Origin: Acidobacteriota bacterium | GTDB lineage: Bacteria > Acidobacteriota > Blastocatellia > RBC074 | Direction of reading: 5' to 3' | Length of the DNA stretch: 64,000 nt | Assembly: GCA_016196035.1 (NCBI GenBank) | Contig: JACPYM010000059.1 | Coordinates: 52,528-116,527 of the forward strand | Part shown: in pieces, positions 1 through 64,000 of the stretch | Layout: each line of letters opens with the position of its first letter | Numbering within the stretch: the stretch's first letter is position 1 | Position numbers and translations under genes: made by a program | Notes under the pieces: generated by a model | The model's input: only the letters and a program-made list of their open reading frames with translations | Told to the model about the DNA's origin: nothing | Database searches by the model: none

Positions 1-509
1 CTTCTAACTGTGAAAGATTCTGGAAAGAAGAACCGGAGTGGGGGAAATGGAAAAATGACAATGTTGATAAAGTAACTAAATTTCTTAGCACATATAAAAA
101 GGGGCAATCTGTATCTGAACTCACCGTGAGTGAGTTCATAGAGATACTTGCTGGAGTAGATAGCTCGCTACTCAAACGTGAATTTGTCAATGCAGATTGT
201 AGAGAGATTGATGCGGGTTTGACGATAGGGTTTTGTTTGGCAGATGGCAAAATAGCAGTTTTTGTACTGAATCCCTTTATGGATAATAGTACCTCATATG
301 GGTTTATGACCTCAGATACTAAGCTGATTTCTGCACTTAACGAATTAAGCCATCGTCAACGCGGTATGCCTGATGTTACCCCGATTAAATTTACAAACAC
401 TGATTTATTTGAAAAAGAGTTTGGGCTTGATATCAGAGATTCCATTCGTATGCATTCAATTGACGGGAAAAACGATGAACTTCTTTCCGAGGATATTGAA
501 AAAACATGA
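1..509 (+). CDS. Hypothetical protein, 5'-partial (reading frame open to window start); located in low-GC segment
   Basis: Frame of ORF 126..509 has no stop back to position 3; AT-rich composition unlike the rest of the window; no recognisable motifs. Confidence 0.4.
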   Translation, partial: SNCERFWKEEPEWGKWKNDNVDKVTKFLSTYKKGQSVSELTVSEFIEILAGVDSSLLKREFVNADCREIDAGLTIGFCLADGKIAVFVLNPFMDNSTSYGFMTSDTKLISALNELSHRQRGMPDVTPIKFTNTDLFEKEFGLDIRDSIRMHSIDGKNDELLSEDIEKT

Positions 510-745
510 TTGTCACTTAACATCCGAAGAAACAAAGGATTTGCTTGCCTGCTGAGTTATACGAACTGCGGCTGTGCAACTCGCTACGTTTAGTTACTGC
601 ATTCGAGAATAGAACTGGCTCACTCGTAAGGCTAAAAGGTAAAACAACCCTTGTCGGAACAACGCGCACTGGTGTCGTCGCTCGCCGAGCCAGAGAAGGC
701 AATCGCACCCGGATTGTGTTCCTCAAGACGCAGTGATCGCAGTTA

Positions 746-1132
746 TCACCACAGCCTTTGGATGGGGTACGCATCGAGTACGGCATCAATGCTCACGAGT
801 GACAGTCCTTCAACCATTGCCTGCGCGACCAGCAAGCGGTCGAAGGGATCGCGGTGATGATAGGGTAGATTCGTCAAGGCCGCCGTGTGGCGCAGTTCAA
901 TCGGTAGGATGAGAAAGCCGTTTTGCCGGATGGCGCGATCAAAGAAGGTTTCATACGGCTGATGCAACACGTATTTGCCAATGCTGATCTTGATCGCAAT
1001 TTCCCAATAGGACGCGGGGCTGACGAATTTGGTGTTGGCAGGGTCTTCGATGAGTTGTCGCGCGGTGGCACTCAATTGCGCATTGCCTAATGCAAACCAC
1101 AGGAGCGTATGCGTATCCAGCAGCAAATTCAC
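746..1132 (-). CDS. vapC: PIN-domain ribonuclease toxin VapC (type II TA)
   Basis: N-terminal 'LLDTHTLLW' PIN signature, ~128 aa, 4-bp overlap with upstream small antitoxin-like ORF. Confidence 0.8.
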   Translation of the reverse strand: MNLLLDTHTLLWFALGNAQLSATARQLIEDPANTKFVSPASYWEIAIKISIGKYVLHQPYETFFDRAIRQNGFLILPIELRHTAALTNLPYHHRDPFDRLLVAQAMVEGLSLVSIDAVLDAYPIQRLW

Positions 1133-1359
1133 GGCAGATACTCCTGGAAGTCTTGCAGATGTTCGTCATCCTCCGCCACAATCGTCAACGCGCCCTGACA
1201 GCTTCCAAAACGTGGCTGCGGCAATGCGTTGCTGGGCGCGTGCAATGCGGCAACAGGCTGATGATTGCGGGTGATGACAATCTCCGTGCCGGGCTGCAAG
1301 CCTTCAATCAACGCCGGGAGATTAGTTTGCGCTTCTTCTATCGAAATGGTTTCGAGCAT
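1129..1359 (-). CDS. Type II antitoxin partner of VapC (small acidic protein)
   Basis: 76 aa from internal ATG at 1359 with AAGGAG RBS; 'MLETISIEEAQTNLPALIEGL' antitoxin-like N-terminus; stop overlaps vapC start (ATGA). Confidence 0.6.
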   Translation of the reverse strand: MLETISIEEAQTNLPALIEGLQPGTEIVITRNHQPVAALHAPSNALPQPRFGSCQGALTIVAEDDEHLQDFQEYLP

Positions 1360-1479
1360 AGTCGTAACTCCTTTGCCCCAGCATTCTAAAGCAGGCGCGG
1401 TGCAACCGAAAGGAAACTTTCTGTGAGACGGCATTGGAAAGAAATCGAATGAAACTTGCTCTATCGGAGGCGAATTTTC

Positions 1480-2505
1480 ATGAAGCTGTTACTTGCGCTC
1501 CTCGTTACCCTCTTCCTGACGACGGGTTGGGTGATCCAACAAAAATCCAAAGCGCCAGAGCAGGGCTACGTGCCCGCTGGCTGGCCGCCGCACCCAGGGG
1601 GCTTGCTCAAATATCGCGTTGTCATTCGTTTTGGCGAAGAGCCGGACACGATGCCGGACGGCTGGAAGTTCGGGCGCGTCTCTGCCGTGACGACCGATTC
1701 GCGCGGCGAGGTGTATGTCTTTCAGCGCAACAAGGAGGTGGATCCGATCATCGTCTTTGATGGCAAAGGAAATTATTTGCGTTCGTGGGGGCGGGGTTTC
1801 TTCGCCAATCCGCACGGCTTGCGCGCGGACCGCGAAGACAACATCTGGGCCGTAGATAACGAAAATCAGCAGGTCTACAAATTCACGCGCGAGGGCAGGC
1901 TGTTGCAAACCTGGGGCATCAAGGGGCAGATCGGAACGGATGAAAAAACTTTCAATCGCCCCACCGATATTGCGTTTGCGAGCAACGACGATTTTTATGT
2001 GGCGGACGGTTACGGCAATTCGCGCGTCGTGCAGTTCGATAAGAACGGCAAATACCTGCGCGCCTGGGGCAAGCCGGGCAGTGCGCCGGGTGAGTTTCAT
2101 ATCCCGCACACCATCGCCGTAGATTCCCAAGACCGCGTGTATGTGAGCGACCGCGAAAACAACCGCATCCAGATTTTCACCGCCGAGGGAAAGTTTCTGA
2201 AGCAGTGGACGCATCTCGGCTCTACGCAGGGCATGTTCATCACGCCGAGTGATGAAATGTGGATCATCACGCATCGCAATAACGTCGAAAACGTCGCCTA
2301 CGACGCGCTGGCGGGACAATTGATGAAGATTGAACTCGCCACCGGCAAAATTCTCGGCGCAGTGGAATGCCCCGGCCATCTGCTCACCGTGGCGAAAAAT
2401 GGCGAGCCTTTTGTCGCCAGCCTCACGGGCAATGTCTTTCGCTGGTATCGGGGCTGGCCTGAGACTGCCGGGCCATCACAGACTGAGAGGAGAGCGAAAC
2501 CATGA
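1480..2505 (+). CDS. NHL-repeat beta-propeller protein (peptidylglycine alpha-amidating lyase-like), secreted
   Basis: Signal peptide after ATG 1480 (GGAGG RBS); repeated 'YVADxxNxRVQxF / YVSDRENNRIQIF' NHL blades. Confidence 0.75.
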   Translation: MKLLLALLVTLFLTTGWVIQQKSKAPEQGYVPAGWPPHPGGLLKYRVVIRFGEEPDTMPDGWKFGRVSAVTTDSRGEVYVFQRNKEVDPIIVFDGKGNYLRSWGRGFFANPHGLRADREDNIWAVDNENQQVYKFTREGRLLQTWGIKGQIGTDEKTFNRPTDIAFASNDDFYVADGYGNSRVVQFDKNGKYLRAWGKPGSAPGEFHIPHTIAVDSQDRVYVSDRENNRIQIFTAEGKFLKQWTHLGSTQGMFITPSDEMWIITHRNNVENVAYDALAGQLMKIELATGKILGAVECPGHLLTVAKNGEPFVASLTGNVFRWYRGWPETAGPSQTERRAKP

Positions 2506-3221
2506 CGACATTCTGCCCGACAACATTCTGCCCAACAACATTCTGTTTGATGCACAGCAGCGGGCAAGGCCCCGCAGGCTGGCAGTTACTGGTAGACGAA
2601 CTTGAACGCCGAGGGCATCGCGCGCTCACACCCGCCTTTCGCTTGGACAAGACAGACGAGGGGCTGGCATTTCACGCTGAAACAATTGTACAGGCGCTCA
2701 ACGATGCGGGACACGATCCGGCAGACGTGGTGTGTGTCGCGCACTCTGCGGCAGGGATGTATCTTCCGCTGGTGGTCGAGCGTTGGCGACCGCGCCGGAT
2801 GGTGTTTTTGGCGGCGCTCGTTCCGCGTCCGGGTCTCAGCGTCCGAGAACAGTTTCAGTCCGACCCCACGATGTTCAATCCCGCGTGGGTCGGGCAAAAC
2901 CCGAATGATGATAATGTCGCCCTTGAGTTTGTCTTTCACGATTGCCCGCCGGAGCGCCTCGAATGGGCGATGTCAACGCGTGTCTTTTTCTATGCGAAAC
3001 GGGCAATGGGCGAACCGTGTCCGCTCACGGCGTGGCCGCAAGTGCCAGCCAGTTATATCGTCTGCACTGAAGACCGCACCATCACACCCGCGTGGCAGCG
3101 CAAGGCCGCGCGCGAGTGGTTAGGTGTAGAGCCAATCGAAATCCCAGGCGGGCATTGCCCAAATGTCAGCCGACCGGAACTGCTGGCAGACATCCTGGAC
3201 AAACTTTCGATGGAAGGTTGA
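2502..3221 (+). CDS. Alpha/beta-fold hydrolase
   Basis: 'AHSAAG' nucleophile elbow (GxSxG-like), C-terminal 'GGHCP' His region; ATGA overlap with upstream gene; N-terminus contains TTFCP x3 repeat. Confidence 0.7.
   Translation: MTTFCPTTFCPTTFCLMHSSGQGPAGWQLLVDELERRGHRALTPAFRLDKTDEGLAFHAETIVQALNDAGHDPADVVCVAHSAAGMYLPLVVERWRPRRMVFLAALVPRPGLSVREQFQSDPTMFNPAWVGQNPNDDNVALEFVFHDCPPERLEWAMSTRVFFYAKRAMGEPCPLTAWPQVPASYIVCTEDRTITPAWQRKAAREWLGVEPIEIPGGHCPNVSRPELLADILDKLSMEG
2505..2549 (+). repeat. 3 x 15-bp in-frame tandem repeat (GACAACATTCTGCCC-like) inside 5' end of hydrolase gene
   Basis: gacgacattctgccc / gacaacattctgccc / aacaacattctgttt directly after ATG 2502; encodes TTFCP-TTFCP-TTFCL. Confidence 0.8.
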
Positions 3222-3492
3222 ACGATGCAACCACTCACACCGGAACAACGCGAACTCATATCATCGCTCGCTGAGACGCTTGGTGCGATCAGCGGAATCA
3301 AGGCCGTTGTACTGGGCGGTGCGCGTAATGTGAGAGCGACTCAGCCTGTCACTGCCGGCATTGGCAGGTTGACAACCTGCCCAACGGGCGGCATCTCGCT
3401 AATCCAGTTCCATCCATCTTATATTCATCCAAGACGTCACTGTGCCAGGGCGTATACTGACTGTCAGCGTTTTTCAGGCTGGGAGAAAAGAG

Positions 3493-5055
3493 ATGAAAGA
3501 TTGGCTTACACAATTGAGATTTACTCCGCGCTATTTGGTCACAACGCTTATGCTGGCGATGTTGTTGTGTGCAGTGGCTCGCGCGGCTAAGCCGATTGTT
3601 TACACCATCAAATTCCCCGCGCCGGAAATACACATTGCCGAAGTGGAGGCCGTCTTTCCCACCAGTAAACACGCCACCATCGAATTGATGATGCCCGTCT
3701 GGTCGCCCGGTTTTTATCGCGTCGAAGAGTATGCCAGCCGCGTGCAAAACTTTTCTGCGCGCACTGCCGACGGTCAATCGCTCACGGTCGAACAGCCGCA
3801 AAAGAATCGCTGGCGTATCACGACGAACGGCGCAATGCGCGTGATCGTGAGGTACAAACTGCTTTGCACCGGGCGCTCGGTCACGACCAATTGGGTCGGC
3901 GAAGATTTGCTGGTGCTGAACGGCGCGGCGGCGTTTATCACATTGGCAGATAAACAACGTCGCCCGCATGAAATCAGGCTGGAATTGGCTTCGCAGTGGA
4001 AACGCGCGGCGAGCGGGCTTGACGCCGCACCCGACGGCAATCCGAATCATTTGCTGGCCGCTGATTACGACACGCTCGTGGATGCGCCGATTGTCGCGGG
4101 CGATTTGTCCGTCCGCGAGTTCACTGTGGCGGGCAGCAAACATCAGCTTGTGGACGCAGGCGATTACAAAAAATGGGATGGCCAACGCGGCGCGCAAGAC
4201 CTCGAAAAAATCGTGCGCGCGACCAGCGCGTATTGGGGTGGACTGCCTTTCAAACGCTACGTTTTTCTGAACGTCTTTCGGCAGGGCGGCGGCGGTTTGG
4301 AGCACAGCAATTCCACCTTGCTGACAAGTTCGCCGAATATGACGACGCCGACGTTGCGCTGGCTTTCATTCGTCAGTCACGAATACTTTCACGCCTTCAA
4401 CGTCAAACGGCTGCGCCCGGTTGAGTTGGGGCCGTTCGATTACGAGCGTCCGCCGAGCACAAGCAGTTTGTGGATTGCGGAGGGGCTAACGACATACGGC
4501 GCGGATTTGGTTATCGCGCGGGCAGGCTTATGCAACACGCAAGACTTTCTGTCGTTGCTTTCGTCGAACATCACGTCGCTGCAAAACTCGCCTGGACGGC
4601 TCAAACAAACGCTCGCACAGGCTTCGCTGGACGTGTGGAATTCCGGCACGTCGGGCGTAGGGCGCGACACGCAGAATCTGGTGAGCTATTACGTCAAAGG
4701 CCCGGTCGTGGGCTTCCTGCTGGACGCGACGATCCAACGCGCAACGAATGGCAGGAAAAGTCTGGATGACGTGATGCGGCTCGCACTCAAACGCTACGGC
4801 GGCGCGCGTGGTTTCACGCCGGAACAGTTTCGCAAAACCGCCGAAGACGTGGCCGGAGTTGACCTCAAAGAAACGTTCAGAAAATGGCTCGCTTCCACCG
4901 AAGAACTGGATTACACCGAAGCGCTCGACTGGTTCGGGCTGCGCTTTGCCGAAGCGGAGCAACCCGCCAAAGCCTGGCAACTCGCGGTGCGTGCGGATGC
5001 TTCGCCGCAACAAAAGAGCCGCTTGCAAAAATGGCTGGGACAGCCTGCGCATTGA
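3493..5055 (+). CDS. Peptidase M61 family (glycyl aminopeptidase-like) metalloprotease with C-terminal PDZ-like region, secreted
   Basis: HExxH motif 'HEYFHAFN', signal peptide, length and architecture typical of M61; ATG 3493 with GGGAGA RBS. Confidence 0.7.
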   Translation: MKDWLTQLRFTPRYLVTTLMLAMLLCAVARAAKPIVYTIKFPAPEIHIAEVEAVFPTSKHATIELMMPVWSPGFYRVEEYASRVQNFSARTADGQSLTVEQPQKNRWRITTNGAMRVIVRYKLLCTGRSVTTNWVGEDLLVLNGAAAFITLADKQRRPHEIRLELASQWKRAASGLDAAPDGNPNHLLAADYDTLVDAPIVAGDLSVREFTVAGSKHQLVDAGDYKKWDGQRGAQDLEKIVRATSAYWGGLPFKRYVFLNVFRQGGGGLEHSNSTLLTSSPNMTTPTLRWLSFVSHEYFHAFNVKRLRPVELGPFDYERPPSTSSLWIAEGLTTYGADLVIARAGLCNTQDFLSLLSSNITSLQNSPGRLKQTLAQASLDVWNSGTSGVGRDTQNLVSYYVKGPVVGFLLDATIQRATNGRKSLDDVMRLALKRYGGARGFTPEQFRKTAEDVAGVDLKETFRKWLASTEELDYTEALDWFGLRFAEAEQPAKAWQLAVRADASPQQKSRLQKWLGQPAH

Positions 5056-5064
5056 GAGGTAACA

Positions 5065-7674
5065 ATGATGATTCGCAAACATCGAAGATTAGCGCTGTGC
5101 ATAAGTACCCTGCCGCTGCTGATGTTCCTGACTTTTGGCACCAAAGCCAGACTGATACAGCAACCAACGCAAGCAGCGGCGCTTTCGCAACAAGCCTACA
5201 GAATCTTGCAACAAAACTGCTTCGGCTGTCACGGCGCGGCGCGCACGTCAGAGCTTGATCTACGCACGGCAGAAGGCATCCTTGCGGGCGGTGAAAATGG
5301 CAAAGTGATTGTCCCCGGCGATGCGCAAGCAAGCCGTTTGTTTCAATTCATCACGCAGCAGGAAAAGCCAACGATGCCGCCGGGCAAGAAGTTGAGCGAT
5401 GCCGACATCGAAGCGTTACGGCGTTGGATTGCCGCAGGCGCGCCGTTCGACGGCTTTGCGCCGATGGTGGCGGAAACAGCCAAAACAGAAAAGTTGCCGG
5501 AACGCCCGTTCACCGCAGCGGAACGCGGCTTCTGGGCATTTCAAGCACCAAAGCAAATCACACCACCGCGCGCCGCGCTTGCCAGTTGGAATCGCAATCC
5601 GCCGAATCCTATTGATGCGTTTCTGTTCGCCGCGATGAAAGCGAAAGGCGTGCAGCCTTCGCCACGCGCAGATCGCCGCACATTGATTCGCCGCGCGTAC
5701 CTTGATTTGACGGGCTTGCCGCCTGCGCCGGAAGAAGTAGAAGCGTTTGTGAATGATAAAGCGGCATCAGACGAAGCCGCTTACGAAAAGCTGATTGACC
5801 GTTTGCTTGCCAGTCCGCATTACGGCGAACGTTGGGCGCGCCATTGGCTTGATCTGGTGCGCTATGCTGATTCGGGCGGGTTTGAGTTTGATGTGGATCG
5901 GCCTGACGGCTGGCGCTATCGCGATTACGTCGTCAAGGCGTTCAATAACGACAAGCCTTACGATCAATTTATTCGTGAACAGTTGGCGGGCGATGAATAT
6001 GCACTGGATTCAGATGACGCGATGATTGCGACAGGTTTCCTGCGGCTCGGTCCCGAAGGCGGAGGCGGTGGCGAACGCGGACGGCAGGATGCGCTGGACG
6101 ATGTGATTACGACGAGTTCGCTGACCTTTATGGGGCTGACGGTGGGCTGTGCGCGCTGCCACGATCACAAGTTCGATCCGATTCGGCAAACGGATTTCTA
6201 TCGCATTCAAGCGGTGTTCGCGCCGACGCGTCCGGTTAATCATCCGCTGGTTGCAGCCGATGTCGTCGCCGCGCATCGCGCGGAAACGCAGCGCATCGAA
6301 GCGCAGCAACGACCGCTCAAGAAAGCCAAAGCCGAGCTTGAAGCGCCGTACTTAAAAATTCTTGTCGAAGAGTTTGTCAGCCGCTTGCCCGACTACATGC
6401 AAACTGCCTGGCGCACGCCGGATGACAAGCGCACACCGGGGCAGCGGCTTAATGTGCAACAAATTAAAAAGACGCTCGAAGATGATTCGCTCGCACAGAA
6501 ACTGACCGAGAAAGACATCGTCGCGCGGATGTCGGCGGTAGATAAACAAAAGCAGCAAGATTTAGTCGCGCAAATCAAAACGCTCGACAAACAAAAGCCG
6601 AAGCCATACGCAACCGCGCGCGCCATTGGTGAAGGTGGGCCAAATCCTGCGCCAACGTATTTCCTGCATCGTGGCAACTTCGATTCTAAAGGCCCCGCAA
6701 TGACGCCGGGCGTGTTGTCAATCGTGGGCGACTATGAATTCCCGGTGCCACCTGCCAATGCGAAATCAAGTTGGCGGCGGCGCGGCTTGGCCGAATGGCT
6801 GACGAACAAACAGAATCCGTTGACTGCGCGCGTAATGGTCAATCGGCTCTGGCAGCATCATTTTGGCGAAGGCATCGTGCGCACGCCCAGCAACTTCGGC
6901 AAGATGGGCGAATTACCTTCGCATCCTGAATTGCTGGATTGGCTGGCACTTGAATTTATGAATGCGGATTTCGGAATGCGGAATGCGGAATCCAAAACCA
7001 ATCCGCAATCGAAAGGCTGGAGCGTGAAGCAGATGCACCGCCTGATGATGACTTCGCAGGCTTATCAAATGGCGAGCAACGACATTGCCGCCAACGTGGT
7101 GCTTGATCCTGAGAACCGGTTGTTCTGGCGGATGCCGCGCGTGCGGCTCGAAGCTGAAATCATCCGTGATTCGATCTTGGCGGTGGCAGGCAATTTGGAT
7201 CGCACGTTGGGCGGCCCGTGCATTTATCCGTACATTGATCCGAAGCTGTTTCAATCGAGCACGAAACGCACGTGGCCGGGCAAGCCGGATGACGATCCGG
7301 CGACGTGGCGGCGCAGTTTGTACGTGTATTCCAAGCGCAGCATTCGCTATCCGTTGTTCGAGACGTTCGATCAACCGAACCTCATCAATTCGTGCGAACG
7401 CCGCAACCGCTCCACCATTGCGCCGCAAGCCTTGCTGCTGATGAATAACAGCTTTGTGTTGGTCGAAGCGCGGAAGTTTGCCGAACGCTTGCGCACGGAA
7501 GCGGGTGCGGATGTGCAACGCCAAGTCGAGCGCGCCTATCAATTGGCATTGGGCCGTGCGCCGAGCGAGTTTGAGCGCACGAAGTCCATCGCATTTATGC
7601 AAGGCAATCCGAATGGGTTGGCGGAATTTTGTCAGGCGTTATTCAACCTGAATGAGTTTGTATACTGGCAGTGA
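5065..7674 (+). CDS. PSCyt1 (planctomycete cytochrome c) / DUF1549 / DUF1553 (PSD1) domain protein
   Basis: N-terminal CxxCH 'CFGCHG' heme motif followed by DUF1549/DUF1553-type sequence; immediately upstream of DUF1501 partner. Confidence 0.8.
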   Translation: MMIRKHRRLALCISTLPLLMFLTFGTKARLIQQPTQAAALSQQAYRILQQNCFGCHGAARTSELDLRTAEGILAGGENGKVIVPGDAQASRLFQFITQQEKPTMPPGKKLSDADIEALRRWIAAGAPFDGFAPMVAETAKTEKLPERPFTAAERGFWAFQAPKQITPPRAALASWNRNPPNPIDAFLFAAMKAKGVQPSPRADRRTLIRRAYLDLTGLPPAPEEVEAFVNDKAASDEAAYEKLIDRLLASPHYGERWARHWLDLVRYADSGGFEFDVDRPDGWRYRDYVVKAFNNDKPYDQFIREQLAGDEYALDSDDAMIATGFLRLGPEGGGGGERGRQDALDDVITTSSLTFMGLTVGCARCHDHKFDPIRQTDFYRIQAVFAPTRPVNHPLVAADVVAAHRAETQRIEAQQRPLKKAKAELEAPYLKILVEEFVSRLPDYMQTAWRTPDDKRTPGQRLNVQQIKKTLEDDSLAQKLTEKDIVARMSAVDKQKQQDLVAQIKTLDKQKPKPYATARAIGEGGPNPAPTYFLHRGNFDSKGPAMTPGVLSIVGDYEFPVPPANAKSSWRRRGLAEWLTNKQNPLTARVMVNRLWQHHFGEGIVRTPSNFGKMGELPSHPELLDWLALEFMNADFGMRNAESKTNPQSKGWSVKQMHRLMMTSQAYQMASNDIAANVVLDPENRLFWRMPRVRLEAEIIRDSILAVAGNLDRTLGGPCIYPYIDPKLFQSSTKRTWPGKPDDDPATWRRSLYVYSKRSIRYPLFETFDQPNLINSCERRNRSTIAPQALLLMNNSFVLVEARKFAERLRTEAGADVQRQVERAYQLALGRAPSEFERTKSIAFMQGNPNGLAEFCQALFNLNEFVYWQ

Positions 7675-7689
7675 GCCGATGCGACTGAG

Positions 7690-7801
7690 AGGAGAGGAGA
7701 GAACGCGGAACACACGGAAATAACGGAAGACACAGAAAGATTCTTACGACTAGATTTTTCCGCTATTTCCGTTATTTCCGTGTGTTCCGCGTTCTCTCCT
7801 A
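7690..7801. repeat. Family C hairpin element (about 35-bp stem, ACGGAAATAACGGAA core), copy 1
   Basis: aggagagaacgcggaacacacggaaataacggaa ... ttccgttatttccgtgtgttccgcgttctctcct are reverse complements; related copy at 34628..34726. Confidence 0.7.
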
Positions 7802-7811
7802 AGGCACAAAT

Positions 7812-9237
7812 ATGAATCCGATTTGTTTTTCACGCAGAGAACTTTTATCTAAACTCGGCGGCGGCATCGCGGGCGTAGCCTTTGCCGATTTGCTCAATCG
7901 CAACGGCCTGTTGGCACAGACGCCTGCGCAATCCAAGTCGCCGCTTGCGCCGAAAGCCCCGCATTTTCCCACCAAAGTCAAAGCGGTCATCTCCATCTTT
8001 TGTTACGGCGGTGTCAGTCAGGTGGATACCTTCGATCCCAAACCGATGCTGCTCAAGCGACAAGGCGAAACGATGACGGGCGTGGGCGAAGTGCGCGCGT
8101 CAATGGGAACGCCGGGTGGCATAATGCCGTCGCCGTGGCAGTTCAAAAAGCACGGGCAATGCGGGATGGAGATTTCCGAACTGTTTCCGCACGTCGCCGA
8201 ACACGCCGATGATCTCGCGTTGATTCGTTCGATGACGGCGCTCAGCCCGGCGCACGGGCCTGCGCTCTTTCAAATGAACACGGGCAGCATTCTGGCCGGA
8301 CATCCCAGCGTGGGCAGTTGGGTGACGTATGGCCTCGGCAGCGAGAATGAAAACCTGCCGGGCTTTATCGTCTTCACCGATCATCGCGGTGGGCCGATCA
8401 ATGGCGCACCGAATTGGGGCAACGGTTACATGCCTGCGGCGTATCAAGGCACGCCGTTTCGTGACAGCGGCGATCCGATTGTGGACTTGCATCCGCCGCA
8501 AGGACGCACGCCGGAGCAACAACAAAAATGGCTGCGGCTCTTGCGCGAACTCAACGAAAAGCATCTTGATCACAATCCGGCAGACAGTGAATTGTCAGCG
8601 CGCATTCATTCGTATGAACTCGCCTTTCGCATGCAGACGCACGCGACCGATGCGATTGACATCAGCAAGGAATCCGCCGCGACGCAAAAGCTTTATGGCG
8701 TAGGCGAGCAGCCGACCGATTATTTCGGCAAACAAGCATTGATGGCGCGGCGCCTGGTCGAACGGGGGCGTGCGCTTCGTGCAAATCTTTTCGGGTGGCG
8801 GCAACTTCGAGCCGAGTTGGGACGCGCATTGGGATTTGAAAGGCAATCACGGTTTGCATTGCGCCGAGACGGACAAGCCGATTGCAGGCTTGATCAAAGA
8901 CCTCAAAAGTCGCGGCCTGTTCGATTCGACGCTGATTATTTGGCACGGCGAATTTGGACGTTTACCGATTTCAGAACGGATGGACGGGCGCGATCATAAT
9001 GCGCTAGGGTTCAGCGTGTGGCTCGCAGGCGGCGGCGTCAAAGGCGGCACGGTTGTCGGCGCGACCGATGATTACGGCTATCGCGCGATTGAAAACAAAA
9101 AGACGATTTACGAATTGCACGCGACGATTTTGCATTTGCTCGGCCTCGACTATGAACGGCTGACGTATCGGTTCAATGGCCGCGATATGCGTTTGACCGA
9201 TGTTCACGGGCGCGTCATCAACGAAGTGCTAGCCTAA
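7812..9237 (+). CDS. DUF1501 (sulfatase-like) protein with twin-arginine signal; reading frame broken by apparent +1 frameshift in a G5 run near 8764-8768
   Basis: 'RRELLSKLGGGIAGVAF' Tat motif; N-part ORF 7812.. and C-part ORF 8770..9237 are contiguous DUF1501 sequence if one G is removed ('LVERG|VRFVQIFSGGG'). Confidence 0.75.
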
Positions 9238-9513
9238 TGGCTGTCGTTATCCGGCTTTCATTCACTAACCCGATTCAACCATTCCTAAGCCGATACAAGA
9301 CCCTTGCGCCGGTAAATGATTTATTAACCACGCTACTCATTGAACTTCTAACTGAAAACGAAACGTGGCGTTATCCAAAAATTGAGCTTACCGAATCGAA
9401 GCCACACCAAAGCGGTTTTGCTGGGATCCATTAACGATAACGGGCTGTAACGATACAGCTCTGACGCGCAACATATCTAATCGGGGTGTTCTTGCCCCAC
9501 TTCGGATGGAGGT

Positions 9514-12500
9514 TTGGTTATGAAACCGCACGCGAAATCATCACAGACAGCTTTCATTTTGCTCAGAACCGTTGGGTTGCTGGCCATCTTGCTTTTGACT
9601 TCTTTCAACGCGCAGGCGCAGTTGCGCATTGTGGGGGCGATTTCTGGCACGGTGCAGGACCCGACCGGCGCGGTCGTCCCCAATGCCAAAGTGACACTGC
9701 GTGACGAAAAGACTGGCATCAGCCGCAATGTGACTTCGACCGAACGCGGGACATTTCTCTTTCCTGATTTGGCGGTGGGCACGTATGAGGTCAGCGTGGC
9801 GGCAGACGGCTTTCAAAAATCGGTCGTCCCCAACATCGGCGTTTCAACCAGCCAAACGACCGACGTGCGCGTCAATTTGACGGTGGGCGCGGCTTCGGAG
9901 ACTGTAACCATCGAAGGGGGCGGCTTCCAGGGCCTGGAAACCTCTTCGCAATTGGTGGCTAGTTCCATCAACAACGATACGATTACCAAGTTACCCGTCG
10001 CCAGTCGCAGCAATGTGTTGGCACTGGCCCGGCTGGCGCCTGGCATCTCGCCGGCTATCGGCGGTGGCAATTCGGGACGCTTCAACAATCTGTCGGGGGG
10101 CGCGGTCAACGTCACAGTGGACGGCATCAACGACGCCTCCAATGGTTTTAAGAGCGGCGGCACTGTCTTCTTTGCCACGGTGCCGGTGCGCTTGGGCGCG
10201 GTCGAAGAAGTCACGGTCGAAACGGGTGGCCTCGGTGCTGATTCGGGCGCGCAGAGCGGCGCGAATATCAAATTCACCACGCGACGCGGCGGCAGCCGCT
10301 ACCACGGCAGCGCTTTTTATGAACCGCGCAGCGAGCAGTTCAACGCCAATAGCTGGACGCGCAATGCGCAGGGGTTGCCGCGCGTTTACAACCGTAATCA
10401 CGATTACGGCGGCAATTTCGGCGGGCCGTTGGTGCCCTTTGGCCGACTGAAAGAGAAGCTCTTCTTCTTTGCCAATTTCGAGCGCAACTATGCGCCGATC
10501 ACCACCGCCCGCACGGTCACCGTGCTGACGCCGGACGCCCAGAAAGGCAATTACACTTACGTTGTCAGCGGCACGACCAACCAATTGCGCACAGTCAATG
10601 TGCTGGATTTGGCCGCCGCGCGCGGATTGCGCACGACGCTTGATCCGGTCGCGCAATCCATTCTCAACATCAACAATCAGATTCCGAAATATGCGAACGC
10701 GATTGCGGATACTGACCTCAATCGTGACACCTACACTTGGAACGCCGAGAATAACAATTACGCCTATTTTCCCGCCACACGCCTGGATTACTTCGTCACG
10801 CCCAAACAGCAAGTGACCTTTACCTGGAATTACCGGCATAACTGGCAGGCGGGCGAACGTCGCTTGCCCATTCCGGATATTCAAAGAACCAACCCGTTTC
10901 GCCTGGGTTACTTTGTTTACGCCGGGGCGCTGCAATCCACGTTTACGCCGCAAACCTTCAACGAATTCCGCTATGGCGTGCAGCACAGCGGCGACACCAA
11001 TGCGCGCGACGAATACGGGCCGTATTACACCTTCAGCAATAAACCGTTGCGCATCGGCGCGACGCTGCCCTTTGGCCCCACCGTCCCGTTTATTGACCAG
11101 GGGAATACGACGGGCCGCCATTTCATCACCACGATGTATGACACCATGACGATGAATCGCGGCCAGCACACGATCACCGTGGGCGGCAGTTATCGCAAGA
11201 CCACCTGGAATGACGTGGCCGTGATTTATCAGGTGCCGACATACGCCACCGGCACACCCAGTGGCGATCCGTTGGGGGTAGCCAATGCCTATACGACGAC
11301 GACCCTGCCGGGCATCAACAACACCGAGTTGGCGAATCCGTTGGCGCTTTACAACCTGCTGACTGGGCGTGTGGCCTCGTCCAGCTTCACACGCGTCGTC
11401 AACCCCGAAACGCTGCAATACGACGGCAAGCAAGAGCAGAATTACACCTGGACGAATTCGGCGATGGGCGGTTTTTATGGGCAGGATCGCTGGCGCATCC
11501 GGCCCAGCCTGACCTTGAATTACGGCTTGCGGTGGGAGATTCAAGGCCCGATGAAAGACGGCAAAGGCATTGTGGCGGTGCCCGATTTGGCGAGCGTTTA
11601 CGGGCCTTCGACCAAGCTCTTTACGCCGGGCGCGCTCAGCGGCAACAACAATCCGACGTTGGAAGCGGGCCGCCTGGCTTTCAAAACGGATTGGAAGAAT
11701 TTCGCGCCGAACCTCGGCTTTGCCTGGAACCCCAACAAGACCGAGGGACTATTGGGCAAACTCTTCGGCGGCCAGAAAACCGTCTTACGTGGTTCCTATT
11801 CGATGATCGTTTATGACGAAGGCACGCAGTTCTTCGCGCAAAACCTGGGCACGAATGCGGGCAAGACCATCGCGGCTACGCAATTGATTCCGGGCACGCC
11901 GGGCGCTACCAATCTGCCTGCGTTTTATACGCTCAACGACATCGTCAACAATCCGCTGACCGTCAATGCGTTCGCCTTCGCGACGACCGAATACAAGAAG
12001 ACCATCAATCAGGCCGATCAAACCTTCGCGCGCACGATTAGCGGCATTGATCCCAATCTGCGCGCGCCTTACACGGTCAATTGGTCGTTCGGCATCCAGC
12101 GCGAATTGTGGAAGAACAACGTGCTGGAGATTCGCTACGTCGGCAATCAATCCAAACTGGCCTGGCGCACCAGCAATCTGAATGAGGTGAACATCTTTGA
12201 GAACGGCTTCTTGAATGAGTTCAAGAATGCGCAGAAGAATCTGCAAATCAATCAAGCGGCGGGCGTCGCCAGTTTCCAAAACCTGAACCGCGCGGGCCAG
12301 GTGGCGCTGCCGATTTTCGACGCGGCCTTTGGCGCGCGGGGCGGCTTGGCGGCGATTGCCGCAGCGTCCGGCTATACCTCGACGGCCTTCATCACCAATT
12401 TGCAAAACGGCGAAGCGGGCGCGCTGGCGAACACGTTGGCGACGAGTCAAAATTATGTTTGCCGCATGTTCGGCAGCAGCTTCAGCCCCTGCGCGCGCGT

Positions 12501-13419
12501 GTTGCCGACGGCGAACACGCCAGGGCCTTATCCGATCAATTTCTTCCTGCTCAATCCCTTCGTCGCCGGACGCCTGAATTATGTGGATAACGGCGGCTGG
12601 CACAATTACAACGGTTTGCAGATTCAGTTCAAGCAACGGTTCGGGCAAAGCCTGAACTGGGCGACGAATTACACGTTCAGCAAGAGCCTGACCAACCTGG
12701 CTGCTGACAGTGCGAATCAGGGCCTCGATTACGTCACTTTGCGCGATCCCGGCCTGAGCCGCCGCTTGTCGCAATTCGATTTGCGCCACGTGATTCAAAC
12801 CTACGGCACTTACGATTTGCCGATTGGTCGCGGACGCCTGATTCCGCTCAACAATCGCTTGCTTGATACGCTCGTCGGCGGTTGGACGTTAGGCTCGGTC
12901 TTCGTCTTCAATACTGGCGCGCCCATTCAGTTGAGTGGTGGCACATTCCAGACCGTCAATCAAAATGGCGGGGCATCACCTAGCGCTATGTTAAATGGTG
13001 TCCGGCTCGCCCCCGGCGTCACGCTGGAGCAGATTCAAAAGCTGTTCAACGCCGAACGCACCCGCTTGACGGGCCGCGCGGGCACAACGGATTTGCAACG
13101 GCTCGCAGTTGACGCCAGCCTGATCGGCCCTGATGGCCGTGCCAATCCGCAATACCTGCTGCCGAACACCACGCCCGGCGAATTCGGGCAGTTGCTGTTC
13201 CTGCGCGACAAGAACACCTTCCAATGGGACGCCTCGATCACGAAGACCTTCAAGATTGTCGAGAAGGTGCGCTTCGAATTGTTCGGCGGCCTCAACAACG
13301 TGCTGAATCATCCGCGTTGGGGCTTCCCCGACACGAACGTGTTCAGCACGACCTTCGGCGTTGTGGGCGCGCCGGGCGGCAACCGCTCGATCAATTTGCG
13401 CGGTACGCTCAGTTTCTAG
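9514..13419 (+). CDS. TonB-dependent outer-membrane transporter with N-terminal carboxypeptidase-regulatory-like domain (Acidobacteria SusC-like)
   Basis: Signal peptide, CarboxypepD_reg-type N-domain, 1301 aa, C-terminal aromatic 'LSF'; paralog of 28631..32485; GGAGG RBS. Confidence 0.85.
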   Translation: MVMKPHAKSSQTAFILLRTVGLLAILLLTSFNAQAQLRIVGAISGTVQDPTGAVVPNAKVTLRDEKTGISRNVTSTERGTFLFPDLAVGTYEVSVAADGFQKSVVPNIGVSTSQTTDVRVNLTVGAASETVTIEGGGFQGLETSSQLVASSINNDTITKLPVASRSNVLALARLAPGISPAIGGGNSGRFNNLSGGAVNVTVDGINDASNGFKSGGTVFFATVPVRLGAVEEVTVETGGLGADSGAQSGANIKFTTRRGGSRYHGSAFYEPRSEQFNANSWTRNAQGLPRVYNRNHDYGGNFGGPLVPFGRLKEKLFFFANFERNYAPITTARTVTVLTPDAQKGNYTYVVSGTTNQLRTVNVLDLAAARGLRTTLDPVAQSILNINNQIPKYANAIADTDLNRDTYTWNAENNNYAYFPATRLDYFVTPKQQVTFTWNYRHNWQAGERRLPIPDIQRTNPFRLGYFVYAGALQSTFTPQTFNEFRYGVQHSGDTNARDEYGPYYTFSNKPLRIGATLPFGPTVPFIDQGNTTGRHFITTMYDTMTMNRGQHTITVGGSYRKTTWNDVAVIYQVPTYATGTPSGDPLGVANAYTTTTLPGINNTELANPLALYNLLTGRVASSSFTRVVNPETLQYDGKQEQNYTWTNSAMGGFYGQDRWRIRPSLTLNYGLRWEIQGPMKDGKGIVAVPDLASVYGPSTKLFTPGALSGNNNPTLEAGRLAFKTDWKNFAPNLGFAWNPNKTEGLLGKLFGGQKTVLRGSYSMIVYDEGTQFFAQNLGTNAGKTIAATQLIPGTPGATNLPAFYTLNDIVNNPLTVNAFAFATTEYKKTINQADQTFARTISGIDPNLRAPYTVNWSFGIQRELWKNNVLEIRYVGNQSKLAWRTSNLNEVNIFENGFLNEFKNAQKNLQINQAAGVASFQNLNRAGQVALPIFDAAFGARGGLAAIAAASGYTSTAFITNLQNGEAGALANTLATSQNYVCRMFGSSFSPCARVLPTANTPGPYPINFFLLNPFVAGRLNYVDNGGWHNYNGLQIQFKQRFGQSLNWATNYTFSKSLTNLAADSANQGLDYVTLRDPGLSRRLSQFDLRHVIQTYGTYDLPIGRGRLIPLNNRLLDTLVGGWTLGSVFVFNTGAPIQLSGGTFQTVNQNGGASPSAMLNGVRLAPGVTLEQIQKLFNAERTRLTGRAGTTDLQRLAVDASLIGPDGRANPQYLLPNTTPGEFGQLLFLRDKNTFQWDASITKTFKIVEKVRFELFGGLNNVLNHPRWGFPDTNVFSTTFGVVGAPGGNRSINLRGTLSF

Positions 13420-13428
13420 CTTTGGTAA

Positions 13429-13536
13429 CCCTGGGTACGCAGCGCTTCCAGCGTGCAGTTTCGGCGGCAGACGCCTTCCTGCCGGAAGGAAAAGGTCAAT
13501 TGCCGAGACTGCACGCTGGAAGCGCTGCGTACCCAG
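13429..13536. repeat. Family A palindromic element copy A1 (29-bp inverted arms CCTGGGTACGCAGCGCTTCCAGCGTGCAG)
   Basis: Perfect inverted arms flanking ~50-nt loop with inner CCTTCC..GGAAGG hairpin, immediately after transporter stop. Confidence 0.8.
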
Positions 13537-13553
13537 ATTTGTTTGGAGTCTGC

Positions 13554-15920
13554 ATGATACGCATCGCAAAGTTCATCAGCGCCGCGCTGCTCATCACGGC
13601 TCTTGCCCAAGCCCAACAAATCAGAAACGCCGTCCCCGATGTCGCGCGTCCGTTACCGCTGTCAGCCGTGCGCTTGACCGGCGGGCCGCTCAAAGTGGCG
13701 CAGGATTTGGATGCCGACTATCTGTTGAAACTCGAACCGGATCGGATGCTGGCGTTTTATCGCAAACGCGCGGGCTTGCAAGCCAAAGCCGAACCCTATG
13801 GCGGTTGGGACGGCGATGGCCGCAATCTGACGGGCCACATTGCCGGGCATTACCTTTCTGGCGTGAGCATGATGTACGCCGCGACGGGCGATGCGCGCTT
13901 CAAAGAGCGCGTTGAATATCTAGTCCGTGAAATGAAAGAAGTGCAGGACAAGCACGGCGACGGCTATCTGGGTGCGCTGGCGAACGGCAAGGAGCAGTTC
14001 ATCGAAGTCTCGAAAGGCAATATCCGCTCGGCGGGGTTTGATCTGAATGGCCTGTGGTCGCCCTGGTACGTCTTGCATAAAACCTACGCCGGCTTGCGCG
14101 ACGCCTATCGTTACGCGGGCAATCGCACGGCGCTCGATCTGGAAATCAAATTCGCCGCCTGGGCCGAAAGCATCGTCGGCAAGCTGGATGACGCCCAATT
14201 GCAGAAGATGCTCAACACCGAATTCGGCGGCATGCCCGAAGTGCTGGCTGACTTGTATGTCGACACCGGCGACAAGCGCTGGCTCGATCTTTCGCATCGC
14301 TTCGATCATCGCGCCGTGCTTGACCCGCTGGCGCGCAAAGAAGACATCCTGAACGGGCTGCACGGCAATACGCAGGTGCCGAAGATTCAAGGCTCGCTGA
14401 TGCGCTACGCCTACACGGGCGATAAGCGCGACGGCGACGCGGCGCAGTTCTTTTGGGAAGCCGTCGCCAAGCATCACAGCTTCGCCACCGGCGGCCACGG
14501 CAAGGATGAATACTTCGGCCCGCCGGACGTGTTGAGCGACCGTATTGACGGGCGCACGGCGGAAACCTGCAACGTCTACAACATGATCAAAATGTCGCGG
14601 AAGCTCTTCGCTCTGCATCCCGACAACCAATACGCCGAATTCCACGAACGCGCGCTCTTCAATCACATTCTCGGTTCGATAGACAATCAGGACGGGCGGA
14701 CGTGTTATATGGTGCCGGTCGGACGCGGCGTGCAACACGAATACGCCGACATGTTCCGCAGCTTCACCTGCTGTGTCGGTTCCGGCATGGAAAGCCACGC
14801 GCTGCACGGCGACGGCTTGTACTACGAATCGGGTGACAAGCTGTGGGTCAACCTTTACGCGCCCTCGACGGCGAAGTGGGAAGCGGCGGGCGTTGACCTG
14901 ACGATGGACACGGCCTTTCCCGAAGGCGAGGCGGCCACGCTGAAACTGACGCTCAAAGCGCCTAAACAATTCACGCTCGCCTTGCGCCGACCGTCGTGGG
15001 CAGATGCGGGCTTCGCCGTCAAGCTCAACGGCCAACCCGTCAAGCAACTCGCCCAGCCGGGCGCGTATGTCGAACTCAAACGCAACTGGAAGAGTGGCGA
15101 CACGGTGGCGCTGACGTTGCCGAAAAAGCTGCGCCTGGAACCGTTGCCAGATAACCCGCACGTGACGGCGATTATGTGGGGGCCGCTGGTGCTGGCCGGT
15201 GATCTAGGCCCCGAACGCGCGCGTGGCCGTGGCCCGCAAGCCGCTGGTGCAACGCAACCGCTCAGCATTCCCTCGTTGGTTGCCGCTGACCGTCAATTAA
15301 ACGATTGGATCAAAGCCGTCGCCGATAAACCGGGCGATTTCCGCACCACTGGCGTCGGGCGCGAACAGGATGTCGAACTCGTGCCGTTTTATCGCCTGCA
15401 TCGGCGCACCTATTCCATCTATTTCGATCTGTTCACGCCTGCCGAATGGGAAAAGAAGGCCGCCGACTTGCTCGCCGCCCGCGAACGCCAACGGAAGCTG
15501 GAAGCGGCGACACTGGGCTTCGTGCAACCCGGCGAAATGCAACCCGAACGCGACTTCAACCAACAGGGCGAAGAAACCCAACCCGTGCGCACCGCTGGCC
15601 GCGCCGGTCGCAGCGCCAAGAAATGGTTCTCCTTCGATCTGCCGGTTGAGCCGGCGCATCCGTTGAAACTGATTGCCACCTACCACGGCGAAGAGCGCGC
15701 CACGCGCACCTTCGAGATTTTGGTGGACGGCACGCGCATTGGCGAACAACGCATCGAACGCCATCGCCCCGGCAGCCCGACCAAGAGCTTTTTCGATGTT
15801 GAGTATGCTGTCCCGGCTGAGTTGGTGAAGGACAAACAAAAAGTCACGGTGCGCTTTCAGGCGATGGGGGGGAATGAAACGGCGGGGGTGTTTGGCGTCC
15901 GGCTGGTGCGCGCGGATTAG
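13554..15920 (+). CDS. Secreted glycoside hydrolase family 127-like (DUF1680, beta-L-arabinofuranosidase-like) protein
   Basis: Signal peptide, ~789 aa, DUF1680-like conserved Cys cluster 'FTCCVGSG'; family assignment from memory, not searched. Confidence 0.5.
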   Translation: MIRIAKFISAALLITALAQAQQIRNAVPDVARPLPLSAVRLTGGPLKVAQDLDADYLLKLEPDRMLAFYRKRAGLQAKAEPYGGWDGDGRNLTGHIAGHYLSGVSMMYAATGDARFKERVEYLVREMKEVQDKHGDGYLGALANGKEQFIEVSKGNIRSAGFDLNGLWSPWYVLHKTYAGLRDAYRYAGNRTALDLEIKFAAWAESIVGKLDDAQLQKMLNTEFGGMPEVLADLYVDTGDKRWLDLSHRFDHRAVLDPLARKEDILNGLHGNTQVPKIQGSLMRYAYTGDKRDGDAAQFFWEAVAKHHSFATGGHGKDEYFGPPDVLSDRIDGRTAETCNVYNMIKMSRKLFALHPDNQYAEFHERALFNHILGSIDNQDGRTCYMVPVGRGVQHEYADMFRSFTCCVGSGMESHALHGDGLYYESGDKLWVNLYAPSTAKWEAAGVDLTMDTAFPEGEAATLKLTLKAPKQFTLALRRPSWADAGFAVKLNGQPVKQLAQPGAYVELKRNWKSGDTVALTLPKKLRLEPLPDNPHVTAIMWGPLVLAGDLGPERARGRGPQAAGATQPLSIPSLVAADRQLNDWIKAVADKPGDFRTTGVGREQDVELVPFYRLHRRTYSIYFDLFTPAEWEKKAADLLAARERQRKLEAATLGFVQPGEMQPERDFNQQGEETQPVRTAGRAGRSAKKWFSFDLPVEPAHPLKLIATYHGEERATRTFEILVDGTRIGEQRIERHRPGSPTKSFFDVEYAVPAELVKDKQKVTVRFQAMGGNETAGVFGVRLVRAD

Positions 15921-16126
15921 CAGCGCTGAGTTGCTTAGACAGGCTTTTTCCAGCCGAGACGAAGTGGTGATTCGAATCTATGACCCGTGACAAACGAGTT
16001 GCTGATTTCGACAATCTCTATACGGCTGATTTCGAAGCGAGCGGCCAGCCGCGCAATTGTTCAACACGCTATTGGCTGCGCAGCCCGCGAGCTATTGCAG
16101 CGGCGGCGGGACAGCGTTTTCAGTTG

Positions 16127-16753
16127 TCACTCCCTGACACAGCGAACGGAAAATGCTCTCGGCTTCTCGCCACCGCTTTGACGATGGAGAGCTTGCCCGC
16201 CTTTACCAAAGTTGTAGTACCAGCCACTGGCCGGATCAATCTCTGATGCCGTCCAGTAGAATCCGTGGGCTTCCAATCGTGCATACTGGCCGTCAGCGGA
16301 GCGGCCACCGCCGAGCAAGGCCTTGAATCCCGCGCTGCCTCCGGCCAAGAGCGCCTGGTACGCTGCTTTACCCTTGTCCTCCGAATCCTCGCTCACGCCA
16401 CCGTAGGGCTTCGCCATCTGCCGCCATTCGTCGTCCGTCGGCAATCGCCAGCCATCACCCAATGCTTGACATCCGCGCCGCGCCGACTCCCACGTGTACA
16501 AACGGCCATACTGACGGCAATTCGGCTCCGCATCTTCGTAGCAGTAGGACGGGACAGTCTTGACGTTCAGATTGTCTGTCGTCCACTGTTTGCCGTCCGC
16601 CATCCGCTTGGCGGACGGTAGCGTGCCGGACGCTTGTGGGGCTTGCGCTGAAAAGCGCTCCAAGGACGCGTTCATAGATGCGAACGCAATACTCAGCGCG
16701 ATTGATACGGCACAAACTCGAATCAGCCTGGTTTTGCGATTAACGCTAATCAT
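16127..16753 (-). CDS. Fibrobacter succinogenes major paralogous (FISUMP, TIGR02145) domain protein, secreted
   Basis: 'CYEDAEPNCRQYGRLYTWESA ... GWRLPTDDEWRQM' hallmark motif; signal peptide. Confidence 0.7.
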   Translation of the reverse strand: MISVNRKTRLIRVCAVSIALSIAFASMNASLERFSAQAPQASGTLPSAKRMADGKQWTTDNLNVKTVPSYCYEDAEPNCRQYGRLYTWESARRGCQALGDGWRLPTDDEWRQMAKPYGGVSEDSEDKGKAAYQALLAGGSAGFKALLGGGRSADGQYARLEAHGFYWTASEIDPASGWYYNFGKGGQALHRQSGGEKPRAFSVRCVRE

Positions 16754-16871
16754 AAATAAGCCCCACCGCGTGCTGAACCATTCTACACACGGCGTTGGTC
16801 TGAAACATCACTAGCAAAAACTGCTTTCACGGCAAGCAACATGGGCTTCCGCTTGCTTCCACATCACCGCC

Positions 16872-19709
16872 TTAGTGAGCCGTCTTCAATTCAAGCCACG
16901 TCGTGCCTTGCTTGAGCGGAATCGTAAACGCCGCGCGCTCCTGGTTGAATTCCTGGTGCAGTTGATAGCTGCCGCTCCCAGCAACCTGCGCAGGCTGTTC
17001 GATGCGCAAGCGGGCTTGTGGCGTTTCCGGCGTTGCGTTTGCCAAGCCCACCCGCACCGCACCTGTTTTCGCATTCACCTCGATGGCTTCAAACTGTCCC
17101 GCATCCAGCGTCAGCCACAGTCCGCGCGGCGCAATGAATACGCGCATCCGGAACGAATCGAGCGGCTGCACTTTCACCCAATCGCCCGCGTGTTTGACGT
17201 TGCCGCCGAAAGCCTGCCAGCCGAATTCGGGATGGTTGATCAAATACGTTGCTGTGTTGAGCGCGTGGCCGAAGAAGTTCGGGCCGTAATCGCCGCTGTA
17301 GGCATCCCACTTGAGCGTGGAGGGGAAAGAATGAAAGGCGACCGACGCAAAACCTTCGCGGTCAATGTTCGTGAGCGCGCCCAGCGTGCCGCCGTAGCCG
17401 ATGCGCAACAGATAATCGTCTTCGGGATGTTCGCGGTAATGCGACAGCACCGGAATCGCGTTCAGGCCGGAACCGTAATGATGCAACTGCCGCTCGATGC
17501 GCCTCAGCTTGCCGCCGTAGAGGAAATCCCAATACCGGCGGGCGTTCCCGTTGTAGCCCCAATGCGGCACGGTCGGCATATAGCCGATGATGGAATTGAG
17601 CGAAACCAGCGCCTTGTCGTCGTAGCCGAAATAATCGCACCACGCATACACCTCTTCCTGCCCCGTCGAATCCCACGCCATCTCACTGCCGAATGGGTAG
17701 GCTTCTTTGCGCCAACGTTCGGTGCGCTCTTTCATCAGCGCTTCCACCTCGGCGGCTTTTTCCGTCCAGCCCTCGCGCTTCAGGTCTTGCAGCACCATTA
17801 AGAAAATGTCGCCTTCCATCAAACCGAGCTCGACATAACCGACGCGGCGGCGATTGCGATTGTCGGCGTTGCGGCTGAAGGTGAATTTGGTCGTCTGATA
17901 CGCCTGTTCCAAATACCAATCCCACGGATGATTGCTGACGAGACCAGTGTGATTGCGCGCGATGCGATACATTGACCAATACGCCGCGACGACATGCGGA
18001 TAGTTGTAGCCGCGTCCGATGGATTCGGCATCGGCTTTCTTCCAGCTTGTCCACGTCGTCCAATTCAGCGCTGGGTCATATTGAAAGCCCGGCACATCAG
18101 CAGGCGAGTAATAAAGCATGCTCTTGCGCACGCCGTATTTGTTCGGGCCGTCTTTGTATTGCAAGCCGCCCCACAGCACGTTGTCTATGAACTGTTCGTA
18201 CTTGGCCAATTCGTCGCGTTTGGGTTGGCCGAATTGTTTCATCGCGGCGGCCAGCCACGAACCGGAACCGCCTTCATCGCCCAAGCCCGCAATCCAGACG
18301 CGGCTGTCTTGCGACACGATCTTGTCGGCTTCGCGGTCGTAGCTCATCACGGAAGGGCTACGGCGAAAGGGATCATTCGGGTCTACGAACCATTGCTTCG
18401 TCATCAGGAAGTTGCCCATGTCGGCGACGGCTTGCGCGGCGGGTTTGATGACGTAGTAGCTAATGGATTGTTGATTGCCGTCGGCGTATTTGACCAGCAA
18501 CCGTGCGCGTCCCCACGCATTGCCGCGCAGTGTATAAGCGCGCCAGCCTTGCTTGGTCGGCTTGTCTTCACGAATCGTGATGGCGTTCGCGGGTTCGGCG
18601 GCGATGCTCGCAACTTTGCTTTTGGCATTCAGAAAAAGTTTGCCTTCGATGCCTTGCGGCAGCACGTAGCCGGGAATGCCTACGGCAACGGGGCGATTGT
18701 TGGCGGCGAGTGTTGATTCGATGTTGCGGATTTCATTCGAGACAAGAAAGCGCAGGCCATACGTGCGGCTCGCGTTCGGCGCAAGCGTCGCGCTGGTCGG
18801 CGCGTTCCATTGCTCGACACCTTTCCATTCGGTTTCGGCGTAAGCCTGCGAATGCGCCATCCAGGCAAATGTTCCCTCGAAGGTTTGGGCAGGGCGCGTC
18901 GGTTCGTTGAGCAATTGATACGCTTCAAACGGCGTCTTGCCTTCGGGGACTACGACAAGCGCCGGGCCTTTGCCGCTCAGGCGCGTGACCTGCAAATAGC
19001 CCGCGTCCTGCCCGATATAAGGATCAGAGAACGAACAGATTTCATGCGCTTGTTGCAGGTTGCGTCCGGTGATGTGGTTGTTGAAGGCCAGCGGAATGCC
19101 AAGTGCGCCGAGTTGCAATGGTTCCGAAGTTTTGTTTTTGAGTTCATAGCGCAGCGCGAGGCGGCCATTGTCTACGACCCAACTGCGCGTGATTTGCACG
19201 GGGCAATCTTCGGGTAGCGTCGGCGTGAGATCCGCCGCAGCGAGTGTTGCGCCTGAAGCTGCCAACGCATTCACCGGCTTGCGTGTTGCCGTGGTCGAAT
19301 ACTCTTTCCACTCGCCCGCATTGCCTTTGCGCACACGCATCGTCAAATCGCCCAGGTGGTAATGCCCATCGCTCGCACGGCGCTCCAATCGGTCAGCCGG
19401 CGTGAAATCAAATCCGTTGCCGCCTTTTGGTTGCAAGGCCGCGATGGTTTGCGAAGCCTTGACCAGCTTGAGCGTGAAATCCGGCGTATCGAATTCCAGA
19501 TAGCCTTGTTCCAATCCGAGCGTCGGTGTGGGCGTCGGAGTCGGTGTGGGTCTGCCGGGTTGGGCTTGTTGATTTTGCGCTTGCCGGGTGAAAGGAAAGA
19601 GCGCCCCTGCCAGTAACAGCGCGCTTGCTATGCCAATGACGTTCAACTTGATTTTGCTCAAGGATGCGGCGCGCAGGGCGGCGGTTTTGACGAAGTGAGA
19701 GCGGTTCAT
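16872..19709 (-). CDS. Large secreted hypothetical protein (945 aa) with (PT)n linker; possibly glycan-active
   Basis: Signal/anchor then 'PTPTPTPTPT' linker; no motif I can name; located in carbohydrate locus. Confidence 0.5.
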   Translation of the reverse strand: MNRSHFVKTAALRAASLSKIKLNVIGIASALLLAGALFPFTRQAQNQQAQPGRPTPTPTPTPTLGLEQGYLEFDTPDFTLKLVKASQTIAALQPKGGNGFDFTPADRLERRASDGHYHLGDLTMRVRKGNAGEWKEYSTTATRKPVNALAASGATLAAADLTPTLPEDCPVQITRSWVVDNGRLALRYELKNKTSEPLQLGALGIPLAFNNHITGRNLQQAHEICSFSDPYIGQDAGYLQVTRLSGKGPALVVVPEGKTPFEAYQLLNEPTRPAQTFEGTFAWMAHSQAYAETEWKGVEQWNAPTSATLAPNASRTYGLRFLVSNEIRNIESTLAANNRPVAVGIPGYVLPQGIEGKLFLNAKSKVASIAAEPANAITIREDKPTKQGWRAYTLRGNAWGRARLLVKYADGNQQSISYYVIKPAAQAVADMGNFLMTKQWFVDPNDPFRRSPSVMSYDREADKIVSQDSRVWIAGLGDEGGSGSWLAAAMKQFGQPKRDELAKYEQFIDNVLWGGLQYKDGPNKYGVRKSMLYYSPADVPGFQYDPALNWTTWTSWKKADAESIGRGYNYPHVVAAYWSMYRIARNHTGLVSNHPWDWYLEQAYQTTKFTFSRNADNRNRRRVGYVELGLMEGDIFLMVLQDLKREGWTEKAAEVEALMKERTERWRKEAYPFGSEMAWDSTGQEEVYAWCDYFGYDDKALVSLNSIIGYMPTVPHWGYNGNARRYWDFLYGGKLRRIERQLHHYGSGLNAIPVLSHYREHPEDDYLLRIGYGGTLGALTNIDREGFASVAFHSFPSTLKWDAYSGDYGPNFFGHALNTATYLINHPEFGWQAFGGNVKHAGDWVKVQPLDSFRMRVFIAPRGLWLTLDAGQFEAIEVNAKTGAVRVGLANATPETPQARLRIEQPAQVAGSGSYQLHQEFNQERAAFTIPLKQGTTWLELKTAH

Positions 19710-19774
19710 AGCGGATTGGTTTCCTCCTTCAAGTGCAGGGAAAACGATGTGTGCGATGCGGCGTACTAAGCTGG

Positions 19775-20128
19775 TTACAGGTGATAAATCACATCGGTAC
19801 GATTGATTTCGATGAAATCAAAAACATCAAAGCCTTCGACGATCTGCTCAAGATTGGCGTGAAAGATTGCCAGCAAGTCGGCATTGCGGATGTTGCCGGT
19901 TGAAACCAGTAACAGCTTCGGCGGTTCTTGGCGCAGCAAGAACGAGTCAACAAAATCGGAATCTTTCGTGATGACTACGCGCTGCTCTTGGGCGCAGATC
20001 AGGTTAATGGTCGAGTCAGGCGTGCGATTGCCCAGCGACAACTCCTTCGTGTGGATCGCATCGTGGCCTGCTTGATGTAGCAAGTAAGCCAACCGTCGCG
20101 GCAGATGGGCGTCAACGATGAACTTCAT
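19775..20128 (-). CDS. DUF5615 (PIN-like) toxin-type protein, partner of DUF433
   Basis: 117 aa, overlaps upstream DUF433 gene by 4 bp; typical pair. Confidence 0.65.
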   Translation of the reverse strand: MKFIVDAHLPRRLAYLLHQAGHDAIHTKELSLGNRTPDSTINLICAQEQRVVITKDSDFVDSFLLRQEPPKLLLVSTGNIRNADLLAIFHANLEQIVEGFDVFDFIEINRTDVIYHL

Positions 20129-20355
20129 ACCAGCACGGGTTCGATGCGCTTGATTTGGCTCAGCCGGGCGGCATACGCCAGCACCGCCAGGATGTCTTCG
20201 CGTTCCAGGTCGTCGTAATCATCCAAAATCTCTTCCGTCGTCATGCCAGAGCTAAGTAACTCCAGAATGACTTCCACCGGGTAACGTAAGCCGCGAATAA
20301 CGGGCTTGCCGTGGCAGATTTCAGGGTCAGTTGTAATGCGGTTTAGTAGTTCCAT
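20125..20355 (-). CDS. DUF433 domain protein (antitoxin-like partner)
   Basis: 76 aa 'ICHGKPVIRGLRYPVEVILELLSSGMTTEEIL' DUF433 signature. Confidence 0.75.
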   Translation of the reverse strand: MELLNRITTDPEICHGKPVIRGLRYPVEVILELLSSGMTTEEILDDYDDLEREDILAVLAYAARLSQIKRIEPVLV

Positions 20356-20528
20356 ATTGCACCTCGATTATAAACGGCAATCGCGGGCTGGCGAATCCAT
20401 TCCTGCAACCGCCGCAGGCTTTCGTCGCGGCGCTTTTCGATCTGCGCCCAGATGGGTTGCAACTCGGCGTCATCGGCGCGCGGGAAGGATGAAGTGGTGA
20501 AGGCGGCGGCGCTCAGGGCGCGGTTCAT
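20343..20528 (-). pseudogene. Possible N-terminal remnant of an M20-type peptidase gene truncated by the TA insertion
   Basis: 61-aa ORF 'LQEWIRQPAIAV' resembles M20 dipeptidase N-termini; ends where DUF433 gene begins. Confidence 0.3.
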
Positions 20529-20581
20529 ATTTGTTCCCTCAATGCTTGGAGCAATTGGAATCAGTACAACAGCAAATGTTA

Positions 20582-21040
20582 TTACCCATCCAGAAACATT
20601 TGTAGTGGTATGCATTTCTTGAATTCAGCACGGTCTGAGTTGATTATGTGCTGGCGGATAGCAGTTCCTTGTTTGTTAAGAATGTCGTGTCCTTGCGTCA
20701 GAAAATGGCGAATAAACCCCTTTTCCGCAATGTCCAAAGCTTTCGCAATTTTTTGCCCTCTTTTCAATTGTACTTCGGCACAGATCAGAATGCGTGCGCC
20801 TCTCGGAGCGTTCTCAATCGCCTTCATCAAGCGGGCATTGTTCAACTGCTGTTTGATACGTGCGCGTAAGTTCAAAGCCTTCCCGATGTAGAGAATATGA
20901 ACTGATTGACCATGTCGTCGCGCAAATAAATAAATGCCCGATGTTTCCGGCAATTCTCCCAAGTCCGTGGTGTAAATCAGATTCTCTCTCGACCCATTGT
21001 GTAGCGGCCTGAAACGGCGCCAACTGAGGTTCACTTCCAT
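20582..21040 (-). CDS. GIY-YIG nuclease-domain protein (stand-alone, low-GC)
   Basis: 'SGIYLFARRHGQSVHILYIGKALNLRARI' GIY...YIG motif; AAGGAA RBS; AT-rich relative to flanks. Confidence 0.65.
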   Translation of the reverse strand: MEVNLSWRRFRPLHNGSRENLIYTTDLGELPETSGIYLFARRHGQSVHILYIGKALNLRARIKQQLNNARLMKAIENAPRGARILICAEVQLKRGQKIAKALDIAEKGFIRHFLTQGHDILNKQGTAIRQHIINSDRAEFKKCIPLQMFLDG

Positions 21041-21208
21041 TTTTTGATTATTCCTTTTTGCTATTCCTGGTGCCACCTGTTTCCGCCACGGAAGCAAGTG
21101 AGCCGCCCGCGATGTACCACGCGAAGCTGCGGATTTCACGAAAGCGCTGACGACCACCTGAACGGCCTGAAGCCAAGCGTCTCCCGCGTAGCAAGCCAGT
21201 AATGACCG

Positions 21209-21607
21209 CTACCAACAAATTTCGACCAAGCCTGACTCAATGATGGCCGTATCGCGCGTGATGAGCGGCAAGTCTTTGATTTTGGCCGTGGCAATAATCG
21301 CCGCATCGAAAATGTCATTGTTGAAACCATAGTTCCTGGCCTCGGCGATAATTTCAGCGTCCAACGGAGCAACTTCAAAACCCGGTTGGGCGAGCAATTC
21401 GGCCAACCACGCGCGAAACGGCTGGCCTAAATTGATCTGCCCGGTTCTTTCCAGATTCGATATTTCCCAAAGCGCCACGGCTGGGATGTAGATCAAGGCT
21501 TGGCTCTGTGCCGCACTCTCAAACGCTGCCAGCGCGCGTTTTGATAAGTGGCGTTGGCTGGTCGAGTAATAAATCAGCGCGTTGGTGTCGGTCACATACA
21601 AAGACAT
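21209..21607 (-). CDS. vapC: PIN-domain toxin VapC
   Basis: 'LYVTDTNALIYY' PIN N-terminus, 132 aa, downstream of small antitoxin ORF. Confidence 0.8.
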   Translation of the reverse strand: MSLYVTDTNALIYYSTSQRHLSKRALAAFESAAQSQALIYIPAVALWEISNLERTGQINLGQPFRAWLAELLAQPGFEVAPLDAEIIAEARNYGFNNDIFDAAIIATAKIKDLPLITRDTAIIESGLVEICW

Positions 21608-21618
21608 GGCAGGCCTTT

Positions 21619-21852
21619 CTATTCGGCCAGTTCAGCACGCAGTTGCGCGCCTCTTGCTTCAAGCGTCGCCATCATGGCGGCGCGTTGCTGCTTAGTCATC
21701 TCGTCAATCTCACCATTGACAGTCATCGAGCCTGCCAGTTGAAATTGCTCTGTCTTGACCGCCTCGGCGAACAGTCGCCGGATAAGCTGAAGCCGTTCTT
21801 GCATGGGCAATAATTGAATCTGCTGATAGATTTGTTGCTGTGCTGTGCTCAT
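21619..21852 (-). CDS. Type II antitoxin (VapB-like)
   Basis: ~77 aa small ORF immediately upstream of vapC on same strand. Confidence 0.55.
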   Translation of the reverse strand: MSTAQQQIYQQIQLLPMQERLQLIRRLFAEAVKTEQFQLAGSMTVNGEIDEMTKQQRAAMMATLEARGAQLRAELAE

Positions 21853-22013
21853 AAGCCTCCAATGCAATCAGGTCGTTGTCCTTGCCGGGCAGCGCGATTC
21901 TAAATCAGGAGAAACGACAATGGAACACTGGTTGTCGGAGTTGTGCGCCTCTTTCTTCGAGCGCAGCCCGCACAGCGGCACGTTGCCAAAGAATAAGCCC
22001 GACAAGTGAGGGC

Positions 22014-23558
22014 TTACTGTAGCCGCAATCGCAGAATCGTCAGCGAGTGCGCCGGGAAGGTGTAGTTGAATCCATTGTTTTCAACCGTCGCCGTCAGGTT
22101 GCGCGTGACGGGGCGAACTTTCTTGTCGTCGCCAAACGTGTGCGTCGCTTTCAAATCGGGATGGTTCAACTCCCACACGCCGACGGCGTTCGTCAATTGG
22201 CCTTCCTGATTATCAATGCGCGTCGTCAGGTCTTTGTCCTTGCTGCGATTCAGCACGTTGACGAAGAGCGTTTTCTCAGCCGCGTTGTAGGTCGTCGAAA
22301 CATCCAGATATTTCAGTGGCGGGCGATTGCCGACTTTATAGGTCGGCGCCGACACCAACACATTGAGCGCTTGATTGCCTTTTTGTTTGGCGAATTCCGC
22401 CAGCGGGAAATAGATCGTCTGCAAAAACAGCCCTTGTTTATTGGTCGTAATCGGCGCGATGACGTTGACCATCTGCGCCAGGTTCGCCATCTTGACGACA
22501 TCGGCGCGGCGGAAAAACGAATTGAAAAACATGCCCATCGCCAGCGCGTCTTCAAAGTGGTAAACCTCTTCCAGCTTCTCGCGGTTGCCCGTGCGATACC
22601 AGACGTTCCATTCGTCGTAGGCAATGTAAAACGGGCGCGGATTCGGATTGCCCACTTGCGCCTGTTTGATCAGTCCGGCGGTGACTTCGATGTAATTGTC
22701 AAGCGTCTGCGACCAGGCCAGAAACCGCTCAAAATCGTTGTCGCGGTTGTTGATGTAAGTATGCAACGCGATGTAATCCGCCGTGTTCTTGAGCGTGTTG
22801 ATGACGGTGCGATTCCAGTGAATCCAATCCGCACCGTAATTGCTCGAACCGCTGGCAATCAACTTGATGCTTGAATCGGTCGAGCGCATGGCCTTGGCGG
22901 CTTCGAGCGCGAATTTGGAATACTCTTCGGCGCTCTTGTTGCCGAGTTGCCAGGGGCCGTCAATCTCATTGCCGAGCGCCCAGTATTTGACTTTGTATGG
23001 CTGCTCGCGCCCATTCTTGCGGCGCTGATCGGCCCAGTACGTATGGCGCGCTTCGTTGCAGTATTCGACCCAGTGCCGCGCGTCATCAATCGTGCCGAGA
23101 CCCGCGTTGATGCAGATGTATGGCTCGGTGCCGATCGTCTCGCAATACTTCAAAAACTCATCCGTGCCGAAGCGATTGCTTTCCAGATCGTCCCACGCCA
23201 AATCTTTGCGCACGGGGCGCTGATCTTTCGGGCCGATGCCGTCTTTCCAGTTATAACCCGAAGCGAAGTTGCCGCCCGGCCAGCGCAAAATCGAAACGTT
23301 CAATTGCTTGACGACCTCCATCACGTCTTTGCGATAGCCGTCTTTGTCGGCGAGCGGGCTGCCTTCTTCATAAACGCCGCCGTAAATCATCCGCCCCAGG
23401 TGCTCGGCGAAATTGCCGAAGAGCAGCGGGCTTACGTCGCCGATGGTGCGGTCAATGTCTATCTTGATGCGGGCCTGCGGCGCTTGCGCTTTGGCGGCAG
23501 GTAAACTGATCGTGACAAAGAGAAGGGCAAACAGGCATAGAGTAAGTAGCGTGCGCAT
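22014..23558 (-). CDS. abfA: GH51 alpha-L-arabinofuranosidase, secreted
   Basis: Signal peptide; '[16 protein letters not shown]', '[12 protein letters not shown]' catalytic-region motifs typical of GH51 AbfA. Confidence 0.85.
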
Positions 23559-23584
23559 AGTGATCTCCCAGTCAATTGGGCCAA

Positions 23585-23690
23585 CCTGGGTACGTAGCGC
23601 TCAGCGTGCAGTCTCGGCATGAGATATTTTCCTTCCGGTAGGAAGGCGTCCGATGCCGAGACCGCACGCTGGAAGCGCTGCGTACCCAGG
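23585..23690. repeat. Family A palindromic element copy A2
   Basis: cctgggtacgtagcgctcagcgtgcag ... cgcacgctggaagcgctgcgtacccagg. Confidence 0.8.
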
Positions 23691-23700
23691 TTGACCCATC

Positions 23701-26028
23701 TCACAATTTCACTTCAAGTGGGCGTCCGGCAAAAACAACCTGGTGCGCTGCCTTTTCGCCCGCAAGGCGGATTTCAAGTCTACGTTGTTGCGGCGTTGGC
23801 GGCTTCGAGCTATTTGCCAGCCGCAACGAAAGCGTGCGGCGCGCATTGTTCCAGTTGATTTGAATCTTTGTGAACTCGCCGCGCTGGTAATTGAAGGTCG
23901 CGCCGTCGTCTTCATACAGCGTGAACACGCCGTCTGCGCCGGGATAAACGACCAGCGTCAACGGGCCATCAACCTTTTCGCTGGTGTATTGCTTGACCGG
24001 GTCAAGTGGAAGGATCGCGCCGGCGCGCACATACAGGGGCATCGTCGCCAGATCAACGGCTTTGCTGATTTCGCGTCCGCCCGCGAGTTTTTCTTCCGTC
24101 CAGAAGTCGTACCAGTCGCCGCGCGGCAAATAGACGTTGCGTGAAGTCGCGCCTTTTTCGACGACGGGCGCAACCAACACATCGCGTCCCCACAAGTATT
24201 CATCGCCGCGCAACACCGCCGTCGCATCGTCGGGATAATGCAGCCAGAGCGCGCGCATCACCGGCAAGCCCGTTTCGTGCGTTTCGCGCACGGCGGAATA
24301 CAAGTACGGCATCATGCGATAGCGCAATTCCAAATACTTTTTGCAGATTGGCTCGACTTCGGCGTTGTGCAATTCGCTCAAATCGGGATTGGCCGCGCCG
24401 CCCGTGTAATTCGAGATTTCGTTATGCCCAAGCTCACCCGTATTCCAGCCCCACGGCAAGCGCAAATGCCACGTCCGCCCGTGCGCGCGAAAGAGCGGGC
24501 AGAACGCGCCGAATTGAAACCAGCGCACGTGCAATTCGCCCGTATATTCTTTGGTTGGGACGAAGCCGCCGATGTCTGTGCCCCACCACGGAATGCCTGT
24601 CAATCCGGTGTTCACGGCGATGGGGACGTGAACTTTCAAGGTTTCCCATGTCGAATAGACATCGCCTGACCAGAGGAATCCGGCGAAGCGTTGCATCCCC
24701 GCGTGGCCGTTGCGATGCAGCGCAAACACACGCTGATTCGGACGCAAGGCTTGCGAGCCGTCGTAATACATCCGAATGCGCGCCAGCCGTGATGTCGCAT
24801 CCAGTCCATCGCCCTGATCCGGCCACCAGCCGTCAATGCCCGCGTCGTAAAGCGTTTTGTGAACAGGCCAGTAACACGCGACCTGACGGTTGTCGGGCCA
24901 TTTGCCATCGGGCGTGCGACCGCTCGGCAACGGCGCAGCAGTGCAGGCGTCTTTGACCGTGCCAGTTAATTTTCGGCCTTCGATGACGGTGTGCAGCACG
25001 ACTTTGAAATGCTGGTCGTGTAATTCGTCAATCATCTTTTTCGGCTCAGGGAAGTTCTTCGGATGCCACGTGAATTCGCCGTTGTGTGTGTTCCAACCCG
25101 AAGGCGTGAAATCGGTGCCGAGATAGATCAACGCATCGCACGGCAATTTCTTTTCGCGCAGCGTGCGCGCCACCCATTTGATTTCGTCAGGCCCTGCGAG
25201 CGTGCGATGCGATTGCAAATAGCCGAACGACCACAGCGGCGGCAATTCGGGCTTGCCTGTCAGCCGCGCGTATTCGGCCAGCACTTGCGCGGGTTCGGTT
25301 GCGCCGACGATGAAAACGTCTATCGGCAACGCGCCCAATTCCGTGCCCGCCAACGCGCCGGAGACGCTGCTCTCAGGGCGATCCGGCACGCGCGGCGTGA
25401 GCTTGCCTTCTTTGCCAGTCAGGTCAAACGAAACGAGCGGATGCTGAATCAACAGCGCCCAACCGCCCGTGCCGATGAGCCATTGAATCGGCACGCGTCC
25501 GCCGTGCGTGCGCAAGCGATAGCCGCCCTGCCCGTTGCGGTTGGTATACGTTTCGCCGCGCCGGTCGAATTGTGGGCCGCCTTCGCCAAAACCGAGCACA
25601 GGTTTGTCGCCAATCTGAAACGTCAGCGCACCCGTTTGCACGTCGGGGCGTAACTCTTGCACCAACCGCCCGTCTTTGGCTTCGATGCGGATGGTGAGTG
25701 GTTCCGGTGACAGCTTCACACGCAAATCGCCACAGCGCACCGTGCGTTCGCGGGGGAGTGAGGTCAGCCGGGCAACAGGCGCAGGCCAGGTTTGCGGGGC
25801 CAGCGAACCGTCTTCGGGCAAGGGCAGTGGTCGGCCATTTTCGAGTGCCGCGATGGTTAGCCGCAGAGTCTGGGCGCTGACCGAAGTGAGCGCGATTTCG
25901 ACGGCCTTGCCGGCAAGGCGTAAGGCGGCGTCCTGCTCCGGCGCAGGCAGATGAGTGTTCAACAGCGCGCCAGCGCCTGCCGTGCTGAAACGCTTCAATG
26001 CTTCCCGGCGCGTGATAGGTTTTTTCAT
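23701..26028 (-). CDS. GH31 family glycoside hydrolase (alpha-xylosidase/alpha-glucosidase-like), Tat/Sec-exported
   Basis: 'GIDGWWPDQGDG' and 'WWGTDIGGF' GH31 catalytic-region motifs; start at MKKPITRREALK (ATG 26028). Confidence 0.75.
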   Translation of the reverse strand: MKKPITRREALKRFSTAGAGALLNTHLPAPEQDAALRLAGKAVEIALTSVSAQTLRLTIAALENGRPLPLPEDGSLAPQTWPAPVARLTSLPRERTVRCGDLRVKLSPEPLTIRIEAKDGRLVQELRPDVQTGALTFQIGDKPVLGFGEGGPQFDRRGETYTNRNGQGGYRLRTHGGRVPIQWLIGTGGWALLIQHPLVSFDLTGKEGKLTPRVPDRPESSVSGALAGTELGALPIDVFIVGATEPAQVLAEYARLTGKPELPPLWSFGYLQSHRTLAGPDEIKWVARTLREKKLPCDALIYLGTDFTPSGWNTHNGEFTWHPKNFPEPKKMIDELHDQHFKVVLHTVIEGRKLTGTVKDACTAAPLPSGRTPDGKWPDNRQVACYWPVHKTLYDAGIDGWWPDQGDGLDATSRLARIRMYYDGSQALRPNQRVFALHRNGHAGMQRFAGFLWSGDVYSTWETLKVHVPIAVNTGLTGIPWWGTDIGGFVPTKEYTGELHVRWFQFGAFCPLFRAHGRTWHLRLPWGWNTGELGHNEISNYTGGAANPDLSELHNAEVEPICKKYLELRYRMMPYLYSAVRETHETGLPVMRALWLHYPDDATAVLRGDEYLWGRDVLVAPVVEKGATSRNVYLPRGDWYDFWTEEKLAGGREISKAVDLATMPLYVRAGAILPLDPVKQYTSEKVDGPLTLVVYPGADGVFTLYEDDGATFNYQRGEFTKIQINWNNARRTLSLRLANSSKPPTPQQRRLEIRLAGEKAAHQVVFAGRPLEVKL

Positions 26029-26063
26029 GCGGGTGTCTCCTGACTGTGTGGTTCGCTCGCTGG

Positions 26064-26759
26064 TTATTGCCCCTGCTGCATAAACTCTTTCAGTTCGCGC
26101 CCGGCCTTGGCGATGTGTTCTTCCAATAACCGGCTGGCGGCGGCGGCCTTGCGTTGACGGCACAATTCCAGAATCGTGCGGTGCTCGTCCTTGGCATTGC
26201 GGTGGGCCGCGTGCGAGAACAGGATGTGCAGGCGAATATAACGGTCGGCGTTGTTGTTGACCGTTTGAATCAGCGCGAGGGAGCGCCCGCGGTTGGCCGC
26301 GGCATAGAGCGCCGAATGAAATTGCCAATGCAAATCGCCCCAGACATCGAAATCCGCTTCATGGTTGAGCGCGTGTTCATAGGCTTGCAACGCCGCTTCG
26401 GCGCGGGTCAGGTGGGCAGCGGTCAGATGCGGCACGGCGCGGCGCAGCGTCAGGCTTTCGAGCACAGCGCGAATCTCGAAGAGTTCTTGGATCTCCTCCG
26501 CCGAGAGCGCGGTCACCACCGCGCCGCGATGATCTTGAATTTCGATCAAGCCTTCGGCCTCTAATTGGCGCATGGCCTCGCGCAGGGGAATGCGGCTGAC
26601 GGCGAATTCCTCGGCAATGGCGTGTTGGCGCAACTGCGTGCCCTCGCGCAATTCGCCGCGCAAAATCTTGTTGCGCAAGCGGTCGGCCACGGCAGTGGTG
26701 AGCGTCTGGCGGGGTATCGCCTGGCGCGGGGTGAGACTTCCGTTGATTGGTTCACTCAT
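26064..26759 (-). CDS. GntR-family (FadR/FCD subfamily) transcriptional regulator
   Basis: N-terminal wHTH 'EEFAVSRIPLREAMRQLEAEGLIEI' plus FCD-type C-domain. Confidence 0.8.
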   Translation of the reverse strand: MSEPINGSLTPRQAIPRQTLTTAVADRLRNKILRGELREGTQLRQHAIAEEFAVSRIPLREAMRQLEAEGLIEIQDHRGAVVTALSAEEIQELFEIRAVLESLTLRRAVPHLTAAHLTRAEAALQAYEHALNHEADFDVWGDLHWQFHSALYAAANRGRSLALIQTVNNNADRYIRLHILFSHAAHRNAKDEHRTILELCRQRKAAAASRLLEEHIAKAGRELKEFMQQGQ

Positions 26760-26799
26760 GGTTGTTTCTCGCAGCAATGCTAGTGCTTTTCAAATTAGC

Positions 26800-27078
26800 T
26801 CGGCTTTCACTTCGGTGTATGGAAAAACCGCGCAGCGGACGGTACCGCGCGCGTGAGCAAGCGGAGCCTGGGCGGTTCGGCCAACGGCGTAAACTTGACG
26901 CGCCGCTTGCTCACGCGCGCGGTACCGTCCCGGCCGCCGCGCCGCTTGCTCACGCGCGCGGTACCGTCCCGGCCTCACGCGCGCGGTACCGTCCCGGCCG
27001 CCGCGCCGCTTGCTCACGCGCGCGGTACCGTCCCGGCCGCCGCGCTCCCGTAAACGCAATTGCAAACCGGTCTAAGAG
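26800..27078. repeat. Family B element copy B1: 27-bp inverted arms (GGACGGTACCGCGCGCGTGAGCAAGCGG) with ~3.7 tandem copies of a 37-40-bp unit
   Basis: Tandem units 26901..27045 (cgccgcttgctcacgcgcgcggtaccgtcccggccgc); conserved termini tttcacttcggtgtatgg / cgtaaacgcaattgcaaaccggtctaag shared with B2, B3. Confidence 0.75.
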
Positions 27079-27212
27079 CGATGACCGGTTGCCATCGTTC
27101 GGATTCAGAATCTGCCGATGCTTACACAATCAGTAAAGCAAGCGCCGAGACTGCTGGTCTTGCATCCCCGTAAGCCGGGTTGAACCCGATTAGGGTGGCA
27201 CGAGACAGCGAA

Positions 27213-28034
27213 TCACACCTCGCGCAGCGATTCGCGATATTGTGAAGGGGCGGCACCGAGGGCGCGTTTGAACGTGCGGGTGAAATGGCTCTGGTCGCAA
27301 AATCCCGCCGCCAGTGCGATGTCAACAATTGGGCTGGCCGATGTGGTCAACTCGTGGCAGGCATATTCAATCCGCAGTTTGCGCACATATTCGCCAATCG
27401 TGCATTGATAGGTTTTGCGGAACGTCTGGGCCAAGTAAACCGGATGCACGCCGACGTGCTGGGCGAGATCGGTGAGCGTGAGGTTTTCGGTGAAGCGCGC
27501 TTGCAGGAGTTCTTTGACCTGTTGCAACCAGAGTGGTGAGGCGGTGGGCTGATGCGCGCGGTTGCGCCGTAAGGTTTCGCCCACCAGTTCCATCATCAGC
27601 CCTTCGATGATGAGCGGCGAGATGCAATCTTCGTGGGTGAATTCCCGATAGAGTTTGTGCGCCAGCAATTCAAACACGCCGCCGTGAAAGTCGGCAGGCT
27701 CGTCGGTCAGCGGCACCTGCTCGCGCATCTTTTTCAGCCAGGCGGGCGCCAGCTCGACAATAAACGACCGCCCGCCCACAGCGTGGAAGCGCTCGGCGTG
27801 CACCTCACCCGGTGGATGAAACAAGAGGCTCGAAGACCGGCATTCGCGCGTTTGGCTGCCGTAACTTTCAGTGTATTGCCCCTGCATCACGAAGCAGAAC
27901 AAGGCTTGTTTGTGCGTGTGTTTCGGGGTCTGGTACCAGGGCGAATAAACGCGCTCCGATAACTCGAAGCATGGGAGCTTACGCAGCCGTAAGGTCTCGC
28001 CGTAATACTTTCCGGGTGGTAATTGCGGGGACAT
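27213..28034 (-). CDS. AraC-family transcriptional regulator (cupin sensor + HTH)
   Basis: C-terminal AraC HTH 'IGEYVRKLRIEYACHEL ... FCDQSHFTRTFKRALGAAPSQYR'; AAAGGA RBS. Confidence 0.8.
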   Translation of the reverse strand: MSPQLPPGKYYGETLRLRKLPCFELSERVYSPWYQTPKHTHKQALFCFVMQGQYTESYGSQTRECRSSSLLFHPPGEVHAERFHAVGGRSFIVELAPAWLKKMREQVPLTDEPADFHGGVFELLAHKLYREFTHEDCISPLIIEGLMMELVGETLRRNRAHQPTASPLWLQQVKELLQARFTENLTLTDLAQHVGVHPVYLAQTFRKTYQCTIGEYVRKLRIEYACHELTTSASPIVDIALAAGFCDQSHFTRTFKRALGAAPSQYRESLREV

Positions 28035-28630
28035 AGCAGTTCCTTTCGATTGCCGAATCGCGCGCCGCGCCTGGCGCGGATTGAGGATGACGAAGGGCCT
28101 CATCCGCGCCAGGCGAAATGCCTGCTCAATACAATGCCGGCGAGCTTCATTTTCGCTTTGATAAAACGCTTGGATCTGCGGTCAGTGGAAATTGTATACA
28201 GTATGCGCGCGGGCAGCGTCAAGAAATGTAACCCGGCTTTGACGTGTTCTTAAGCCGGTACAACCGCCCGCCTAAACGTTCAAGACGGGCGTGCCATCTT
28301 CCGCTATCTACAGTCGCAGTCACCGTTCGCACGATTTTCCCATGGCAATAAATTTGGACAGGGCTTAAGCAATATGGAACGCGGGTGCTTTACCCGTCCT
28401 GCAAATTACTCGCAAACCCGCTGCGGGTAAAAAAAACTGCCCCACACCTTCAGGTTTTTTGCGAAAGTGCTGTCGGGAAGCAATGCCGAAATGTGAAGCA
28501 AGCGGAATACGCCTTGGTCTGTGCGGGTTTTTGTTTTGCAGCAGTGCGGTCGTGGAGTTTTGTGACCAGAGATTTTCGCCAGAGATCAGAGGCGGCCACC
28601 TGAAATAACAGCAAGAATTTGGAGAACAAG

Positions 28631-31600
28631 ATGAAACTACAACTGCCGGTCAGACTTGTTGCTATAGCAATCGTTCACGCCGTTGTTTTGACGGTGCTCT
28701 CGCTCACCACGTTTGCGCAAATCACGACGACAGGCATTCGTGGCATCGTGCGCGACCCCAACGGCGCGGTGGTGCCCAATGCCACGGTCAAAGCCACCGA
28801 TAACGCCACCGGGGTTGAGCAAACCACCGTGACTTCCAGTGACGGCGGGTTCATCTTTCCGGCCTTGCAGTTCGGCTCTTATAAAATCGCCGTCACCGCC
28901 ACTGGCTTTCAAAATTCGGTGATTGCGGCGGTCGTGGTGGAATCGGGCCGCACCACCAACATCTCGGTGGATTTGAATGTCGGCGCGGCCACCGATACCG
29001 TCCAAATCGCCGCCAGCGCCGAACAACTCAACACCACCACCGCCGAAGTCGGCAGCACGATCAACAACAAGCTCGTCCAGAATCTGCCCTACGCCGGGCG
29101 CGACAGCTTGAATTTCGCCGTGCTAATCGCGGGCAGTTCGCGCAGCACCAGCGACCGCAACAGCACCTTTAACGGGTTGCCCAACGCCTCGCTCAACATC
29201 ACGCTCGACGGCATGAATAACAATTCGCAGCGCTTCAAGAGCGGTGGCACCAGCTTTTTCGCCTTCGCCCCGGCGCGCATTGACGCCATCGAGGAAGTCA
29301 GTGTTTCGACGACGGGCCTCGGCGCGGATGCGGGCGGCGAGGGCGCGATGCAGATTCGCATGACGACGCGGCGCGGCACCGAGCAATATCACGGCAAGAT
29401 TCTGTATCAGGGCATCAACGAAGCGCTCAACGCCAATACCTTTTTCCGTAATATGGCAAGCCTGCCGCGTAACAAAGCGCGCCAGCATAATCCGGTCGGC
29501 GCTATCGGCGGCCCGTTGGTGCCGTTTTCGAAGCGGCTCAAGAACAAGCTGTTTTTCTTTGCCTATTACGAAGCCCAGCCGCAACCCTTCACCCAGACCT
29601 ATTCGACGCCGGTGCTGACGACGGCGGCGCAGCAGGGCAACTTCACCTATCTGGGCACCGACGGCCAGGAGCGCACCGTGAACTTGCTGGACATCGCGCG
29701 CGTGGCGGGTCACACCGGCACGGTTGATCCCACGATGATGGGCATCCTGGGCAAGATCAACAGTTCGCAATCGGGTGCTTCAGGTTTCCAGGCCATCTCC
29801 GGCGTCTCGACGAAGTTCATGCAAAACATGCTCTGGGATCAAGCGCTCACGACGATGCAGGCTTTCCCCACGGCGCGCGTGGATTTCCAAATCAAGCCGT
29901 CCGTCGGCTGGCACGGCACGTGGAATTTGCGCCACAGCGATTTCACCAAAGGCTCGGTGCCGTATCCCGGCAGCCCCTATGATTTCGTCGGCCCGGCGGG
30001 CATCAACAGTCACTCTTCGGCGACGCCTTATATCGCCACCAATGCCGTGGATTGGACGATCAGACCGAACATCACCAACAACGCCAACCTCGGCATCCAG
30101 GGCACGAACGAATACTTCTTTATTGACGCCGATCCGAAACGCTTTGCCGAATACAACAACCGCATCATCAACACGCCGTTGGTCGGCCTTTACATCCCCA
30201 ACGTGAATACCGATGTGCGCAACAATCCTGTCTATCAATTCACCGACAATCTGAACTGGGTCAAGGGGCGGCACACGCTGACGATGGGCGGCACCTGGTT
30301 GCACACGACGTTCTATTCGCACACCTGGGGCACGGCGGGCGTGCCGCAATATAACTTTGGCGTCGTTACCGCCGACCCGATCAACAACGTGTTGCGCAAT
30401 GCGCTGACCAACGTCAACACCAACAACAACGACATCGCCAACGCGCTGAATCTCTACGCCTTGCTGACGGGCCGCATCACCAGTGTCTCGGTCGCGACGA
30501 ACGCGGATGAGAAGACCAAAGAATACCGCCCGTTTAGCGAGAGTATGCAGCGTTATGCCTTCACTACTTTCGGGCTTTACTTCCAAGACAGCTTCCGTAT
30601 GCGCCCGTCACTGACGTTGAATTACGGGTTGCGCTGGCAATTCGACGGCGACGTTCACAGCGGCAACGACTTGCTCTCGCAACCGAGCGGGTCGAATTTC
30701 TATGGGCCATCCACGGGCTTGTTCCAACCGGGCGTGCTGAGCAGCAATCAGAATCCGCAATTCGAGCAGGTGATTCACCCCTACAAACGCGATTACATGA
30801 ACCCCGCGCCGAATTTCGGCTTTGCCTGGAACCCGGCCTTTGAGAACGGCTGGCTCGGCAAGGTATTGGGCGAGCGTAAGTCGGTCATTCGCGGTGCGTA
30901 CTCGATCACCTTTTACAACGAAGGGCTGAACTCGATTTCCAATTCGCTGTCGGGCGGACGCGGTCTGACGCAAACCGGCACGGCGACCAACGGCGTCAAC
31001 TTTACGCCCGGCTCGCTCGAATTGCGCAGCCCCGCGCCGGCGATTCCGGTCTTCCCGGCGAAGTTCGGCTTCCCGATTGCGCAAAATTCATTTTCAGCGC
31101 CAGTCCCGGGCAATTACATCAACCCGGAATTGCGGTCGCCTTACGTGCAAAACTGGAGCCTGGGCATTCAACGCCAACTCACGAAAAGCACCGTGCTTGA
31201 ACTGCGCTACGTCGGCAACAAGTCCACGCATATGTGGCACCGCCAGAACATTCAGGAGGTCAACATCTTCGAGAATGGCTTCCTGAATGAATTCGTGCAG
31301 GCCAAGAAGAACCTCGACATCAACATTGCCAACGGGCGCGGGCAGACTTTTGCCAACAACAATCTGGCGGGGCAGGCGGCGCTACCGATCCTTCAGGCCG
31401 CGTTTGGCGCGCTGGGCAATCAGGCTGCGCTGACTGCCGCGCAAGGCTTCGGGAATGCGACTTTCATTCAGAATTTGAATCAAGGCGTGGCGGGCACGCT
31501 CGCGCAATCGCTGGCGACCAGCCCGACGAATTTCTGTCGGCTGGTCGGCAATAAAGTCGCTTCCTGCGTTACCGCCGGGTTCAATGTGGCGGGCGCCTAT

Positions 31601-32485
31601 CCGATCAACCTATTCCAGGCCAATCCGTACCTGAGCAGCCTGACCTATCAGGACTCGAACGGCGACAACAACTACAACGCACTGCAAGTTGACGTGAAGC
31701 AGCAATACAGCCACGGCCTGTTGCTGGGCGGCAATTATGTTTGGAGCCACGCGCTGGGCGACATCCAGAACGAAACCGATCAGGCTGCTGGTTACACGTG
31801 GTACACCTACCGCAATGCCCGGCTCAATTACGGCCCGTCGCCGTTTGACCGGCGGCACGTGTTCAACGCCTATTGGTCGTATGACCTGCCGTTCGGCAAG
31901 GGGCGGCGCTTCCTGAGCAACAACGCCTGGCTGGATCGCGCCGTGGGCGGCTGGACGATTGGCGGACGTGAGACCATTGCTTCCGGCGATCCGGTCTTGC
32001 TCAATGGCGGGCGCAACACGGTCAACAACCTGACGCAAGCGGGCGTGGTGTTCGGCGGCGGCTTCACGCCGGAGCAATTGCAGAAGGCGCTGAGCAAGGT
32101 GAAAGGCGGCTTCTCCTCCACGGCGCTGATCTCCGACATTGCGAGCATCGCCACGATCACGCAAACCGCCACCGCCAGCACCAGCGTGGTGAATTCGTCG
32201 TTGTATGCGCCCGCTTCCACGCCGGGGCAATACGCGGGGTTTGTGTACCTGCGCAACAACAACCTCTACACCTTCGACATGAGCATCAATAAAGAGGTGC
32301 GCTTTACCGAACGTTGGCGCTTGACGTTGCGGCTGGTGGCCTTGAACTTCCTGAATCACCCCTACTTTGAAATCGGGAATACCAGCCCGACGGCGACGAC
32401 GTTTGGTCAGATCACCGCGCCGGCGGCCGGTACCAGAAATCAAGGCAACCGCACGATGCAGTTCCGCGCGAGTTTGGATTGGTAG
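28631..32485 (+). CDS. TonB-dependent outer-membrane transporter with CarboxypepD_reg N-domain (paralog of 9514..13419)
   Basis: Signal peptide, 1284 aa, conserved blocks shared with first transporter (e.g. 'DGxNxxSxxFKSGGTxFFAxxPxRxxAxEEVxVxTxGLGAD'). Confidence 0.85.
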   Translation: MKLQLPVRLVAIAIVHAVVLTVLSLTTFAQITTTGIRGIVRDPNGAVVPNATVKATDNATGVEQTTVTSSDGGFIFPALQFGSYKIAVTATGFQNSVIAAVVVESGRTTNISVDLNVGAATDTVQIAASAEQLNTTTAEVGSTINNKLVQNLPYAGRDSLNFAVLIAGSSRSTSDRNSTFNGLPNASLNITLDGMNNNSQRFKSGGTSFFAFAPARIDAIEEVSVSTTGLGADAGGEGAMQIRMTTRRGTEQYHGKILYQGINEALNANTFFRNMASLPRNKARQHNPVGAIGGPLVPFSKRLKNKLFFFAYYEAQPQPFTQTYSTPVLTTAAQQGNFTYLGTDGQERTVNLLDIARVAGHTGTVDPTMMGILGKINSSQSGASGFQAISGVSTKFMQNMLWDQALTTMQAFPTARVDFQIKPSVGWHGTWNLRHSDFTKGSVPYPGSPYDFVGPAGINSHSSATPYIATNAVDWTIRPNITNNANLGIQGTNEYFFIDADPKRFAEYNNRIINTPLVGLYIPNVNTDVRNNPVYQFTDNLNWVKGRHTLTMGGTWLHTTFYSHTWGTAGVPQYNFGVVTADPINNVLRNALTNVNTNNNDIANALNLYALLTGRITSVSVATNADEKTKEYRPFSESMQRYAFTTFGLYFQDSFRMRPSLTLNYGLRWQFDGDVHSGNDLLSQPSGSNFYGPSTGLFQPGVLSSNQNPQFEQVIHPYKRDYMNPAPNFGFAWNPAFENGWLGKVLGERKSVIRGAYSITFYNEGLNSISNSLSGGRGLTQTGTATNGVNFTPGSLELRSPAPAIPVFPAKFGFPIAQNSFSAPVPGNYINPELRSPYVQNWSLGIQRQLTKSTVLELRYVGNKSTHMWHRQNIQEVNIFENGFLNEFVQAKKNLDINIANGRGQTFANNNLAGQAALPILQAAFGALGNQAALTAAQGFGNATFIQNLNQGVAGTLAQSLATSPTNFCRLVGNKVASCVTAGFNVAGAYPINLFQANPYLSSLTYQDSNGDNNYNALQVDVKQQYSHGLLLGGNYVWSHALGDIQNETDQAAGYTWYTYRNARLNYGPSPFDRRHVFNAYWSYDLPFGKGRRFLSNNAWLDRAVGGWTIGGRETIASGDPVLLNGGRNTVNNLTQAGVVFGGGFTPEQLQKALSKVKGGFSSTALISDIASIATITQTATASTSVVNSSLYAPASTPGQYAGFVYLRNNNLYTFDMSINKEVRFTERWRLTLRLVALNFLNHPYFEIGNTSPTATTFGQITAPAAGTRNQGNRTMQFRASLDW

Positions 32486-32490
32486 CTCTA

Positions 32491-32614
32491 CCTGGGTACG
32501 CACCGCTTCCAGCGTGCAGGCTTGGCATAAGACCGGCTGCGGCTGAAAGGAAATCCCTGCGGCCTTCATCCGTCTCTCGCCAAATCTGCACGCTGGAAGC
32601 GCTGCGTACCCAGG
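32491..32614. repeat. Family A palindromic element copy A3
   Basis: cctgggtacgcaccgcttccagcgtgcagg ... ctgcacgctggaagcgctgcgtacccagg directly after transporter stop. Confidence 0.8.
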
Positions 32615-32633
32615 CTGTTCACGAGGACCTTGC

Positions 32634-34337
32634 ATGAACCCGACCCGACCTTGGCCGAAAGCCATCGCAATTGCATTGACCCTTGCCCTTGGCGCGGCCC
32701 TTGCTCATTTCGGCGCTGCTCACTTCACGGGGAACGCACAACAGAATCCTCCGGCACCCATCACGCCACCCGCGATCACCGTTCCACCCGGCGCAGCCAA
32801 AGTCGAACAAACCACACCAGGCGCTTTGCCTGCCGCCACCATTGCTGCCAGCTTTGACGGCCTGGGCGTGGGTTTTAACGGGCCGCAAGGCACCGCCACG
32901 TTGCGCAATCCTTCGGACAACAGTCTGGCCGTTGGGCCGCAGCACATCATGCAAACGGTCAACACACGGATGGCCGTTTTCGACATGCAAGGCAAGGTGC
33001 TTTACGGCCCAGTGCCGAACAACACCGTCTTCAAAGGCTTCGGCGGCGCGTGCGAAGCGATGAATAACGGCGACACCGTGGTGCGGTACGATCAATTGGC
33101 TGGTCGCTGGCTGATCGTGATGCCCACCTTTCGGCGTGGCGCGCCGCGGCCCGACCAACCCGAACCGCCGCGCGCGGGCGAGCCAACGTTGAGCGTGCCC
33201 GGACAGCCCAATCAACCGGGCGCAGCCGCGCCGCTGTTTGTGCCGCCACGGCAAGTCGAACAGCCGCCGCAACCGCGTGGGCAGGCGGGCCAACGTCCGC
33301 CCGAACAAAAGGGCGTCTATTCGATGTGCTATGCGGTCAGCACCAGTTCCGATCCGCTGGGTTCGTATTATCGCTACGAATTCCTGCGCCCGCTCTTTCC
33401 CGATTATCCGCGCCCGGCGGTTTGGCCCGATGGCTATTACACACCGACCAGCACGGGCGATGATGTGATTCAAAAACACACCTGCGTGGCCGAACGCGAC
33501 AAGATGCTCAAAGGCGAACCCGCGCGCGAGCAATGCGTCATCGTGGATGGCGTGAACTTTCTGAACAACGCCGATCTCGACGGCCAGGCGTTGCCGCCCA
33601 AGGGCGCGCCCAACATCGTGCTGGCGGCGGGCGGCACGCAGTTGAAAAAGGTCTTTGAAGACGACGGCATCTATTTCTGGAAGTTCAAAGTGGATTGGCA
33701 AAATCCCGCCAACACCAAACTGAGCGGGCCTGAGAAAATCGCGGTCGCGCCCTATCACTACCTCTGCGACGGACAATTGACCAATTGCGTGCCGCAACCC
33801 GGCACCGAGCGGCGGCTGGATGCGCAAGGCGACAAGCTGATGGCGCGGCTGGTCTATCGCCGCATCGGCAGCCGCGAATCGGTGGTCGCGGTGCATTCGG
33901 TCAACACTGCGGCGGGTGGCGGCGGCGTGCGTTGGTATGAATTCCGCGTGAACAAAGACCGTAGCGTGAAGCTGCATCAACAGGGCACCTACGCGCCCGC
34001 TGGGTTTTTCCGTTGGATGGCCAGCCCGGCCCTGGATCGCTTCGGCAATCTCGGCATTGGGTATTCCTTCGGCGGCACGCCCAATTTTGCCGGGCAGCGC
34101 TTTGCCGGGCGGCGTGCCAATGATCCGCCGGGACAACTGACGCTGCGCGAAACGGTCCTGGTCGAAGGCGCGGCGGCGCAGAATGTCATGCGCTGGGAGG
34201 ATTACACGCAAACCGCCGTTGACCCCAGCGACGATTGCACCGTCTGGTACGTCGGCGATTATCTCAAGCAAGGCGAAACGAATTACTCCACCCGCATCGG
34301 TGCATTCAGAATGCCGGGCTGTAAGGGCAAGCCCTAA
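32634..34337 (+). CDS. Secreted Cys-rich hypothetical protein (567 aa)
   Basis: Signal peptide, Pro-rich linker, many Cys; no family recognised. Confidence 0.5.
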   Translation: MNPTRPWPKAIAIALTLALGAALAHFGAAHFTGNAQQNPPAPITPPAITVPPGAAKVEQTTPGALPAATIAASFDGLGVGFNGPQGTATLRNPSDNSLAVGPQHIMQTVNTRMAVFDMQGKVLYGPVPNNTVFKGFGGACEAMNNGDTVVRYDQLAGRWLIVMPTFRRGAPRPDQPEPPRAGEPTLSVPGQPNQPGAAAPLFVPPRQVEQPPQPRGQAGQRPPEQKGVYSMCYAVSTSSDPLGSYYRYEFLRPLFPDYPRPAVWPDGYYTPTSTGDDVIQKHTCVAERDKMLKGEPAREQCVIVDGVNFLNNADLDGQALPPKGAPNIVLAAGGTQLKKVFEDDGIYFWKFKVDWQNPANTKLSGPEKIAVAPYHYLCDGQLTNCVPQPGTERRLDAQGDKLMARLVYRRIGSRESVVAVHSVNTAAGGGGVRWYEFRVNKDRSVKLHQQGTYAPAGFFRWMASPALDRFGNLGIGYSFGGTPNFAGQRFAGRRANDPPGQLTLRETVLVEGAAAQNVMRWEDYTQTAVDPSDDCTVWYVGDYLKQGETNYSTRIGAFRMPGCKGKP

Positions 34338-34389
34338 TTCCAAGCGCTAAATCAGAGCAATCAAGCTTGGTGCAGAACCGGGAGCGCTA

Positions 34390-34590
34390 GCGACTGGGTG
34401 TGGTCGAGAGTTCTTTCTTTGGTAGTGGCTCAAAGAGGAGAGGTCTGGCCGCAGATCAACGCTGGAAAACGCGGATCAGACCTATTAACCAATTGAATTG
34501 GTCTGCGTTGGTCGGCGTTGATCTGCGGCGTGGCTCTCTCCCCATTGAGCCACTACCCTTTCTTTTAGCGTTTACCCGGTCGCTATACCA
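34390..34590. repeat. ~200-bp imperfect palindrome (MITE-like), centre ccaattgaattgg
   Basis: Blocks ggtagtggctca/tgagccactacc, gccgcagatcaacgc/gcgttgatctgcggc, agcgactggg/cccggtcgct symmetric about 34496. Confidence 0.5.
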
Positions 34591-34627
34591 TACACGGGCA
34601 TAGGTTGAGCTTTTTCGGAGGGCAGAA

Positions 34628-34726
34628 GAGAGATTACGGAACTGACGGAAATAACGGAACAGACAGAAGTCTTTCAGGTTTTCTTTTCCGTGTGTTCCGT
34701 TATTTCCGTCTGTTCCGTAATCTCAA
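34628..34726. repeat. Family C hairpin element copy C2
   Basis: gagattacggaactgacggaaataacggaacagac ... ttccgtgtgttccgttatttccgtctgttccgtaatctc. Confidence 0.7.
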
Positions 34727-34840
34727 AAAAGTCCTGGCTGAAAAGCTCAATCTATGACCGTGCGCGGTATCGCGCTCCCGGTTCTGTACTTGCACTCGTT
34801 TCAAACCTTCAATCACAAACCTGCCAGAAAATTCCCGCCC

Positions 34841-34861
34841 GATGACTTAAGTCACTGCCAA
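34841..34861. promoter_or_regulatory. Candidate operator: GATGACTTAAGTCACTGCCAA (perfect 12-bp palindrome TGACTTAAGTCA) ~90 bp upstream of ric
   Basis: 23-nt stretch identical to 38256..38278 upstream of flavoprotein-Rieske operon. Confidence 0.45.
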
Positions 34862-34940
34862 GCCGTGCCCTGCCGCCTACACTGCACGCATCGTCAAACT
34901 ATCTCAATACTTCTTGGTGAATCACTTGCAGGAGGCATTT

Positions 34941-35714
34941 ATGCAGATCAATACACAGGAAACCGTCGGACAACTGGCCGTGCATCTGCCCAGCGCGCCG
35001 CGCGTCTTTGAGCAATTCGGCATTGATTATTGTTGCGGCGGACAGCAGACGCTCGCCGCAGCGTGCGCGCAACGCCACGTGCCGCTCGACCGCGTGCTCG
35101 ATTCGCTGGCCGAAGCCGCCGAATGGCAGCAACTGGCCGGCGCGCCGCGCGATTGGCGCGGCGCGACGCTGACCGCGTTGCAGCAATTCATCGTGGACAC
35201 GCATCACGTCTTCACGCGGCAGGAATTAGCCCGGCTGGAAAAACTCGCGGCCAAAGTCTATGCCGCGCACGGCAGCCGCCACCCTGAATTGGCGCGCTTG
35301 CAAGAACTGTTTTTGCAACTGAAGGAAGAATTGTTGCCGCACATGCTGAAAGAAGAGCAGGTGCTTTTCCCGTATGTGGCGCGCTTGGAAGAAGCCGCGC
35401 AGGCAGGCCAGCCCGCGCCGCCAGCCTTTTTCGGCACAGTCAATCAGCCGGTGCGGATGATGATGCGCGAACACGACACGGCGGGCGACTTGCTCAAGGC
35501 ATTGCGCCAGACGGCGGGCGATTATGTCGTGCCTGCCGATGCTTGCCCAAGTTTCCGCGCGTTGTATCAGGCTCTGCCCGAACTCGAAGCCGACCTGCAT
35601 CAGCACATTCATTTGGAAAACAATTTGCATTTCCCGCGCGCGGTCGAACTCGAAGCGCAACTCGCACCTGAATTGCAAAGCATGACGCAAGCGTTCCGCT
35701 GTCTGGGGCATTGA
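34941..35714 (+). CDS. ytfE: Iron-sulfur cluster repair di-iron protein (RIC / YtfE / ScdA family)
   Basis: N-terminal ScdA_N 'FGIDYCCGG' motif followed by hemerythrin-like His/Glu-rich repeats; GGAGG RBS. Confidence 0.8.
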   Translation: MQINTQETVGQLAVHLPSAPRVFEQFGIDYCCGGQQTLAAACAQRHVPLDRVLDSLAEAAEWQQLAGAPRDWRGATLTALQQFIVDTHHVFTRQELARLEKLAAKVYAAHGSRHPELARLQELFLQLKEELLPHMLKEEQVLFPYVARLEEAAQAGQPAPPAFFGTVNQPVRMMMREHDTAGDLLKALRQTAGDYVVPADACPSFRALYQALPELEADLHQHIHLENNLHFPRAVELEAQLAPELQSMTQAFRCLGH

Positions 35715-35741
35715 ACGCCAGACAGCGGAATCGAGGTAACT

Positions 35742-36572
35742 ATGGACATCAACGCCGTTCGCACCATCGCGCGGCAAGAGCTGGTCATCAACATCCGCAA
35801 CAAATGGACGTTAATTTTCGCCTGTGTCTTCGGCGGCTTGGTGCTCACCATTTCCTATTTCGGGATGTTGACGGCGGGTGCGATTGGCTTTCAGAGCTTC
35901 GCGCGCACCTCGGCCAGCTTGCTCAATCTGGTGTTGTATATCGTGCCCCTCGTCGCGTTGACGATGGGCACGCTCAGTTTTACCAGCGAGAAAAGCCTGA
36001 GCGAGATGCTCTTTGCCCAACCCGTCACGCGCACCGAAATCCTGTTGGGGAAACTGGCTGGGTTGTTCGCTTCGATTCTGACGGCAACGCTAATCGGTTT
36101 CGGGCTGGCGGGTTTCATCATCGCGTCGAAAGCGGGCACGCAAGGGTTGCTGCGCTATCCGGTGTTCGTCGCGTTGTCGTTGCTGCTGGCCTTGGTCTTT
36201 CTGACGCTGGCGGCGCTGGTGTCGTCGTTGTGCCAGCGCAAGACCAAGGCGTTCGGCGTGGTGATGTTCCTCTGGTTCTTCTTCGTTTTGTTTTATGACC
36301 TGCTGGTGATCGGCGTGACGTTTTTGCTGAAAGAACACGCGGCCAATCAATTTATCTTCGCCTCGCTGTTTGGCAATCCGGTGGACATGGTGCGCGTCGC
36401 CAGCCTGATGGTGCTGGATGGGAAGGAAGTCTTTGGCGCGGCGGGCGCGGCGCTCACCAGGTTTTTGGGTGGTGAAACGGCGAGCCTGTCCTTATTGATC
36501 GGGGGCTTGGTTGTTTGGACAGTCGTGCCGTTTCTGGCCGCGCGGCGTTTGCTGCAACGGCAGGATATTTAA
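35742..36572 (+). CDS. nosY: ABC-2 type permease, NosY-like (nitrous oxide reductase maturation transporter permease)
   Basis: 6-TM ABC-2 permease whose pattern ('IARQEL..IRNKW', 'TEILLGKLAG') matches NosY as I remember it; the only nosY candidate near nosDFL. Confidence 0.65.
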   Translation: MDINAVRTIARQELVINIRNKWTLIFACVFGGLVLTISYFGMLTAGAIGFQSFARTSASLLNLVLYIVPLVALTMGTLSFTSEKSLSEMLFAQPVTRTEILLGKLAGLFASILTATLIGFGLAGFIIASKAGTQGLLRYPVFVALSLLLALVFLTLAALVSSLCQRKTKAFGVVMFLWFFFVLFYDLLVIGVTFLLKEHAANQFIFASLFGNPVDMVRVASLMVLDGKEVFGAAGAALTRFLGGETASLSLLIGGLVVWTVVPFLAARRLLQRQDI

Positions 36573-36665
36573 CGCTGATGTTTTGATGCGCCGCGTCTTT
36601 GGAGCGCGTGCGGCACCGGCTGCCGCTTTGGCATCTCTTTGATCGTTCATACATCAAGGAAATAC

Positions 36666-36840
36666 TAGAGCGGTTTGCAGTTGCGTTTACGGGAGTCAGT
36701 TGACATTGGGACAGTACCGCGCGCGTGAGCAAGTGGCGCGTCAAGCTTGCCCCCTTGGCTGAATTGCCAAAGCGCCGCTTGCTCACGCGCGCGGTACTGT
36801 CCCGCTGCGCGGTTTTCCCGTACACCGTAGTGAAAACCGC
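36666..36840. repeat. Family B element copy B2 (inverted orientation, no tandem expansion)
   Basis: Termini are reverse complements of B1 termini; internal gacagtaccgcgcgcgtgagcaagtgg / ccgcttgctcacgcgcgcggtactgtc inverted arms. Confidence 0.7.
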
Positions 36841-36922
36841 TCTGAAGCGGCAGCCGGTGCCGCACGCACTCCAAAGGCTGCGCCTAGCCGATTTGCCCTC
36901 ATGGAATCGCGGGTAAATAACA

Positions 36923-38113
36923 ATGAAGCGTTGGCATAGCATCCTGGCAATCCTCTTCGTCCCGCTCCTCGTCGCGGGCGGCGGATTGCTAGTGCGGCAT
37001 CTCGCGCGCGAACGCACCGAACGCGGCCATTTCGAGCGTAGCGAAACCGAGTTGATGGTGACCAATCTGGCGCGCGTGCCGGTGCAGTTGTTCAAAGCGG
37101 GCCGTAACTTGGCCGAGGCGCAACTGCTCAATGATTTCGACGGCGCGCGCCGCTGGCTGTCAGGGGGCAATCACTTTCTGAAAGCCAACTTCCCCCACCG
37201 CGAAGTTTTTTATCCTATTCCTCTCATCGGTTATCGGCGCGGCCCCGATGCCGAAGGTGCATTCATCATCACAATTCGTTCGCTGAATGAGATGGAACCG
37301 CCAAGCGCAGCCAACGGGCAACACGGCTGGGCGTTCATCCCGAATGGCAGCTTCCTGTTGGGCGACCGGCAAAACCCGCGCGAGCCGCATTATGTCTGGC
37401 TGCCAGGCTTTTTCATCGGCAAGTTTGAAGTGAGCAATGCCGAATACACCGAGTTTCTACGCGCTCCGCAGGGCTACGCTGACGATGCGCAGTGGACGGA
37501 AGCCGGGCGCGTATGGAAGGCCGCGAATACTTCGCAAAGCAGCGCCTTGCTCAAATCGGTTGCGGCGGAATTCGAACGCTTCGGCCAACCCGATCAGCCG
37601 GTGACGGGGGTAACGTGGTTCGAGGCGCAAGCCTATTGCCGCTGGCTGACCAGTCGCTTTGGCGAACGGAAATGGCTTTACGCGCTGCCTTCAGAAGCCG
37701 AATGGGAAAAGGCTGCACGCGGGCCAGATGGTTTTGATTTTGCGCTTAGCCAGACGCTCAGCGATCAAGAGGTACAGCTTTACAATTGGAGGAAGAACCC
37801 CGACGCGCCCGTCACAGTCGTCGGAGCAGCCGAAACGCCCGCGCTTTATCTACCAAACCGCTTCGGCATTTTTCACCTCGGCGGCAATGTCGTCGAGTGG
37901 ACGAGTTCGATCACCAACCCCTTTAATCGCGAACATCTTTACCTCGATGAAGAGCGCAACCGCCTCGAAGGCGGTGAAGAGCGCGTGGCGCGTGGCGGTT
38001 CGTGGTATAGCGCGAGCATCGCCTTGCTGGGTGTGGCCTATCGCGACTCGTTTCGGCCTGAGATCACGCATCACGATTTGGGCTTTCGCATCGTGGCGCG
38101 ACCGCTGCCCTAA
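36923..38113 (+). CDS. FGE-sulfatase (SUMF1/formylglycine-generating enzyme) domain protein with N-terminal membrane anchor; NirV-like
   Basis: 'GVTWFEAQAYCRWL', 'LPSEAEWEKAARG', 'RGGSWYS' FGE-domain motifs. Confidence 0.75.
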   Translation: MKRWHSILAILFVPLLVAGGGLLVRHLARERTERGHFERSETELMVTNLARVPVQLFKAGRNLAEAQLLNDFDGARRWLSGGNHFLKANFPHREVFYPIPLIGYRRGPDAEGAFIITIRSLNEMEPPSAANGQHGWAFIPNGSFLLGDRQNPREPHYVWLPGFFIGKFEVSNAEYTEFLRAPQGYADDAQWTEAGRVWKAANTSQSSALLKSVAAEFERFGQPDQPVTGVTWFEAQAYCRWLTSRFGERKWLYALPSEAEWEKAARGPDGFDFALSQTLSDQEVQLYNWRKNPDAPVTVVGAAETPALYLPNRFGIFHLGGNVVEWTSSITNPFNREHLYLDEERNRLEGGEERVARGGSWYSASIALLGVAYRDSFRPEITHHDLGFRIVARPLP

Positions 38114-38257
38114 CCTGGGAGCGCAGGCATCCCGCCTGCCGTCAAACAAAGCCGCGTAGCATCCTTATCTTGACGAAAAGGGTAAGGATGCTGCGCGCTT
38201 TTCTTATTTGCAGGCGGGACGCCTGCGCCCCCAGGAAATGCAAATAAATTTCGCACC

Positions 38258-38278
38258 GATGACTTAAGTCACTGCCAA
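38258..38278. promoter_or_regulatory. Candidate operator copy 2: GATGACTTAAGTCACTGCCAA ~150 bp upstream of flavoprotein gene
   Basis: Identical to 34841..34861. Confidence 0.45.
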
Positions 38279-38423
38279 CCGCCGCCCACCCGCGTAATTT
38301 ACGCTTTGACCAAGACCAACAATCCGGTCAGTTCCCTTCGACCCACTCGCGGAAGTCAGTGCGAGCCGAGCCGAATTTACGCAATCCAGGTAGCCCGAAA
38401 TTGGGCGGTTTGAGGCTGGCGCT

Positions 38424-40355
38424 ATGAGCGACTTCAAGTACAAGACCATCCTTCCCGACATTGAATTTTGGAAAGCTATGGTGCCTTGCCAGGCGGCGTG
38501 CCCGGTCAATACCGATGCGGGCCGCTATGTGCAACTGATCGCGCAGGGCAAATTTGAAGACGCCTATTTCGTCGCGCGTTCGCCCAATCCGTTGGCTTCG
38601 GTGTGCGGGCGCATCTGTGCCGCGCCGTGTGAAGACCGTTGCCGACGCGGCAAGATAGACGCGCCCGTCAGCATTCGCGCGTTGAAGCGCTTCGTCACCG
38701 AACGTTACGGCGTCGAATCGCTCGCGCCCGATACGCAGGATCAATTGCGCGTGGGCCACGGCGATTTGGGCAACAAGGTGCGCGGGCATTTGCCGATCTT
38801 GCAAGCCAATCGCCGCCAGACGCCGCGCGGGCAAAAAGTCGCCGTCATCGGCGCGGGGCCTGCCGGGCTGGCTTGCGCGCACGATCTGGCGTTGATGGGT
38901 TATCGCGTGACGATTTTTGAAGCCACCGAACAAGCGGGCGGGATGATGTTTCATGGCATTCCCGAATTCCGCTTGCCGCGCGCCGTCATTGCCAAAGAGA
39001 TAGACAAGATCGAACAGCTCGGCGTCGAGATTCGCTACGGCACGCCGCTGACGGCTGAGTTCGGGTTGCAGGAATTGAAAGCGGATGGCTACGTCGCCGT
39101 CTTCCTCAGCGTCGGCGTGCAAAAAGGCCGCGACCTCAATATCGAAGGGGCCGAACTCGACGGCGTCATCAAAGCCGTGGATTACCTGATCAACATCAAC
39201 AACGGTTACCGCATGCAGTTGGGCAAGAAGGTGCTCGTCATCGGCGGCGGCTTCGTCGCCTTTGACGCCGCGCGGCTGGCGTTGCGCGCAGGGTTGGAGG
39301 CAGGAGGTGAACAGGATGAAGGCGCAGGTGAATTGAAAACCGCCCTCGACGCTGCGCGCGCCGCCGTCAGAGCAGGTGCGACCGAAGTACATATGGTCAG
39401 TTTGGAATCCTTTGACGAATTGCCGGTGATGCGCACGACGCAGGGCAAGGAAGAGTTTGAAGAGGCGCACCGCGAAGGCATCGTCTTTCATCCGCAACGC
39501 AGCGCGCGCCGCTTCGTCAGCCGCAATGGCCGCGTGCAGGCAGCGGAATTCAAAGGCGTCAAACGCACCTATGACGAACAGGGCCGCTTCAGTCCGCAAT
39601 TCGACGAAGACTTTAGCGAAACGCTGGAAGCCGATTCGGTGATTCTCGCCATCGGCCAGCAAGCCGATCTCTCGTTCATCAAACCCGCCGACGGCGTCGA
39701 GCTTACGCCGCAAGGCACGATCAAGGTGGAGCGCGCGACGCTAGCGACGAGTGCGCCCGGCCTCTTCGCGGGCGGCGACGTGGCGTTTGGCCCGCGCAAC
39801 TTGATCGAAGCCGTGGCGAACGGCAAACGCGCGGCGCTCTCGATTGACGATTACTTGCACAGCGCCGAGACGCACACGGTTTTCAACCTGACGGTCGAAC
39901 GACTGCCCAATCGCACCTATACGATGCCGGAAGAGTATGAGCAACTGGCGCGGCATACCCCGCCGACCATCGCGCTCGACCGCCGCACCGGCATCTCGGA
40001 AGTCGAGACCGGCTACAACGAAGCGCAGGCGCGTGAGCAGGCTGAACGCTGTTTGTCGTGTCACATCCAAACCATCTATGACCCGGCGAAATGCGTGCTG
40101 TGCAACCGCTGTGTGGACGTGTGCCCGGAATACTGTTTGAAGCTGGTGCCGCTGGATGAGCTTGATCTGGATGAACCGACGAAGGAACGCATCGTGGCTG
40201 ATTCGGGCATCACGGTCGAGTTGGGGCAACCCTTATCAGCAATGATCAAAGACGATGACAAGTGCATCCGTTGTGGTTTGTGCGCGCTGCGCTGCCCGAC
40301 GGACGCGATGACGATGGAGGTCTTCTACTATGAAGAGCAAGCAGTCGTGGCTTAA
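38424..40355 (+). CDS. GltD/NfnB/SudA-like NAD(P)H-dependent FeS flavoprotein oxidoreductase with C-terminal 2x[4Fe-4S] ferredoxin domain
   Basis: N-terminal Cys-cluster domain, 'VAVIGAGPAGLACA' FAD and 'VLVIGGGFVAFDAA' NAD(P) Rossmann motifs, C-terminal 'CVLCNRCVDVCP' and 'CIRCGLCALRCP'; 3' end overlaps Rieske gene. Confidence 0.75.
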   Translation: MSDFKYKTILPDIEFWKAMVPCQAACPVNTDAGRYVQLIAQGKFEDAYFVARSPNPLASVCGRICAAPCEDRCRRGKIDAPVSIRALKRFVTERYGVESLAPDTQDQLRVGHGDLGNKVRGHLPILQANRRQTPRGQKVAVIGAGPAGLACAHDLALMGYRVTIFEATEQAGGMMFHGIPEFRLPRAVIAKEIDKIEQLGVEIRYGTPLTAEFGLQELKADGYVAVFLSVGVQKGRDLNIEGAELDGVIKAVDYLININNGYRMQLGKKVLVIGGGFVAFDAARLALRAGLEAGGEQDEGAGELKTALDAARAAVRAGATEVHMVSLESFDELPVMRTTQGKEEFEEAHREGIVFHPQRSARRFVSRNGRVQAAEFKGVKRTYDEQGRFSPQFDEDFSETLEADSVILAIGQQADLSFIKPADGVELTPQGTIKVERATLATSAPGLFAGGDVAFGPRNLIEAVANGKRAALSIDDYLHSAETHTVFNLTVERLPNRTYTMPEEYEQLARHTPPTIALDRRTGISEVETGYNEAQAREQAERCLSCHIQTIYDPAKCVLCNRCVDVCPEYCLKLVPLDELDLDEPTKERIVADSGITVELGQPLSAMIKDDDKCIRCGLCALRCPTDAMTMEVFYYEEQAVVA

Positions 40356-40947
40356 CGCGCGAATTTCAAATTTGAGAGCGAAGACAGAAACCGAGCAACA
40401 GCGGCTGGAGCGCCTCAAGCAGGAAGTTCTGGGCGAAGGCGAAGCCGCCAGCCGGCCCACGCGGCGCTCCTTTCTCACGCGGCTCGGGTTCGGCGCGACG
40501 CTGCTGGCGCTCGCTGGGCAGGCCTACGCCTTCCTGCGCTCGCTCAAACCGAATGTGCTGTACGAAGCGCCGCAACGCTTCAAGGTCGGCACACCCGATC
40601 AATTCGGCGAAGGCGGCAAATTCCTCGAAGACAAACGCCTGTTTGTGTTTCGGCAAGGCAAGACGTTTTACGCCATCTCGGCAAGCTGCACGCATCTGGG
40701 CTGCACGGTCAAAATGGAGAAGCTCAACCAGCCGAAGAAGGTCAAGACGCGCCAGCGCGAATTCGAGGAGCAATACGAATTTCATTGCCCTTGCCACGGC
40801 TCGAAGTATTACGGCGACGGGACGAATTACGCCGGCCCCGCGCCGCGCCCGCTCGATTATTTCAAACTCGAACTGGCGGCAGAGGACGGGCAATTGATCG
40901 TGGATATGGAGCAGAAGGTCGGGCAGGACTTTCGCTTGACAGTGTAG
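40330..40947 (+). CDS. Rieske [2Fe-2S] protein with Tat signal
   Basis: 'RRSFLTRLG' Tat motif; 'CTHLGCTV' and 'CPCHGSKY' Rieske boxes. Confidence 0.8.
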   Translation: MKSKQSWLNARISNLRAKTETEQQRLERLKQEVLGEGEAASRPTRRSFLTRLGFGATLLALAGQAYAFLRSLKPNVLYEAPQRFKVGTPDQFGEGGKFLEDKRLFVFRQGKTFYAISASCTHLGCTVKMEKLNQPKKVKTRQREFEEQYEFHCPCHGSKYYGDGTNYAGPAPRPLDYFKLELAAEDGQLIVDMEQKVGQDFRLTV

Positions 40948-41032
40948 CCGGGGACTAGCGGCTAGGGACTAGGGGCTGGAATTAAGCCACTGTCGCTAGC
41001 CCCTAGCCCCTGGCCTCTAACCCCTAAAAATT
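40948..41032. repeat. Intergenic CTAGGGG/CCCCTAG repeat hairpin (Rieske-cyt b spacer)
   Basis: gggactagcggctagggactaggggctgg ... gctagcccctagcccctggcc. Confidence 0.5.
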
Positions 41033-42349
41033 ATGGCAGCGAGAAAATCAACTTGGGAAAAGATCACGTGGACGTGGCAGCCCGCGAGCGAGCGCGAAGC
41101 CGGGGATTCCATCGTGCGCAACTTTTTGCTGCATTGGTTTCCGGCCAAGGTCGCGCGCGAAAGCCTGTCGTGGGGCTACTCGTTCTGGCTCGGTACGGTG
41201 TCGGCGGTGCTCTTTCTGATCCTGACGATCACGGGCGGCGTGCTGATGTTTCTGTACGTGCCGTCGGTCGAACGTGCCTATTTGTCGGTCAAGGATTTGG
41301 AATTCACCGTCTCGTTCGGCTGGTTCCTGCGCGGGCTGCATCGCATCGGCGCGCACCTGATGGTGGCGTTTGTGTTTGTGCATATGGTGCGCGTCTTCCT
41401 GACCGGCGCGTACAAGAACGGCACGGCGACGCAGCAGAACCGTCCGTTGAACTGGGTGATTGGCGTCGTGCTGTTGTTGGCGACGTTGCTGCTCTCATTC
41501 ACCGGTTATCTATTGCCGTGGGATCAACTGGCCTATTGGGCGATCACCGTCGGCACGAATATCGCCAGCGCCGCGCCCGTCGTGGGCGAGGCAATGCGCT
41601 TCATTTTGCTGGGCGGCAACACGATCGAGCAAGGCACGCTGATTCGTTTTTACGTGCTGCATTGTTTCTTCCTGCCGCTGCTGGTGCTGGCGTTGTTCTC
41701 GTATCACATGTGGCGCGTGCGCAAAGACGGCGGCTTGGCTTGCGTAGACAAACAGGCGCTCGACCAAAAGCGCGAAAAGGTCGTGCCGAGCAAGAGCAAG
41801 ACCTATTCGCTGCTGGGCATTGCGAGCGGCGCGTCCGTGCACGTTGAGACTTCGCTGGTGGATGAAGTCCAGCACACGGTGCCGTCATCGCCCACGCTGA
41901 CGCGGCGTTTGGCGTTGGTGACGATGGTGACGCTCGCGCTCTCTTCGGTGTTGACACTGCTCTTCCATGCGCCGCTCGAAGCCGCCGCCAACCCTGCCGT
42001 CACGCCAAATCCGGCCAAAGCGCCTTGGTACTTTCTCTGGTTGCAAGAACTGGTCACGATCACCACCTTTACCGTGGGTGGTTACACCATCAATGGCGCG
42101 TTGATCGGCGGCATCATTATTCCAGGCTTGTTGGTCGCGGCGGCCATCGCGTGGCCCTACTTCGACAAGAGTTCGGTGCGCTCGGTGGGCGTGTGGTTTG
42201 CGCCGGAGCGCCGCAAGCAGAATTTGATTTTCTTGCTGGTGGTCGCGGGGATTTTGCTCTTCACCATCATCGGCACGTATCTGCGCGGGCCGTATTGGAA
42301 TTGGTATTGGCCGTGGCAAAGCTGGCCGGTGATGCCGCGTAAGTTTTGA
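41033..42349 (+). CDS. Cytochrome b (b6/bc-type, quinol-oxidising subunit)
   Basis: Polytopic; 'HRIGAHLMVAFVFVHMVRVF' bis-His heme-ligand helix typical of cytochrome b. Confidence 0.8.
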   Translation: MAARKSTWEKITWTWQPASEREAGDSIVRNFLLHWFPAKVARESLSWGYSFWLGTVSAVLFLILTITGGVLMFLYVPSVERAYLSVKDLEFTVSFGWFLRGLHRIGAHLMVAFVFVHMVRVFLTGAYKNGTATQQNRPLNWVIGVVLLLATLLLSFTGYLLPWDQLAYWAITVGTNIASAAPVVGEAMRFILLGGNTIEQGTLIRFYVLHCFFLPLLVLALFSYHMWRVRKDGGLACVDKQALDQKREKVVPSKSKTYSLLGIASGASVHVETSLVDEVQHTVPSSPTLTRRLALVTMVTLALSSVLTLLFHAPLEAAANPAVTPNPAKAPWYFLWLQELVTITTFTVGGYTINGALIGGIIIPGLLVAAAIAWPYFDKSSVRSVGVWFAPERRKQNLIFLLVVAGILLFTIIGTYLRGPYWNWYWPWQSWPVMPRKF

Positions 42350-42436
42350 AGATGGGGGGCAGGGGGGCCAGGGGCCAGTGAATTCAAGCCCCAGCCCCCA
42401 GTCCCTAGACCCCAGCCCCCAAGATCGGAGGTTTTA
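42350..42436. repeat. Intergenic G-tract/C-tract hairpin (cyt b-cyt c spacer)
   Basis: ggggggcaggggggccaggggccag ... ccccagcccccagtccctagaccccagccccc. Confidence 0.5.
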
Positions 42437-43660
42437 GTGTTCAGCAAAGACGCCATCAAAATTTACCTGCTCGGTGTGGTGATGCTGGCCGTGACGGGGT
42501 TCATTTTCTGGGACAACGTGCTGCCTGAATGGAGCGGCTATCAGAGCGATTTCCGCGCGCTGGTCGCCAAGAAATTCGGCGCGGCGCGCGCGGCGGCGGT
42601 GCCCAGCGGCCTGCATCAGATTTGGGTGAAAGACCTCGACCGCGTAGACCGTTGCACGACCTGTCATCAGGGCATGGAATGGAAAGGCCTGGAAAGCGCC
42701 GCGCAACCGTTTCGTTCGCACCCCACCGAAATTCTGAAAGCGCATCCGCTGAATCAATTCGGCTGCACGGCCTGTCACGGCGGGCAAGGTTATGCCACTG
42801 ATCTCGCCGGCGCGCACGGGCAGGTCGAACATTGGGAAGAGCCGCTGCTCGGCAAAAAAGTCAGCGACACCTATCTGGTCAAAGACAAGAAAGCGCTGAT
42901 GCAGGTCAATTGCAATTCCTGTCATCGCTATGAACGCGAAACCAAAGGCGCCGATTACATCAACGAAGCCAAGCAAATCGTGCAGGAAAAAAACTGCCGC
43001 GCCTGCCACACCATCAACGGACGCGGCGGCACCATCGGCCCCGACCTCACCAACGTCGGCGACAAAGCGCCGGAGCAATACGATTACGGTCACGTGTCGG
43101 GGGTGAAAACAGCGTTCGCCTGGCATGTCGCACATTTGCAAAAACCGAAAGCGATGACGCCGGATACGGTCATGCCCGATTTCAATTTCTCTACGCGGCA
43201 GGCGCAGGCGTTGTCCTTGCTTGTCATGAGTTGGAAACGCGCGACGGTGCCGACGCGCTACATCCCCGGCGCGACGCCCAAGGATGTGCCGACGGCGGAA
43301 GAGATCGCCAAAGAGAAACGCATGCTCGAAGGCGAAGGCGCTTTCTTCGTCAAGAAGGGCTGCTTTATCTGCCATTCCGTGGATTCGCTGGGTATTGAGA
43401 ATTCGGCCAAGATCGGGCCGGATTTGTCCGAGGCTGTAACGGACGTGCAGAGCCGCTTTGGCCGCACGCTGGAAGATTTTTTGAAAGCGCCCAACGGTAC
43501 GATGGCCGTGGTGTTGGCGACACAGATTCATTTGACTGACGACGAGAAACGCGAGGCGGTCGAACGTTTGAAGATCGCTTATCAACGCAAGCAGGAGGGC
43601 GCGAAGCCGAACGCTGCGCCCACGCCTGCGGCCTCGCCGTCACCGGTAGCGAAGAAATAA
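42437..43660 (+). CDS. Membrane-anchored pentaheme c-type cytochrome
   Basis: Five CxxCH motifs (CTTCH, CTACH, CNSCH, CRACH, CFICH); N-terminal TM helix. Confidence 0.75.
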   Translation: MFSKDAIKIYLLGVVMLAVTGFIFWDNVLPEWSGYQSDFRALVAKKFGAARAAAVPSGLHQIWVKDLDRVDRCTTCHQGMEWKGLESAAQPFRSHPTEILKAHPLNQFGCTACHGGQGYATDLAGAHGQVEHWEEPLLGKKVSDTYLVKDKKALMQVNCNSCHRYERETKGADYINEAKQIVQEKNCRACHTINGRGGTIGPDLTNVGDKAPEQYDYGHVSGVKTAFAWHVAHLQKPKAMTPDTVMPDFNFSTRQAQALSLLVMSWKRATVPTRYIPGATPKDVPTAEEIAKEKRMLEGEGAFFVKKGCFICHSVDSLGIENSAKIGPDLSEAVTDVQSRFGRTLEDFLKAPNGTMAVVLATQIHLTDDEKREAVERLKIAYQRKQEGAKPNAAPTPAASPSPVAKK

Positions 43661-43803
43661 CCTGGGTTCGCACGCTTCCCAGCGTGCTGTAAAAAAGTCG
43701 CGCAGCGTTCCGAATAAATTCAATTGGGTCGCACGCGATTTAGGGAAAAGGAAGGCTGCGCCGCTTCTTTCATAGCACGCAAGGATGCGTGCGTACCCAG
43801 GGA
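43661..43803. repeat. Family A palindromic element, degenerate copy A4
   Basis: cctgggttcgcacgcttcccagcgtgctg ... gcgtgcgtacccaggg. Confidence 0.6.
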
Positions 43804-43878
43804 AAGGCTGCAACTCCGCGCCGCTCACGGGTTGAAGCTTGACCATCAACCACCGTTCCCATTTGGGGAGGAACCACC

Positions 43879-45744
43879 ATGGAATTACAAACAACAAAAC
43901 TTGATCGCAAGAAAATGAAATGGCTCGGCGCAGGAGCGGTCTGCGTCGCGCTGCTCGGCTTTGCTTTGACCAGTTGCGGCAAGCAACCAAGCACTGCTGA
44001 ATTGGGCGGCACTGCGGAAGCTGCTGCGGCCACTTATGTCGCGCCGGGCGACACCGATGAATATTACCTGTTCTATTCGGGCGGCCATTCGGGCAACGTC
44101 TATGTTGCGGGCGTGCCTTCGATGCGGCACATCTCGACGATTCCCGTGTTTGCGCCTTACCCGGCGACGGGGTATGGCTTTGACGAAGAGTCGAAGAAGA
44201 TGCTGGGCGGGTTCACATGGGGCGACGTGCACCACCCGGCCATCAGCGAGACCAAGGGCGATTACGACGGGCGTTGGCTCTTCGTGAATGACAACGCCAA
44301 CAATCGGCTGGCGCGCATTGACCTGCGCGATTTCAAAACCAAACAGATCCTGGGGCCGATGCCGAATATCTCCGGCTATCACGGCGGTTCGTTCGTGACG
44401 CCTAATACGGAATACGTGTTGGCGGCCTCGCGCTTCTCGGTGCCGTTGCCGAAAGGGACCGTCGAACCGATTGAAAGTTATGCGACGAAATACCACGGGG
44501 TCGTGGCGGGCGTAAAAATTGATCCGACCTCGGGCGAGATGAGCGTCGGTTTTCAAATCCTGATGCCGCCCTTCAATTTTGATTTAGGCGACGCGGGCAA
44601 AGGGCCGAGCGAGGGCTGGGCCTTCTGGACGTGCTACAACTCAGAACGCGCGACCGGCAAGCTCGAAGTGACTTCGACACAAAAAGACCGCGACTACATT
44701 GCAGCGGTGAATTGGAAAGAAGCTGAGAAAGCCGTCGCCGCAGGCAAAGCCAAAATGATCAGCGGCGTGCCGGTGCTTGATCCCAAAGAAGTGCCGGGCA
44801 TCGTTTATTTCGTGCCGTGCAGCAAATCGCCGCACGGCGTGGATGTCACGCCCGATGGCAAATACTTCATCGGCAGCGGCAAGCTGCAATCCATCACGAC
44901 GGCGTTCAACGTCGAGAAGATGCTGACCACGATTCAGAACAAAGATTTCACCGGCAACGAAGACGGCATCCCGGTGCTGAATTACGACAAGGTCAAAGAC
45001 GCCGAAGTCAACGTCGGCCTCGGCCCGCTGCATACGCAATTCGACAATGAGGGCAATGCGTATACCAGCCTCTTTGTCGAGAGCGCCGTGGCGAAATGGA
45101 AGCTTGGCACGTGGGAAGTGCTCGACAAGATTCCAGTTACGTACAACATCGGCCACCTCTGCGCGGCGGAAGGCGACACAGTTCATCCCGCTGGCAAATA
45201 TCTGGTCGCGCTCAATAAGCTTTCGCACGGACGCCACCTGAACGTCGGCCCCTCGCAGCCGGAATGCTCGCAACTCATCAACATCGGCGGCGAAAAGATG
45301 AAGCTGCTCTACGACGCCTTCACCGAACCCGAACCGCATTACGCCCAGATGATCAAGGCCGACAAGCTGAAACCCTTCGAGGTTTATCCCAAAGAAAGCA
45401 ACAAGAACCCGAACGCGATCTGGGACGTGAAGGACGCCAGCGTGGTGCGCAGCGGCAACAACGTCACGGTCAAGCTGGTCGCGGTGCGCAGCAGCTTCGA
45501 GCCCAACAAGATCGAGGTCAACAAAGGTGACACAGTGACGATTCACATCACCAACATCGAACAGACCACCGATGAGCTGCATGGCTTTGGGCTGCTCGAT
45601 TACAACATCAACGTGGTGATAGACCCCGGCGAGACCAAGACGATCAAGTTCGTGGCCGATAAACCGGGTGTTTTCGCCTACTATTGCACCAACTTCTGCT
45701 CGGCGTTGCATCAAGAGATGCAGGGCTATTTGTTGGTGAAGTAG
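43879..45744 (+). CDS. nosZ: Nitrous oxide reductase NosZ (clade II/Sec-dependent, lipoprotein-type signal)
   Basis: C-terminal CuA motif 'CTNFCSALHQEMQGY'; 'LTSC' lipobox rather than Tat motif; size ~620 aa. Confidence 0.9.
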   Translation: MELQTTKLDRKKMKWLGAGAVCVALLGFALTSCGKQPSTAELGGTAEAAAATYVAPGDTDEYYLFYSGGHSGNVYVAGVPSMRHISTIPVFAPYPATGYGFDEESKKMLGGFTWGDVHHPAISETKGDYDGRWLFVNDNANNRLARIDLRDFKTKQILGPMPNISGYHGGSFVTPNTEYVLAASRFSVPLPKGTVEPIESYATKYHGVVAGVKIDPTSGEMSVGFQILMPPFNFDLGDAGKGPSEGWAFWTCYNSERATGKLEVTSTQKDRDYIAAVNWKEAEKAVAAGKAKMISGVPVLDPKEVPGIVYFVPCSKSPHGVDVTPDGKYFIGSGKLQSITTAFNVEKMLTTIQNKDFTGNEDGIPVLNYDKVKDAEVNVGLGPLHTQFDNEGNAYTSLFVESAVAKWKLGTWEVLDKIPVTYNIGHLCAAEGDTVHPAGKYLVALNKLSHGRHLNVGPSQPECSQLINIGGEKMKLLYDAFTEPEPHYAQMIKADKLKPFEVYPKESNKNPNAIWDVKDASVVRSGNNVTVKLVAVRSSFEPNKIEVNKGDTVTIHITNIEQTTDELHGFGLLDYNINVVIDPGETKTIKFVADKPGVFAYYCTNFCSALHQEMQGYLLVK

Positions 45745-45750
45745 TGAGGA

Positions 45751-45884
45751 GACCTCAGACCTCAGACTTCAGACCACAGACCTCAGACCTGTCTTGGATC
45801 GGCGGCCACAGGCGAATTGAGATCGTAGGTCTGAAGTCTGAAGTCTGAGGTCTGAGGTCTGAAGTCTGAGGTCTGAGGTCTGTG
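45751..45884. repeat. Heptamer-repeat hairpin: (CAGACCT)n arm, ~35-nt loop, (AGGTCTG/AAGTCTG)n arm ending at nosB-like start codon
   Basis: gacctcagacctcagacttcagaccacagacctcagacctg ... aggtctgaagtctgaagtctgaggtctgaggtctgaagtctgaggtctgaggtctg. Confidence 0.8.
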
Positions 45885-46517
45885 ATGAAAAGCTGGCTCG
45901 ACAACGCGAACCATTTTTTTGAACTGCCGCTCACGCTGCGCAGCCGCGTGCTGATTCTGGTGGGTGTAGTGCTGTTGACGCCGGTCTTTCTGTTCCCCTT
46001 GTGGAATATGACCTTCAAGTCGAATCAGTATCTCGACGGACTGACGCTCAACATTTACGCCTATCAACTCAAAGGCGGCATGACGCCGAACCGCGATGAT
46101 TTGCGCGAGATCAACTCGCTCAATCATTACATCGGTATGCGTCCGCTGTTGGAAAGCGATTTCGGCGAATTCGTCTGGATTCCCTTTGTCATCGGGGTGC
46201 TGGGCGTGCTGGCGTTGCGCGCTCTGGTCATCGGCAAGATGGCCGGGCTGGTGGATGTCTTTGTGATCTTCACCTATTTCGGGCTGTTCTCGTTCTGGGG
46301 CTTTTACAACAAGCTCTATGCGTATGGACACCATCTTGATCCGACGGCGGCGATCAAGGTGCCGCCGTTCACCCCGCCGCTGCTGGGGACGCAAGTCGTC
46401 GGCAACTTTACGGTGTCGAGCTATCCGGGCGTCGCGTCGTTTGCGCTGGTGTCGTTTGCCGTGTTGTTGCTGGCGGCCATCTTTCTGTCGCGCAAGCAGA
46501 CGAACGAGGCGGCGTGA
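45885..46517 (+). CDS. Polytopic membrane protein, NosB-like (clade II nos accessory)
   Basis: 4-5 TM helices, position directly downstream of nosZ and 4-bp overlap with nosD; assignment by synteny. Confidence 0.5.
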   Translation: MKSWLDNANHFFELPLTLRSRVLILVGVVLLTPVFLFPLWNMTFKSNQYLDGLTLNIYAYQLKGGMTPNRDDLREINSLNHYIGMRPLLESDFGEFVWIPFVIGVLGVLALRALVIGKMAGLVDVFVIFTYFGLFSFWGFYNKLYAYGHHLDPTAAIKVPPFTPPLLGTQVVGNFTVSSYPGVASFALVSFAVLLLAAIFLSRKQTNEAA

Positions 46518-47914
46518 TGTGGCGCAATGTCATCGGGCTGGTTTTGCTGGGAACACTGAGCGCGTTGGCAGTGCGGGCCGACACCTTCACGGTTGGCCTG
46601 CCGCCCGCGCGCTTTCAAGCTTTGACTGACGCCCTTATTGCCGCTCAGCCCGGCGATATTGTGCAAGTTCAACCCGGCACTTACACCGGACAATTCCGGC
46701 TCGACAAACCGCTGACCTTGGTTGGCATTGGCAAACCCGTGTTGCACGGTACAGGCCAGGGCAGCGTCGTAATCATCACGGCTGATCATTGCACCGTGCG
46801 CGGGTTCGTTATCGAACACAGCGGCGGTGATCTGACCGCCGAAGATTCCGGCCTGCTGCTCAAAGCGGATGACAATCTGATCGAAGCGAACGAATTGCGC
46901 GATGTGCTTTACGGCATTTACCTATACCACGCCAGCCGCAACACGCTGCGCGGCAATACGGTGCGCGGGCGGCGCGAACTTGAATTGGGCGAACGTGGCG
47001 CGGCGCTGCACCTCTGGGATTCGCCCGACAACATCATCGAAGACAACACCATCGGTGATGCGCGCGATGGGCTGTACATCCAGGCTTGTTCGGGCACGCT
47101 GGTGCGGCATAACCGTGTGCGCGACGTGCGCTACGGCCTGCATTACATGAACTCGGACGACAATCGGTTTGAGGACAATCTGTTTGAACACAACGTGGCG
47201 GGCGCGGCGATTATGTATTCGCGGCGCATCACGCTGCGACGCAATGCCTTCGCACACAATCGCGGCTTCAGTTCATTCGGCATTCTCTTTCAGGATTGTG
47301 ACGAGATCGTGGCCGAAGAGAATTTCATCATTGATAACGCGACGGGCATTTTTATCGAGGCCCTGCGTAAGAGCAGCTTTCGCCGCAACGTGATCGCCGA
47401 GAATGATCTGGCCTTGCAAATGTTCAGCAACGCCGATCAAACGCTGTTTGCCGCGAATAACTTCGTCGAAAATCTCAGTCCATTGCAGGTCGTCGGCAAA
47501 CGCACCAACGCTGTTTGGCAGGTCAACGGGCAGGGCAATTATTGGAGCGATTACGCCGGTTACGACCTGGACGGCAACGGCATCGGCGATGTGCCGCACA
47601 AGGTGCAAAACGTTTTTGAATACCTCGAAGGCAACTATCCGCGCTTGCGGCTTTACCTGAACAGCCCCGCCGCGCAGGCGTTGGCTGCGGCTGAACAGAG
47701 CTTCCCGATTCTCAAAGGCGCAAACGAAGCCGATACCGCGCCGTTGATGCAGGCCGTCAAGTTGCAGTTCCCGTTGGAAGTGGTGCCGCTGCAAACCGCG
47801 CCACGTCGCGCGACGCAATGGCTGCTGAGTCTCTGCTCATTGCTTAGCGCCAGTGGAGCGTTGTTTGTCATGTGGAAACATCGCCAGCCGCGCGGCGCCA
47901 AGGCAGGAGCCTGA
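46514..47914 (+). CDS. nosD: Periplasmic copper-binding right-handed beta-helix protein NosD
   Basis: Signal peptide, parallel beta-helix repeats ('NxIxxN' ladders), operon position before nosF. Confidence 0.85.
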   Translation: MMWRNVIGLVLLGTLSALAVRADTFTVGLPPARFQALTDALIAAQPGDIVQVQPGTYTGQFRLDKPLTLVGIGKPVLHGTGQGSVVIITADHCTVRGFVIEHSGGDLTAEDSGLLLKADDNLIEANELRDVLYGIYLYHASRNTLRGNTVRGRRELELGERGAALHLWDSPDNIIEDNTIGDARDGLYIQACSGTLVRHNRVRDVRYGLHYMNSDDNRFEDNLFEHNVAGAAIMYSRRITLRRNAFAHNRGFSSFGILFQDCDEIVAEENFIIDNATGIFIEALRKSSFRRNVIAENDLALQMFSNADQTLFAANNFVENLSPLQVVGKRTNAVWQVNGQGNYWSDYAGYDLDGNGIGDVPHKVQNVFEYLEGNYPRLRLYLNSPAAQALAAAEQSFPILKGANEADTAPLMQAVKLQFPLEVVPLQTAPRRATQWLLSLCSLLSASGALFVMWKHRQPRGAKAGA

Positions 47915-47915
47915 A

Positions 47916-48836
47916 ATGAGTATTCACGTAAACCATCTGACCCGCCGGTTTGGCGAACACGTTGCCGTCAACGATGTCTCGTTTGAGATCAAACCGGGCG
48001 AAACCTTTGCGCTGCTCGGGCCGAATGGCAGCGGCAAAACCACCACGTTGAAATGCATCGTGGGCTTGCTCGAACCGACGGCGGGACAAATCCAGATCAA
48101 CCAACTCGATGTTTGGAAAGACCCGCATCAGGCGCGGCGGTTATTCAGTTACTTGCCGCAGCGCGTCGCGTTCCCCGACGGCTTGACGGCGCGCGAAGTG
48201 CTGCAATTTTATGCTGATCTGCGCCAGCTCGCGCCGCAACGCGTAGACACAATCCTCAGCGGCGAACGCTTCCACTTCAACGGCTTCACCGACAAACCGG
48301 TCGGCAAGTTTTCGGGCGGCATGGTGCAACGCCTGGGCCTCGCCGTCGCCTGCCTGCCCGATGCGCCCGTGCTGTTGCTGGATGAGCCGACGGTGAGTCT
48401 TGATCCCGAAGGCGCGCTACGCTTCCGCGCCTTTCTGCAAGCGCTCAAAGCAGAAGGCAAGACGATTGTGTTCACTTCGCACGTGCTGGCCGATGTCGAA
48501 CAACTGGCCGACCGCGTGGCGATTCTGGTGGGCGGCAAACTGGTCGCCATCGAATCCATCACCGCTTTGCGCGAAGGGCTGATGCGCAGCAGCCGCATGC
48601 GCGTCGTCTTGCGCGCGCCGCAGCCATCCTTGCAAACGGCCGCGCTGACGGCAGGCGCGAGCGAAGTTTTGGTTGAAGGCGAATCCTTGCTGATTGTTTC
48701 GCGCCCGGAAGACCGGTTGGAGATTTTGCGGGCGCTCGAAAACAACGGCGGGCACGTCGAGCGCTTTGCCACTGAAGAGCTTTCGCTGGAAGACATCTAT
48801 CTGCGCTACATCGAGGAATCAGCAACACACGTGTGA
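47916..48836 (+). CDS. nosF: ABC transporter ATP-binding protein NosF
   Basis: Walker A 'GPNGSGKTT', signature 'FSGGMVQRLGLA', Walker B 'LLLDEPT'. Confidence 0.85.
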   Translation: MSIHVNHLTRRFGEHVAVNDVSFEIKPGETFALLGPNGSGKTTTLKCIVGLLEPTAGQIQINQLDVWKDPHQARRLFSYLPQRVAFPDGLTAREVLQFYADLRQLAPQRVDTILSGERFHFNGFTDKPVGKFSGGMVQRLGLAVACLPDAPVLLLDEPTVSLDPEGALRFRAFLQALKAEGKTIVFTSHVLADVEQLADRVAILVGGKLVAIESITALREGLMRSSRMRVVLRAPQPSLQTAALTAGASEVLVEGESLLIVSRPEDRLEILRALENNGGHVERFATEELSLEDIYLRYIEESATHV

Positions 48837-48839
48837 ATT

Positions 48840-49298
48840 ATGCCGAGACCGTTTGAGAGAAAACACTGCGTCATTCTTTTTGCCGCAGCCCTCTGGCTGC
48901 TCGCGGCTTGCCAAAGCCACAAACTGGAACCCGCCGCCCTGTCGCCTGAAGATATGTGCACCGATTGCAAGATGGCGATTTCAGAAAAGCAATTCGCCGC
49001 GCAATACCTGACCAAAGATGGCGAGGCCGTTAAATTCGATGACCTCGGCTGTCTGGCGCGTTATCTGAAAAGTCACCCGCAACAACGCGCCGAAAGCGCG
49101 GCCTTTTTCGTGATGGATTACGAAACGAAACAATGGCTCAACGCCGAGTCCGCGTTTTACGTCAACTCCGATAAATTCCAAACGCCAATGCGTGGCGGCT
49201 TTGCGGCCTTCAGTACACGTCAACGCGCCGAGGCCGCTGCTGCTGCCAAACAAGGCCGCTTGTTCACTTGGCAGGCAGTGCTGACCAACGCCAAATAG
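48840..49298 (+). CDS. nosL: Copper chaperone lipoprotein NosL
   Basis: Lipobox 'LLAAC', 'CTDCKMAIS' Cu-binding region, ~150 aa, follows nosF with 3-bp gap. Confidence 0.8.
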   Translation: MPRPFERKHCVILFAAALWLLAACQSHKLEPAALSPEDMCTDCKMAISEKQFAAQYLTKDGEAVKFDDLGCLARYLKSHPQQRAESAAFFVMDYETKQWLNAESAFYVNSDKFQTPMRGGFAAFSTRQRAEAAAAAKQGRLFTWQAVLTNAK

Positions 49299-49470
49299 TC
49301 TCTAGGGTTGCGCAAAATGGCCGCGCGAAAATCCTGGCCGGAATGACATCTGAAATCCCGCAACTTCCCGTAGTTAAAAGCGAGCTAGGCAGTTGTCTCT
49401 AGTCGCGCCGGTGGCGGCGGTCGGAATCGCGGCAGAAAAAAATAGTTAAATTGAGTGGGGAGAAGGATTT

Positions 49471-50271
49471 GTGATGACGCAAATGGAGGCAAAAGAATTA
49501 GTCCCTTTGCACGCGCTCGGCGCGCTCGATGCCGTCACGGCGGGCGAAGTGGAACGCTATCTGCGCCAAGCCTCGCTGGAAGAGCAGCGCGAGGCGGCGG
49601 AGTTTCGCGAAGTAGCCGCGCTCTTGCCCTTCGCTTTGCTGTCGCCCGCCGTGCGGCCCGCCTTAAAAGGCCAATTGCTCGGACGAATTAATGAGGGAAT
49701 GCTGGCGTCGAGCCGTCCCGCAACAGTCACAGGCGGCCAGGTCTTGGAATTCAAGCTGCGCGCGCGCGCTGAACGCTCCTGGTCGCAAAATTTTTCGCAG
49801 TGGCTGGCAGTCGCGGCTTCATTGATATTGGCGGCAGCGAGCGCGCTGTTTTTTTGGCAGAACCGCCAGCTCAAGAACGAACGCGCTCAGCTTGCGCAGC
49901 GCTTGCAGAGCGCGCAACAGACCATCGAACAGATGCAAGCGCCCACCACGCGCGTCCTCGCGTTAAAAGGCCAGGAAGCACCCCAGGCCAGCGCCAAAGT
50001 GTTTTGGGATACGACACGCCACGAATGGGTGATGCAGGTATTCAATCTGCCCGACGCGCCGCTGGCCATGGACTATCAGCTTTGGTACGTGACCAAAGAC
50101 GCCAAACTGAGCGCCGCCGTCTTTCGCCCCGATACGCAAGGGCGGGCCGAATTGCGCTTGTCGTTGCCGGGCGGCGTCGCCGAGAAACTGGCGGCGACGG
50201 CTGTGACGCTTGAACCGCGCGGCGGCTCGCCGCAACCGACCGGCAAATTCTATTTGCTGGCCCAGATTTAA
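49471..50271 (+). CDS. Anti-sigma factor (RskA-like), single TM, no adjacent sigma gene
   Basis: N-terminal 'ELVPLHALGALD..EVERYL' anti-sigma motif, central TM helix, C-terminal RskA-like periplasmic domain. Confidence 0.55.
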   Translation: MMTQMEAKELVPLHALGALDAVTAGEVERYLRQASLEEQREAAEFREVAALLPFALLSPAVRPALKGQLLGRINEGMLASSRPATVTGGQVLEFKLRARAERSWSQNFSQWLAVAASLILAAASALFFWQNRQLKNERAQLAQRLQSAQQTIEQMQAPTTRVLALKGQEAPQASAKVFWDTTRHEWVMQVFNLPDAPLAMDYQLWYVTKDAKLSAAVFRPDTQGRAELRLSLPGGVAEKLAATAVTLEPRGGSPQPTGKFYLLAQI

Positions 50272-50305
50272 GCTGGCTATGCACGCGGAGAAGCGTGCGT
50301 AGCCA
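50272..50305. terminator. Bidirectional terminator-like hairpin between convergent genes
   Basis: ctggctatgcacgc ggagaa gcgtgcgtagccag near-perfect 14-bp stem; arms resemble family A core. Confidence 0.55.
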
Positions 50306-51008
50306 GGAAATCCCGCAAGCGGTCAGGATGGTTGGTGACGATGCCGTCTACGTTGCGGTTTACCATCCGCGCAAACTGCCGTTCGCGATCCGCTGTCCAA
50401 ACGTAGAGCCGCTTGCCGCTGGCTTTGACGCGCCGCGCCAGATAGCCATAACAAAGCTCAACCTGCATACACAGCACCTGATAGTTGAGCGTGCGCAAGG
50501 CCAGCCAGGGAAACGCCTCACGATAGCGCGCCAGCGGGTTCAGGCTTTCGCTGCCCAGAATCACACCCAGTTCGACATCGCGCACCTCGTTGCCCAACTG
50601 CCGCATCAATTCGAGGTCGAATGAAGCCAGCAGCATTTCACCCTGGCAATGTCGCGCCCGAATCGTTTGCAACGTGGGCACAGCGGCGCGCGGGTCTTTG
50701 ATTTCCAGATAGAGCCGCAGCTTGCCGCTAGTCAGGTCGAGCACTTCATCCAGCGTCGGCACGCGTTCGCCCTGGCCGGCATCGGCGCGTTTGATTTCGG
50801 CCAGCGTCAATCTGTCTACGCGGCCTTTGAAGTTGGTGGTGTGGTCGAGCGTCTCGTCGTGAATGACGACGACCTGACCGTCGCGCGTCGTGTGCAGATC
50901 GAGTTCGATCATCTGCGCGCCCTGTTCGATGGCAAGTTGAAAAGCGCGCAGCGTGTTTTCGGGTGCGTAAGCGGAGGCGCCGCGATGGGCGATGATGAGT
51001 GGCGGCAT
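50277..51008 (-). CDS. ugpQ: Glycerophosphodiester phosphodiesterase
   Basis: 'IIAHRGASAYAPENTLRAF ... ELDLHTTRDGQVVVIHDETL' GDPD motifs. Confidence 0.85.
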   Translation of the reverse strand: MPPLIIAHRGASAYAPENTLRAFQLAIEQGAQMIELDLHTTRDGQVVVIHDETLDHTTNFKGRVDRLTLAEIKRADAGQGERVPTLDEVLDLTSGKLRLYLEIKDPRAAVPTLQTIRARHCQGEMLLASFDLELMRQLGNEVRDVELGVILGSESLNPLARYREAFPWLALRTLNYQVLCMQVELCYGYLARRVKASGKRLYVWTADRERQFARMVNRNVDGIVTNHPDRLRDFLATHASPRA

Positions 51009-51019
51009 GAGAAGTTGCT

Positions 51020-51376
51020 TTAGGCGAAGTCGCGCGGTTCGGTAATGAGTTTGAGGCCGTCGAAAATTTGACGGATGCGTTTGGATGACAGGGTGCCGAT
51101 GTATTCATCTAAGCGTGTTTTGTCTATGGTGAATAGCTGCGAAACAACGATGACACTTTGCTTGACTAGACCAGCCTCACCTTTCCCCAGCAATACGTTG
51201 CCTGTTGCCCCTGCACGTTTGAGATTGGAAGTGAGCGCACAAATCACGACAGTGTTAATTTGACTGTGGTTTATCGCGTTGTTCTGAATGATGACAAACG
51301 GACGCCTATAGCCAGGAGCGGAGCCAAGCGGGGTGCCGAGATCAAGCCAATAAACATCGCCTTGGTTGATTACCAT
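51020..51376 (-). CDS. MazF/PemK-family toxin
   Basis: 118 aa, 'GDVYWLDLGTPLGSAPGYRRPFVIIQNN' PemK-like; overlaps upstream antitoxin ORF. Confidence 0.7.
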   Translation of the reverse strand: MVINQGDVYWLDLGTPLGSAPGYRRPFVIIQNNAINHSQINTVVICALTSNLKRAGATGNVLLGKGEAGLVKQSVIVVSQLFTIDKTRLDEYIGTLSSKRIRQIFDGLKLITEPRDFA

Positions 51377-51624
51377 TCATCCTCCTTCTCCAACACCTCG
51401 CGGTAGAATGGCAGCATACGCCTTAACAGCTCACGCTCCTCTTCATCCGGCCCATCCTTGTATGCCTGATTGACTTGCTCGACCAGCCGTTGGGTTTGGC
51501 GGCGGCGGAAAAACTCTTCCAGCGCCAGCGCCACCACATGGCTTTGCGAGACTTTCATCTCGCGGGACGCTTCCCGGGTTTGCTCCTTCAAAGCGTCATT
51601 CAACGTGATTGTATCTTCAGTCAT
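51370..51624 (-). CDS. Antitoxin partner of MazF-like toxin
   Basis: 84-aa acidic protein immediately upstream, 7-bp overlap. Confidence 0.55.
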   Translation of the reverse strand: MTEDTITLNDALKEQTREASREMKVSQSHVVALALEEFFRRRQTQRLVEQVNQAYKDGPDEEERELLRRMLPFYREVLEKEDEW

Positions 51625-51661
51625 AGCTATACCTCAGTAACTGTCGTCAGCGATAGGGGGT

Positions 51662-53848
51662 TCATTTTACCTGAAACTCCTGCGAACCAAGAATCAGCGC
51701 CGCCACACCGCCAATCAACTGCTCCGCGTTTTTGGTTGCAGTCCGTTCATCGAATTTCGCGGGCATGGCTTTCGTGCGCATGTCGCCCAGCGCGCGTTGC
51801 AAATTGGCGCGCGTCTCCGCCGAAACATCGCTGTGCACCAGCAAGGCCAGCAACTGATCTATCAATTGCGCTGGCACCTGCGACGGCTCGTTGACTGTAT
51901 TTGGTGCGACGAAGCGCGCCAACTCCACGCGCGTGCCATTGACGCGTTGTTGCATCAGCGCCAACGCGAAGTTCAGCCGTTCGAGCAACGCGGCGTTGTT
52001 CAACCAGCGGGCGGACTCTTCGGAATAGCCGGTCGGCGGGACGCATTGATAGAGGGGTTCGCCCATGCGATTGACCCATTGAATGAGCGCGAAGCCTTCG
52101 CTGGCCGCGCCCGTCGCACGCAACATCGAAGCCGTCAGCTCCAGCGGCGATTTGATTTTGCTGCGATAGTTTTTCGGCGCGTAAAACTCCGGCGAAGTCA
52201 GAATCGCCCGTACCACGGCGCGGATGTCGCCGTCGGTTTTGGTGAAGACGGCGGCGATCTGATCAACCAACGCGGCGGGCGGTTCATCAGCGACGAAACG
52301 CTGGCAGAGTTTGCGCGCGATGAATTTCGCGGTCGCCGGATGATGCGCCAGCAGATCAATCACGCGCAGGCCGTCTTCAATACCGCCGCCAGGCGCGAGG
52401 CGCGTGCCCAGCACGATCTTTTCGCCTTTGTCATGCATGCGTGGGCGAAAGACGAAGCCGACATTGGGCGGTTGTGTAAGCGTCCAACCAGTGAAGCTGC
52501 GCGCGACGGCGATCACGTCCTGTTGCGTGTAGCCGCCATCCACGCCCAGCGTGTGCAATTCCAGCAACTCGCGCCCGTAATTTTCATTCAAGCCCGGCCG
52601 GCGCGCGGGCGGCGGCGGCGTGGTGTCGCCTTCTTTGCGCGCCAACGGTGGTTGTGGTGGCAGTGGTGGTTCGACCTGGCTTTGGAAGTTGTCGAGGTAA
52701 TAAAGCATCGCCGGGCTTTGCGCCGTCGCGGTCAGCAATTCTTTGAATTTGCCTAGCGCGTGCGGACGCAGCACATCGCGTTCGTAGGGCGTGAGCATCC
52801 ACCGCACATTGTCTTTGCCCGCAAAGACGTTGAAGTGATTGAACCAGAAATCAACCATCACCTCTTGCAACTGGCGTTCGCTGAAGACGGCGCGCAGCAG
52901 CTTGGCCTGTTGCAATTCGATGACGGCCTGTTGCGGATTGCGCTGTGGCGGCGTGGGTGTGGGGCGCGGCGTGGGCTGAACAGGCGCGGCCATTTTCTCG
53001 CTTTCACCTTGTTTCGCCATTTCTCCCTCTTTGGCCGCAACTGGCGTTGGCGAAGGGCGCGGCGGTGGCGGCGGCATAAACGTTTGCACGATTTCCGGCC
53101 CAGCCATTTGCAACGTATTCAGTGCTTGCAGCGGGCGCGCCAACAATTCATCGCTGAGGTCTTCGGGATGCAGTTGCTGGTCGAGATATTTTTCAAGTCC
53201 CATCTGCCGCACGCGCTCGACATCGCCGGGGCGCGGGCCAAAACCGGCGCGGTTGAGCAGATGCAAAATCTTTTGCTCTTCAGTCAGTGGCGGCGCGGCG
53301 ACAGCACGGCGGCTGCGTGTCGGGTTGGGATTGGCAACCGCGGGCTGGGCAATCAGTCGTTCGCCCGCCGCCAACGCGCCGCTGGGCAGCGCTGGTTTGA
53401 TAGGCGCAATCGTTGGCCCTTGCGGCAATTGCGGCTGGGCGAGCATGCCACGCGCGCGGCTTTGTTGTTCGGGATTGAGCGCGGACAGCAACTCTTGCAG
53501 CACGGCGCGCCGCTCGCGTTCAAACTGCGCCCGCAATTCGCCTGCGCGAGGATTGCCGGGTTGCAAGCCATTCGCCTCTTGTTGCAATTGCTGGATGCGT
53601 GGGCGGTGCGCGGCGATCAATTCGCGGAGCTTGCCGGCCTGTTCCGGCGCAAGCTGCAACGTGCGGGTCAGATCTTCCACGGTGCGGGCTTCGTCATAAA
53701 GCGGCAGTCCTTGTTGGGCAGTGACCCGTTGTGAGTTGAAAGGTTGGGCAACAAACAGGGCAAATGCGAACAAGCCCAGGGAAACGAGTGTTAGGCGGAA
53801 GGTTGGATGCAGGCTCATCTCAAATCTCCTTCGAGTTAGGTAGGGCAA
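51662..53848 (-). CDS. DUF1800 family protein with long Pro/Gln-rich N-terminal extension, secreted
   Basis: C-terminal half carries DUF1800-type blocks ('YGRELLELHTLGVDGGYTQQDV'). Confidence 0.65.
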   Translation of the reverse strand: MPYLTRRRFEMSLHPTFRLTLVSLGLFAFALFVAQPFNSQRVTAQQGLPLYDEARTVEDLTRTLQLAPEQAGKLRELIAAHRPRIQQLQQEANGLQPGNPRAGELRAQFERERRAVLQELLSALNPEQQSRARGMLAQPQLPQGPTIAPIKPALPSGALAAGERLIAQPAVANPNPTRSRRAVAAPPLTEEQKILHLLNRAGFGPRPGDVERVRQMGLEKYLDQQLHPEDLSDELLARPLQALNTLQMAGPEIVQTFMPPPPPRPSPTPVAAKEGEMAKQGESEKMAAPVQPTPRPTPTPPQRNPQQAVIELQQAKLLRAVFSERQLQEVMVDFWFNHFNVFAGKDNVRWMLTPYERDVLRPHALGKFKELLTATAQSPAMLYYLDNFQSQVEPPLPPQPPLARKEGDTTPPPPARRPGLNENYGRELLELHTLGVDGGYTQQDVIAVARSFTGWTLTQPPNVGFVFRPRMHDKGEKIVLGTRLAPGGGIEDGLRVIDLLAHHPATAKFIARKLCQRFVADEPPAALVDQIAAVFTKTDGDIRAVVRAILTSPEFYAPKNYRSKIKSPLELTASMLRATGAASEGFALIQWVNRMGEPLYQCVPPTGYSEESARWLNNAALLERLNFALALMQQRVNGTRVELARFVAPNTVNEPSQVPAQLIDQLLALLVHSDVSAETRANLQRALGDMRTKAMPAKFDERTATKNAEQLIGGVAALILGSQEFQVK

Positions 53849-54076
53849 CCTGCCAAGGTTGCCCAGTCATTGCCCAGGACGTCTTTGGCCCAAGCCGGAC
53901 AACCTCGGCAGATTGTCCTACCAGTGCGGCGCGCTTGTGTCGGGGCAAAGGCGACAGGGGCGAAGCCTTTGCAGTAATACGCAAGGGCAGTCTGAAATTG
54001 GGAGCAGGCTGCATCTTAGCACTGTCAGCGCGGCGTGGTAAGCTATGCCGCGCCGTCCGGCGGCGTCACCGAAATC

Positions 54077-54808
54077 ATGTCTACCTTGCCACCTGTCCAA
54101 TCTGAAACGAGCCTTGCGCGCGAGGCCGAAGCGTTCGACAAGCTTTATGCCTTCACCACGCTTGAGCAATACACGCTCAAACAGCGCCTCATCATTCGCA
54201 CGGCGGGGCTGGCGCTTTACTGGCTGATTCGCGCCATCGGGGCGACGCTGAAATTTGAAGTGCAGGGTTGGGAGCATCACACCGAAAGCGAGCCGCTCGT
54301 GTATAGCTTCTGGCACAACCGCATCCCGATTGCGACCTATTTCTGGCGGCGGCGCGGCATTCTTGTGATGTCCTCGCAAAGCTTCGATTCCGAATACATA
54401 GCGCGATTCATTCAACGCTTTGGCTACGGCGCGGCCAAGGGCAGTTCGACGCGGGGCGCGCGAGCCGGGCTGATTCAGATGATTCGCGCGGTTAGGGCGG
54501 GGAAGAGCGCCGCCTTTACGGTGGATGGGCCGCGCGGGCCGCTTTATGAAGCCAAGCCTGGCGCCATTATGCTGGCGGCCAAAGCGGGGGCAGCAATTTT
54601 GCCGTTCTCAATCTCGCTCTCGCGTTGCTGGCGTTTGCCGAGTTGGGACGGGCTGGAAATTCCGCAGCCCTTCGCGCGTGTCGTGGTCGTATTGGGTGAA
54701 CGGATTTATGTGCCGGAAGACCAAGGCAATGACGAGCAGCAGCGGACGCGCTTGCAACGTGTGCTAGAGGATCTGCGCGCGCAGAGCGATAAGCTGGTTC
54801 GGGCCTGA
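54077..54808 (+). CDS. DUF374 / lysophospholipid acyltransferase-like protein
   Basis: 'FWHNRIP' (HxxxxD-like) acyltransferase region; family assignment from memory. Confidence 0.5.
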   Translation: MSTLPPVQSETSLAREAEAFDKLYAFTTLEQYTLKQRLIIRTAGLALYWLIRAIGATLKFEVQGWEHHTESEPLVYSFWHNRIPIATYFWRRRGILVMSSQSFDSEYIARFIQRFGYGAAKGSSTRGARAGLIQMIRAVRAGKSAAFTVDGPRGPLYEAKPGAIMLAAKAGAAILPFSISLSRCWRLPSWDGLEIPQPFARVVVVLGERIYVPEDQGNDEQQRTRLQRVLEDLRAQSDKLVRA

Positions 54809-54951
54809 AAGCTGGTTCGCCTTTTCATCAATACATTTTTCCACCTGCATCCGAAACCATTGAAAACCCTGTGTCCTGCCGCTACTCTTAGCGCCACTCT
54901 TTCGCCTTCAAGATCGAAAAACCAAATTTCAACTCGTAGGAGACACCAGCA

Positions 54952-56580
54952 ATGACGACGATGATGAATACTCCGCTGACGATGAGTGTGTTGATGGATC
55001 GCGGGCCGCTGTTCGCCGCCGACACCGAAATCGTCTCGAAGATGCGCGATGTGACGCATCGCTATACCTATGCCGACCTGGGCCGCCGCGCTAGGCAATT
55101 GGCGAATGCGCTAGCCAAACTCGGCATCAAACAGGGCGATCGCGTAGCGACGCTCGCCTGGAACAGTTACCGCCACCTGGAAATCTATTACGCCGTGCCG
55201 TGCATGGGCGCAGTGCTGCACACCCTGAACCTGCGCCTGTCGGCGGAACACCTGAGTTACATTATCAATCACGCCGAAGACAGCGTGATTTGTGTGGACG
55301 ATGAGTTGCTGCCGCTGCTCGAACGCATCGCCGATCAAATCACGGGCGTCAAGCATTTCATCGTGATGAGCAACACGGGTGCCTACACCACACAACTCGC
55401 GCCCGTGCACGATTACGAAGAACTGATTGCGGGTGAAAGCCCCGAATTCACCTGGCCCGAACTCGACGAGAACGCGCCGATGGGGCTGTGTTACACCAGC
55501 GGCACGACCGGCAATCCCAAAGGCGCGATGTATACGCATCGCTCGAATTACCTGCATACCGTCACGCAATGCATGGCCGACACCTTGGGCATCAGCAGCG
55601 CCGACACGGTCATGGCGGTTGTGCCGATGTTTCATGCCAACGCCTGGGGGCTGCCCTATTCCGGCTGTATGCTCGGTTTCAAGCAGGTCTTTCCCGGCCC
55701 GACGATGGATGGCGCGACGATCTGCCAGTTGCTGCACGACGAACAAGTCACCGTCACGGCGGGCGTGCCGACCATCTGGATGGGCGTCAAAAACGAACTG
55801 GAAGCCAATCCCGGCAAATACGATCTGTCGCATTTGCGCACGATGACTTGTGGCGGCTCGGCCCCGCCGCGCGCGTTGATTGACTGGTTTGAAACGCAAC
55901 TCGGCATCACCTTCCTGCAAGCCTGGGGTATGACCGAGACCAGCCCGGTTGGCACCGTCGCCCGCATCAAACCGAAGATGAAAAACTGGCCGCGCGAACG
56001 CATTCTAGATGTCAAACAGCGTTGCGGCGTCATTGCGCCCGGCCTGCAAGCCCGCGTCGTCAGCCCGGATGGCAACGAAGTCGCCCACGATGGCGTCGCG
56101 ATGGGCAGTCTGTTGGTGCGCGGCCCCTGGATCGTTAGCCAGTATTACAAAGCCGACGCGCCGGAACGCTTCCCCGATGGCTGGTTCGACACCGGCGACA
56201 TCGCCACGATTGACGAAGAGGGCTACATCGCCATCGCCGACCGCGCCAAAGACGTCATCAAGAGCGGCGGCGAATGGATTTCGTCGGTGGATTTAGAGAA
56301 CGCCATCATGGCCATCCCCGGCGTCGCCGAAGCCGCCGTCATTGGCGTCAATCATCCCCGCTGGCAGGAACGCCCGCTGGCCTGCGTCGTGCTCAAAGCG
56401 GGCGCGGAACTCACCAAAGAACAGATCAACGAACATCTGGTGACGAAAGGCGGCATCGCCAAATGGTGGTTGCCGGATGAGGTGCTGTTTGTGGAGGCGA
56501 TCCCCAAAACCAGCGTCGGCAAGTTCGACAAGAAGGTGTTGCGCGTGCAGCTTGAGCATTACGAACTGCCCAACGCCTGA
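54952..56580 (+). CDS. Long-chain fatty-acid-CoA ligase (AMP-dependent synthetase)
   Basis: AMP-binding motif '[18 protein letters not shown]', 'TGD' and C-terminal 'GKFDKK'. Confidence 0.85.
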
Positions 56581-56722
56581 TTTGACTGTACAGCAGGCTG
56601 CCAGCCTGTTGCCGACATGGCGTAGGGCGAGGTCAACTCGATTCTGACACTGGCTCAGCCGCAGCAGGCTGGCAGCCTGCTGTGCAGCGCTGGCGCTTCA
56701 AACTTCACGACGCAAGACCAAA

Positions 56723-57502
56723 ATGCTAAAGGTGCTAGACATGTCAGCCACTACCCTAGACGAAGTCATTGCCCAACTCACGGCCATCCTTGACCATGCG
56801 CGCCAAGCGCAAAGCCGTCTCGGTTATTTTGCCGCGTTGTATTTACTGGTCACACTCAATGTGAAAGCGGGGATTCAGGCAGGGCGGTTTGAAGATGGCG
56901 TGCGGATGGAGCAGTTCGTGGTCACCTTCGCCAATCGTTATCTCGCGGCACTGGAGGCGTATCAACAACAGCAACCATGCTCAGAATGCTGGCGGGTAGC
57001 GTTTGCGCAAGCGACGGCGTGGCGGCCTTTGATCTTGCAGCATCTGTTGCTGGGGATGAACGCGCACATCAATTACGATTTGGGGATTGCGGCGGCGACG
57101 GTGGCGCCCGGCGCGAAGTTGGTGACGTTAGAACACGATTTCAACGAGATCAACAAAATCCTGGCGGGGCTGGTCAAGCACGTGCAAACCGAAATCGGCG
57201 CGCTCTCGCCCTGGCTGTGGTTGCTCGACAAAGTCAGCGGGCGGGCCGATGAGGTGCTCATCAATTTCAGCATGCAACGCGCCCGCGACGCGGCTTGGAA
57301 ACAGGCGCAACGGCTGGCGCCTTTGCCGCAGGCGGAATGGGCGGCGGAACTCCAGCGATTGGATCGCACCGTGACGGCGCTGGGCCGCCTGATTCGGCAT
57401 CCGGGCTGGGTGATGAGTTTGCGCTTGCTGGTCATTCGCTTGCGGGAGAGCAGCGATGTCGGTAAGGTGATTGAGGCGCTGCGCCGTGCCCCTAGCGTCT
57501 GA
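56723..57502 (+). CDS. Hypothetical protein, DUF5995-like ('GMNAHINYDL' motif)
   Basis: Motif recalled from memory only. Confidence 0.4.
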   Translation: MLKVLDMSATTLDEVIAQLTAILDHARQAQSRLGYFAALYLLVTLNVKAGIQAGRFEDGVRMEQFVVTFANRYLAALEAYQQQQPCSECWRVAFAQATAWRPLILQHLLLGMNAHINYDLGIAAATVAPGAKLVTLEHDFNEINKILAGLVKHVQTEIGALSPWLWLLDKVSGRADEVLINFSMQRARDAAWKQAQRLAPLPQAEWAAELQRLDRTVTALGRLIRHPGWVMSLRLLVIRLRESSDVGKVIEALRRAPSV

Positions 57503-57555
57503 GCCTTTGGGCGAGCGCTGCTGGTAGATCAAATTTGTTTGGAGAGTTAAGCGGA

Positions 57556-57888
57556 ATGCAGTTATCCGATACGCGCGATTTTTATGTCATCCCCAACGAA
57601 GATGGGAAGGGCGCAGGCTTATTTGCCACCCACGCCTTTGCCGCAGGCGAGGATTTATACCGGATGGATTATTGGTCGGAAGTCGTGATGCCGATGCACG
57701 CGACCAACCATTCGTGCGCGCCGAATGCGGCCTTTGACAATGGCGGAATGCTGGTGGCGTTGCGCGACATCGGGGCGGATCGAGAGATTACCTATGATTA
57801 CCGGCGGACGCCGACGCCCGCTTCGCCGTGGAATTTTGCATGCCTGTGCCAGTCGGCGGATTGCGTCGGCTGGTTACGTTCGGGTTGA
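57556..57888 (+). CDS. Bacterial SET-domain protein (putative lysine methyltransferase)
   Basis: 'NHSCAPN' SET motif and C-terminal 'CLCQSADC' post-SET Cys cluster. Confidence 0.7.
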   Translation: MQLSDTRDFYVIPNEDGKGAGLFATHAFAAGEDLYRMDYWSEVVMPMHATNHSCAPNAAFDNGGMLVALRDIGADREITYDYRRTPTPASPWNFACLCQSADCVGWLRSG

Positions 57889-57893
57889 TGCCT

Positions 57894-58499
57894 TCACTTT
57901 GGCTGCAACTCGGCTTGTCGCAGCCAATCTTTCACCTGCTTCAAGGCCTGGCCGCGATGGCTGAGGGCGGCTTTTTCCGCGCGCGTGAGTTCGGCGAATG
58001 TGCGCTTGGATGACGGTTCGATGAAAACTGGGTCGTAGCCGAAGCCGTTTGTCCCGCGTGGTGCGTCGGCGATTACGCCTGCGCAGGCGCCGGTAAAGGT
58101 TTCGCGCACGCCCGGCCCCGTCAATGCGATCACACAAACGAAACGCGCAGTGCGTTGATCCGCAGGCACGTCGCGTAATTCTTCCAACAGCTTGGCCACT
58201 TTCGCGGCATCGCCTGCGCCCGCACCGGCATAACGCGCCGAGTACACGCCGGGGCGTCCGCCTAAAGCGTCCACTTCCAAGCCAGAATCATCCGCCAGCG
58301 TCAGCCAGCCGGTTTGCGCGTGATAATACTCCGCCTTGAGCATGGCGTTGGCGGCGAAGGTCTCACCGGTCTCTTCGACATCGGGTAAAGGCTGCGGCAG
58401 GTCAGCGAGGCCGAGCACTTCGTAATTTAAGTCAGTCAGCAGGGCCATAATCTCGGCCACTTTGCCGGCATTGGTGGTGGCGATGAGTAATTTGGTCAT
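57894..58499 (-). CDS. rdgB: Non-canonical purine NTP pyrophosphatase (RdgB/HAM1)
   Basis: 'LLIATTNAGKVAEI', 'EETGETFAANA', 'FGYDPVF' family motifs. Confidence 0.85.
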   Translation of the reverse strand: MTKLLIATTNAGKVAEIMALLTDLNYEVLGLADLPQPLPDVEETGETFAANAMLKAEYYHAQTGWLTLADDSGLEVDALGGRPGVYSARYAGAGAGDAAKVAKLLEELRDVPADQRTARFVCVIALTGPGVRETFTGACAGVIADAPRGTNGFGYDPVFIEPSSKRTFAELTRAEKAALSHRGQALKQVKDWLRQAELQPK

Positions 58500-58541
58500 T
58501 GAGCGATTCAACGTTGCGACCGGGGGTAGGACGTCTGAAAT

Positions 58542-59342
58542 TTAGAAGGCGCTGGTGACGTCGTCGCCGATGCGCGCGATGGCGACGGTAATGTTGTCGT
58601 GGCCGCCCCGCTGTTTGGCCAAGGCGACCAGGGTGTGACAAGCCTGTTTGGCAGGGGCGTTGAGCACAATGCTGAAAAGCTCTTCATCGTGCACCAGACT
58701 GCTCAAGCCATCGGAGCAGAGCAGGAACGAATCGCCTTCGATCAGTTTGAGGGGATCGGGCCGCACTTCCGGGCGGACGATTTCGCGCGGGCCGAGGGCG
58801 CGTTCGATGCGGCTGCGGTCAGGATGCGTGAGCGCTTCTTCTTCGCTGATGAGGCCGCCATCCACCAGGCGCTGGACGTGGGAATGATCGCGGGTGCACC
58901 GCACGATCTTGCTGGGCGAAACGTGGTAAATGCGGCTGTCGCCGACGTGCGCCAGCCAGGCTTGGTCGTGCAGCAAAGCCAGCACGACGCAGGTCGCGCC
59001 CATCCCGCGACAATTCGGCACGCCGGGCAGACTGTTGCCGGTGACGCTATCCAAGCCAAAATGCGCTTCGCTCCAGATGCGGTGATTGGCGGCAATCATG
59101 GCGCGGTTGAGGCGTTGCGTGACGGCCAGCGTGCCGCTGGCGTGATCGAAGAAATTTTCGGCAATTGTCTTGACGGCCAACTGGCTGGCGCGGCTGCCAC
59201 ACGCTGCCCCGCCCATGCCGTCAGCGACGATAAGCAAGTGGGTGTCGCTGCGTTCATCGTAAACGCATTCGACCGAATCCTGATTTTCTTTGCGCTCGAG
59301 TCCGATGTCGGTCAAGTGAGCAGTGATCACCTGGTGGCGCAT
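58542..59342 (-). CDS. PP2C-family Ser/Thr protein phosphatase
   Basis: 'TDIGLERKENQDS', 'VADGMGG', 'DGLS' PP2C motifs. Confidence 0.85.
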   Translation of the reverse strand: MRHQVITAHLTDIGLERKENQDSVECVYDERSDTHLLIVADGMGGAACGSRASQLAVKTIAENFFDHASGTLAVTQRLNRAMIAANHRIWSEAHFGLDSVTGNSLPGVPNCRGMGATCVVLALLHDQAWLAHVGDSRIYHVSPSKIVRCTRDHSHVQRLVDGGLISEEEALTHPDRSRIERALGPREIVRPEVRPDPLKLIEGDSFLLCSDGLSSLVHDEELFSIVLNAPAKQACHTLVALAKQRGGHDNITVAIARIGDDVTSAF

Positions 59343-59455
59343 ATGACGCGTTGAAAAGCCACGTCTGTTCGTAGGCTTAATTGGTGTGTAGCAGGTGTCT
59401 GTGGTTTGCGTTCACGCCCGTCTCCGGACGTGAACGCCGGTCTCGAAATAAGCAG

Positions 59456-60436
59456 TTAGCCCTGTTGGGCGGCCACGTAGGTAAACGTCGTATTGCCCAC
59501 GCGGACTTGATCGTAGTTCTGTAAAGGATGCGCTTCGGTAATTTCTTTGCCATTGACGAAAGTGCCGTTGCGCGAGAGGTCGTCTTTGATCAAACAGCGG
59601 CCATCGCGGAACACCAGGATCGCGTGTGAACCGCTCACGGTTTCATCCTCGACCACGATGTCACAGGCCGGATTCGCGCCCAAGCGGTTATAACCGGCGC
59701 GCAATTTGTAATCTTCGCCATCCGGGTTGCGGCCATAATTGACCAGCCAGCCGACCAGCTTGCCTTTGGAGCTGATGGCGCGTTTGACGTCTTCCGCCGC
59801 CATTACCGACGTATGTCGTCCGCCGCCCGGCGGCGCGCCCGCCGGCGGCAGATTGGCCCCAGGCATAGGCGGCGGCGCTAGCGGTGGCGGCGCGACTTGT
59901 GGCGGCGGCGGTTGTGGCGGCGGTGCGGGCGGATTGAACGGCGCATTCTCAATCTTCGTTTCAAACAGCGAAGGCGGCGGCGTATCACTTAACAATTCGG
60001 TGCCGGGCAGCGGGCTGCCGCTTGAAACCGGACGCATCTCGTTGCTTCCCGGAAGGCGGCCCAATAAATCATCTGTACGTCCGGGCGGCGCTTCAATGCG
60101 AGTGACAAACTCGGTTGGGATGGGCGACTCCATGCGCGTGGCCAAGTCGCCGGTGGGAAATGCTGGCGACTCAATGCGCGTCACGAAATCTCCGGCCTTG
60201 GGCGCTGGGGCCAGTTCGGGCGGTTCTTCAATCTGCGTTTCAAAACTGGGGTTGCTCAAACCCTCTGACCCCGGACAGTAGGGGCAGGTTTGATAGACTG
60301 CGCTGTAGATGTGTCCCTGCTCGCATTTCAAAAGAGAAGAGGTTGATTCCGAAGTACGCGGGAAGGGATTGCCGCAGTTGCCGCAAAATTTGGCGGTTTC
60401 CATATTTTGACTACGGCAGACAGGACAGATGGGCAT
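59456..60436 (-). CDS. FHA-domain protein with N-terminal double zinc-ribbon and Pro-rich/TRIESP-repeat linker
   Basis: 'CPVCRSQN..CGNCGNP' zinc ribbons; C-terminal FHA ('GSHAILVFRDGRCLIKDLSRNGTFVNG'). Confidence 0.8.
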   Translation of the reverse strand: MPICPVCRSQNMETAKFCGNCGNPFPRTSESTSSLLKCEQGHIYSAVYQTCPYCPGSEGLSNPSFETQIEEPPELAPAPKAGDFVTRIESPAFPTGDLATRMESPIPTEFVTRIEAPPGRTDDLLGRLPGSNEMRPVSSGSPLPGTELLSDTPPPSLFETKIENAPFNPPAPPPQPPPPQVAPPPLAPPPMPGANLPPAGAPPGGGRHTSVMAAEDVKRAISSKGKLVGWLVNYGRNPDGEDYKLRAGYNRLGANPACDIVVEDETVSGSHAILVFRDGRCLIKDDLSRNGTFVNGKEITEAHPLQNYDQVRVGNTTFTYVAAQQG

Positions 60437-60635
60437 AAGCGTTTCACCTCAACAAATGTTTTTGGACTCGATGTGTTCGTCAGAATGGAAGGCCATTGGC
60501 GTTGCGAATGATCCCGCACCACAACCAACCCATTCAACCTATAACATCACTGCATCGGCACGCCAACGCGCGCCATACTAGCACCACTATTGGCCAGAGG
60601 GAAGAATCGGCTGCGAACGCTGATGAACCGGGCAT

Positions 60636-61403
60636 TCAGCGTTTAATGAACAAGGAAACCGCCATCGCCAGGCCAATCACGATGACGCAACGGCGCACCG
60701 CCCGTTGCCCCATACGTTGTGCCAGACCTGCCGCGCCGTAGCCGCCGACGATGGCGCCCACTGCCATTAAAATCGCTTCGGGCCAATGAATAAGTCCGGC
60801 GTAGATGAAATACAGCGCCGCCACCAAATTGATCGTCCCGGCGAAAATGTTTTTCAGTCCGTTCATTTGATGGATGTTTTCCAGCCCCAAGACGCCCAGC
60901 ACCGCCAGTGTCAGGATGCCGATGCCCGCGCCGAAATAGCCACCGTAAATGCCGACCAGGAATTGATAAAACAACGCCCCCGCCATCCAATTGGGGGATT
61001 TATGAACTTCGTGCGTCTCGCCCAGGTGTAGCCAACGTTTGAGCGGGTCTTGCGCCATAAACAGCAAGGTGGCGAACAGAATCAGAAAGGGCACCAGCAC
61101 CTCGAAGGTTTTGGCGGGCGTTAGCTTGAGCAACACCGCCCCGACGATGCCGCCGATAAAACTGGGGATGAGCAAGACAAAAAAATGCTGCGGCGTGTCT
61201 TTCAATTCACCGCGATAGCCCCAGAGGCTGCTGAGCGCGCCCGGCGCGAGCGCCAGCGTATTGGTGGCATTGGCGGAAATTTGCGGATAACCCAGCCAAA
61301 CCAGCGCCGGGTAACTGACCAACGTGCCGCCACCCGCCACCGAATTGATCATCCCGGCCACCAACGCGGCGCTAAAGAGCAACGAGCCGTTCACGAAAGT
61401 CAT
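60636..61403 (-). CDS. TauE/SafE-family sulfite/anion exporter membrane protein
   Basis: 256 aa, duplicated 4-TM pattern with 'GGGT' / 'GAGIG' motifs. Confidence 0.7.
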
Positions 61404-61525
61404 GCCCGCATCATCCACGGCAATGCCCAGTGTGGCAACGGCAGAGCCGCGCGCTACCCAAACAAAAATGCTTCCTCTATACTCCGCGCGTCGCAAACAG
61501 CACCACCCGTTGCAAGGAGGCATCC

Positions 61526-62424
61526 ATGTTCAACCGAATTTATCTGCGCACCACTTTCGCTGCATTCATCTGCGCGCTCGCTCTCGTCAGCATTCACGCC
61601 CAAGCGCCCGCCGTCGCCGACAAACAAGTCGAAGTCTTCGGACAAAAGATTCACTACGTCGAAGCCGGTTCTGGCCCGACCGTTATCTTGCTGCACGGGT
61701 TGGGCGGCGAGGTCAGCAACTGGGCCATGACCATTCCCGCCTTGTCCAAACAGTTTCACGTCATTGCCATTGATCAGATCGGCTTTGGCCAATCCGATAA
61801 GCCCTTGCTGAATTATCGCATCGGCACGATGGTGGATTTCCTGGCGGGGTTCTATAAACAAGCCGGGATTGCCAAAGCCACCCTGGTCGGCAATTCGCTG
61901 GGCGGCTGGATCGCGGCGGCTTTCGCGCTGGCCCATCCTGACAAAGTCGAAAAGTTGGTGCTGGTGGATGCGGCAGGTTATTCGCCCGCCCGCACTGGTG
62001 CGCCCAAACTGACGCGCGAGCAACTGGCCCCGCTCAACGCCGCGACGCTGGCCGAACTAAAACAGGTGATGAGCCTGGTGTTTTACAACAAAGCTCTGTT
62101 GACTGACGCCTTCATCGAAACGGCCTTTGCCGCCAAGTTGAGACGCGGTGATGGCTACACGATCAGCCAGTTCACCGAGATGGCCTTACGCGGCGACGAT
62201 ATGCTGGATGGCAAAACCAAAGCGATCAAGACGCCGACGCTGGTGGTGTGGGGGCCGCGAAGACGGGCTGACGCCGCTGGCAATTGGCGAGGCTTATGCC
62301 CAGGACATCGCCGGGGCGGAGAAAGTCATTCTGGACAAATGCGGGCACGTGCCGCAGCTCGAATGCGCGGCGGCTTTCAATACGGCGTTAGTGAAGTTTT
62401 TGAGCGCGTCAACATCCGGTAAGT
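61526..62424 (+). CDS. Secreted alpha/beta hydrolase; reading frame broken by apparent +1 frameshift in G5 run at 62250..62254
   Basis: 'GNSLGG' nucleophile elbow; C-terminal catalytic His segment '[10 protein letters not shown]' is in ORF 62148..62426 (+1 frame); frames join if one G is removed ('LVVWG|REDGL'). Confidence 0.7.
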
Positions 62425-62525
62425 AAAATTATCTCTCCCACGAAGCCACACGCAGAAACCGAGAGACGACTTTTTCTTCGTGCTCCTTCGTGCAACTTCG
62501 TGGGAGGTTCTCCGAAAGCTTGCGT

Positions 62526-63230
62526 ATGAAAACGACCCCACTCGCCAAACCTTCTCTCCCGGAATTGAGTCAACTCGCGCCCTTTCGTCAAGTGCCCGAA
62601 GAGCAATTGGCGCAGCTTGCCGAATTGATTTCCCGCAAGCAATTTCCCGCCAACACCCCGCTGATGATGGCCGAGCAAACGGGCGAGGTCGTCTATTTCA
62701 TTCTTGCTGGCACTGTCAAAATCCATCTCGAACAAGCCGATGGCAGCGAAGTCATCATCTCGATTTTGGGCCGGGGCGAAATTGTCGGCGAAATGAGCGC
62801 GCTGGGCATCGTCTACCGTTCGGCCAGCGTGCTGACGCTCGAAGCCTCGACCTTGCTCTGGTTGGATCGCGCGACCTTTCAACGTTGTCTGATGAACATG
62901 CCGATGCTGGCTTACAACCTGGCAGGCATTTTGTCGCTGCGCCTGCGCCACGCCAACGAAAAGATTCGCGCGCTGGCGACGCAATCCGTTGAAGCCCGGC
63001 TGGCCCAACAGGTGCTGCTCTTCGCCGATCAATACGGCCAAACCCAACCGAACGGCGACATTTACATTCCGCTGCGCCTGACCCAAAGCGATCTGGCCGC
63101 CATGACTGGCTGTTCGCGCGAGCACGTCAACAAAGTCATCGTCTCTTACAAAGAGCGCAACTACCTTTCGGTTGATCGCCACTACCATCTGACCGTGCAT
63201 AACCAAGCCGCCCTGGAACGCCGCGCCTGA
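62526..63230 (+). CDS. Crp/Fnr-family transcriptional regulator
   Basis: cNMP-binding-like beta-roll plus C-terminal HTH 'RLTQSDLAAMTGCSREHVNKVI'. Confidence 0.8.
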   Translation: MKTTPLAKPSLPELSQLAPFRQVPEEQLAQLAELISRKQFPANTPLMMAEQTGEVVYFILAGTVKIHLEQADGSEVIISILGRGEIVGEMSALGIVYRSASVLTLEASTLLWLDRATFQRCLMNMPMLAYNLAGILSLRLRHANEKIRALATQSVEARLAQQVLLFADQYGQTQPNGDIYIPLRLTQSDLAAMTGCSREHVNKVIVSYKERNYLSVDRHYHLTVHNQAALERRA

Positions 63231-63564
63231 TGTTCTTCGCTTGAAAAAAAAATAAAGGCGCAGACGCGCTGTCGAAGCCAAGCTCCAACATTGCGCCTGC
63301 GCCAAAGGGGGCCGAGGCAGAGAGGGTAGCAGAGAAGAACTTCACGTCACATTGACCTGAACTCTCGTGACCACGTGTGCAGAATAGCCGCGCTTCCTTC
63401 CTCAGGCTGCGACGCGGGTCACAACGCCCGCGTGATGTTTGTCACGGCGCTGGCAGTTGGAATGAAAGCGTTGCAATGAACGCTTGCCGGGCAAAGTTGA
63501 CGCATTGTTGTCACTGTCGTTAGGCTGCCACCGCAAATTCGCGCTTCACTCCAATTCCATTAGA

Positions 63565-63660
63565 TCGGTTTTCACTTCAGTGTGCGGGAAAGCTGCGCTG
63601 CGGTACCGCACCGGTGCCAACTGCTTTTGTAAACGCAATGGCAAACTGATCTAAGAAAGG
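63565..63660. repeat. Family B element, short deletion-derivative copy B3
   Basis: ttttcacttcagtgtgcgggaaagctgcgctgcggtaccgc ... ttgtaaacgcaatggcaaactgatctaag matches both B1 termini. Confidence 0.55.
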
Positions 63661-63667
63661 CATGTTT

Positions 63668-64000
63668 ATGAAAACCGTCGCTTTGCTCGTGACCCTGCTG
63701 GGCCTGTCAGTCTCGTCGTTCGCGCAATCGGTGAACCCGCCGCACAACTTGATGCCCGTGCCTGCCGCGTTGAAATTTCAGCCGGGGCGTCTGCCCGTCA
63801 CCGAACAATTCACCGTGGCCGTGCGCGGGCACAGCGATGCGCGCTTGCAAGCAGCGCTCGCGCGCATGATGGCGCGGTTGGGCGCGCGCACGGGTTTCAC
63901 CTTTACGCGCGGATTGGCGAGCGACGCTGACAAAGCGTCACTGATGATCGCCTGTCAGGGGCCGGGCAAGGCAATTCCCGCCGTGGACGAAGACGAAACG
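63668..64000 (+). CDS. Secreted protein, 3'-partial (possibly glycoside hydrolase N-domain)
   Basis: Signal peptide 'MKTVALLVTLLGLSVSSFAQS'; open to window end. Confidence 0.35.
   Translation, partial: MKTVALLVTLLGLSVSSFAQSVNPPHNLMPVPAALKFQPGRLPVTEQFTVAVRGHSDARLQAALARMMARLGARTGFTFTRGLASDADKASLMIACQGPGKAIPAVDEDET

Follow-up and report, generated by a model that had tools for sequence, protein, structure and literature searches.

The DNA that we analysed is a 64-kb window from a metagenome-assembled genome of a Blastocatellia bacterium (Acidobacteriota). Genes were called from an open reading frame listing combined with Pfam and NCBIfam family scans. The genes listed in Table 1 all lie on the plus strand, and the locus holds every part of a clade II cluster for nitrous-oxide respiration, with a Sec-type NosZ and electron transfer of the Rieske/cytochrome b type.

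Table 1. Genes and other features of the nos locus (window coordinates)
Feature	Position	Strand	Description	Basis
Box 1	34841..34861	+	Palindrome GATGACTTAAGTCACTGCCAA, core TGAC-N4-GTCA; candidate Crp/FNR-type operator for ric-nosY-FGE	
ric/ytfE	34941..35714	+	Di-iron Fe-S cluster repair protein, 257 aa	TIGR03652, ScdA_N + Hemerythrin
Hairpin	35692..35733	+	Stable, across the ric stop codon, no U-tract after it	-28.1 kcal/mol, z = -4.7
nosY	35742..36572	+	ABC-2 permease, 276 aa	PF12679, PDB NosY match
Repeat element	36597..36876	.	REP/MITE-like element of nested palindromes, occupying the gap between nosY and the FGE-like gene	Inverted repeats I2, I3, I7
FGE-like gene	36923..38113	+	FGE-sulfatase-domain protein, 396 aa	PF03781 138.8 bits
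Hairpin	38148..38207	+	Intrinsic-terminator-like, 19-bp stem, then CUUUUCUUAUUU	Terminator-scan top match; -35.1 kcal/mol, z = -6.3
Box 2	38258..38278	+	Identical to box 1 (21 nt); putative operator of the electron-transfer/nos unit	
Fe-S flavoprotein	38424..40355	+	GltD-like, 643 aa, gene 1 of the electron-transfer module	Pyr_redox_2, Fer4_20, Fer4
Rieske protein	40330..40947	+	[2Fe-2S] protein	PF00355
Cytochrome b	41033..42349	+	b6 part fused to a subunit-IV-like part; 7 hydrophobic segments	PF00033, PF13631, hydropathy
c-type cytochrome	42437..43660	+	Membrane-anchored, 5 CXXCH motifs	PF00034, motif count
nosZ	43879..45744	+	Sec-dependent clade II nitrous-oxide reductase	TIGR04246 905 bits (cut-off 625)
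nosB position	45882..46517	+	Membrane protein, 211 aa, clade II-specific accessory	Position, hydropathy
nosD	46514..47914	+	Periplasmic beta-helix copper-binding protein	TIGR04247 416 bits (cut-off 300), PF05048
nosF	47916..48836	+	ABC ATPase	PF00005, PDB NosF match
nosL	48840..49298	+	Lipoprotein copper chaperone, lipobox LAAC, last nos gene	PF05573 59.8 bits
Anti-sigma factor	49471..50271	+	RskA-type	ORF listing / family scans

NosZ also matches TIGR04244 (484 bits), below that model's own cut-off, and inspection of its N-terminus revealed no twin-arginine (RR) motif. The protein in the nosB position matched no model in the two libraries scanned, Pfam and NCBIfam; it has 3–4 hydrophobic segments, and a homologue directly follows nosZ in nearly all of 80 related loci. 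nosB is a hallmark of clade II (PMC11096178). The nosF reading frame opens with a GTG at 47853; the likely start is the ATG in Table 1, 1 nt past the nosD stop. The best full-length single-domain PDB match of the product is NosF 7o0y_B (E 1.4e-42, aligned from residue 24). All members of the electron-transfer module (Fe-S protein, Rieske protein, cytochromes b and c) have Pfam matches and are syntenic with their counterparts in Anaeromyxobacter and other Acidobacteriota, the Fe-S flavoprotein gene in at least 30 loci.

An earlier note on this DNA had stated that nosF ends 3 bp before nosL with no nosY between them. This is correct: the gap is 3 nt and therefore leaves no room for a permease gene, none is present beside nosF, and a tblastn search with NosY across the 64-kb window found no relic after nosL. 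The same note placed a NosY-like permease directly downstream of ric, where we also find it, 27 nt after the ric stop with no U-tract between. Its position upstream of nosDFL, in the same co-oriented cluster, likewise stands; the separation, given as about 12 kb, is 11.3 kb, measured between the stop codon of nosY and the start of nosF.

When the permease was searched against the PDB with phmmer, the sole match at E<=1 was the NosY of Pseudomonas stutzeri (7o0y_D, E 1e-24), and the alignment covers residues 4–273 of 276 against 2–273 of 276, that is, the full length. The protein scores 87.2 bits with PF12679 (cut-off 27.2), carries no fused ATPase and has about 6 hydrophobic segments in a Kyte-Doolittle scan. 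An NCBIfam scan returned no match at E<=1e-3; because NosL was likewise unmatched there, this library probably has no model whose range extends to clade II proteins such as these. The PF12679 family is broad, no NCBIfam model names the permease, and the gene lies 11 kb from nosDF. These points would suit a generic non-Nos ABC-2 exporter subunit, the true nosY being elsewhere or NosZ maturation impaired.

Relatives of the permease argue otherwise. Its orthologues carry the JGI name ‘Cu-processing system permease’, and a gene 72–78% identical to it directly follows nosL in four related loci (78% in L001, a sister Blastocatellia genome which equals L008; L009, L010 and L012 are the others). Between the window and L001, identities are 83% for NosZ, 78% for NosY, 69% for NosB, 68% for NosF, 67% for NosD, 58% for the FGE-like protein and 51% for NosL. 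In a neighbour-joining tree made up of 45 NosYs only and rooted on that of P. stutzeri, a simple tree without support values, the window protein groups with those of L002 and L006, and this group is sister to the nosL-adjacent Blastocatellia NosYs. Within this set it is nested among nos-linked NosYs, which speaks against the clustering with non-Nos permeases that the earlier note had considered. NosY and NosF each occur once in the whole window (tblastn), so that one permease without an adjacent ATPase accompanies one ATPase without an adjacent permease, together with NosD. Finally, dN/dS of nosY is 0.07–0.13 among the relocated copies described below and 0.175 against the non-relocated L001 gene, compared with about 0.10 for nosZ, figures that are rough since dS (0.6–1.8) is near saturation; they show that nosY is under purifying selection, at a level equal to that of nosZ. 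The PDB match, synteny, tree, dN/dS and the orphan pairing within the 64 kb largely refute the non-Nos exporter, which we regard as extremely unlikely. Judged on its sequence, the permease is a genuine NosY and the cluster's own.

The earlier note took nosD-nosF-nosY-nosL as the usual order, and this does not hold among relatives. The order nosZ-B-D-F-L-Y was found in 26 distinct related clade II loci, including those of Anaeromyxobacter (L025, L027), and nosF-nosY-nosL in one locus only (L032). Since nosF-nosL-nosY is the norm in this NosZ subclade, the nosF-nosL adjacency is no break, and the position of nosY alone is unusual. In L001, nosY starts 1 nt past the nosL stop; in L011, nosL is followed by 4.6 kb of downstream sequence without nosY. 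The arrangement (ric)-nosY-(FGE)-FeS-Rieske-cyt b-cyt c-nosZBDFL is common to at least seven independent assemblies (among them L002/3, L004/5, L006/7, L088, L089 and L090) drawn from four sources, JGI, NCBI, ENA and Logan. A metagenomic assembly or binning artefact, which the origin of the window and a suspicious cytochrome b/nosZ fusion in the relative L088 might bring to mind, has a close to negligible probability given this recurrence, which includes short Logan contigs that are 100% identical across ric-nosY.

The neighbour-joining trees of NosY and NosZ, both simple and without support values, agree with each other, and the genomes with relocated nosY form one clade. This agreement points to one relocation event, confined to a single Blastocatellia subclade. 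Very likely, nosY and the FGE-like gene moved together from the tail of the cluster, after nosL, to its head, before the electron-transfer module. The suspicion of rearranged maturation transporter genes is borne out. The arrangement is a lineage-specific gene-order variant in which all parts are kept, not a new system.

The left border of the window cluster is unlike that of its relatives, a carbohydrate-utilisation locus replacing Crp-YwiC. Such a border, and the REP/MITE-like repeats that flank the unit, would be compatible with a horizontally acquired upstream nosY, the original post-nosL copy having been lost. For a xenologue, the congruence of the two trees would be unexpected, as would the facts that the closest non-relocated NosYs are those of the sister Blastocatellia clade and that NosY identity levels match those of the other nos genes; we hold this origin to be most improbable and retain relocation of the cluster's own nosY.

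The ric product scores above the equivalog cut-off (TIGR03652 229.8 bits, cut-off 204.7) and has both expected domains (PF04405 for ScdA_N, PF01814 for Hemerythrin). In the sister clade with unmoved nosY (L001, L009, L012), ric is already the leading gene of the nos cluster. Where nosY has been relocated, ric is absent in L088 and a remnant in L089, and in L002 a qNor gene separates it from nosY. The constant feature is therefore nosY lying upstream of the electron-transfer/nos operon, rather than nosY beside ric. A functional coupling of NosY to NO stress and Fe-S repair, as put forward in the earlier note, is overstated on these grounds: linkage to ric varies among relatives.

The third gene of the group encodes an FGE-like protein with an N-terminal membrane anchor or signal. 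A catalytic FGE needs the FGE-sulfatase fold and a Cu-binding cysteine pair. Reading the sequence by eye, we saw no cysteines in the C-terminal ‘RGGSW...’ region, so this protein is probably not a catalytic FGE. The gene follows nosY in seven related loci (L001, L010, L012, L018, L031, L089 and L090) and is dispensable in L002, L006 and L088. The nosY-FGE spacer is only 12 nt in L089 and 8 nt in L090; further copies of the REP/MITE-like element that fills it in the window occur at 26805–27074. The FGE family includes NirV (10.1101/2021.05.21.445229), and the FGE-like protein is a possible NirV-like accessory factor that travelled with nosY.

Two identical 21-nt palindromes punctuate the locus. 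Box 1 starts 100 nt before the ric ATG, and box 2 starts 166 nt before that of the Fe-S flavoprotein gene; no exact copy would be expected by chance in the window, and the core alone has no more than 3 occurrences in the 64 kb. This box also precedes ric in L001, L002, L004, L012 and L089, while L006 has a variant of it there, and the position of box 2 is kept in L002, L006 and L089. Other Acidobacteriota (L015, L019, L034) also carry the box upstream of the Fe-S flavoprotein gene. A class II Crp/FNR site consists of two 5-nt half-sites, 4 nt apart, and its centre lies some 41.5 nt before the point where transcription starts. Here the candidate half-sites are (A/G)TGAC-N4-GTCAC, and TAnnnT hexamers begin 29.5 nt (TACACT, 34878–34883) and 30.5 nt (TAATTT, 38296–38301) downstream of the respective centres, a promoter geometry that was read by eye. 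The canonical FNR/DNR consensus is TTGAT-N4-ATCAA. A search for it with 1 mismatch gave no site in the promoter regions, the match at 34938 overlapping the ric start codon, and the box would therefore have a variant half-site (TGAC). In L001, L002 and L006, the neighbour of ric is a divergently oriented Crp-family gene.

The gap of 27 nt between ric and nosY, the lack of a U-tract there, the conserved box upstream of ric and a strong terminator only after the FGE-like gene together make it very probable that nosY is transcribed with ric in the window. The hairpin across the ric stop codon is possibly an mRNA-stability or processing element between the two genes. The hairpin after the FGE-like gene is the probable end of the ric-nosY-FGE transcription unit; it is the top match of a terminator scan which, like the generic sigma-70 scan, gave no more sites than shuffled sequence. 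This hairpin also belongs to a REP-like nested palindrome, which may be the sole reason for its presence. With the identical boxes before ric and before the electron-transfer/nos genes, the terminator suggests two co-regulated transcription units. Expression of nosY tied to ric, another proposal of the earlier note, thus very probably applies in the window; a special coupling to NO stress is not needed.

We propose that the cluster originally read (FeS-Rieske-cyt b-cyt c)-nosZ-B-D-F-L-Y-FGE, and that the terminal nosY-FGE pair would have left its post-nosL position in the ancestor of one Blastocatellia subclade, to come to lie between ric and the electron-transfer module. The pair could have moved by transposition, or by tandem duplication of a box-headed cluster followed by reciprocal losses; the latter would account for the duplicated box as well. 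We take the functions of NosL and NosDFY from the literature and from the names of the PDB entries: NosL hands copper to NosD, a member of the NosDFY complex, and the complex delivers it to NosZ. In the window, NosY would assemble in trans with NosF and NosD, encoded 11 kb downstream, and the resulting NosDFY would receive Cu(I) from the lipoprotein NosL and mature NosZ. Unit 1 would comprise box 1, ric, nosY, the FGE-like gene and the terminator, and unit 2 would run from box 2 and the Fe-S gene to nosL. One Crp/FNR-family regulator may drive both through the identical box, and co-expression would therefore be kept despite the split. As a whole, this explanation (own nosY relocated, NosDFY formed in trans, two co-regulated units) is in our judgement highly probable.

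Apparent transcription of nosY apart from its partners, with ric and an FGE-like gene, and the fact that the nosY-FGE pairing outlived the move could also be read as a new role for NosY together with the FGE-like protein and ric, for example in metal or NO-stress-related export, NosY no longer serving NosDF. This is very unlikely: it would leave NosF and NosD without any permease, ric is dispensable in L088 and L089 and the FGE-like gene in the three relatives named above, the permease remains 78% identical to nosL-adjacent orthologues, and its dN/dS, even if rough, is lower among relocated copies than against L001, without acceleration of protein evolution. A further idea keeps NosY in NosZ maturation. 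NosY and the NirV-like FGE protein, on the promoter shared with ric, would let an NO-responsive Crp/FNR regulator gate copper loading of NosZ independently of nosZDFL transcription, and the FGE-like protein would be an unrecognised maturation factor of clade II NosZ in Acidobacteriota. NosY is the membrane subunit without which NosDFY cannot form, and in L002 the promoter would be shared with qNor too. We consider such gating unlikely and prefer relocation with co-regulation of the two units.

Blastocatellia are abundant soil Acidobacteriota. An annotation that expects nosDFYL would score those described here as nosY-less and doubtful N2O reducers, and the cluster is complete; throughout this NosZ subclade, the usual place of nosL is ahead of nosY. 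Our findings leave the accepted mechanism of NosZ maturation as it is and offer three modest leads: a conserved TGAC-N4-GTCA box, probably the mark of the nos/ric regulon in Acidobacteriota; an FGE-domain gene of the NirV family that has kept its place beside nosY through a rearrangement; and a natural case in which one NosDFY subunit is on a different, predicted transcript from its partners.

General features of clade II nos clusters have been described (PMC11096178). With the Anaeromyxobacter-type clade II cluster (L025, L027), the window shares the gene set, Sec-type NosZ, the electron-transfer module and the nosZ-B-D-F-L core; there, nosY comes after nosL, whereas in the window nosY and the FGE-like gene are upstream of the electron-transfer module, with ric at the head. 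Sister Blastocatellia (L001/GCA_046331565.1, L009, L012) have the order ric-cyt c-nosZ-B-D-F-L-Y-FGE. Their orthologues are 51–83% identical to those of the window, ric is at the head with the same upstream box, and nosY and FGE are adjacent; in contrast to the window, nosY-FGE follows nosL, and the Fe-S, Rieske and cytochrome b genes are missing at the locus, which has a 132-aa cytochrome c only. The NosDFY-NosL system of P. stutzeri (PDB 7O0Y series) has homologues of NosD, NosF, NosY and NosL all in the window, NosY and NosF aligning over their full length, and its copper route from NosL to NosD in NosDFY and on to NosZ is presumed to be the same. It is, however, a clade I nosRZDFYL system, while the window is clade II, with Sec export, nosB and neither nosR nor nosX; gene order also differs, the window nosY being on a probably separate transcript. 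In Methylacidiphilum caldifontis IT6, nosC1BZC2 and nosYFDL are separately expressed groups (PMC11102522). There is thus a precedent for transcribing maturation genes separately from nosZ, in a pattern of their own. That organism keeps nosYFDL whole, whereas the window separates nosY alone from nosDFL.

In this window from a Blastocatellia/Acidobacteria MAG, between 34.9 and 49.3 kb, the ORF listing and family scans placed every long ORF with family support on the + strand. The ORF coordinates confirmed what the earlier note had described, a nosF-nosL gap of 3 nt with no permease in between. A tblastn search across the 64-kb window detected no second NosY-like permease or NosF-like ATPase, and no nosY relic 3′ of nosL. 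The 266-aa ORF 3′ of nosL was considered as a displaced nosY and rejected, family scans identifying it as an RskA-type anti-sigma factor gene; a GDPD gene follows. No ECF sigma-factor gene immediately adjoins the RskA-type gene, and the order nosL-RskA-GDPD also occurs in L088, the closest long relative. Upstream, the cluster borders on a carbohydrate-utilisation locus (DUF5695, arabinofuranosidase, GH31 enzyme, AraC regulator and a 1288-aa CarboxypepD_reg + OMP beta-barrel, TonB-dependent-like protein), in the place of which relatives carry Crp-YwiC-hemerythrin. A 567-aa ORF at this border has no family match, and an ORF of equal length runs along the other strand.

Features of the nos region in the window
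Feature	Coordinates	Strand	Support
carbohydrate-utilisation locus (left border)	16872-34343		
567-aa ORF	32634..34337		
box 1	34841-34861		
ric/ytfE	34941..35714	+	TIGR03652 above cut-off
ABC-2 permease (nosY)	35742..36572	+	276 aa, PF12679
FGE-sulfatase-domain protein	36923..38113	+	PF03781
box 2	38258-38278		
GltD-like Fe-S flavoprotein	38424..40355	+	Pfam domains
Rieske protein	40330..40947	+	PF00355
cytochrome b	41033..42349	+	PF00033
c-type cytochrome	42437..43660	+	five CXXCH motifs; 407 aa
nosZ	43879..45744	+	TIGR04246 Sec-dependent type, 905 bits
membrane protein at nosB position	45882..46517	+	211 aa, no family match
nosD	46514..47914	+	TIGR04247
nosF	47916..48836	+	likely ATG; ORF opening at 47853
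nosL	48840..49298	+	PF05573, lipobox LAAC
RskA-type anti-sigma factor	49471..50271		family scans
Crp-family ORF	62490..63230		cNMP_binding + HTH_Crp_2

GTDB representative genomes were scanned with the window NosZ (best match 88%) and gene order was mapped with the window proteins. The order nosD-nosF-nosL-nosY after nosZ-nosB was found at 26 distinct loci, spanning other Acidobacteriota, Anaeromyxobacter, Kryptonia, Ignavibacteria, Bacteroidota MAGs, Zixibacteria, Calditrichia and Desulfomonile; nosF-nosY-nosL was found in this position at a single locus (L032), and a more distant group of Bacteroidota, Gemmatimonadota and Ignavibacteria carries nosL-nosD-nosF-nosY there. Adjacency of nosF and nosL is therefore the norm in related loci, and the suggestion that a usual order nosD-nosF-nosY-nosL is broken in the window does not hold: the clade I order nosDFYL does not apply as a reference for this cluster. 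Its sole oddity is that nosY is absent after nosL and present at the cluster head. At two Ignavibacteria loci (L077 21357 and L083 9266), the only NosY-like tblastn match, a weak one of 27-28% identity, lies 4-7 kb downstream of nosF; these may reflect nosY separation in other lineages, or unrelated ABC-2 permeases.

Five lines of evidence identify the permease, by homology, as NosY. Against all PDB sequences, its sole match was the Pseudomonas stutzeri NosY of the NosDFY structures, over the full length (4-273 versus 2-273, E 1e-24), and it has about six hydrophobic segments. Close relatives of the protein carry the JGI name 'Cu-processing system permease protein'; in the NCBIfam scan no model matched NosY or NosL, hence no equivalog-level name. 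A 72-78% identical gene lies directly 3′ of nosL in the sister Blastocatellia L001 (= L008; GCA_046331565.1), L009, L010 and L012, starting in L001 1 nt past the nosL stop. Identities between window and L001 are even along the cluster (NosZ 83, NosY 78, NosB 69, NosF 68, NosD 67, FGE-like protein 58, NosL 51%). In neighbour-joining (NJ) trees, built without support values, the window NosY groups with those of L002 and L006, with the nosL-adjacent NosYs of L012, L001 and L009 as sister, all embedded within the nos-linked NosYs from other phyla; NosZ gave a tree of matching shape. The dN/dS of nosY is 0.07-0.13, compared to about 0.10 for nosZ (rough values, dS being high and close to saturation), which points to purifying selection as strong as on nosZ. 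That the permease might belong to a non-Nos family is contradicted by the PDB match, the nosL-adjacent orthologues, the nos-linked tree placement and the dN/dS. Clustering with non-Nos ABC-2 permeases, which the earlier note would have taken against NosY, was not found: tree placement (in a tree of NosYs only), homology and purifying selection all indicate a Nos protein. Replacement of the original gene by a horizontally acquired xenologue was likewise rejected, given the congruent NosY and NosZ trees and the even identity levels.

The window holds one permease without adjoining ATPase, and one ATPase plus NosD without permease, so that the obvious inference is that NosY pairs in trans with NosF and NosD. 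By homology with the established mechanism (PDB entries of NosY/NosF and a published summary), NosF2Y2 and periplasmic NosD would form an ABC-type complex, which would take Cu(I) from the lipoprotein NosL and mature NosZ. Neofunctionalisation of the relocated NosY is argued against by the dN/dS, which gives no rate acceleration, and would leave NosF and NosD without permease.

The relocated order recurs in at least seven independent assemblies, contradicting an assembly artefact.

Gene order in relatives with relocated nosY, and in L011
Locus	NosY identity	Order
L090	82%	YwiC-ric-nosY-FGE-ET-nosZBD
L089	88%	box-(ric remnant)-nosY-FGE-box-ET-nosZ
L006/7	83%	Crp-YwiC-hemerythrin-ric-nosY-ET-nosZBDF
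L002/3	86%	Crp-ric-qNor-nosY-ET-nosZBDF
L088	95%	nosY-ET-...-nosBDFL-RskA-GDPD
L004/5	100%	ric-nosY (short Logan contigs)
L011	n/a	nosZBDFL then 4.6 kb without nosY
ET, electron-transfer module: Fe-S flavoprotein, Rieske, cytochrome b, cytochrome c.

A rearrangement of the maturation genes, as proposed in the earlier note, is borne out: nosY stands at the cluster head in the window and its relatives, and after nosL in the sister clade. Because the relocated set is monophyletic in both NosY and NosZ NJ trees, one relocation event in the subclade ancestor would be the simplest reading. The FGE-like gene lies 3′ of nosY in the non-relocated L001 (11106-12323), L010, L012, L018 and L031 as well as in the relocated window, L089 (11042-12229) and L090 (10840-12030); the moved unit was therefore nosY-FGE. 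Further changes came later: L002, L006 and L088 lost the FGE-like gene, ric disappeared or decayed in L088 and L089, and L002 gained qNor. In the window, a REP-like palindrome of 280 nt entered the spacer that separates nosY from the FGE-like gene, which measures 350 nt versus 8-12 nt in L090 and L089. The relocation could have proceeded by simple transposition of nosY-FGE, or by tandem duplication of a cluster headed by the box, after which the two copies lost complementary parts; this second route would account for the duplicated box.

REP/MITE-like nested palindromes (arms of 22-39 nt, 79-97% complementarity) occupy the spacers bordering the ric-nosY-FGE unit and the nosZ-nosB spacer (34370-34789, 36597-36876, 38114-38235, 45750-45881), with further copies in the window (26805-27074, 7706-7789), L001 (12367-12457) and L006 (4386-4421); in position they coincide with the rearrangement junctions. 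In L088 (13582-14951), cytochrome b, nos_propeller and cupredoxin domains are combined in a single called ORF; by tblastn it contains only the first part of cytochrome b and, of NosZ, the final 263 residues, while cytochrome c is missing. This apparent deletion of ~3.5 kb, fusing cytochrome b to nosZ, indicates a decaying cluster or a misassembly. The sister-clade loci L001, L009 and L012 have no Fe-S flavoprotein, Rieske or cytochrome b genes; between ric and nosZ they retain only a cytochrome c of 132 aa (3920-4318 in L001), whose homology is to the C-terminal portion of the 407-aa cytochrome in the window.

The box is an identical 21-nt sequence, GATGACTTAAGTCACTGCCAA, upstream of ric and of the Fe-S flavoprotein gene, with no other copy in the window (0 expected by chance); its palindromic core, TGAC-N4-GTCA, has just three occurrences in the 64 kb. 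The same box lies 5′ of ric in L001, L002, L004, L012 and L089 (a variant in L006). In L002, L006 and L089 it also separates the Fe-S flavoprotein gene from the preceding nosY or FGE-like gene, and in other Acidobacteriota (L015, L019, L034) it stands 5′ of the Fe-S flavoprotein gene. By our reading, a TAnnnT hexamer follows each box, beginning 29.5 and 30.5 nt past the respective centres. Such box-to-hexamer spacing would fit promoters of the class II Crp/FNR type. We infer that GATGACTTAAGTCAC is a putative target of a Crp-family regulator, candidates being the Crp-family gene that L001, L002 and L006 carry divergently beside ric, and the window's own, distant ORF. The latter, 13 kb downstream of the cluster, is the only Crp-family ORF in the window and is only 26% identical to the ric-neighbouring Crp of relatives. 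The canonical FNR box TTGAT-N4-ATCAA (1 mismatch) gave 7 matches in the window, none of them within a promoter region, and was dropped in favour of the TGAC-N4-GTCA box, read directly in the sequence.

Generic sigma-70 and terminator scans gave site numbers no higher than in shuffled sequence, and only the top terminator-scan hairpin was retained, after folding. The strongest terminator-like structure of the region lies 3′ of the FGE-like gene: a 19-bp stem (-35.1 kcal/mol, z -6.3) followed by CUUUUCUUAUUU. The gap from ric to nosY is 27 nt, and a stable hairpin that covers the stop codon of ric (-28.1 kcal/mol, z -4.7) has no U-tract. The best reading is of two putative units, box1-ric-nosY-FGE-terminator and box2-ET-nosZBDFL, forming one regulon via the same putative operator.

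The proposed coupling of nosY to the NO-stress gene ric stands in part: co-transcription is likely in the window, but a special partnership is not borne out, ric linkage being inconstant in relatives. ric and the same box already head the nos cluster in the sister clade with unmoved nosY; within the relocated clade, ric is absent in L088, vestigial in L089 and split from nosY by qNor in L002. ric resembles an ordinary component of the local denitrification regulon, not a NosY partner. L089 (9823-9970) keeps the conserved box and then, immediately 5′ of nosY, just 27 codons from the ric C-terminus: ric has been lost by deletion there, promoter and nosY-FGE retained. In L002 (7631-9922), qNor, a quinol-type NO reductase (NorB_cytochrome_c-like + COX1 domains), makes a ric-norB-nosY unit.

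The FGE-like protein, which has an N-terminal anchor, adjoins nosY in ancestral and relocated arrangements alike. It has no cysteines in the motif region where FGE has its Cu-binding pair, and its PDB matches were generic FGE/PorK/EgtB folds only. Because the same family includes NirV of nirK operons (10.1101/2021.05.21.445229), it may act in copper-enzyme maturation as an accessory not recognised so far. This gene and the regulatory box are minor leads; the main value of the analysis is to keep these soil Acidobacteriota from mis-annotation as lacking nosY.

Among the papers searched, none was found to describe the Blastocatellia arrangement with relocated nosY. Variable maturation-gene order is exemplified by nosBDLYF in Schinkia (PMC13274427), and in Methylacidiphilum nosYFDL is expressed apart from nosC1BZC2 (PMC11102522). 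The cluster belongs among the clade II nos clusters of the Rieske/cytochrome b type, with the features described for them: NosZ is Sec-type, nosB succeeds nosZ, and both Fe-S and cytochrome genes are present (PMC11096178). The nos system is complete and ordinary, with a conserved, subclade-specific relocation of nosY-FGE; the cluster represents a lineage-specific reordering of a known system rather than a new kind.

Follow-up and report, generated by a model that had tools for sequence, protein, structure and literature searches.

A cysteine-less FGE-fold protein as a candidate optional accessory of clade II nos clusters

We identified an FGE-like gene that is strongly linked to nos genes and behaves as an accessory member of nos clusters, located within the nos locus of an Acidobacteriota genome in the analysed stretch of DNA (64,000 nucleotides, hereafter the window). 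Its product would be a previously undescribed candidate for an optional helper of N2O reductase, encoded in the nos clusters of many soil bacteria. As a tentative reading, to which we assign a probability of roughly 40%, the protein might serve clade II nos clusters as an optional accessory, namely as a non-catalytic binding or scaffold module that aids the assembly of the NosZ copper centres. All the evidence presented here is comparative.

Organisms with clade II NosZ, soil Acidobacteriota among them, are considered the main biological sink of N2O. The acquisition of copper centres by the Sec-exported clade II NosZ is much less well understood than that of clade I. Being tightly conserved and linked to nos, the FGE-like gene adds a concrete new candidate to the clade II NosZ maturation pathway, and it also marks a subset of nos clusters. 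Our full-text literature searches returned no paper linking an FGE-domain protein to nos clusters.

Genomic setting of the FGE-like gene

The initial annotation had placed a membrane-anchored FGE-domain protein at 36923-38113, embedded in the nos neighbourhood, and our analysis agrees with it on both counts. The open reading frame on the + strand has exactly these bounds and encodes 396 aa from an ATG start codon; the start call is supported by the N-terminus (MKRW...), which agrees with the N-termini of the homologues. The protein matches two NCBI entries from Acidobacteria MAGs at 100% (MBI1766487.1 and MBI3424836.1), which carry the label 'SUMF1/EgtB/PvdO family nonheme iron enzyme'. The gene lies between nosY and the gltD-Rieske-cyt b-cyt c-nosZ-nosB-nosD-nosF-nosL operon, within a clade II nos locus that is complete and runs along the + strand of the window (Table 1).

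Table 1. Features of the nos locus and of the FGE-like gene in the window
Feature	Coordinates	Strand	Evidence or remark
ytfE/RIC di-iron Fe-S repair gene, immediately 5' of nosY	34914..35714	+	TIGR03652, 229.8 bits (cutoff 204.7)
nosY, ABC-2 permease of NosDFY	35742..36572	+	PF12679, E = 1.5e-24
Nested palindromic repeat in the nosY-FGE spacer	36597..36876	.	Three inverted-repeat pairs
nosY-associated FGE-like gene, 396 aa	36923..38113	+	ORF, ATG start; PF03781, E = 3.2e-40
N-terminal hydrophobic segment, residues 6-24, read as signal anchor	36938..36994	+	KD19 = 2.48; AF2 helix
Beta-sandwich domain, transthyretin/CnaB/CarboxypepD-regulatory type, residues ~40-120	37040..37282	+	Family-specific
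FGE-sulfatase-fold domain without catalytic Cys pair, residues 136-391	37328..38095	+	Pfam, alignments
Terminator-like hairpin, 19-bp stem then T-rich tail	38153..38197	+	Consensus scan only; 40 nt past the FGE-like stop codon
Electron-transfer module (GltD-like, Rieske, cytochrome b, cytochrome c)	38424..43660	+	Pfam/NCBIfam
GltD-like FAD/Fe-S oxidoreductase	38424-40355	+	Profile match
Rieske	40330-40947	+	Profile match
Cytochrome b	41033-42349	+	Profile match
c-type cytochrome	42437-43660	+	Profile match
nosZ, Sec-dependent clade II N2O reductase	43879..45744	+	TIGR04246, 905.2 bits (cutoff 625)
nosB-like gene	45882-46517	+	Named by position only
nosD	46514-47914	+	Pfam NosD
nosF	47853-48836	+	Pfam ABC_tran
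nosL	48840-49298	+	Pfam NosL

Homologues of the window nosY come after nosD-nosF-nosL in 60 or more other loci. In the window, nosY is displaced upstream along with the FGE-like gene, and it is the sole nosY candidate (35742-36572), as no second one was found after nosF and nosL among the window ORFs. The FGE-like gene is probably the last gene of a ytfE-nosY-FGE transcription unit, because a terminator-like hairpin follows closely 3' of its stop codon. A scan for FNR/CRP-type boxes 5' of the FGE-like gene was uninformative, as the matches were all degenerate and mostly fell within coding sequence.

Architecture of the FGE-like protein

The Pfam domain PF03781 (FGE-sulfatase) covers residues 136-391 with 138.8 bits against a cutoff of 23.3, far past chance. 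A Pro-rich linker joins it to the N-terminal part of the protein, which begins with K2 and R3 in front of a hydrophobic segment. The Kyte-Doolittle mean over 19 residues peaks at residues 6-24 and stays at or below 0.85 in the rest of the protein; an AF2 helix is predicted across residues 2-38, and no lipobox Cys was found in the N-terminus. As the hydrophobic segment is kept in 77 of the 79 full-length homologues, it is reasonable to call the protein membrane-anchored. Since this sole hydrophobic segment stands at the extreme N-terminus in the manner of a signal anchor, the soluble part most likely faces the periplasm.

Between the anchor and the linker lies a beta-sandwich domain, which is modelled as transthyretin/CnaB-like. 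It has no Pfam match, and no His, Met or Cys in it is conserved across the homologues. The AF2 model of the full-length protein has a pLDDT of 68.9 overall and of 30-60 over residues 268-377 of the FGE domain, and its Foldseek matches reach TM-scores of just 0.3-0.4. With the C-terminal half of the FGE domain modelled this poorly, the Foldseek comparison only restates the superfamily.

A distinct protein family

The window protein has more than 120 full-length homologues (~396 aa) at 50-82% identity. When a sequence library is clustered at 50% identity, what is left of the family is essentially one full-length representative together with fragments. The next relatives beyond the family are FGE domains of 30-37% identity that reside inside giant multidomain proteins. 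By these identities, the nos-linked FGE-like proteins form a tight, distinct family. According to the titles of the database records, some of which ('uncultured X' labels) are probably unreliable, the carriers belong to Acidobacteriota (Blastocatellia/Pyrinomonadaceae, Terriglobia, Bryobacteraceae, Vicinamibacteria and Holophagales), Bacteroidota/Ignavibacteria/Chlorobi, and KSB1/Zhuqueibacterota. Every family member looked up comes from a MAG, with no cultured carrier among them, and the plasmid collection holds no close relative, all its matches being below 32% identity. The public names given to the family are generic or wrong, for example 'FGE required for sulfatase activity' or 'Hercynine oxygenase'. 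Even if the protein should turn out to be irrelevant to NosZ, the present result would still correct this widespread mis-annotation.

Linkage to nos clusters

Scanning one genome per species, we found a relative of the FGE-like protein in 109 genomes; the best 80 of the 109 loci were analysed, of which 76 were informative. Neighbouring genes were called by tblastn with the window nos proteins (minimum coverage 40%, minimum score 50 bits) within ±10 kb around each match. nosY was present in 68 of the 76 informative loci, upstream of the FGE-like gene in 63 and downstream in five, and the distance between the two genes was less than 600 nt in 58 of those 68. The commonest gene order was Rieske-cytB-cytC-nosZ-nosB-nosD-nosF-nosL-nosY-FGE, and the FGE-like gene usually came last. 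In the five loci ordered nosL-FGE-nosY, the aligned regions of FGE and nosY overlap by 15-49 nt, as would be expected if their reading frames overlap or abut. The cluster is split in the window and in the loci L002 and L086. Here the ytfE-nosY end, with which the FGE-like gene stays, is found upstream of the electron-transfer module, and nosD, nosF and nosL remain on the downstream side. The FGE-like gene is the direct neighbour of nosY in the window and in L002, and the sequence of L086 stops just before the FGE-like gene. No conserved partner gene was found downstream of the FGE-like gene across 84 loci.

Other genes occasionally intervene between nosY and the FGE-like gene. They are of mixed kinds, and on visual inspection their sequences resemble a fasciclin, a CPBP protease and a hydroxylase.

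The FGE-like gene diverges in step with NosY, NosD and NosZ. The pairwise identities of its product correlate with those of NosY (r = 0.76), NosD (r = 0.79) and NosZ (r = 0.63), roughly comparable to the correlations of the nos proteins among themselves (r = 0.71-0.89), and its mean identity (57%) stands beside those of NosY (61%) and NosD (58%). From this gene context we infer that the maturation or accessory role proposed in the initial annotation could apply to the FGE-like protein.

Optional presence among related nos clusters

A nosZ-anchored scan of metagenome contigs yielded 80 loci with a NosZ 54-87% identical to that of the window. Presence and absence of the FGE-like gene were counted, at the locus only, in the 23 loci whose sequence includes nosY and continues for 1300 nt or more past it. 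The gene was found in four of these 23 related clusters and left no trace in the other 19, with L086 as an additional, fifth locus of the window-type arrangement. Because it is absent from 19 of the 23 clusters, the FGE-like gene is not required for NosZ maturation in general. Seen from the carriers, the nos linkage is strong (68/76), but the gene is no general part of clade II clusters (4/23).

NosY is up to 90% identical between clusters with and without the FGE-like gene, and no column of the NosY alignment separates the two groups, which argues against an obligate, co-adapted contact with NosY. Given the sparse presence of the gene and the similarity of NosY on both sides, the FGE-like gene is an accessory with optional presence and with repeated gains or losses in its history.

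Such a distribution could also be that of a passenger at the 3' end of nos operons, for instance a general envelope or stress protein with no specific role in N2O reduction. The usual position of the gene at the end of the cluster, its absence from most of the related clusters and the lack of detectable NosY co-adaptation are in keeping with a passenger, as are eight homologous loci without any nos gene within 10 kb, namely L012 and seven homologues that are more distant (43-49% identity), whose contexts are heterogeneous and unrelated. Nevertheless, the linkage to nosY persists across several phyla (as judged from the record titles), in two gene orders and through cluster rearrangements, and the gene co-diverges with the nos genes. 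A neutral gene would not keep such a mean identity together with ~80 invariant residues. We therefore regard a mere passenger as rather unlikely.

Absence of the catalytic cysteine pair

The initial annotation had also argued from copper, on the grounds that FGE itself is a copper enzyme, and this argument does not hold. In the alignment to human FGE, Ser363 occupies the position of C336 and Ile366 that of C341, the Cu(I)-binding cysteines, and the pair is conserved in none of the 84 homologues (0/84). The sole Cys of the window protein is C239 in the fold motif AYCRW; most homologues have no or one Cys, and six of the 84 have none at all. As the Cu(I)-binding Cys pair has been lost, the protein cannot work as a formylglycine-generating enzyme. 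A genuine FGE was rejected as its identity on the absence of this pair and of a sulfatase partner: no sulfatase domain turned up among the window ORFs scanned, no sulfatase is a conserved neighbour across the loci, and the missing Cys pair sets the protein apart from sulfatase-maturing FGEs. The outcome that the initial annotation had named as a refutation therefore did not arise. The protein still shares with SUMF1/FGE the common fold and the motifs E-x-P-x-H-x-V, AYC-W, GN-x-x-EW, RGGS and GFR, but it differs from them in the missing Cys pair and sulfatase partner, in the added anchor and beta-sandwich domain, and in its nos context. In missing the catalytic cysteines, it resembles SUMF2/pFGE, the inactive paralogue.

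The sulfoxide synthases EgtB, OvoA and SenA are cytoplasmic enzymes with a 3-His iron site in an N-terminal DinB_2 domain. The FGE-like domain has its top NCBIfam and Foldseek similarity to these enzymes, whereas their DinB_2 iron domain is absent from the window protein. All NCBIfam scores lie under the respective cutoffs: 95.1 against 420 bits for SenA, 82.1 against 360 for EgtB, 66.3 against 400 for OvoA, 83 against 350 for GldK (TIGR03525) and 44 against 500 for PvdO. An identity as an EgtB/OvoA/SenA-type sulfoxide synthase was therefore rejected, and by these scores the FGE-like protein belongs to no curated branch tested (EgtB, SenA, OvoA, PorK or PvdO). The public annotation as a genuine FGE or an EgtB/OvoA-type sulfoxide synthase has its sole support in the Pfam domain and the sub-threshold NCBIfam scores for SenA and EgtB. 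With no Cys pair, no DinB domain, scores far under cutoffs of 360-500 bits, no sulfatase among the main window ORFs and no conserved partner besides nos, we consider that the chance of this annotation being correct is close to negligible.

Comparison with NirV

In the passage of PMC4770552 that cites Jain & Shapleigh 2001, NirV is described as an FGE-sulfatase-domain protein encoded downstream of nirK. It is non-essential and occurs in ~61% of nirK genomes (PMC4770552), and it has been described as a protein of unknown activity (PMC10356946). The initial annotation regarded the window protein as NirV-like, and the FGE-like protein might accordingly be imagined as a NirV-type protein of the same functional family that serves NosZ instead of NirK. 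The two proteins have in common the PF03781 fold, a hydrophobic segment at the N-terminus, a gene position next to that of a periplasmic copper denitrification enzyme, and an optional presence, and neither shows the canonical CxxxxC loop of FGE.

The sequences argue otherwise. We recovered nirK-nirV from pSymA of Sinorhizobium meliloti, and the comparison rests on that one NirV sequence. In BLASTP, the similarity to it is marginal, with 25% identity over an alignment of 110 aa and 31.6 bits. PorK (54 bits) and FGE (~50 bits) both score higher against the window protein, and tblastn of the window protein against the nirK region of pSymA returned nothing at E<=1e-3. Orthology with NirV was rejected on this ground. 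NirV, with 304 aa, has neither the beta-sandwich domain nor the family motifs and carries an Asp where the window family has His318; nor is this family nearer to NirV than to PorK, FGE or EgtB. The partner of NirV is nirK, whereas that of the window family is nosY/nosZ: no NirK-type Cu-oxidase domain was found in the window ORFs scanned, and the neighbours are nosY and the nos operon. A NirV-type protein in the strict sense is thus very unlikely. Since the function of NirV is not known (PMC10356946; PMC4770552), the analogy supplies no mechanism either.

What would be new is that an FGE-fold helper of a copper denitrification enzyme combines a distinct architecture with a distinct partner. Beside NirV, it would provide a second, independent case of an FGE-fold protein tied to such an enzyme, and it could help to solve the function of NirV. 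If the FGE-like protein is indeed a maturation or stabilisation factor of NosZ, FGE-fold proteins became helpers of periplasmic copper denitrification enzymes at least twice, once with NirV-NirK.

FGE folds that act by binding

The best-scoring solved relative of the family is PorK/GldK, with 86 bits against the family profile. PorK/GldK is likewise a periplasmic FGE fold without the catalytic cysteines, which serves as a structural or binding module. It differs in that PorK is a lipoprotein of the T9SS, whereas the window protein lacks a lipobox and is encoded outside any T9SS context. The Tsi3 immunity proteins of the T6SS also have a Cys-less FGE fold, like the window protein, and act purely by protein binding (bioRxiv 10.1101/2021.05.21.445229), although their partner is a T6SS effector and their context is unrelated. 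Matches on A. baumannii plasmids, possibly Tsi3, have ~28% identity to the window protein and are annotated only as 'formylglycine-generating enzyme family protein'. As PorK/GldK and the Cys-less Tsi3 act by binding, we infer that the FGE-like protein may do so as well, rather than by FGE chemistry.

Possible roles at the membrane

The role we favour, as a non-catalytic module in the assembly of the NosZ copper centres, might be pictured as follows. The short N-terminal anchor would tether the protein at the cytoplasmic membrane with its soluble part toward the periplasm, where the beta-sandwich domain could serve as a spacer and the Cys-less FGE-fold domain as a binding or scaffold module. 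The protein would thereby hold a partner beside NosY, the permease of the NosDFY copper-delivery machine. Candidates for this partner are unfolded or apo NosZ after its Sec export, NosL, or NosD. In this way the protein might assist the maturation of Sec-exported NosZ that depends on NosDFY and NosL, and the outcome might be an improved assembly or stability of the copper centres of N2O reductase under some conditions.

A Cys-less FGE branch could also have been recruited specifically as a maturation or stabilisation factor for the Sec-exported clade II NosZ, which we consider doubtful. Capture of unfolded apo-NosZ at the membrane would then parallel the capture of unfolded sulfatases by FGE. 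Another possibility is that copper or sulfur is handled at a new His/Glu metal site during CuZ assembly.

Another reading is an enzyme or a metal-binding protein with chemistry new to the FGE superfamily. This chemistry might reside in a site of the His318/Glu325 type that replaces the usual Ca2+ site, or in the RGGSWY[ST]AS loop. Its target may be a nos protein, to be modified, or a small molecule (for example, a sulfur or copper species for CuZ), to be supplied or handled. To our knowledge, the field has not settled the source of sulfur for CuZ. The conservation of the family equals that of the Nos maturation proteins, with ~80 invariant positions in the alignment of 28 family sequences and with the family motifs LYNW[KR]KNP and RGGSWY[ST]AS. 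The invariant and family-specific His318, within G-x-x-H-x-x-GN-x-x-EW, was found in 80 of the 80 homologues in which the motif could be located (the remaining four of 84 gave no motif match), whereas 319 of the 352 nearest superfamily domains have Asp at the equivalent position. His318 thereby occupies the place of an Asp/Asn metal ligand in related domains; in human FGE, the corresponding position would be a side-chain ligand of the second Ca2+ site, which makes His318 a lead. In addition, most superfamily members that have been characterised, such as FGE, EgtB, OvoA and SenA, carry out oxidative reactions on thiols. However, the protein lacks both the Cys pair and the DinB domain with its 3-His site, and the family alignment shows none of the conserved Met- or His-rich motifs that typify Cu-handling proteins. 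The known chemistries of the superfamily need O2, whereas N2O respiration is anoxic, and the gene is optional in related clusters. A metal-ligand role of position 318 would also be one carried over from the human FGE structure. New chemistry thus appears to us unlikely, and a binding or scaffold function remains our preferred reading.

Intergenic repeat between nosY and the FGE-like gene

The nosY-FGE spacer in the window is unusually long and is occupied by a palindromic repeat element. An Rfam scan of the spacer produced only sub-threshold artefacts of the miRNA-hairpin kind. The core arm of the element is found again four times at 26836-27034 of the window, and the spacer repeat is a REP/MITE-like insertion that is no part of the protein system.

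Gene order of the nos cluster

The nos cluster of the window is split, with ytfE, nosY and the gene for the FGE-like protein (34914–38113) placed upstream of the electron-transfer module, and with nosD, nosF and nosL still downstream of nosZ (43879–49298), where nosY is missing. The same split arrangement is present in two of the homologous loci from other genomes or metagenome contigs (L002 and L086). In five other loci (L051, L057, L060, L061 and L069) the FGE-like gene precedes nosY, giving the variant order nosL-FGE-nosY, and its tblastn alignment shares 15–49 nt with that of nosY. Lineage-specific insertions separate nosY from the FGE-like gene in L079, L081, L017, L024, L072, L020 and L027. 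Judged by eye from their sequences, the inserted genes look like those for a fasciclin-like protein, an HxxHH hydroxylase-like membrane protein and a CPBP-like protease. In locus L026 (8953–9794), a nosB fragment (residues 2–68) directly abuts nosY residues 62–276; nosD, nosF and nosL are absent, and the FGE-like gene is intact. L026 is either a degenerate nos cluster or an artefact of the MAG assembly.

The GltD-like oxidoreductase gene that opens the operon of the electron-transfer module is kept in many related loci, and its product may couple the electron-transfer chain of nos to NAD(P)H or ferredoxin.

Features of the window outside the core nos genes
Feature	Position	Strand	Remarks
Nested palindromic element	36597–36876		Fills the nosY-FGE spacer; three inverted-repeat pairs with arms of 32, 32 and 28 nt
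GltD/glutamate-synthase-small-subunit-like FAD and multi-[4Fe-4S] oxidoreductase	38424–40355		First gene of the Rieske-cyt b-cyt c-nosZ operon
Anti-sigma-K (RskA_C) gene	49471–50271		After nosL
DUF1800 gene	51662–53848	-	Near the RskA_C gene

Family-specific residue and annotation

Residue 318 of the window protein (codon at 37874–37876) is His in 80/80 homologues in which the motif was located, the remaining four of the 84 homologues having no motif match. The His is specific to the family; related FGE domains carry Asp at this position in 319 of 352 cases. Position 318 may represent an altered metal site. Members of the family, such as the homologue P0287, bear database names including "Hercynine oxygenase" and "FGE required for sulfatase activity"; as names for the FGE-like family, both are contradicted by sequence features.

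Intergenic repeats and flanking genes

The nosY-FGE spacer spans 350 nt in the window, compared with 1–100 nt in most other loci. The core arm of the element occupying it, GGGACAGTACCGCGCGCGTGAGCAAG, recurs in four further copies in another intergenic region (26836–27034), and together they look like a REP/MITE-like repeat family.

The first part of the window (1–33000) encodes two CarboxypepD_reg/OMP_b-brl_4 outer-membrane proteins, GH127, GH31 and arabinofuranosidase enzymes, DUF1549, DUF1553 and DUF1501 proteins, and an M61 peptidase, a gene content that is typical of Acidobacteria. No sulfatase domain was found among the scanned ORFs. Another DUF1800 gene (11613–13478 of L078) follows the FGE-family homologue of that locus, which is unlinked to nos genes, and the occurrence of DUF1800 genes both near nos in the window and beside this homologue is probably a coincidence.

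What the first reader, a model, noticed from the sequence alone, without database searches (positions are those of the whole stretch)
38424..45744. GltD-like NAD(P)H FeS-flavoprotein/ferredoxin fusion coupled to Rieske-cyt b-pentaheme cyt c-nosZ
A 643-aa GltD/NfnB/SudA-type flavoprotein with a C-terminal 2x[4Fe-4S] ferredoxin domain ends 26 nt inside the Rieske gene. The block continues Rieske, cytochrome b, pentaheme cytochrome c, nosZ on one strand. Rieske/cyt bc modules are described in clade II nos clusters, but I do not know of a soluble NAD(P)H-linked FeS-flavoprotein as their first gene. It could be a new electron-input or redox-sensing module for N2O respiration, or a Cys-rich maturation factor.
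Basis: partly seen in the sequence, partly recalled or inferred. Interest (0 to 1): 0.7.

Follow-up and report, generated by a model that had tools for sequence, protein, structure and literature searches.

The report
NosZ-linked Rieske/cytochrome b complex with flavoprotein
The flavoprotein gene is real and is an obligate partner of the Rieske/cytochrome b genes that feed the N2O reductase, and the four genes are homologues of the unusual anammox complexes proposed to make NAD(P)H from quinol, so it is a widespread soil variant of a known but untested kind of respiratory complex.

Summary
Window 38424-45744 encodes, on one strand, a 643-aa cytoplasmic NfnB/GltD-type FeS-flavoprotein with a C-terminal 2x[4Fe-4S] domain, a TAT-type Rieske protein whose start overlaps it by 26 nt, a long cytochrome b, a membrane-anchored pentaheme cytochrome c and a Sec-type (clade II) NosZ.

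The flavoprotein is not a stray neighbour. In 66 related genome loci it is followed by Rieske in 54/54, by cytochrome b in 52/52 and by cytochrome c in 49/49 loci with enough sequence; NosZ follows in 38/44. Starting from NosZ instead, 20 of 28 metagenome loci carry all four genes, 8 carry none, and none has Rieske/cytochrome b without the flavoprotein.

All four proteins are homologous to the Kuenenia Kuste4569-4573 complex, whose NAD(P) oxidoreductase subunit is proposed to take one electron of bifurcated quinol oxidation. An invariant cytochrome b histidine (H34) aligns with the residue predicted there to bind an extra heme.

Differences here are a fused cytochrome b, no heme cn cysteine, five hemes c, an NADH-like Leu-Glu motif, and NosZ as terminal enzyme.

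Verdict: a new variant of a known, biochemically uncharacterised kind. Direction of electron flow is not settled.

The parts
34842..34855 (+). CRP/FNR-type palindrome ATGACTTAAGTCAC, 72 nt upstream of the RIC/ScdA gene
   Evidence: It is identical to the box at 38259. The pattern occurs 6 times against 1.46 expected, and 0 of 100 shuffles reach 6.
34914..35714 (+). Di-iron FeS-cluster repair protein (RIC/ScdA/YtfE)
   Evidence: ScdA_N plus Hemerythrin. TIGR03652 at 229.8 bits, above the cut-off of 204.7. It lies next to the nos genes in many related loci.
35742..36572 (+). NosY-like ABC-2 permease, displaced upstream of the cluster in this genome
   Evidence: ABC2_membrane_2. In most related loci its orthologue follows NosL.
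36923..38113 (+). FGE-sulfatase-domain protein that travels with nos clusters
   Evidence: Orthologues follow NosY in L013, L021, L024, L079, L080 and L085.
38114..38235 (+). 122-nt near-perfect palindromic element whose inner stem is followed by a T-run; a terminator or insulator before the flavoprotein gene
   Evidence: 19-bp stem at 38153-38197 followed by CTTTTCTTAT. (minimum free energy -90.8 kcal/mol, z -12.9).
38259..38272 (+). CRP/FNR-type palindrome ATGACTTAAGTCAC, 165 nt upstream of the flavoprotein start
   Evidence: A GTGA-N6-TCAC core lies within 300 nt upstream of the flavoprotein gene in 18/51 related loci, against 10% of random 300-nt windows.
38424..40355 (+). Cytoplasmic NAD(H)-binding FeS-flavoprotein: an N-terminal 6-Cys FeS domain, FAD and NAD(P) Rossmann domains, an RCLSCH motif, and a C-terminal 2x[4Fe-4S] domain
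40330..40947 (+). Rieske [2Fe-2S] subunit with a TAT motif (RR at 44-45), CTHLGC and CPCHGSKYY
   Evidence: The best solved relatives are 9rk4 (Kuste4569, E 3.8e-24) and 9rk3 (Kustd1480, E 8.9e-21).
41033..42349 (+). Long cytochrome b, a fusion of a b6-like part and a subunit IV-like part. Its Qo motif is APWY, H34 is invariant, and it has no heme cn cysteine.
42437..43660 (+). Membrane-anchored pentaheme cytochrome c
   Evidence: All ten heme cysteines are conserved. The N-terminal part is 29% identical to the Kuenenia multiheme subunit.
43661..43803 (+). Second palindromic element of the same family, lying between the cytochrome c gene and nosZ
   Evidence: z -6.4; shared terminal motif AACCTGGGnnCGCAsGC.
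43879..45744 (+). Clade II (Sec-dependent) nitrous-oxide reductase NosZ with a lipoprotein-type signal peptide
   Evidence: TIGR04246 at 905 bits, cut-off 625.
45882..46517 (+). NosB-like membrane protein of 211 aa with three hydrophobic segments
   Evidence: It matches no Pfam or NCBIfam model. It lies directly after nosZ in essentially all related loci.
46514..47914 (+). NosD
   Evidence: NosD, E 2.5e-45.
47853..48836 (+). NosF, the ABC ATPase
48840..49298 (+). NosL

Best explanation
The 643-aa protein is the cytoplasmic subunit of a four-subunit APWY-type Rieske/cytochrome b complex made of flavoprotein, Rieske protein, fused cytochrome b/subunit IV and pentaheme cytochrome c. The complex is homologous to the NAD(P)-oxidoreductase-bearing complexes of anammox bacteria and here serves a clade II NosZ.

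Most likely mechanism: menaquinol is oxidised at the Qo site. One electron goes downhill through a high-potential Rieske cluster and the pentaheme cytochrome c to periplasmic NosZ and N2O. The other crosses the membrane through the two b hemes, and possibly a third heme held by H34 of both monomers. It then enters the C-terminal 2x[4Fe-4S] domain and runs along the FeS wire to FAD, which reduces NAD+.

NADH made this way could re-enter the chain through complex I, which would raise the energy yield of N2O respiration.

Shown here: gene content, homology, cofactor motifs, topology signals and all-or-none co-occurrence. Inferred: physical docking, the third heme, NADH preference, and above all the direction of electron flow.
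For: 1. The flavoprotein gene is always followed by the other three genes: Rieske in 54/54 loci, plus cytochrome b in 52/52, plus cytochrome c in 49/49.
2. Starting from NosZ, 20/28 loci have all four genes, 8/28 have none and 0 have a partial set.
3. The genes are tightly coupled. A 26-nt overlap with a Shine-Dalgarno-like motif is conserved.
4. All four proteins are homologous to a Kuenenia sp. locus. The flavoprotein is 33% identical end to end (E 2e-100). Cytochrome b is 48% identical. Its C-terminal half is 30% identical to subunit IV and shares NPAKAPWYF. The cytochrome c N-terminal part is 29% identical.
5. The Rieske protein's best solved relatives are Kuste4569 and Kustd1480, about 10 orders of magnitude better than any other Rieske protein. 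Those two proteins were measured at +303 and +335 mV. The CPCHGSKYY motif is identical.
6. Cytochrome b H34 and R230 align with Kuste4571 His43 and Arg247, the predicted ligand and counter-charge of an extra n-side heme. They are invariant in 49/49 sequences.
8. The bifurcation scheme is thermodynamically argued for menaquinone in Hauser et al. 2025, and N2O is an even stronger acceptor. Dibrova 2017, citing de Almeida 2016, reports that complexes containing both cytochrome b and the oxidoreductase subunit are expressed at high levels in Kuenenia.
Against: No biochemical data exist for any member of this family; Kao and Hunte state that no APWY-type complex had been characterised.

The hosts look like heterotrophs. 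The window carries GH127, GH31 and arabinofuranosidase genes, and such organisms should not be short of NADH.

Once the membrane potential is counted, the uphill step is only marginally paid for by the drop from menaquinol to Rieske (my estimate).

The heme cn cysteine present in the anammox cytochrome b is absent here, with WLGT in place of CMGG, so the n-side chemistry may differ.

Arg511 of Kuste4570 corresponds to R562, which is conserved in only 39 of 57 sequences.

A palindromic element lies between the cytochrome c gene and nosZ, so co-transcription of nosZ with the module is not certain.
Confidence: 0.45

Rival explanations
1. The complex is the same but runs the other way. The flavoprotein oxidises NAD(P)H and feeds electrons through the FeS wire to the n-side of cytochrome b, where quinone is reduced. 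The resulting quinol is then oxidised at Qo towards NosZ. The four genes would then be a self-contained NADH:N2O electron-supply cassette.
For: The module behaves as a portable plug-in. It is all-or-none, found in at least eight phylum-level groups, and absent from close relatives such as L078 and L143, whose NosZ is 81-82% identical. A cassette that carries its own dehydrogenase suits horizontal transfer.

The invariant Leu-Glu at the end of the NAD beta2 strand suggests NADH, the main catabolic reductant.

Hauser et al. discuss this option.
Against: It would add nothing that NDH-2 or complex I together with an ordinary bc complex cannot do. Hauser et al. argue it would waste a great deal of energy.

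It needs a working quinone-reduction site on the n-side, but the heme cn cysteine is missing and the bc1-type Qi residues are not present; the sequence there is b6-like, HMWRVRKDGG.

It does not explain why the flavoprotein is never lost from the module.
Confidence: 0.28
2. The flavoprotein is a soluble enzyme that is co-expressed with the Rieske/cytochrome b complex but not attached to it. Examples would be an NAD(P)H:ferredoxin-type oxidoreductase for redox balancing, or one that supplies low-potential electrons to repair or activate FeS and Cu centres during N2O/NO stress.
For: An FeS-repair gene (RIC/ScdA) carries the same upstream palindrome and is a frequent neighbour. NfnB-like proteins usually work as soluble enzymes. 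No direct evidence of docking can be obtained with these tools.
Against: Linkage is to Rieske/cytochrome b (54/54), not to nosZ or RIC. The module keeps the flavoprotein when nosZ is replaced by a Qrc-like neighbour. No NfnA-, GltB- or SudB-type partner gene is present. In Kuenenia, complexes holding both cytochrome b and this type of oxidoreductase subunit are reported. Conserved n-side residues of cytochrome b (H34, R228, R230, K231) point to a partner on that face.
Confidence: 0.12
3. The flavoprotein is a redox sensor or regulator, or a cysteine-rich maturation factor for NosZ.
Against: It has no DNA-binding, signalling or chaperone domain. The cysteines fall into canonical FeS-cluster motifs, and intact FAD and NAD(P) Rossmann motifs are conserved. 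The module also occurs without nosZ. Many clade II NosZ loci lack it altogether, so it cannot be a general maturation factor.
Confidence: 0.03

Closest known systems
Anammox Rieske/cytochrome b complexes with an NAD(P) oxidoreductase subunit (Kuenenia stuttgartiensis Kuste4569-4574 and Kustd1480-1485; Kartal 2013, de Almeida 2016, Hauser 2025)
   Same: All four core subunits are homologous. Shared features are an NfnB-like FeS-flavoprotein with the RCLxC motif and a C-terminal dicluster domain, the APWY Qo motif in NPAKAPWYF, 14-residue histidine spacing in helix D, a conserved n-side histidine (H34 = His43) and arginine (R230 = Arg247), the Rieske motif CPCHGSKYY, and a membrane-anchored multiheme cytochrome c. 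Both are linked to a high-potential N-oxide reductase step.
   Different: The gene order differs, with the flavoprotein first here and Rieske first in Kuenenia. Cytochrome b and subunit IV are fused here and split there. The heme cn cysteine is absent here (WLGT against CMGG). There are five hemes c here, against six or eight. The flavoprotein has Ser-Leu-Glu in place of Tyr-Arg-Arg at the NAD(P) specificity position, plus a 25-45-aa insertion. The terminal enzyme is copper NosZ rather than an HAO-like octaheme protein. The hosts are heterotrophic soil bacteria without an anammoxosome.
Clade II nos clusters with dedicated electron-transport genes (Wolinella NosGH/C1/C2 plus a Rieske/cytochrome bc complex, Hein et al. 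2017; 'Fe-S / Rs / cyt-b / cyt-c' genes drawn upstream of nosZII)
   Same: The cluster has a Sec-type NosZ, a NosB-like membrane protein, NosD, NosF, NosY and NosL. A figure legend in the ISME J 2026 paper on Acidobacteriota lists 'Fe-S', 'Rs', 'cyt-b' and 'cyt-c' as labels in nosZII clusters of cultured strains.
   Different: The gene labelled generically 'Fe-S' has not, in any paper I could read, been recognised as an NAD(P)H flavoprotein or linked to the anammox complexes. There are no NosG/NosH genes here. The key reviews (Hein and Simon 2019, Sanford 2012) were not available, so earlier mention cannot be excluded.
NfnB, the Bfu-type NfnABC large subunit (PDB 9bov/9bp5, 4ylf, 5jca) and GltD
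   Same: These are the best sequence matches in the PDB (E 5e-76 to 1e-41). They share the FeS domain, the FAD domain and the NAD(P) domain. The RCLxC motif and dicluster region align with residues about 565-671 of 9bov.
   Different: No NfnA, GltB or molybdopterin partner is present. The N-terminal segment is shorter, with the Fer4_20 match starting at profile position 31. Scores fall below every NCBIfam cut-off, for example TIGR01317 at 194 bits against 447.7. The protein has Leu-Glu in place of Arg-Arg.
Other APWY-clade Rieske/cytochrome b complexes (Kao and Hunte 2014), such as the Geobacter ExtP/ExtQ/ExtS genes and the p-cresol methylhydroxylase-linked complex
   Same: The Qo motif is APWY and the Rieske protein is predicted to be high-potential. 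The best NCBIfam hits for cytochrome b and cytochrome c are ExtP, ExtQ and ExtS.
   Different: All Ext scores are below cut-off (242 bits against 290). Those systems are proposed to run in reverse, from a periplasmic donor to menaquinone, which does not fit an N2O reductase partner.

Membership tests
NAD(P)-oxidoreductase-bearing Rieske/cytochrome b complex (anammox Kuste4569-4573 type) | The Rieske subunit belongs to the Kuste4569/Kustd1480 subfamily | tested here: met
   9rk4 at E 3.8e-24 and 9rk3 at E 8.9e-21, with the next Rieske protein at 3.2e-13. The identities of the two PDB entries are confirmed.
NAD(P)-oxidoreductase-bearing Rieske/cytochrome b complex (anammox Kuste4569-4573 type) | An NfnB-like FeS-flavoprotein with a C-terminal dicluster domain is encoded in the same gene cluster | tested here: met
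   33% identity over 640 columns, E 2e-100, collinear with L074:7961-9703. The overlap with the Rieske gene is shown.
NAD(P)-oxidoreductase-bearing Rieske/cytochrome b complex (anammox Kuste4569-4573 type) | A b6-type cytochrome b with four heme-ligand histidines and an APWY Qo motif in the subunit IV part | tested here: met
   The ligands are H103/H117 and H210/H225, and APWY at 330-333 is invariant.
NAD(P)-oxidoreductase-bearing Rieske/cytochrome b complex (anammox Kuste4569-4573 type) | An n-side histidine predicted to hold an extra inter-monomer heme b (Kuste4571 His43), with Arg247 | tested here: met
   One search aligns H34 with His43 and R230 with Arg247, and both are invariant in 49/49 sequences. 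The heme itself is only an AlphaFold3 prediction in the literature.
NAD(P)-oxidoreductase-bearing Rieske/cytochrome b complex (anammox Kuste4569-4573 type) | A heme cn attachment motif (CxGG) and a split cytochrome b6 / subunit IV | tested here: not met
   WLGT stands in place of CMGG and is invariant in the family. Cytochrome b is a single 438-aa fusion.
NAD(P)-oxidoreductase-bearing Rieske/cytochrome b complex (anammox Kuste4569-4573 type) | A membrane-anchored multiheme cytochrome c subunit | tested here: met
   Five CXXCH motifs and an N-terminal TM helix. Homology covers only the N-terminal two-heme part (29%, E 1e-9). The heme count differs.
NAD(P)-oxidoreductase-bearing Rieske/cytochrome b complex (anammox Kuste4569-4573 type) | Physical assembly of the flavoprotein with cytochrome b, and quinol-driven NAD(P)+ reduction | not testable with these tools
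   This needs purification, complexome profiling or enzymology. It has not been demonstrated enzymatically even for the anammox complexes.
Clade II (Sec-dependent) nos gene cluster | NosZ of the Sec-dependent type | tested here: met
   TIGR04246 at 905.2 bits (cut-off 625), against 483.9 bits for the TAT model TIGR04244, which falls below its cut-off. There is a lipoprotein-like signal peptide and no twin arginine.
Clade II (Sec-dependent) nos gene cluster | NosD, NosF, NosY and NosL accessory genes, and a membrane protein (NosB) directly after nosZ | tested here: met
   The NosB assignment rests on position and TM segments only, because no family model exists.
Glutamate synthase small subunit (GltD), NfnB or SudA | A score above the family cut-off, and a partner subunit gene (GltB, NfnA or SudB) next door | tested here: not met
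   TIGR01317 scores 194 bits against 447.7, TIGR01316 288 against 471.75, and NF009410 427 against 516. The neighbours are Rieske/cytochrome b in 54/54 loci.
Canonical cytochrome bc1 / b6f complex | A PEWY/PDWY Qo motif, a cytochrome c1 or f subunit, and no cytoplasmic dehydrogenase subunit | tested here: not met
   The motif is APWY, the cytochrome is a pentaheme c rather than c1 or f, and the flavoprotein gene is obligatorily linked.

The most novel reading that the evidence does not exclude
The nos-linked complex is a menaquinol:(N2O, NAD+) bifurcating oxidoreductase. Part of the large free energy of N2O reduction would be stored as NADH, which then returns through complex I. That would give clade II N2O reducers that carry the module a higher proton-per-electron yield. 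It would also make common soil bacteria from at least eight phylum-level groups a far more accessible system than anammox bacteria for testing whether a Rieske/cytochrome b complex can reduce NAD+.
Probability: 0.3. Interest if true: 0.85.

Novelty: new variant of a known kind. Interest (0 to 1): 0.6.

Why it matters
N2O reductase is the only biological sink for a major greenhouse gas, and clade II NosZ of Acidobacteriota is among the most abundant nosZ groups in soils. How electrons reach clade II NosZ, and how much energy is conserved on the way, is poorly understood.

This analysis shows that the Rieske/cytochrome b genes seen upstream of nosZ in this lineage, and in relatives across several phyla, form a four-subunit unit with an NAD(H)-binding FeS-flavoprotein. 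That unit is the counterpart of the enigmatic anammox complexes.

If the bifurcation hypothesis holds, the unit links N2O respiration directly to the NADH pool and changes the energy budget of N2O reducers. If it does not, the family still provides many non-anammox organisms in which a question open since at least 2013 can be tested.

Tried and rejected
1. AlphaFold2 on the flavoprotein with a 27-sequence alignment gave mean pLDDT 56.8, with both FeS domains below 50. I did not use it for fold searches. The sequence search of the PDB was sufficient.
2. I looked for a cultured, named host of the module. All three protein-database searches returned only MAGs and metagenome proteins, so I cannot confirm from these data that Anaeromyxobacter or any other isolate carries it.
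3. I searched the literature for an explicit link between this flavoprotein and nos, using six queries and a seventh on Acidobacteriota. I found none. Sanford 2012, Hein and Simon 2019 and Dibrova 2013 are not held, so absence is not proven.
4. I looked for fusions of the flavoprotein with Rieske or cytochrome b among the 150 best cluster representatives. The longer proteins carry TPR or other unrelated extensions.
5. The sigma-70 promoter scan of 34.5-50.5 kb was not above chance, with 5 sites found against 4.8 expected. Only the hairpin and the palindromic boxes are informative.
6. I considered filing the protein as GltD, NfnB, SudA or 'formate dehydrogenase (NADP+) beta subunit', which is the JGI label. 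I rejected this because scores are below cut-off and no partner genes are present.
7. The N-terminal cytoplasmic extension of the Rieske protein (residues 1-43) is not conserved in sequence, so it is not evidence for a docking element.

Full report
**1. Observation**

The five ORFs are at the stated coordinates on the + strand. The first (38424-40355, 643 aa) has the stated domain order.
- Fer4_20 at 21-94.
- Pyr_redox_2 at 138-467.
- A dicluster ferredoxin domain at 551-631 with two CxxCxxCxxxCP motifs.

It has no hydrophobic segment or signal peptide, so it is cytoplasmic.

The next four genes encode the following.
- A Rieske protein with a twin-arginine motif (RR at 44-45), CTHLGC and CPCHGS.
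- A 438-aa cytochrome b with seven hydrophobic segments.
- A cytochrome c with an N-terminal anchor and five CXXCH motifs.
- A NosZ that passes the Sec-dependent (clade II) model at 905 bits against a cut-off of 625.

A NosB-like membrane protein, NosD, NosF and NosL follow. A RIC/ScdA FeS-repair gene, a NosY-like permease and an FGE-sulfatase-domain gene lie upstream.

The flavoprotein stop codon overlaps the Rieske start by 26 nt, and a GGAGG lies nine nt before the ATG. An identical protein is on record from an Acidobacteria MAG, labelled only 'FAD-dependent oxidoreductase'.

**2. Is the flavoprotein part of the block?**

I sampled in two independent ways.

Starting from the flavoprotein, a scan of one genome per species returned 73 loci, 66 of which carry a flavoprotein more than 40% identical to the window's. 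They come from:
- Blastocatellia
- Pyrinomonadaceae
- Terriglobia
- Bryobacteraceae
- Vicinamibacterales
- Kryptonia
- Ignavibacteriales
- Myxococcota
- Desulfocapsaceae and Desulfobulbaceae
- KSB1
- Aminicenantes
- other groups

| Sequence available beyond the flavoprotein gene | Genes that follow | Loci |
|---|---|---|
| at least 700 nt | Rieske | 54/54 |
| at least 2.2 kb | Rieske and cytochrome b | 52/52 |
| at least 3.5 kb | Rieske, cytochrome b and pentaheme cytochrome c | 49/49 |
| at least 2.5 kb beyond cytochrome c | NosZ | 38/44 |

The six exceptions are KSB1, Aminicenantes, a Terriglobia chromosome and others. There the same four genes sit beside a Qrc-like complex of molybdopterin, FeS and NrfD subunits with a pentaheme cytochrome and a porin-cytochrome. 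One Desulfocapsaceae locus has two tandem copies of the four-gene module before nosZ.

Starting from NosZ, I examined 80 metagenome loci. Of the 28 with at least 6.3 kb upstream, 20 have all four genes, 8 have none, and none has Rieske/cytochrome b without the flavoprotein. Close relatives can lack the module. L078 and L143 have NosZ 81-82% identical, with RIC directly upstream, and in L078 a small monoheme cytochrome c as well.

The four genes therefore behave as one unit that is gained or lost as a whole. The 26-nt overlap with a Shine-Dalgarno-like motif recurs in at least 17 loci, and 37 of 50 loci overlap.

**3. Transcription signals**

The FGE gene is followed by a 122-nt near-perfect hairpin (38114-38235; -90.8 kcal/mol, z -12.9). 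Its inner 19-bp stem is followed by a T-run.

A palindrome, ATGACTTAAGTCAC, lies 165 nt upstream of the flavoprotein start. It matches the CRP/FNR consensus TTGA-N6-TCAA except at the two outer positions. The identical 14-mer lies 72 nt upstream of the RIC gene (consensus as used).

A GTGA-N6-TCAC core is found within 300 nt upstream of the flavoprotein gene in 18/51 related loci, against 10% of random windows.

This fits the flavoprotein gene being the first gene of a regulated unit. One caveat is that a second palindromic element of the same family lies between the cytochrome c gene and nosZ (43661-43803, z -6.4, no T-run). Co-transcription of nosZ with the module is therefore likely but not shown.

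**4. What it is related to**

*Rieske protein.* Its two best solved relatives are 9rk4 and 9rk3 (E 3.8e-24 and 8.9e-21). The next is at 3.2e-13, and b6f Rieske proteins are near 1e-7. [quoted passage not shown] Their measured potentials are +303 and +335 mV.

*Kuenenia locus.* I recovered a Kuenenia sp. locus through the 9rk4 sequence. It encodes, in order, a Rieske protein, a 581-aa flavoprotein, cytochrome b6, a subunit IV-like protein, a multiheme cytochrome c and an HAO-like protein.

| Window protein | Kuenenia sp. counterpart | Identity | E-value | Shared features |
|---|---|---|---|---|
| Flavoprotein | 581-aa flavoprotein | 33%, collinear end to end | 2e-100 | RCLxC motif and both dicluster motifs |
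| Cytochrome b, N-terminal half | cytochrome b6 | 48% | 9e-62 | heme-ligand histidines, HxWRVRKDGG |
| Cytochrome b, C-terminal half | subunit IV-like protein | 30% | 9e-21 | NPAKAPWYF |
| Cytochrome c, anchor and first two hemes | multiheme cytochrome c | 29% | 1e-9 | N-terminal anchor, first two heme motifs |

*Cytochrome b.* It belongs to the 'APWY clade' of Kao and Hunte. They noted that no member had been characterised and that the paired Rieske proteins are predicted to be mid-to-high potential.

*Earlier notice.* Dibrova et al. [quoted passage not shown] Citing de Almeida 2016, they also reported that complexes containing both are expressed at high levels in Kuenenia.

**5. Conserved cofactor features in the nos-linked family**

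*Flavoprotein.* All 17 cysteines are conserved in 56 sequences.
- Six are N-terminal: C22, C26, C61, C65, C69 and C73.
- Three are C543, C546 and C571.
- Eight belong to the dicluster domain.

The FAD (GxGxxG) and NAD(P) (GGGxxAxDxAR) motifs are also conserved.

*Cytochrome b.* The four heme-ligand histidines (H103/H117 and H210/H225, with b6-type spacing), H34, R228, R230, K231, D232 and APWY are invariant in 49/49 sequences.

H34 and R230 align with Kuste4571 His43 and Arg247. In the published AlphaFold3 model these hold an additional b heme at the dimer axis on the n-side, between heme bN and the first FeS cluster of the flavoprotein.

*Differences from the anammox proteins.*
- The heme cn cysteine is absent, with WLGT for CMGG, invariantly.
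- Cytochrome b and subunit IV are fused.
- There are five hemes c.
- The flavoprotein has [S/C]-L-E where the Kuenenia protein and the NADPH-dependent PDB relatives have Y-R-R at the end of the second strand of the dinucleotide fold. L and E are present in 56/56 sequences.
- The flavoprotein carries a 25-45-aa insertion.

An acidic residue at the end of that strand is the classical mark of NAD over NADP preference. This rests on established knowledge of Rossmann folds and is an inference here.

*Family size.* In the library of 50%-identity cluster representatives, 3,565 proteins match at E 1e-30 or better. Among the best 150, 80 have the full architecture. Of these, 49 carry xLE and 16 carry xRR. 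The family is large and the Leu-Glu type predominates near this protein.

**6. Mechanism**

*Shown.* The module encodes a cytoplasmic NAD(H)/FAD protein with about four FeS clusters, a Qo-competent Rieske/cytochrome b pair with a high-potential-type Rieske protein, a periplasmic multiheme cytochrome c and, in most cases, NosZ.

*Inferred.* I take the published anammox hypothesis as the most likely mechanism.
- Menaquinol is oxidised at Qo.
- One electron runs to Rieske, the pentaheme cytochrome c, NosZ and N2O.
- The other runs through bP, bN and possibly the H34 heme, then along the FeS wire to FAD, and reduces NAD+.

N2O/N2 (about +1.35 V) is a stronger sink than the nitrite/NO couple invoked for Kuenenia. 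Acidobacteria use menaquinone, which makes the uphill half-reaction (about -74 to -320 mV) payable by the downhill one (-74 to at least +300 mV), as argued. Counting the membrane potential, the margin is thin; this is my estimate.

NADH returning through complex I would raise the charge translocated per N2O. This might relate to the higher growth yields reported for some clade II N2O reducers. That report is recalled from memory (Yoon et al. 2016) and was not checked here.

The main rival is the opposite direction, with NADH as donor. It is downhill and suits a portable cassette. However, it duplicates NDH-2 or complex I, and it needs an n-side quinone site for which the usual residues and heme cn are missing.

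A detached soluble enzyme, a sensor or a maturation factor fit the linkage data poorly.

**7. Novelty and limits**

The kind of complex is known as a hypothesis from anammox bacteria, and its wider co-occurrence with this cytochrome b subfamily has been remarked.

Rieske/cytochrome b genes in clade II nos clusters are also known. A 2026 paper on N2O-reducing Acidobacteriota labels 'Fe-S', 'Rs', 'cyt-b' and 'cyt-c' genes in nosZII clusters. I could not see that figure.

In the searchable library I found no statement that the nos-linked 'Fe-S' gene is the NAD(P)-oxidoreductase subunit of an anammox-type complex, nor the all-or-none linkage, the NADH-type motif or the H34 correspondence. Several key reviews were not available.

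No experiment bears on function, all hosts found are uncultured, and my structure model was too poor to use.

I therefore rate this a new variant of a known kind. Interest is moderate to high, because it moves an open bioenergetic question into abundant soil bacteria.

Noticed in passing
window 34842-34855 and 38259-38272: The identical 14-mer palindrome ATGACTTAAGTCAC (CRP/FNR-type, xTGA-N6-TCAx) lies upstream of both the RIC/ScdA gene and the flavoprotein gene. This suggests that the FeS-repair unit and the respiratory unit share one regulon. No CRP/FNR-family regulator gene was seen among the window ORFs I scanned.
   Followed up: partly
window 38114-38235, 43661-43803; partial match at 23676-23692: A family of long intergenic palindromic elements starts with AACCTGGGnnCGCAsGC and ends with its reverse complement. 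They fold into 120-145-nt hairpins (z -12.9 and -6.4). One follows the FGE gene and one sits inside the operon between the cytochrome c gene and nosZ. The cytochrome c-nosZ spacer varies from about 0 to 680 nt in related loci. They may be REP/MITE-like elements or transcript-processing or stabilising structures.
   Followed up: partly
window 38424-40355, residues 292-328: The flavoprotein has a 30-aa insertion that repeats the DAARxAxRAG helix motif. It also has Ser-Leu-Glu where NADPH-type relatives and the Kuenenia homologue have Tyr-Arg-Arg. Leu-Glu is invariant in 56 family members, which suggests NADH rather than NADPH specificity.
   Followed up: partly
window 35742-38113, compared with L010, L013, L024, L079, L080 and L085: In this genome and a few relatives (L001, L003, L023, L031, L076), nosY and/or the FGE-sulfatase-domain gene lie upstream of the flavoprotein gene. 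In most relatives they come at the 3' end of the cluster, after nosL. Here an RskA-type anti-sigma factor gene (49471-50271) follows nosL, with no sigma factor gene beside it.
   Followed up: no
window 36923-38113; L074 15353-16795: An FGE-sulfatase-domain protein travels with nos clusters across many loci, and a TPR-FGE-sulfatase gene also lies next to the Kuenenia Rieske/cytochrome b/HAO cluster. Formylglycine-generating enzymes are copper enzymes, so a role in Cu handling or protein modification for these periplasmic enzymes is conceivable. This was not tested.
   Followed up: no
L056 4676-14761: A Desulfocapsaceae MAG carries two tandem, diverged copies of the whole four-gene module (flavoprotein, Rieske, cytochrome b, cytochrome c) upstream of a divergent NosZ that is 47% identical to the window's.
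   Followed up: no
L048, L049, L051, L054 and L062 (KSB1, Aminicenantes and others): Where nosZ is absent, the four-gene module lies next to a Qrc-like set. This comprises a QrcA-like pentaheme cytochrome, a molybdopterin subunit, a 4Fe-4S subunit and an NrfD-type membrane subunit, all below the family cut-offs. EB_dh-domain and porin-cytochrome fusion proteins are also present. The module may therefore serve other periplasmic or extracellular redox partners.
   Followed up: partly
window 32619-34343: Two long ORFs overlap almost completely on opposite strands: 567 aa on + (32634-34337) and 574 aa on - (32619-34343). Neither matches any Pfam family.
   Followed up: no
L078 9532-9915 and L143: Close relatives with NosZ 81-82% identical lack the whole four-gene module. 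RIC lies directly upstream of nosZ, and in L078 a small monoheme cytochrome c as well. The module is therefore optional even within this lineage.
   Followed up: partly
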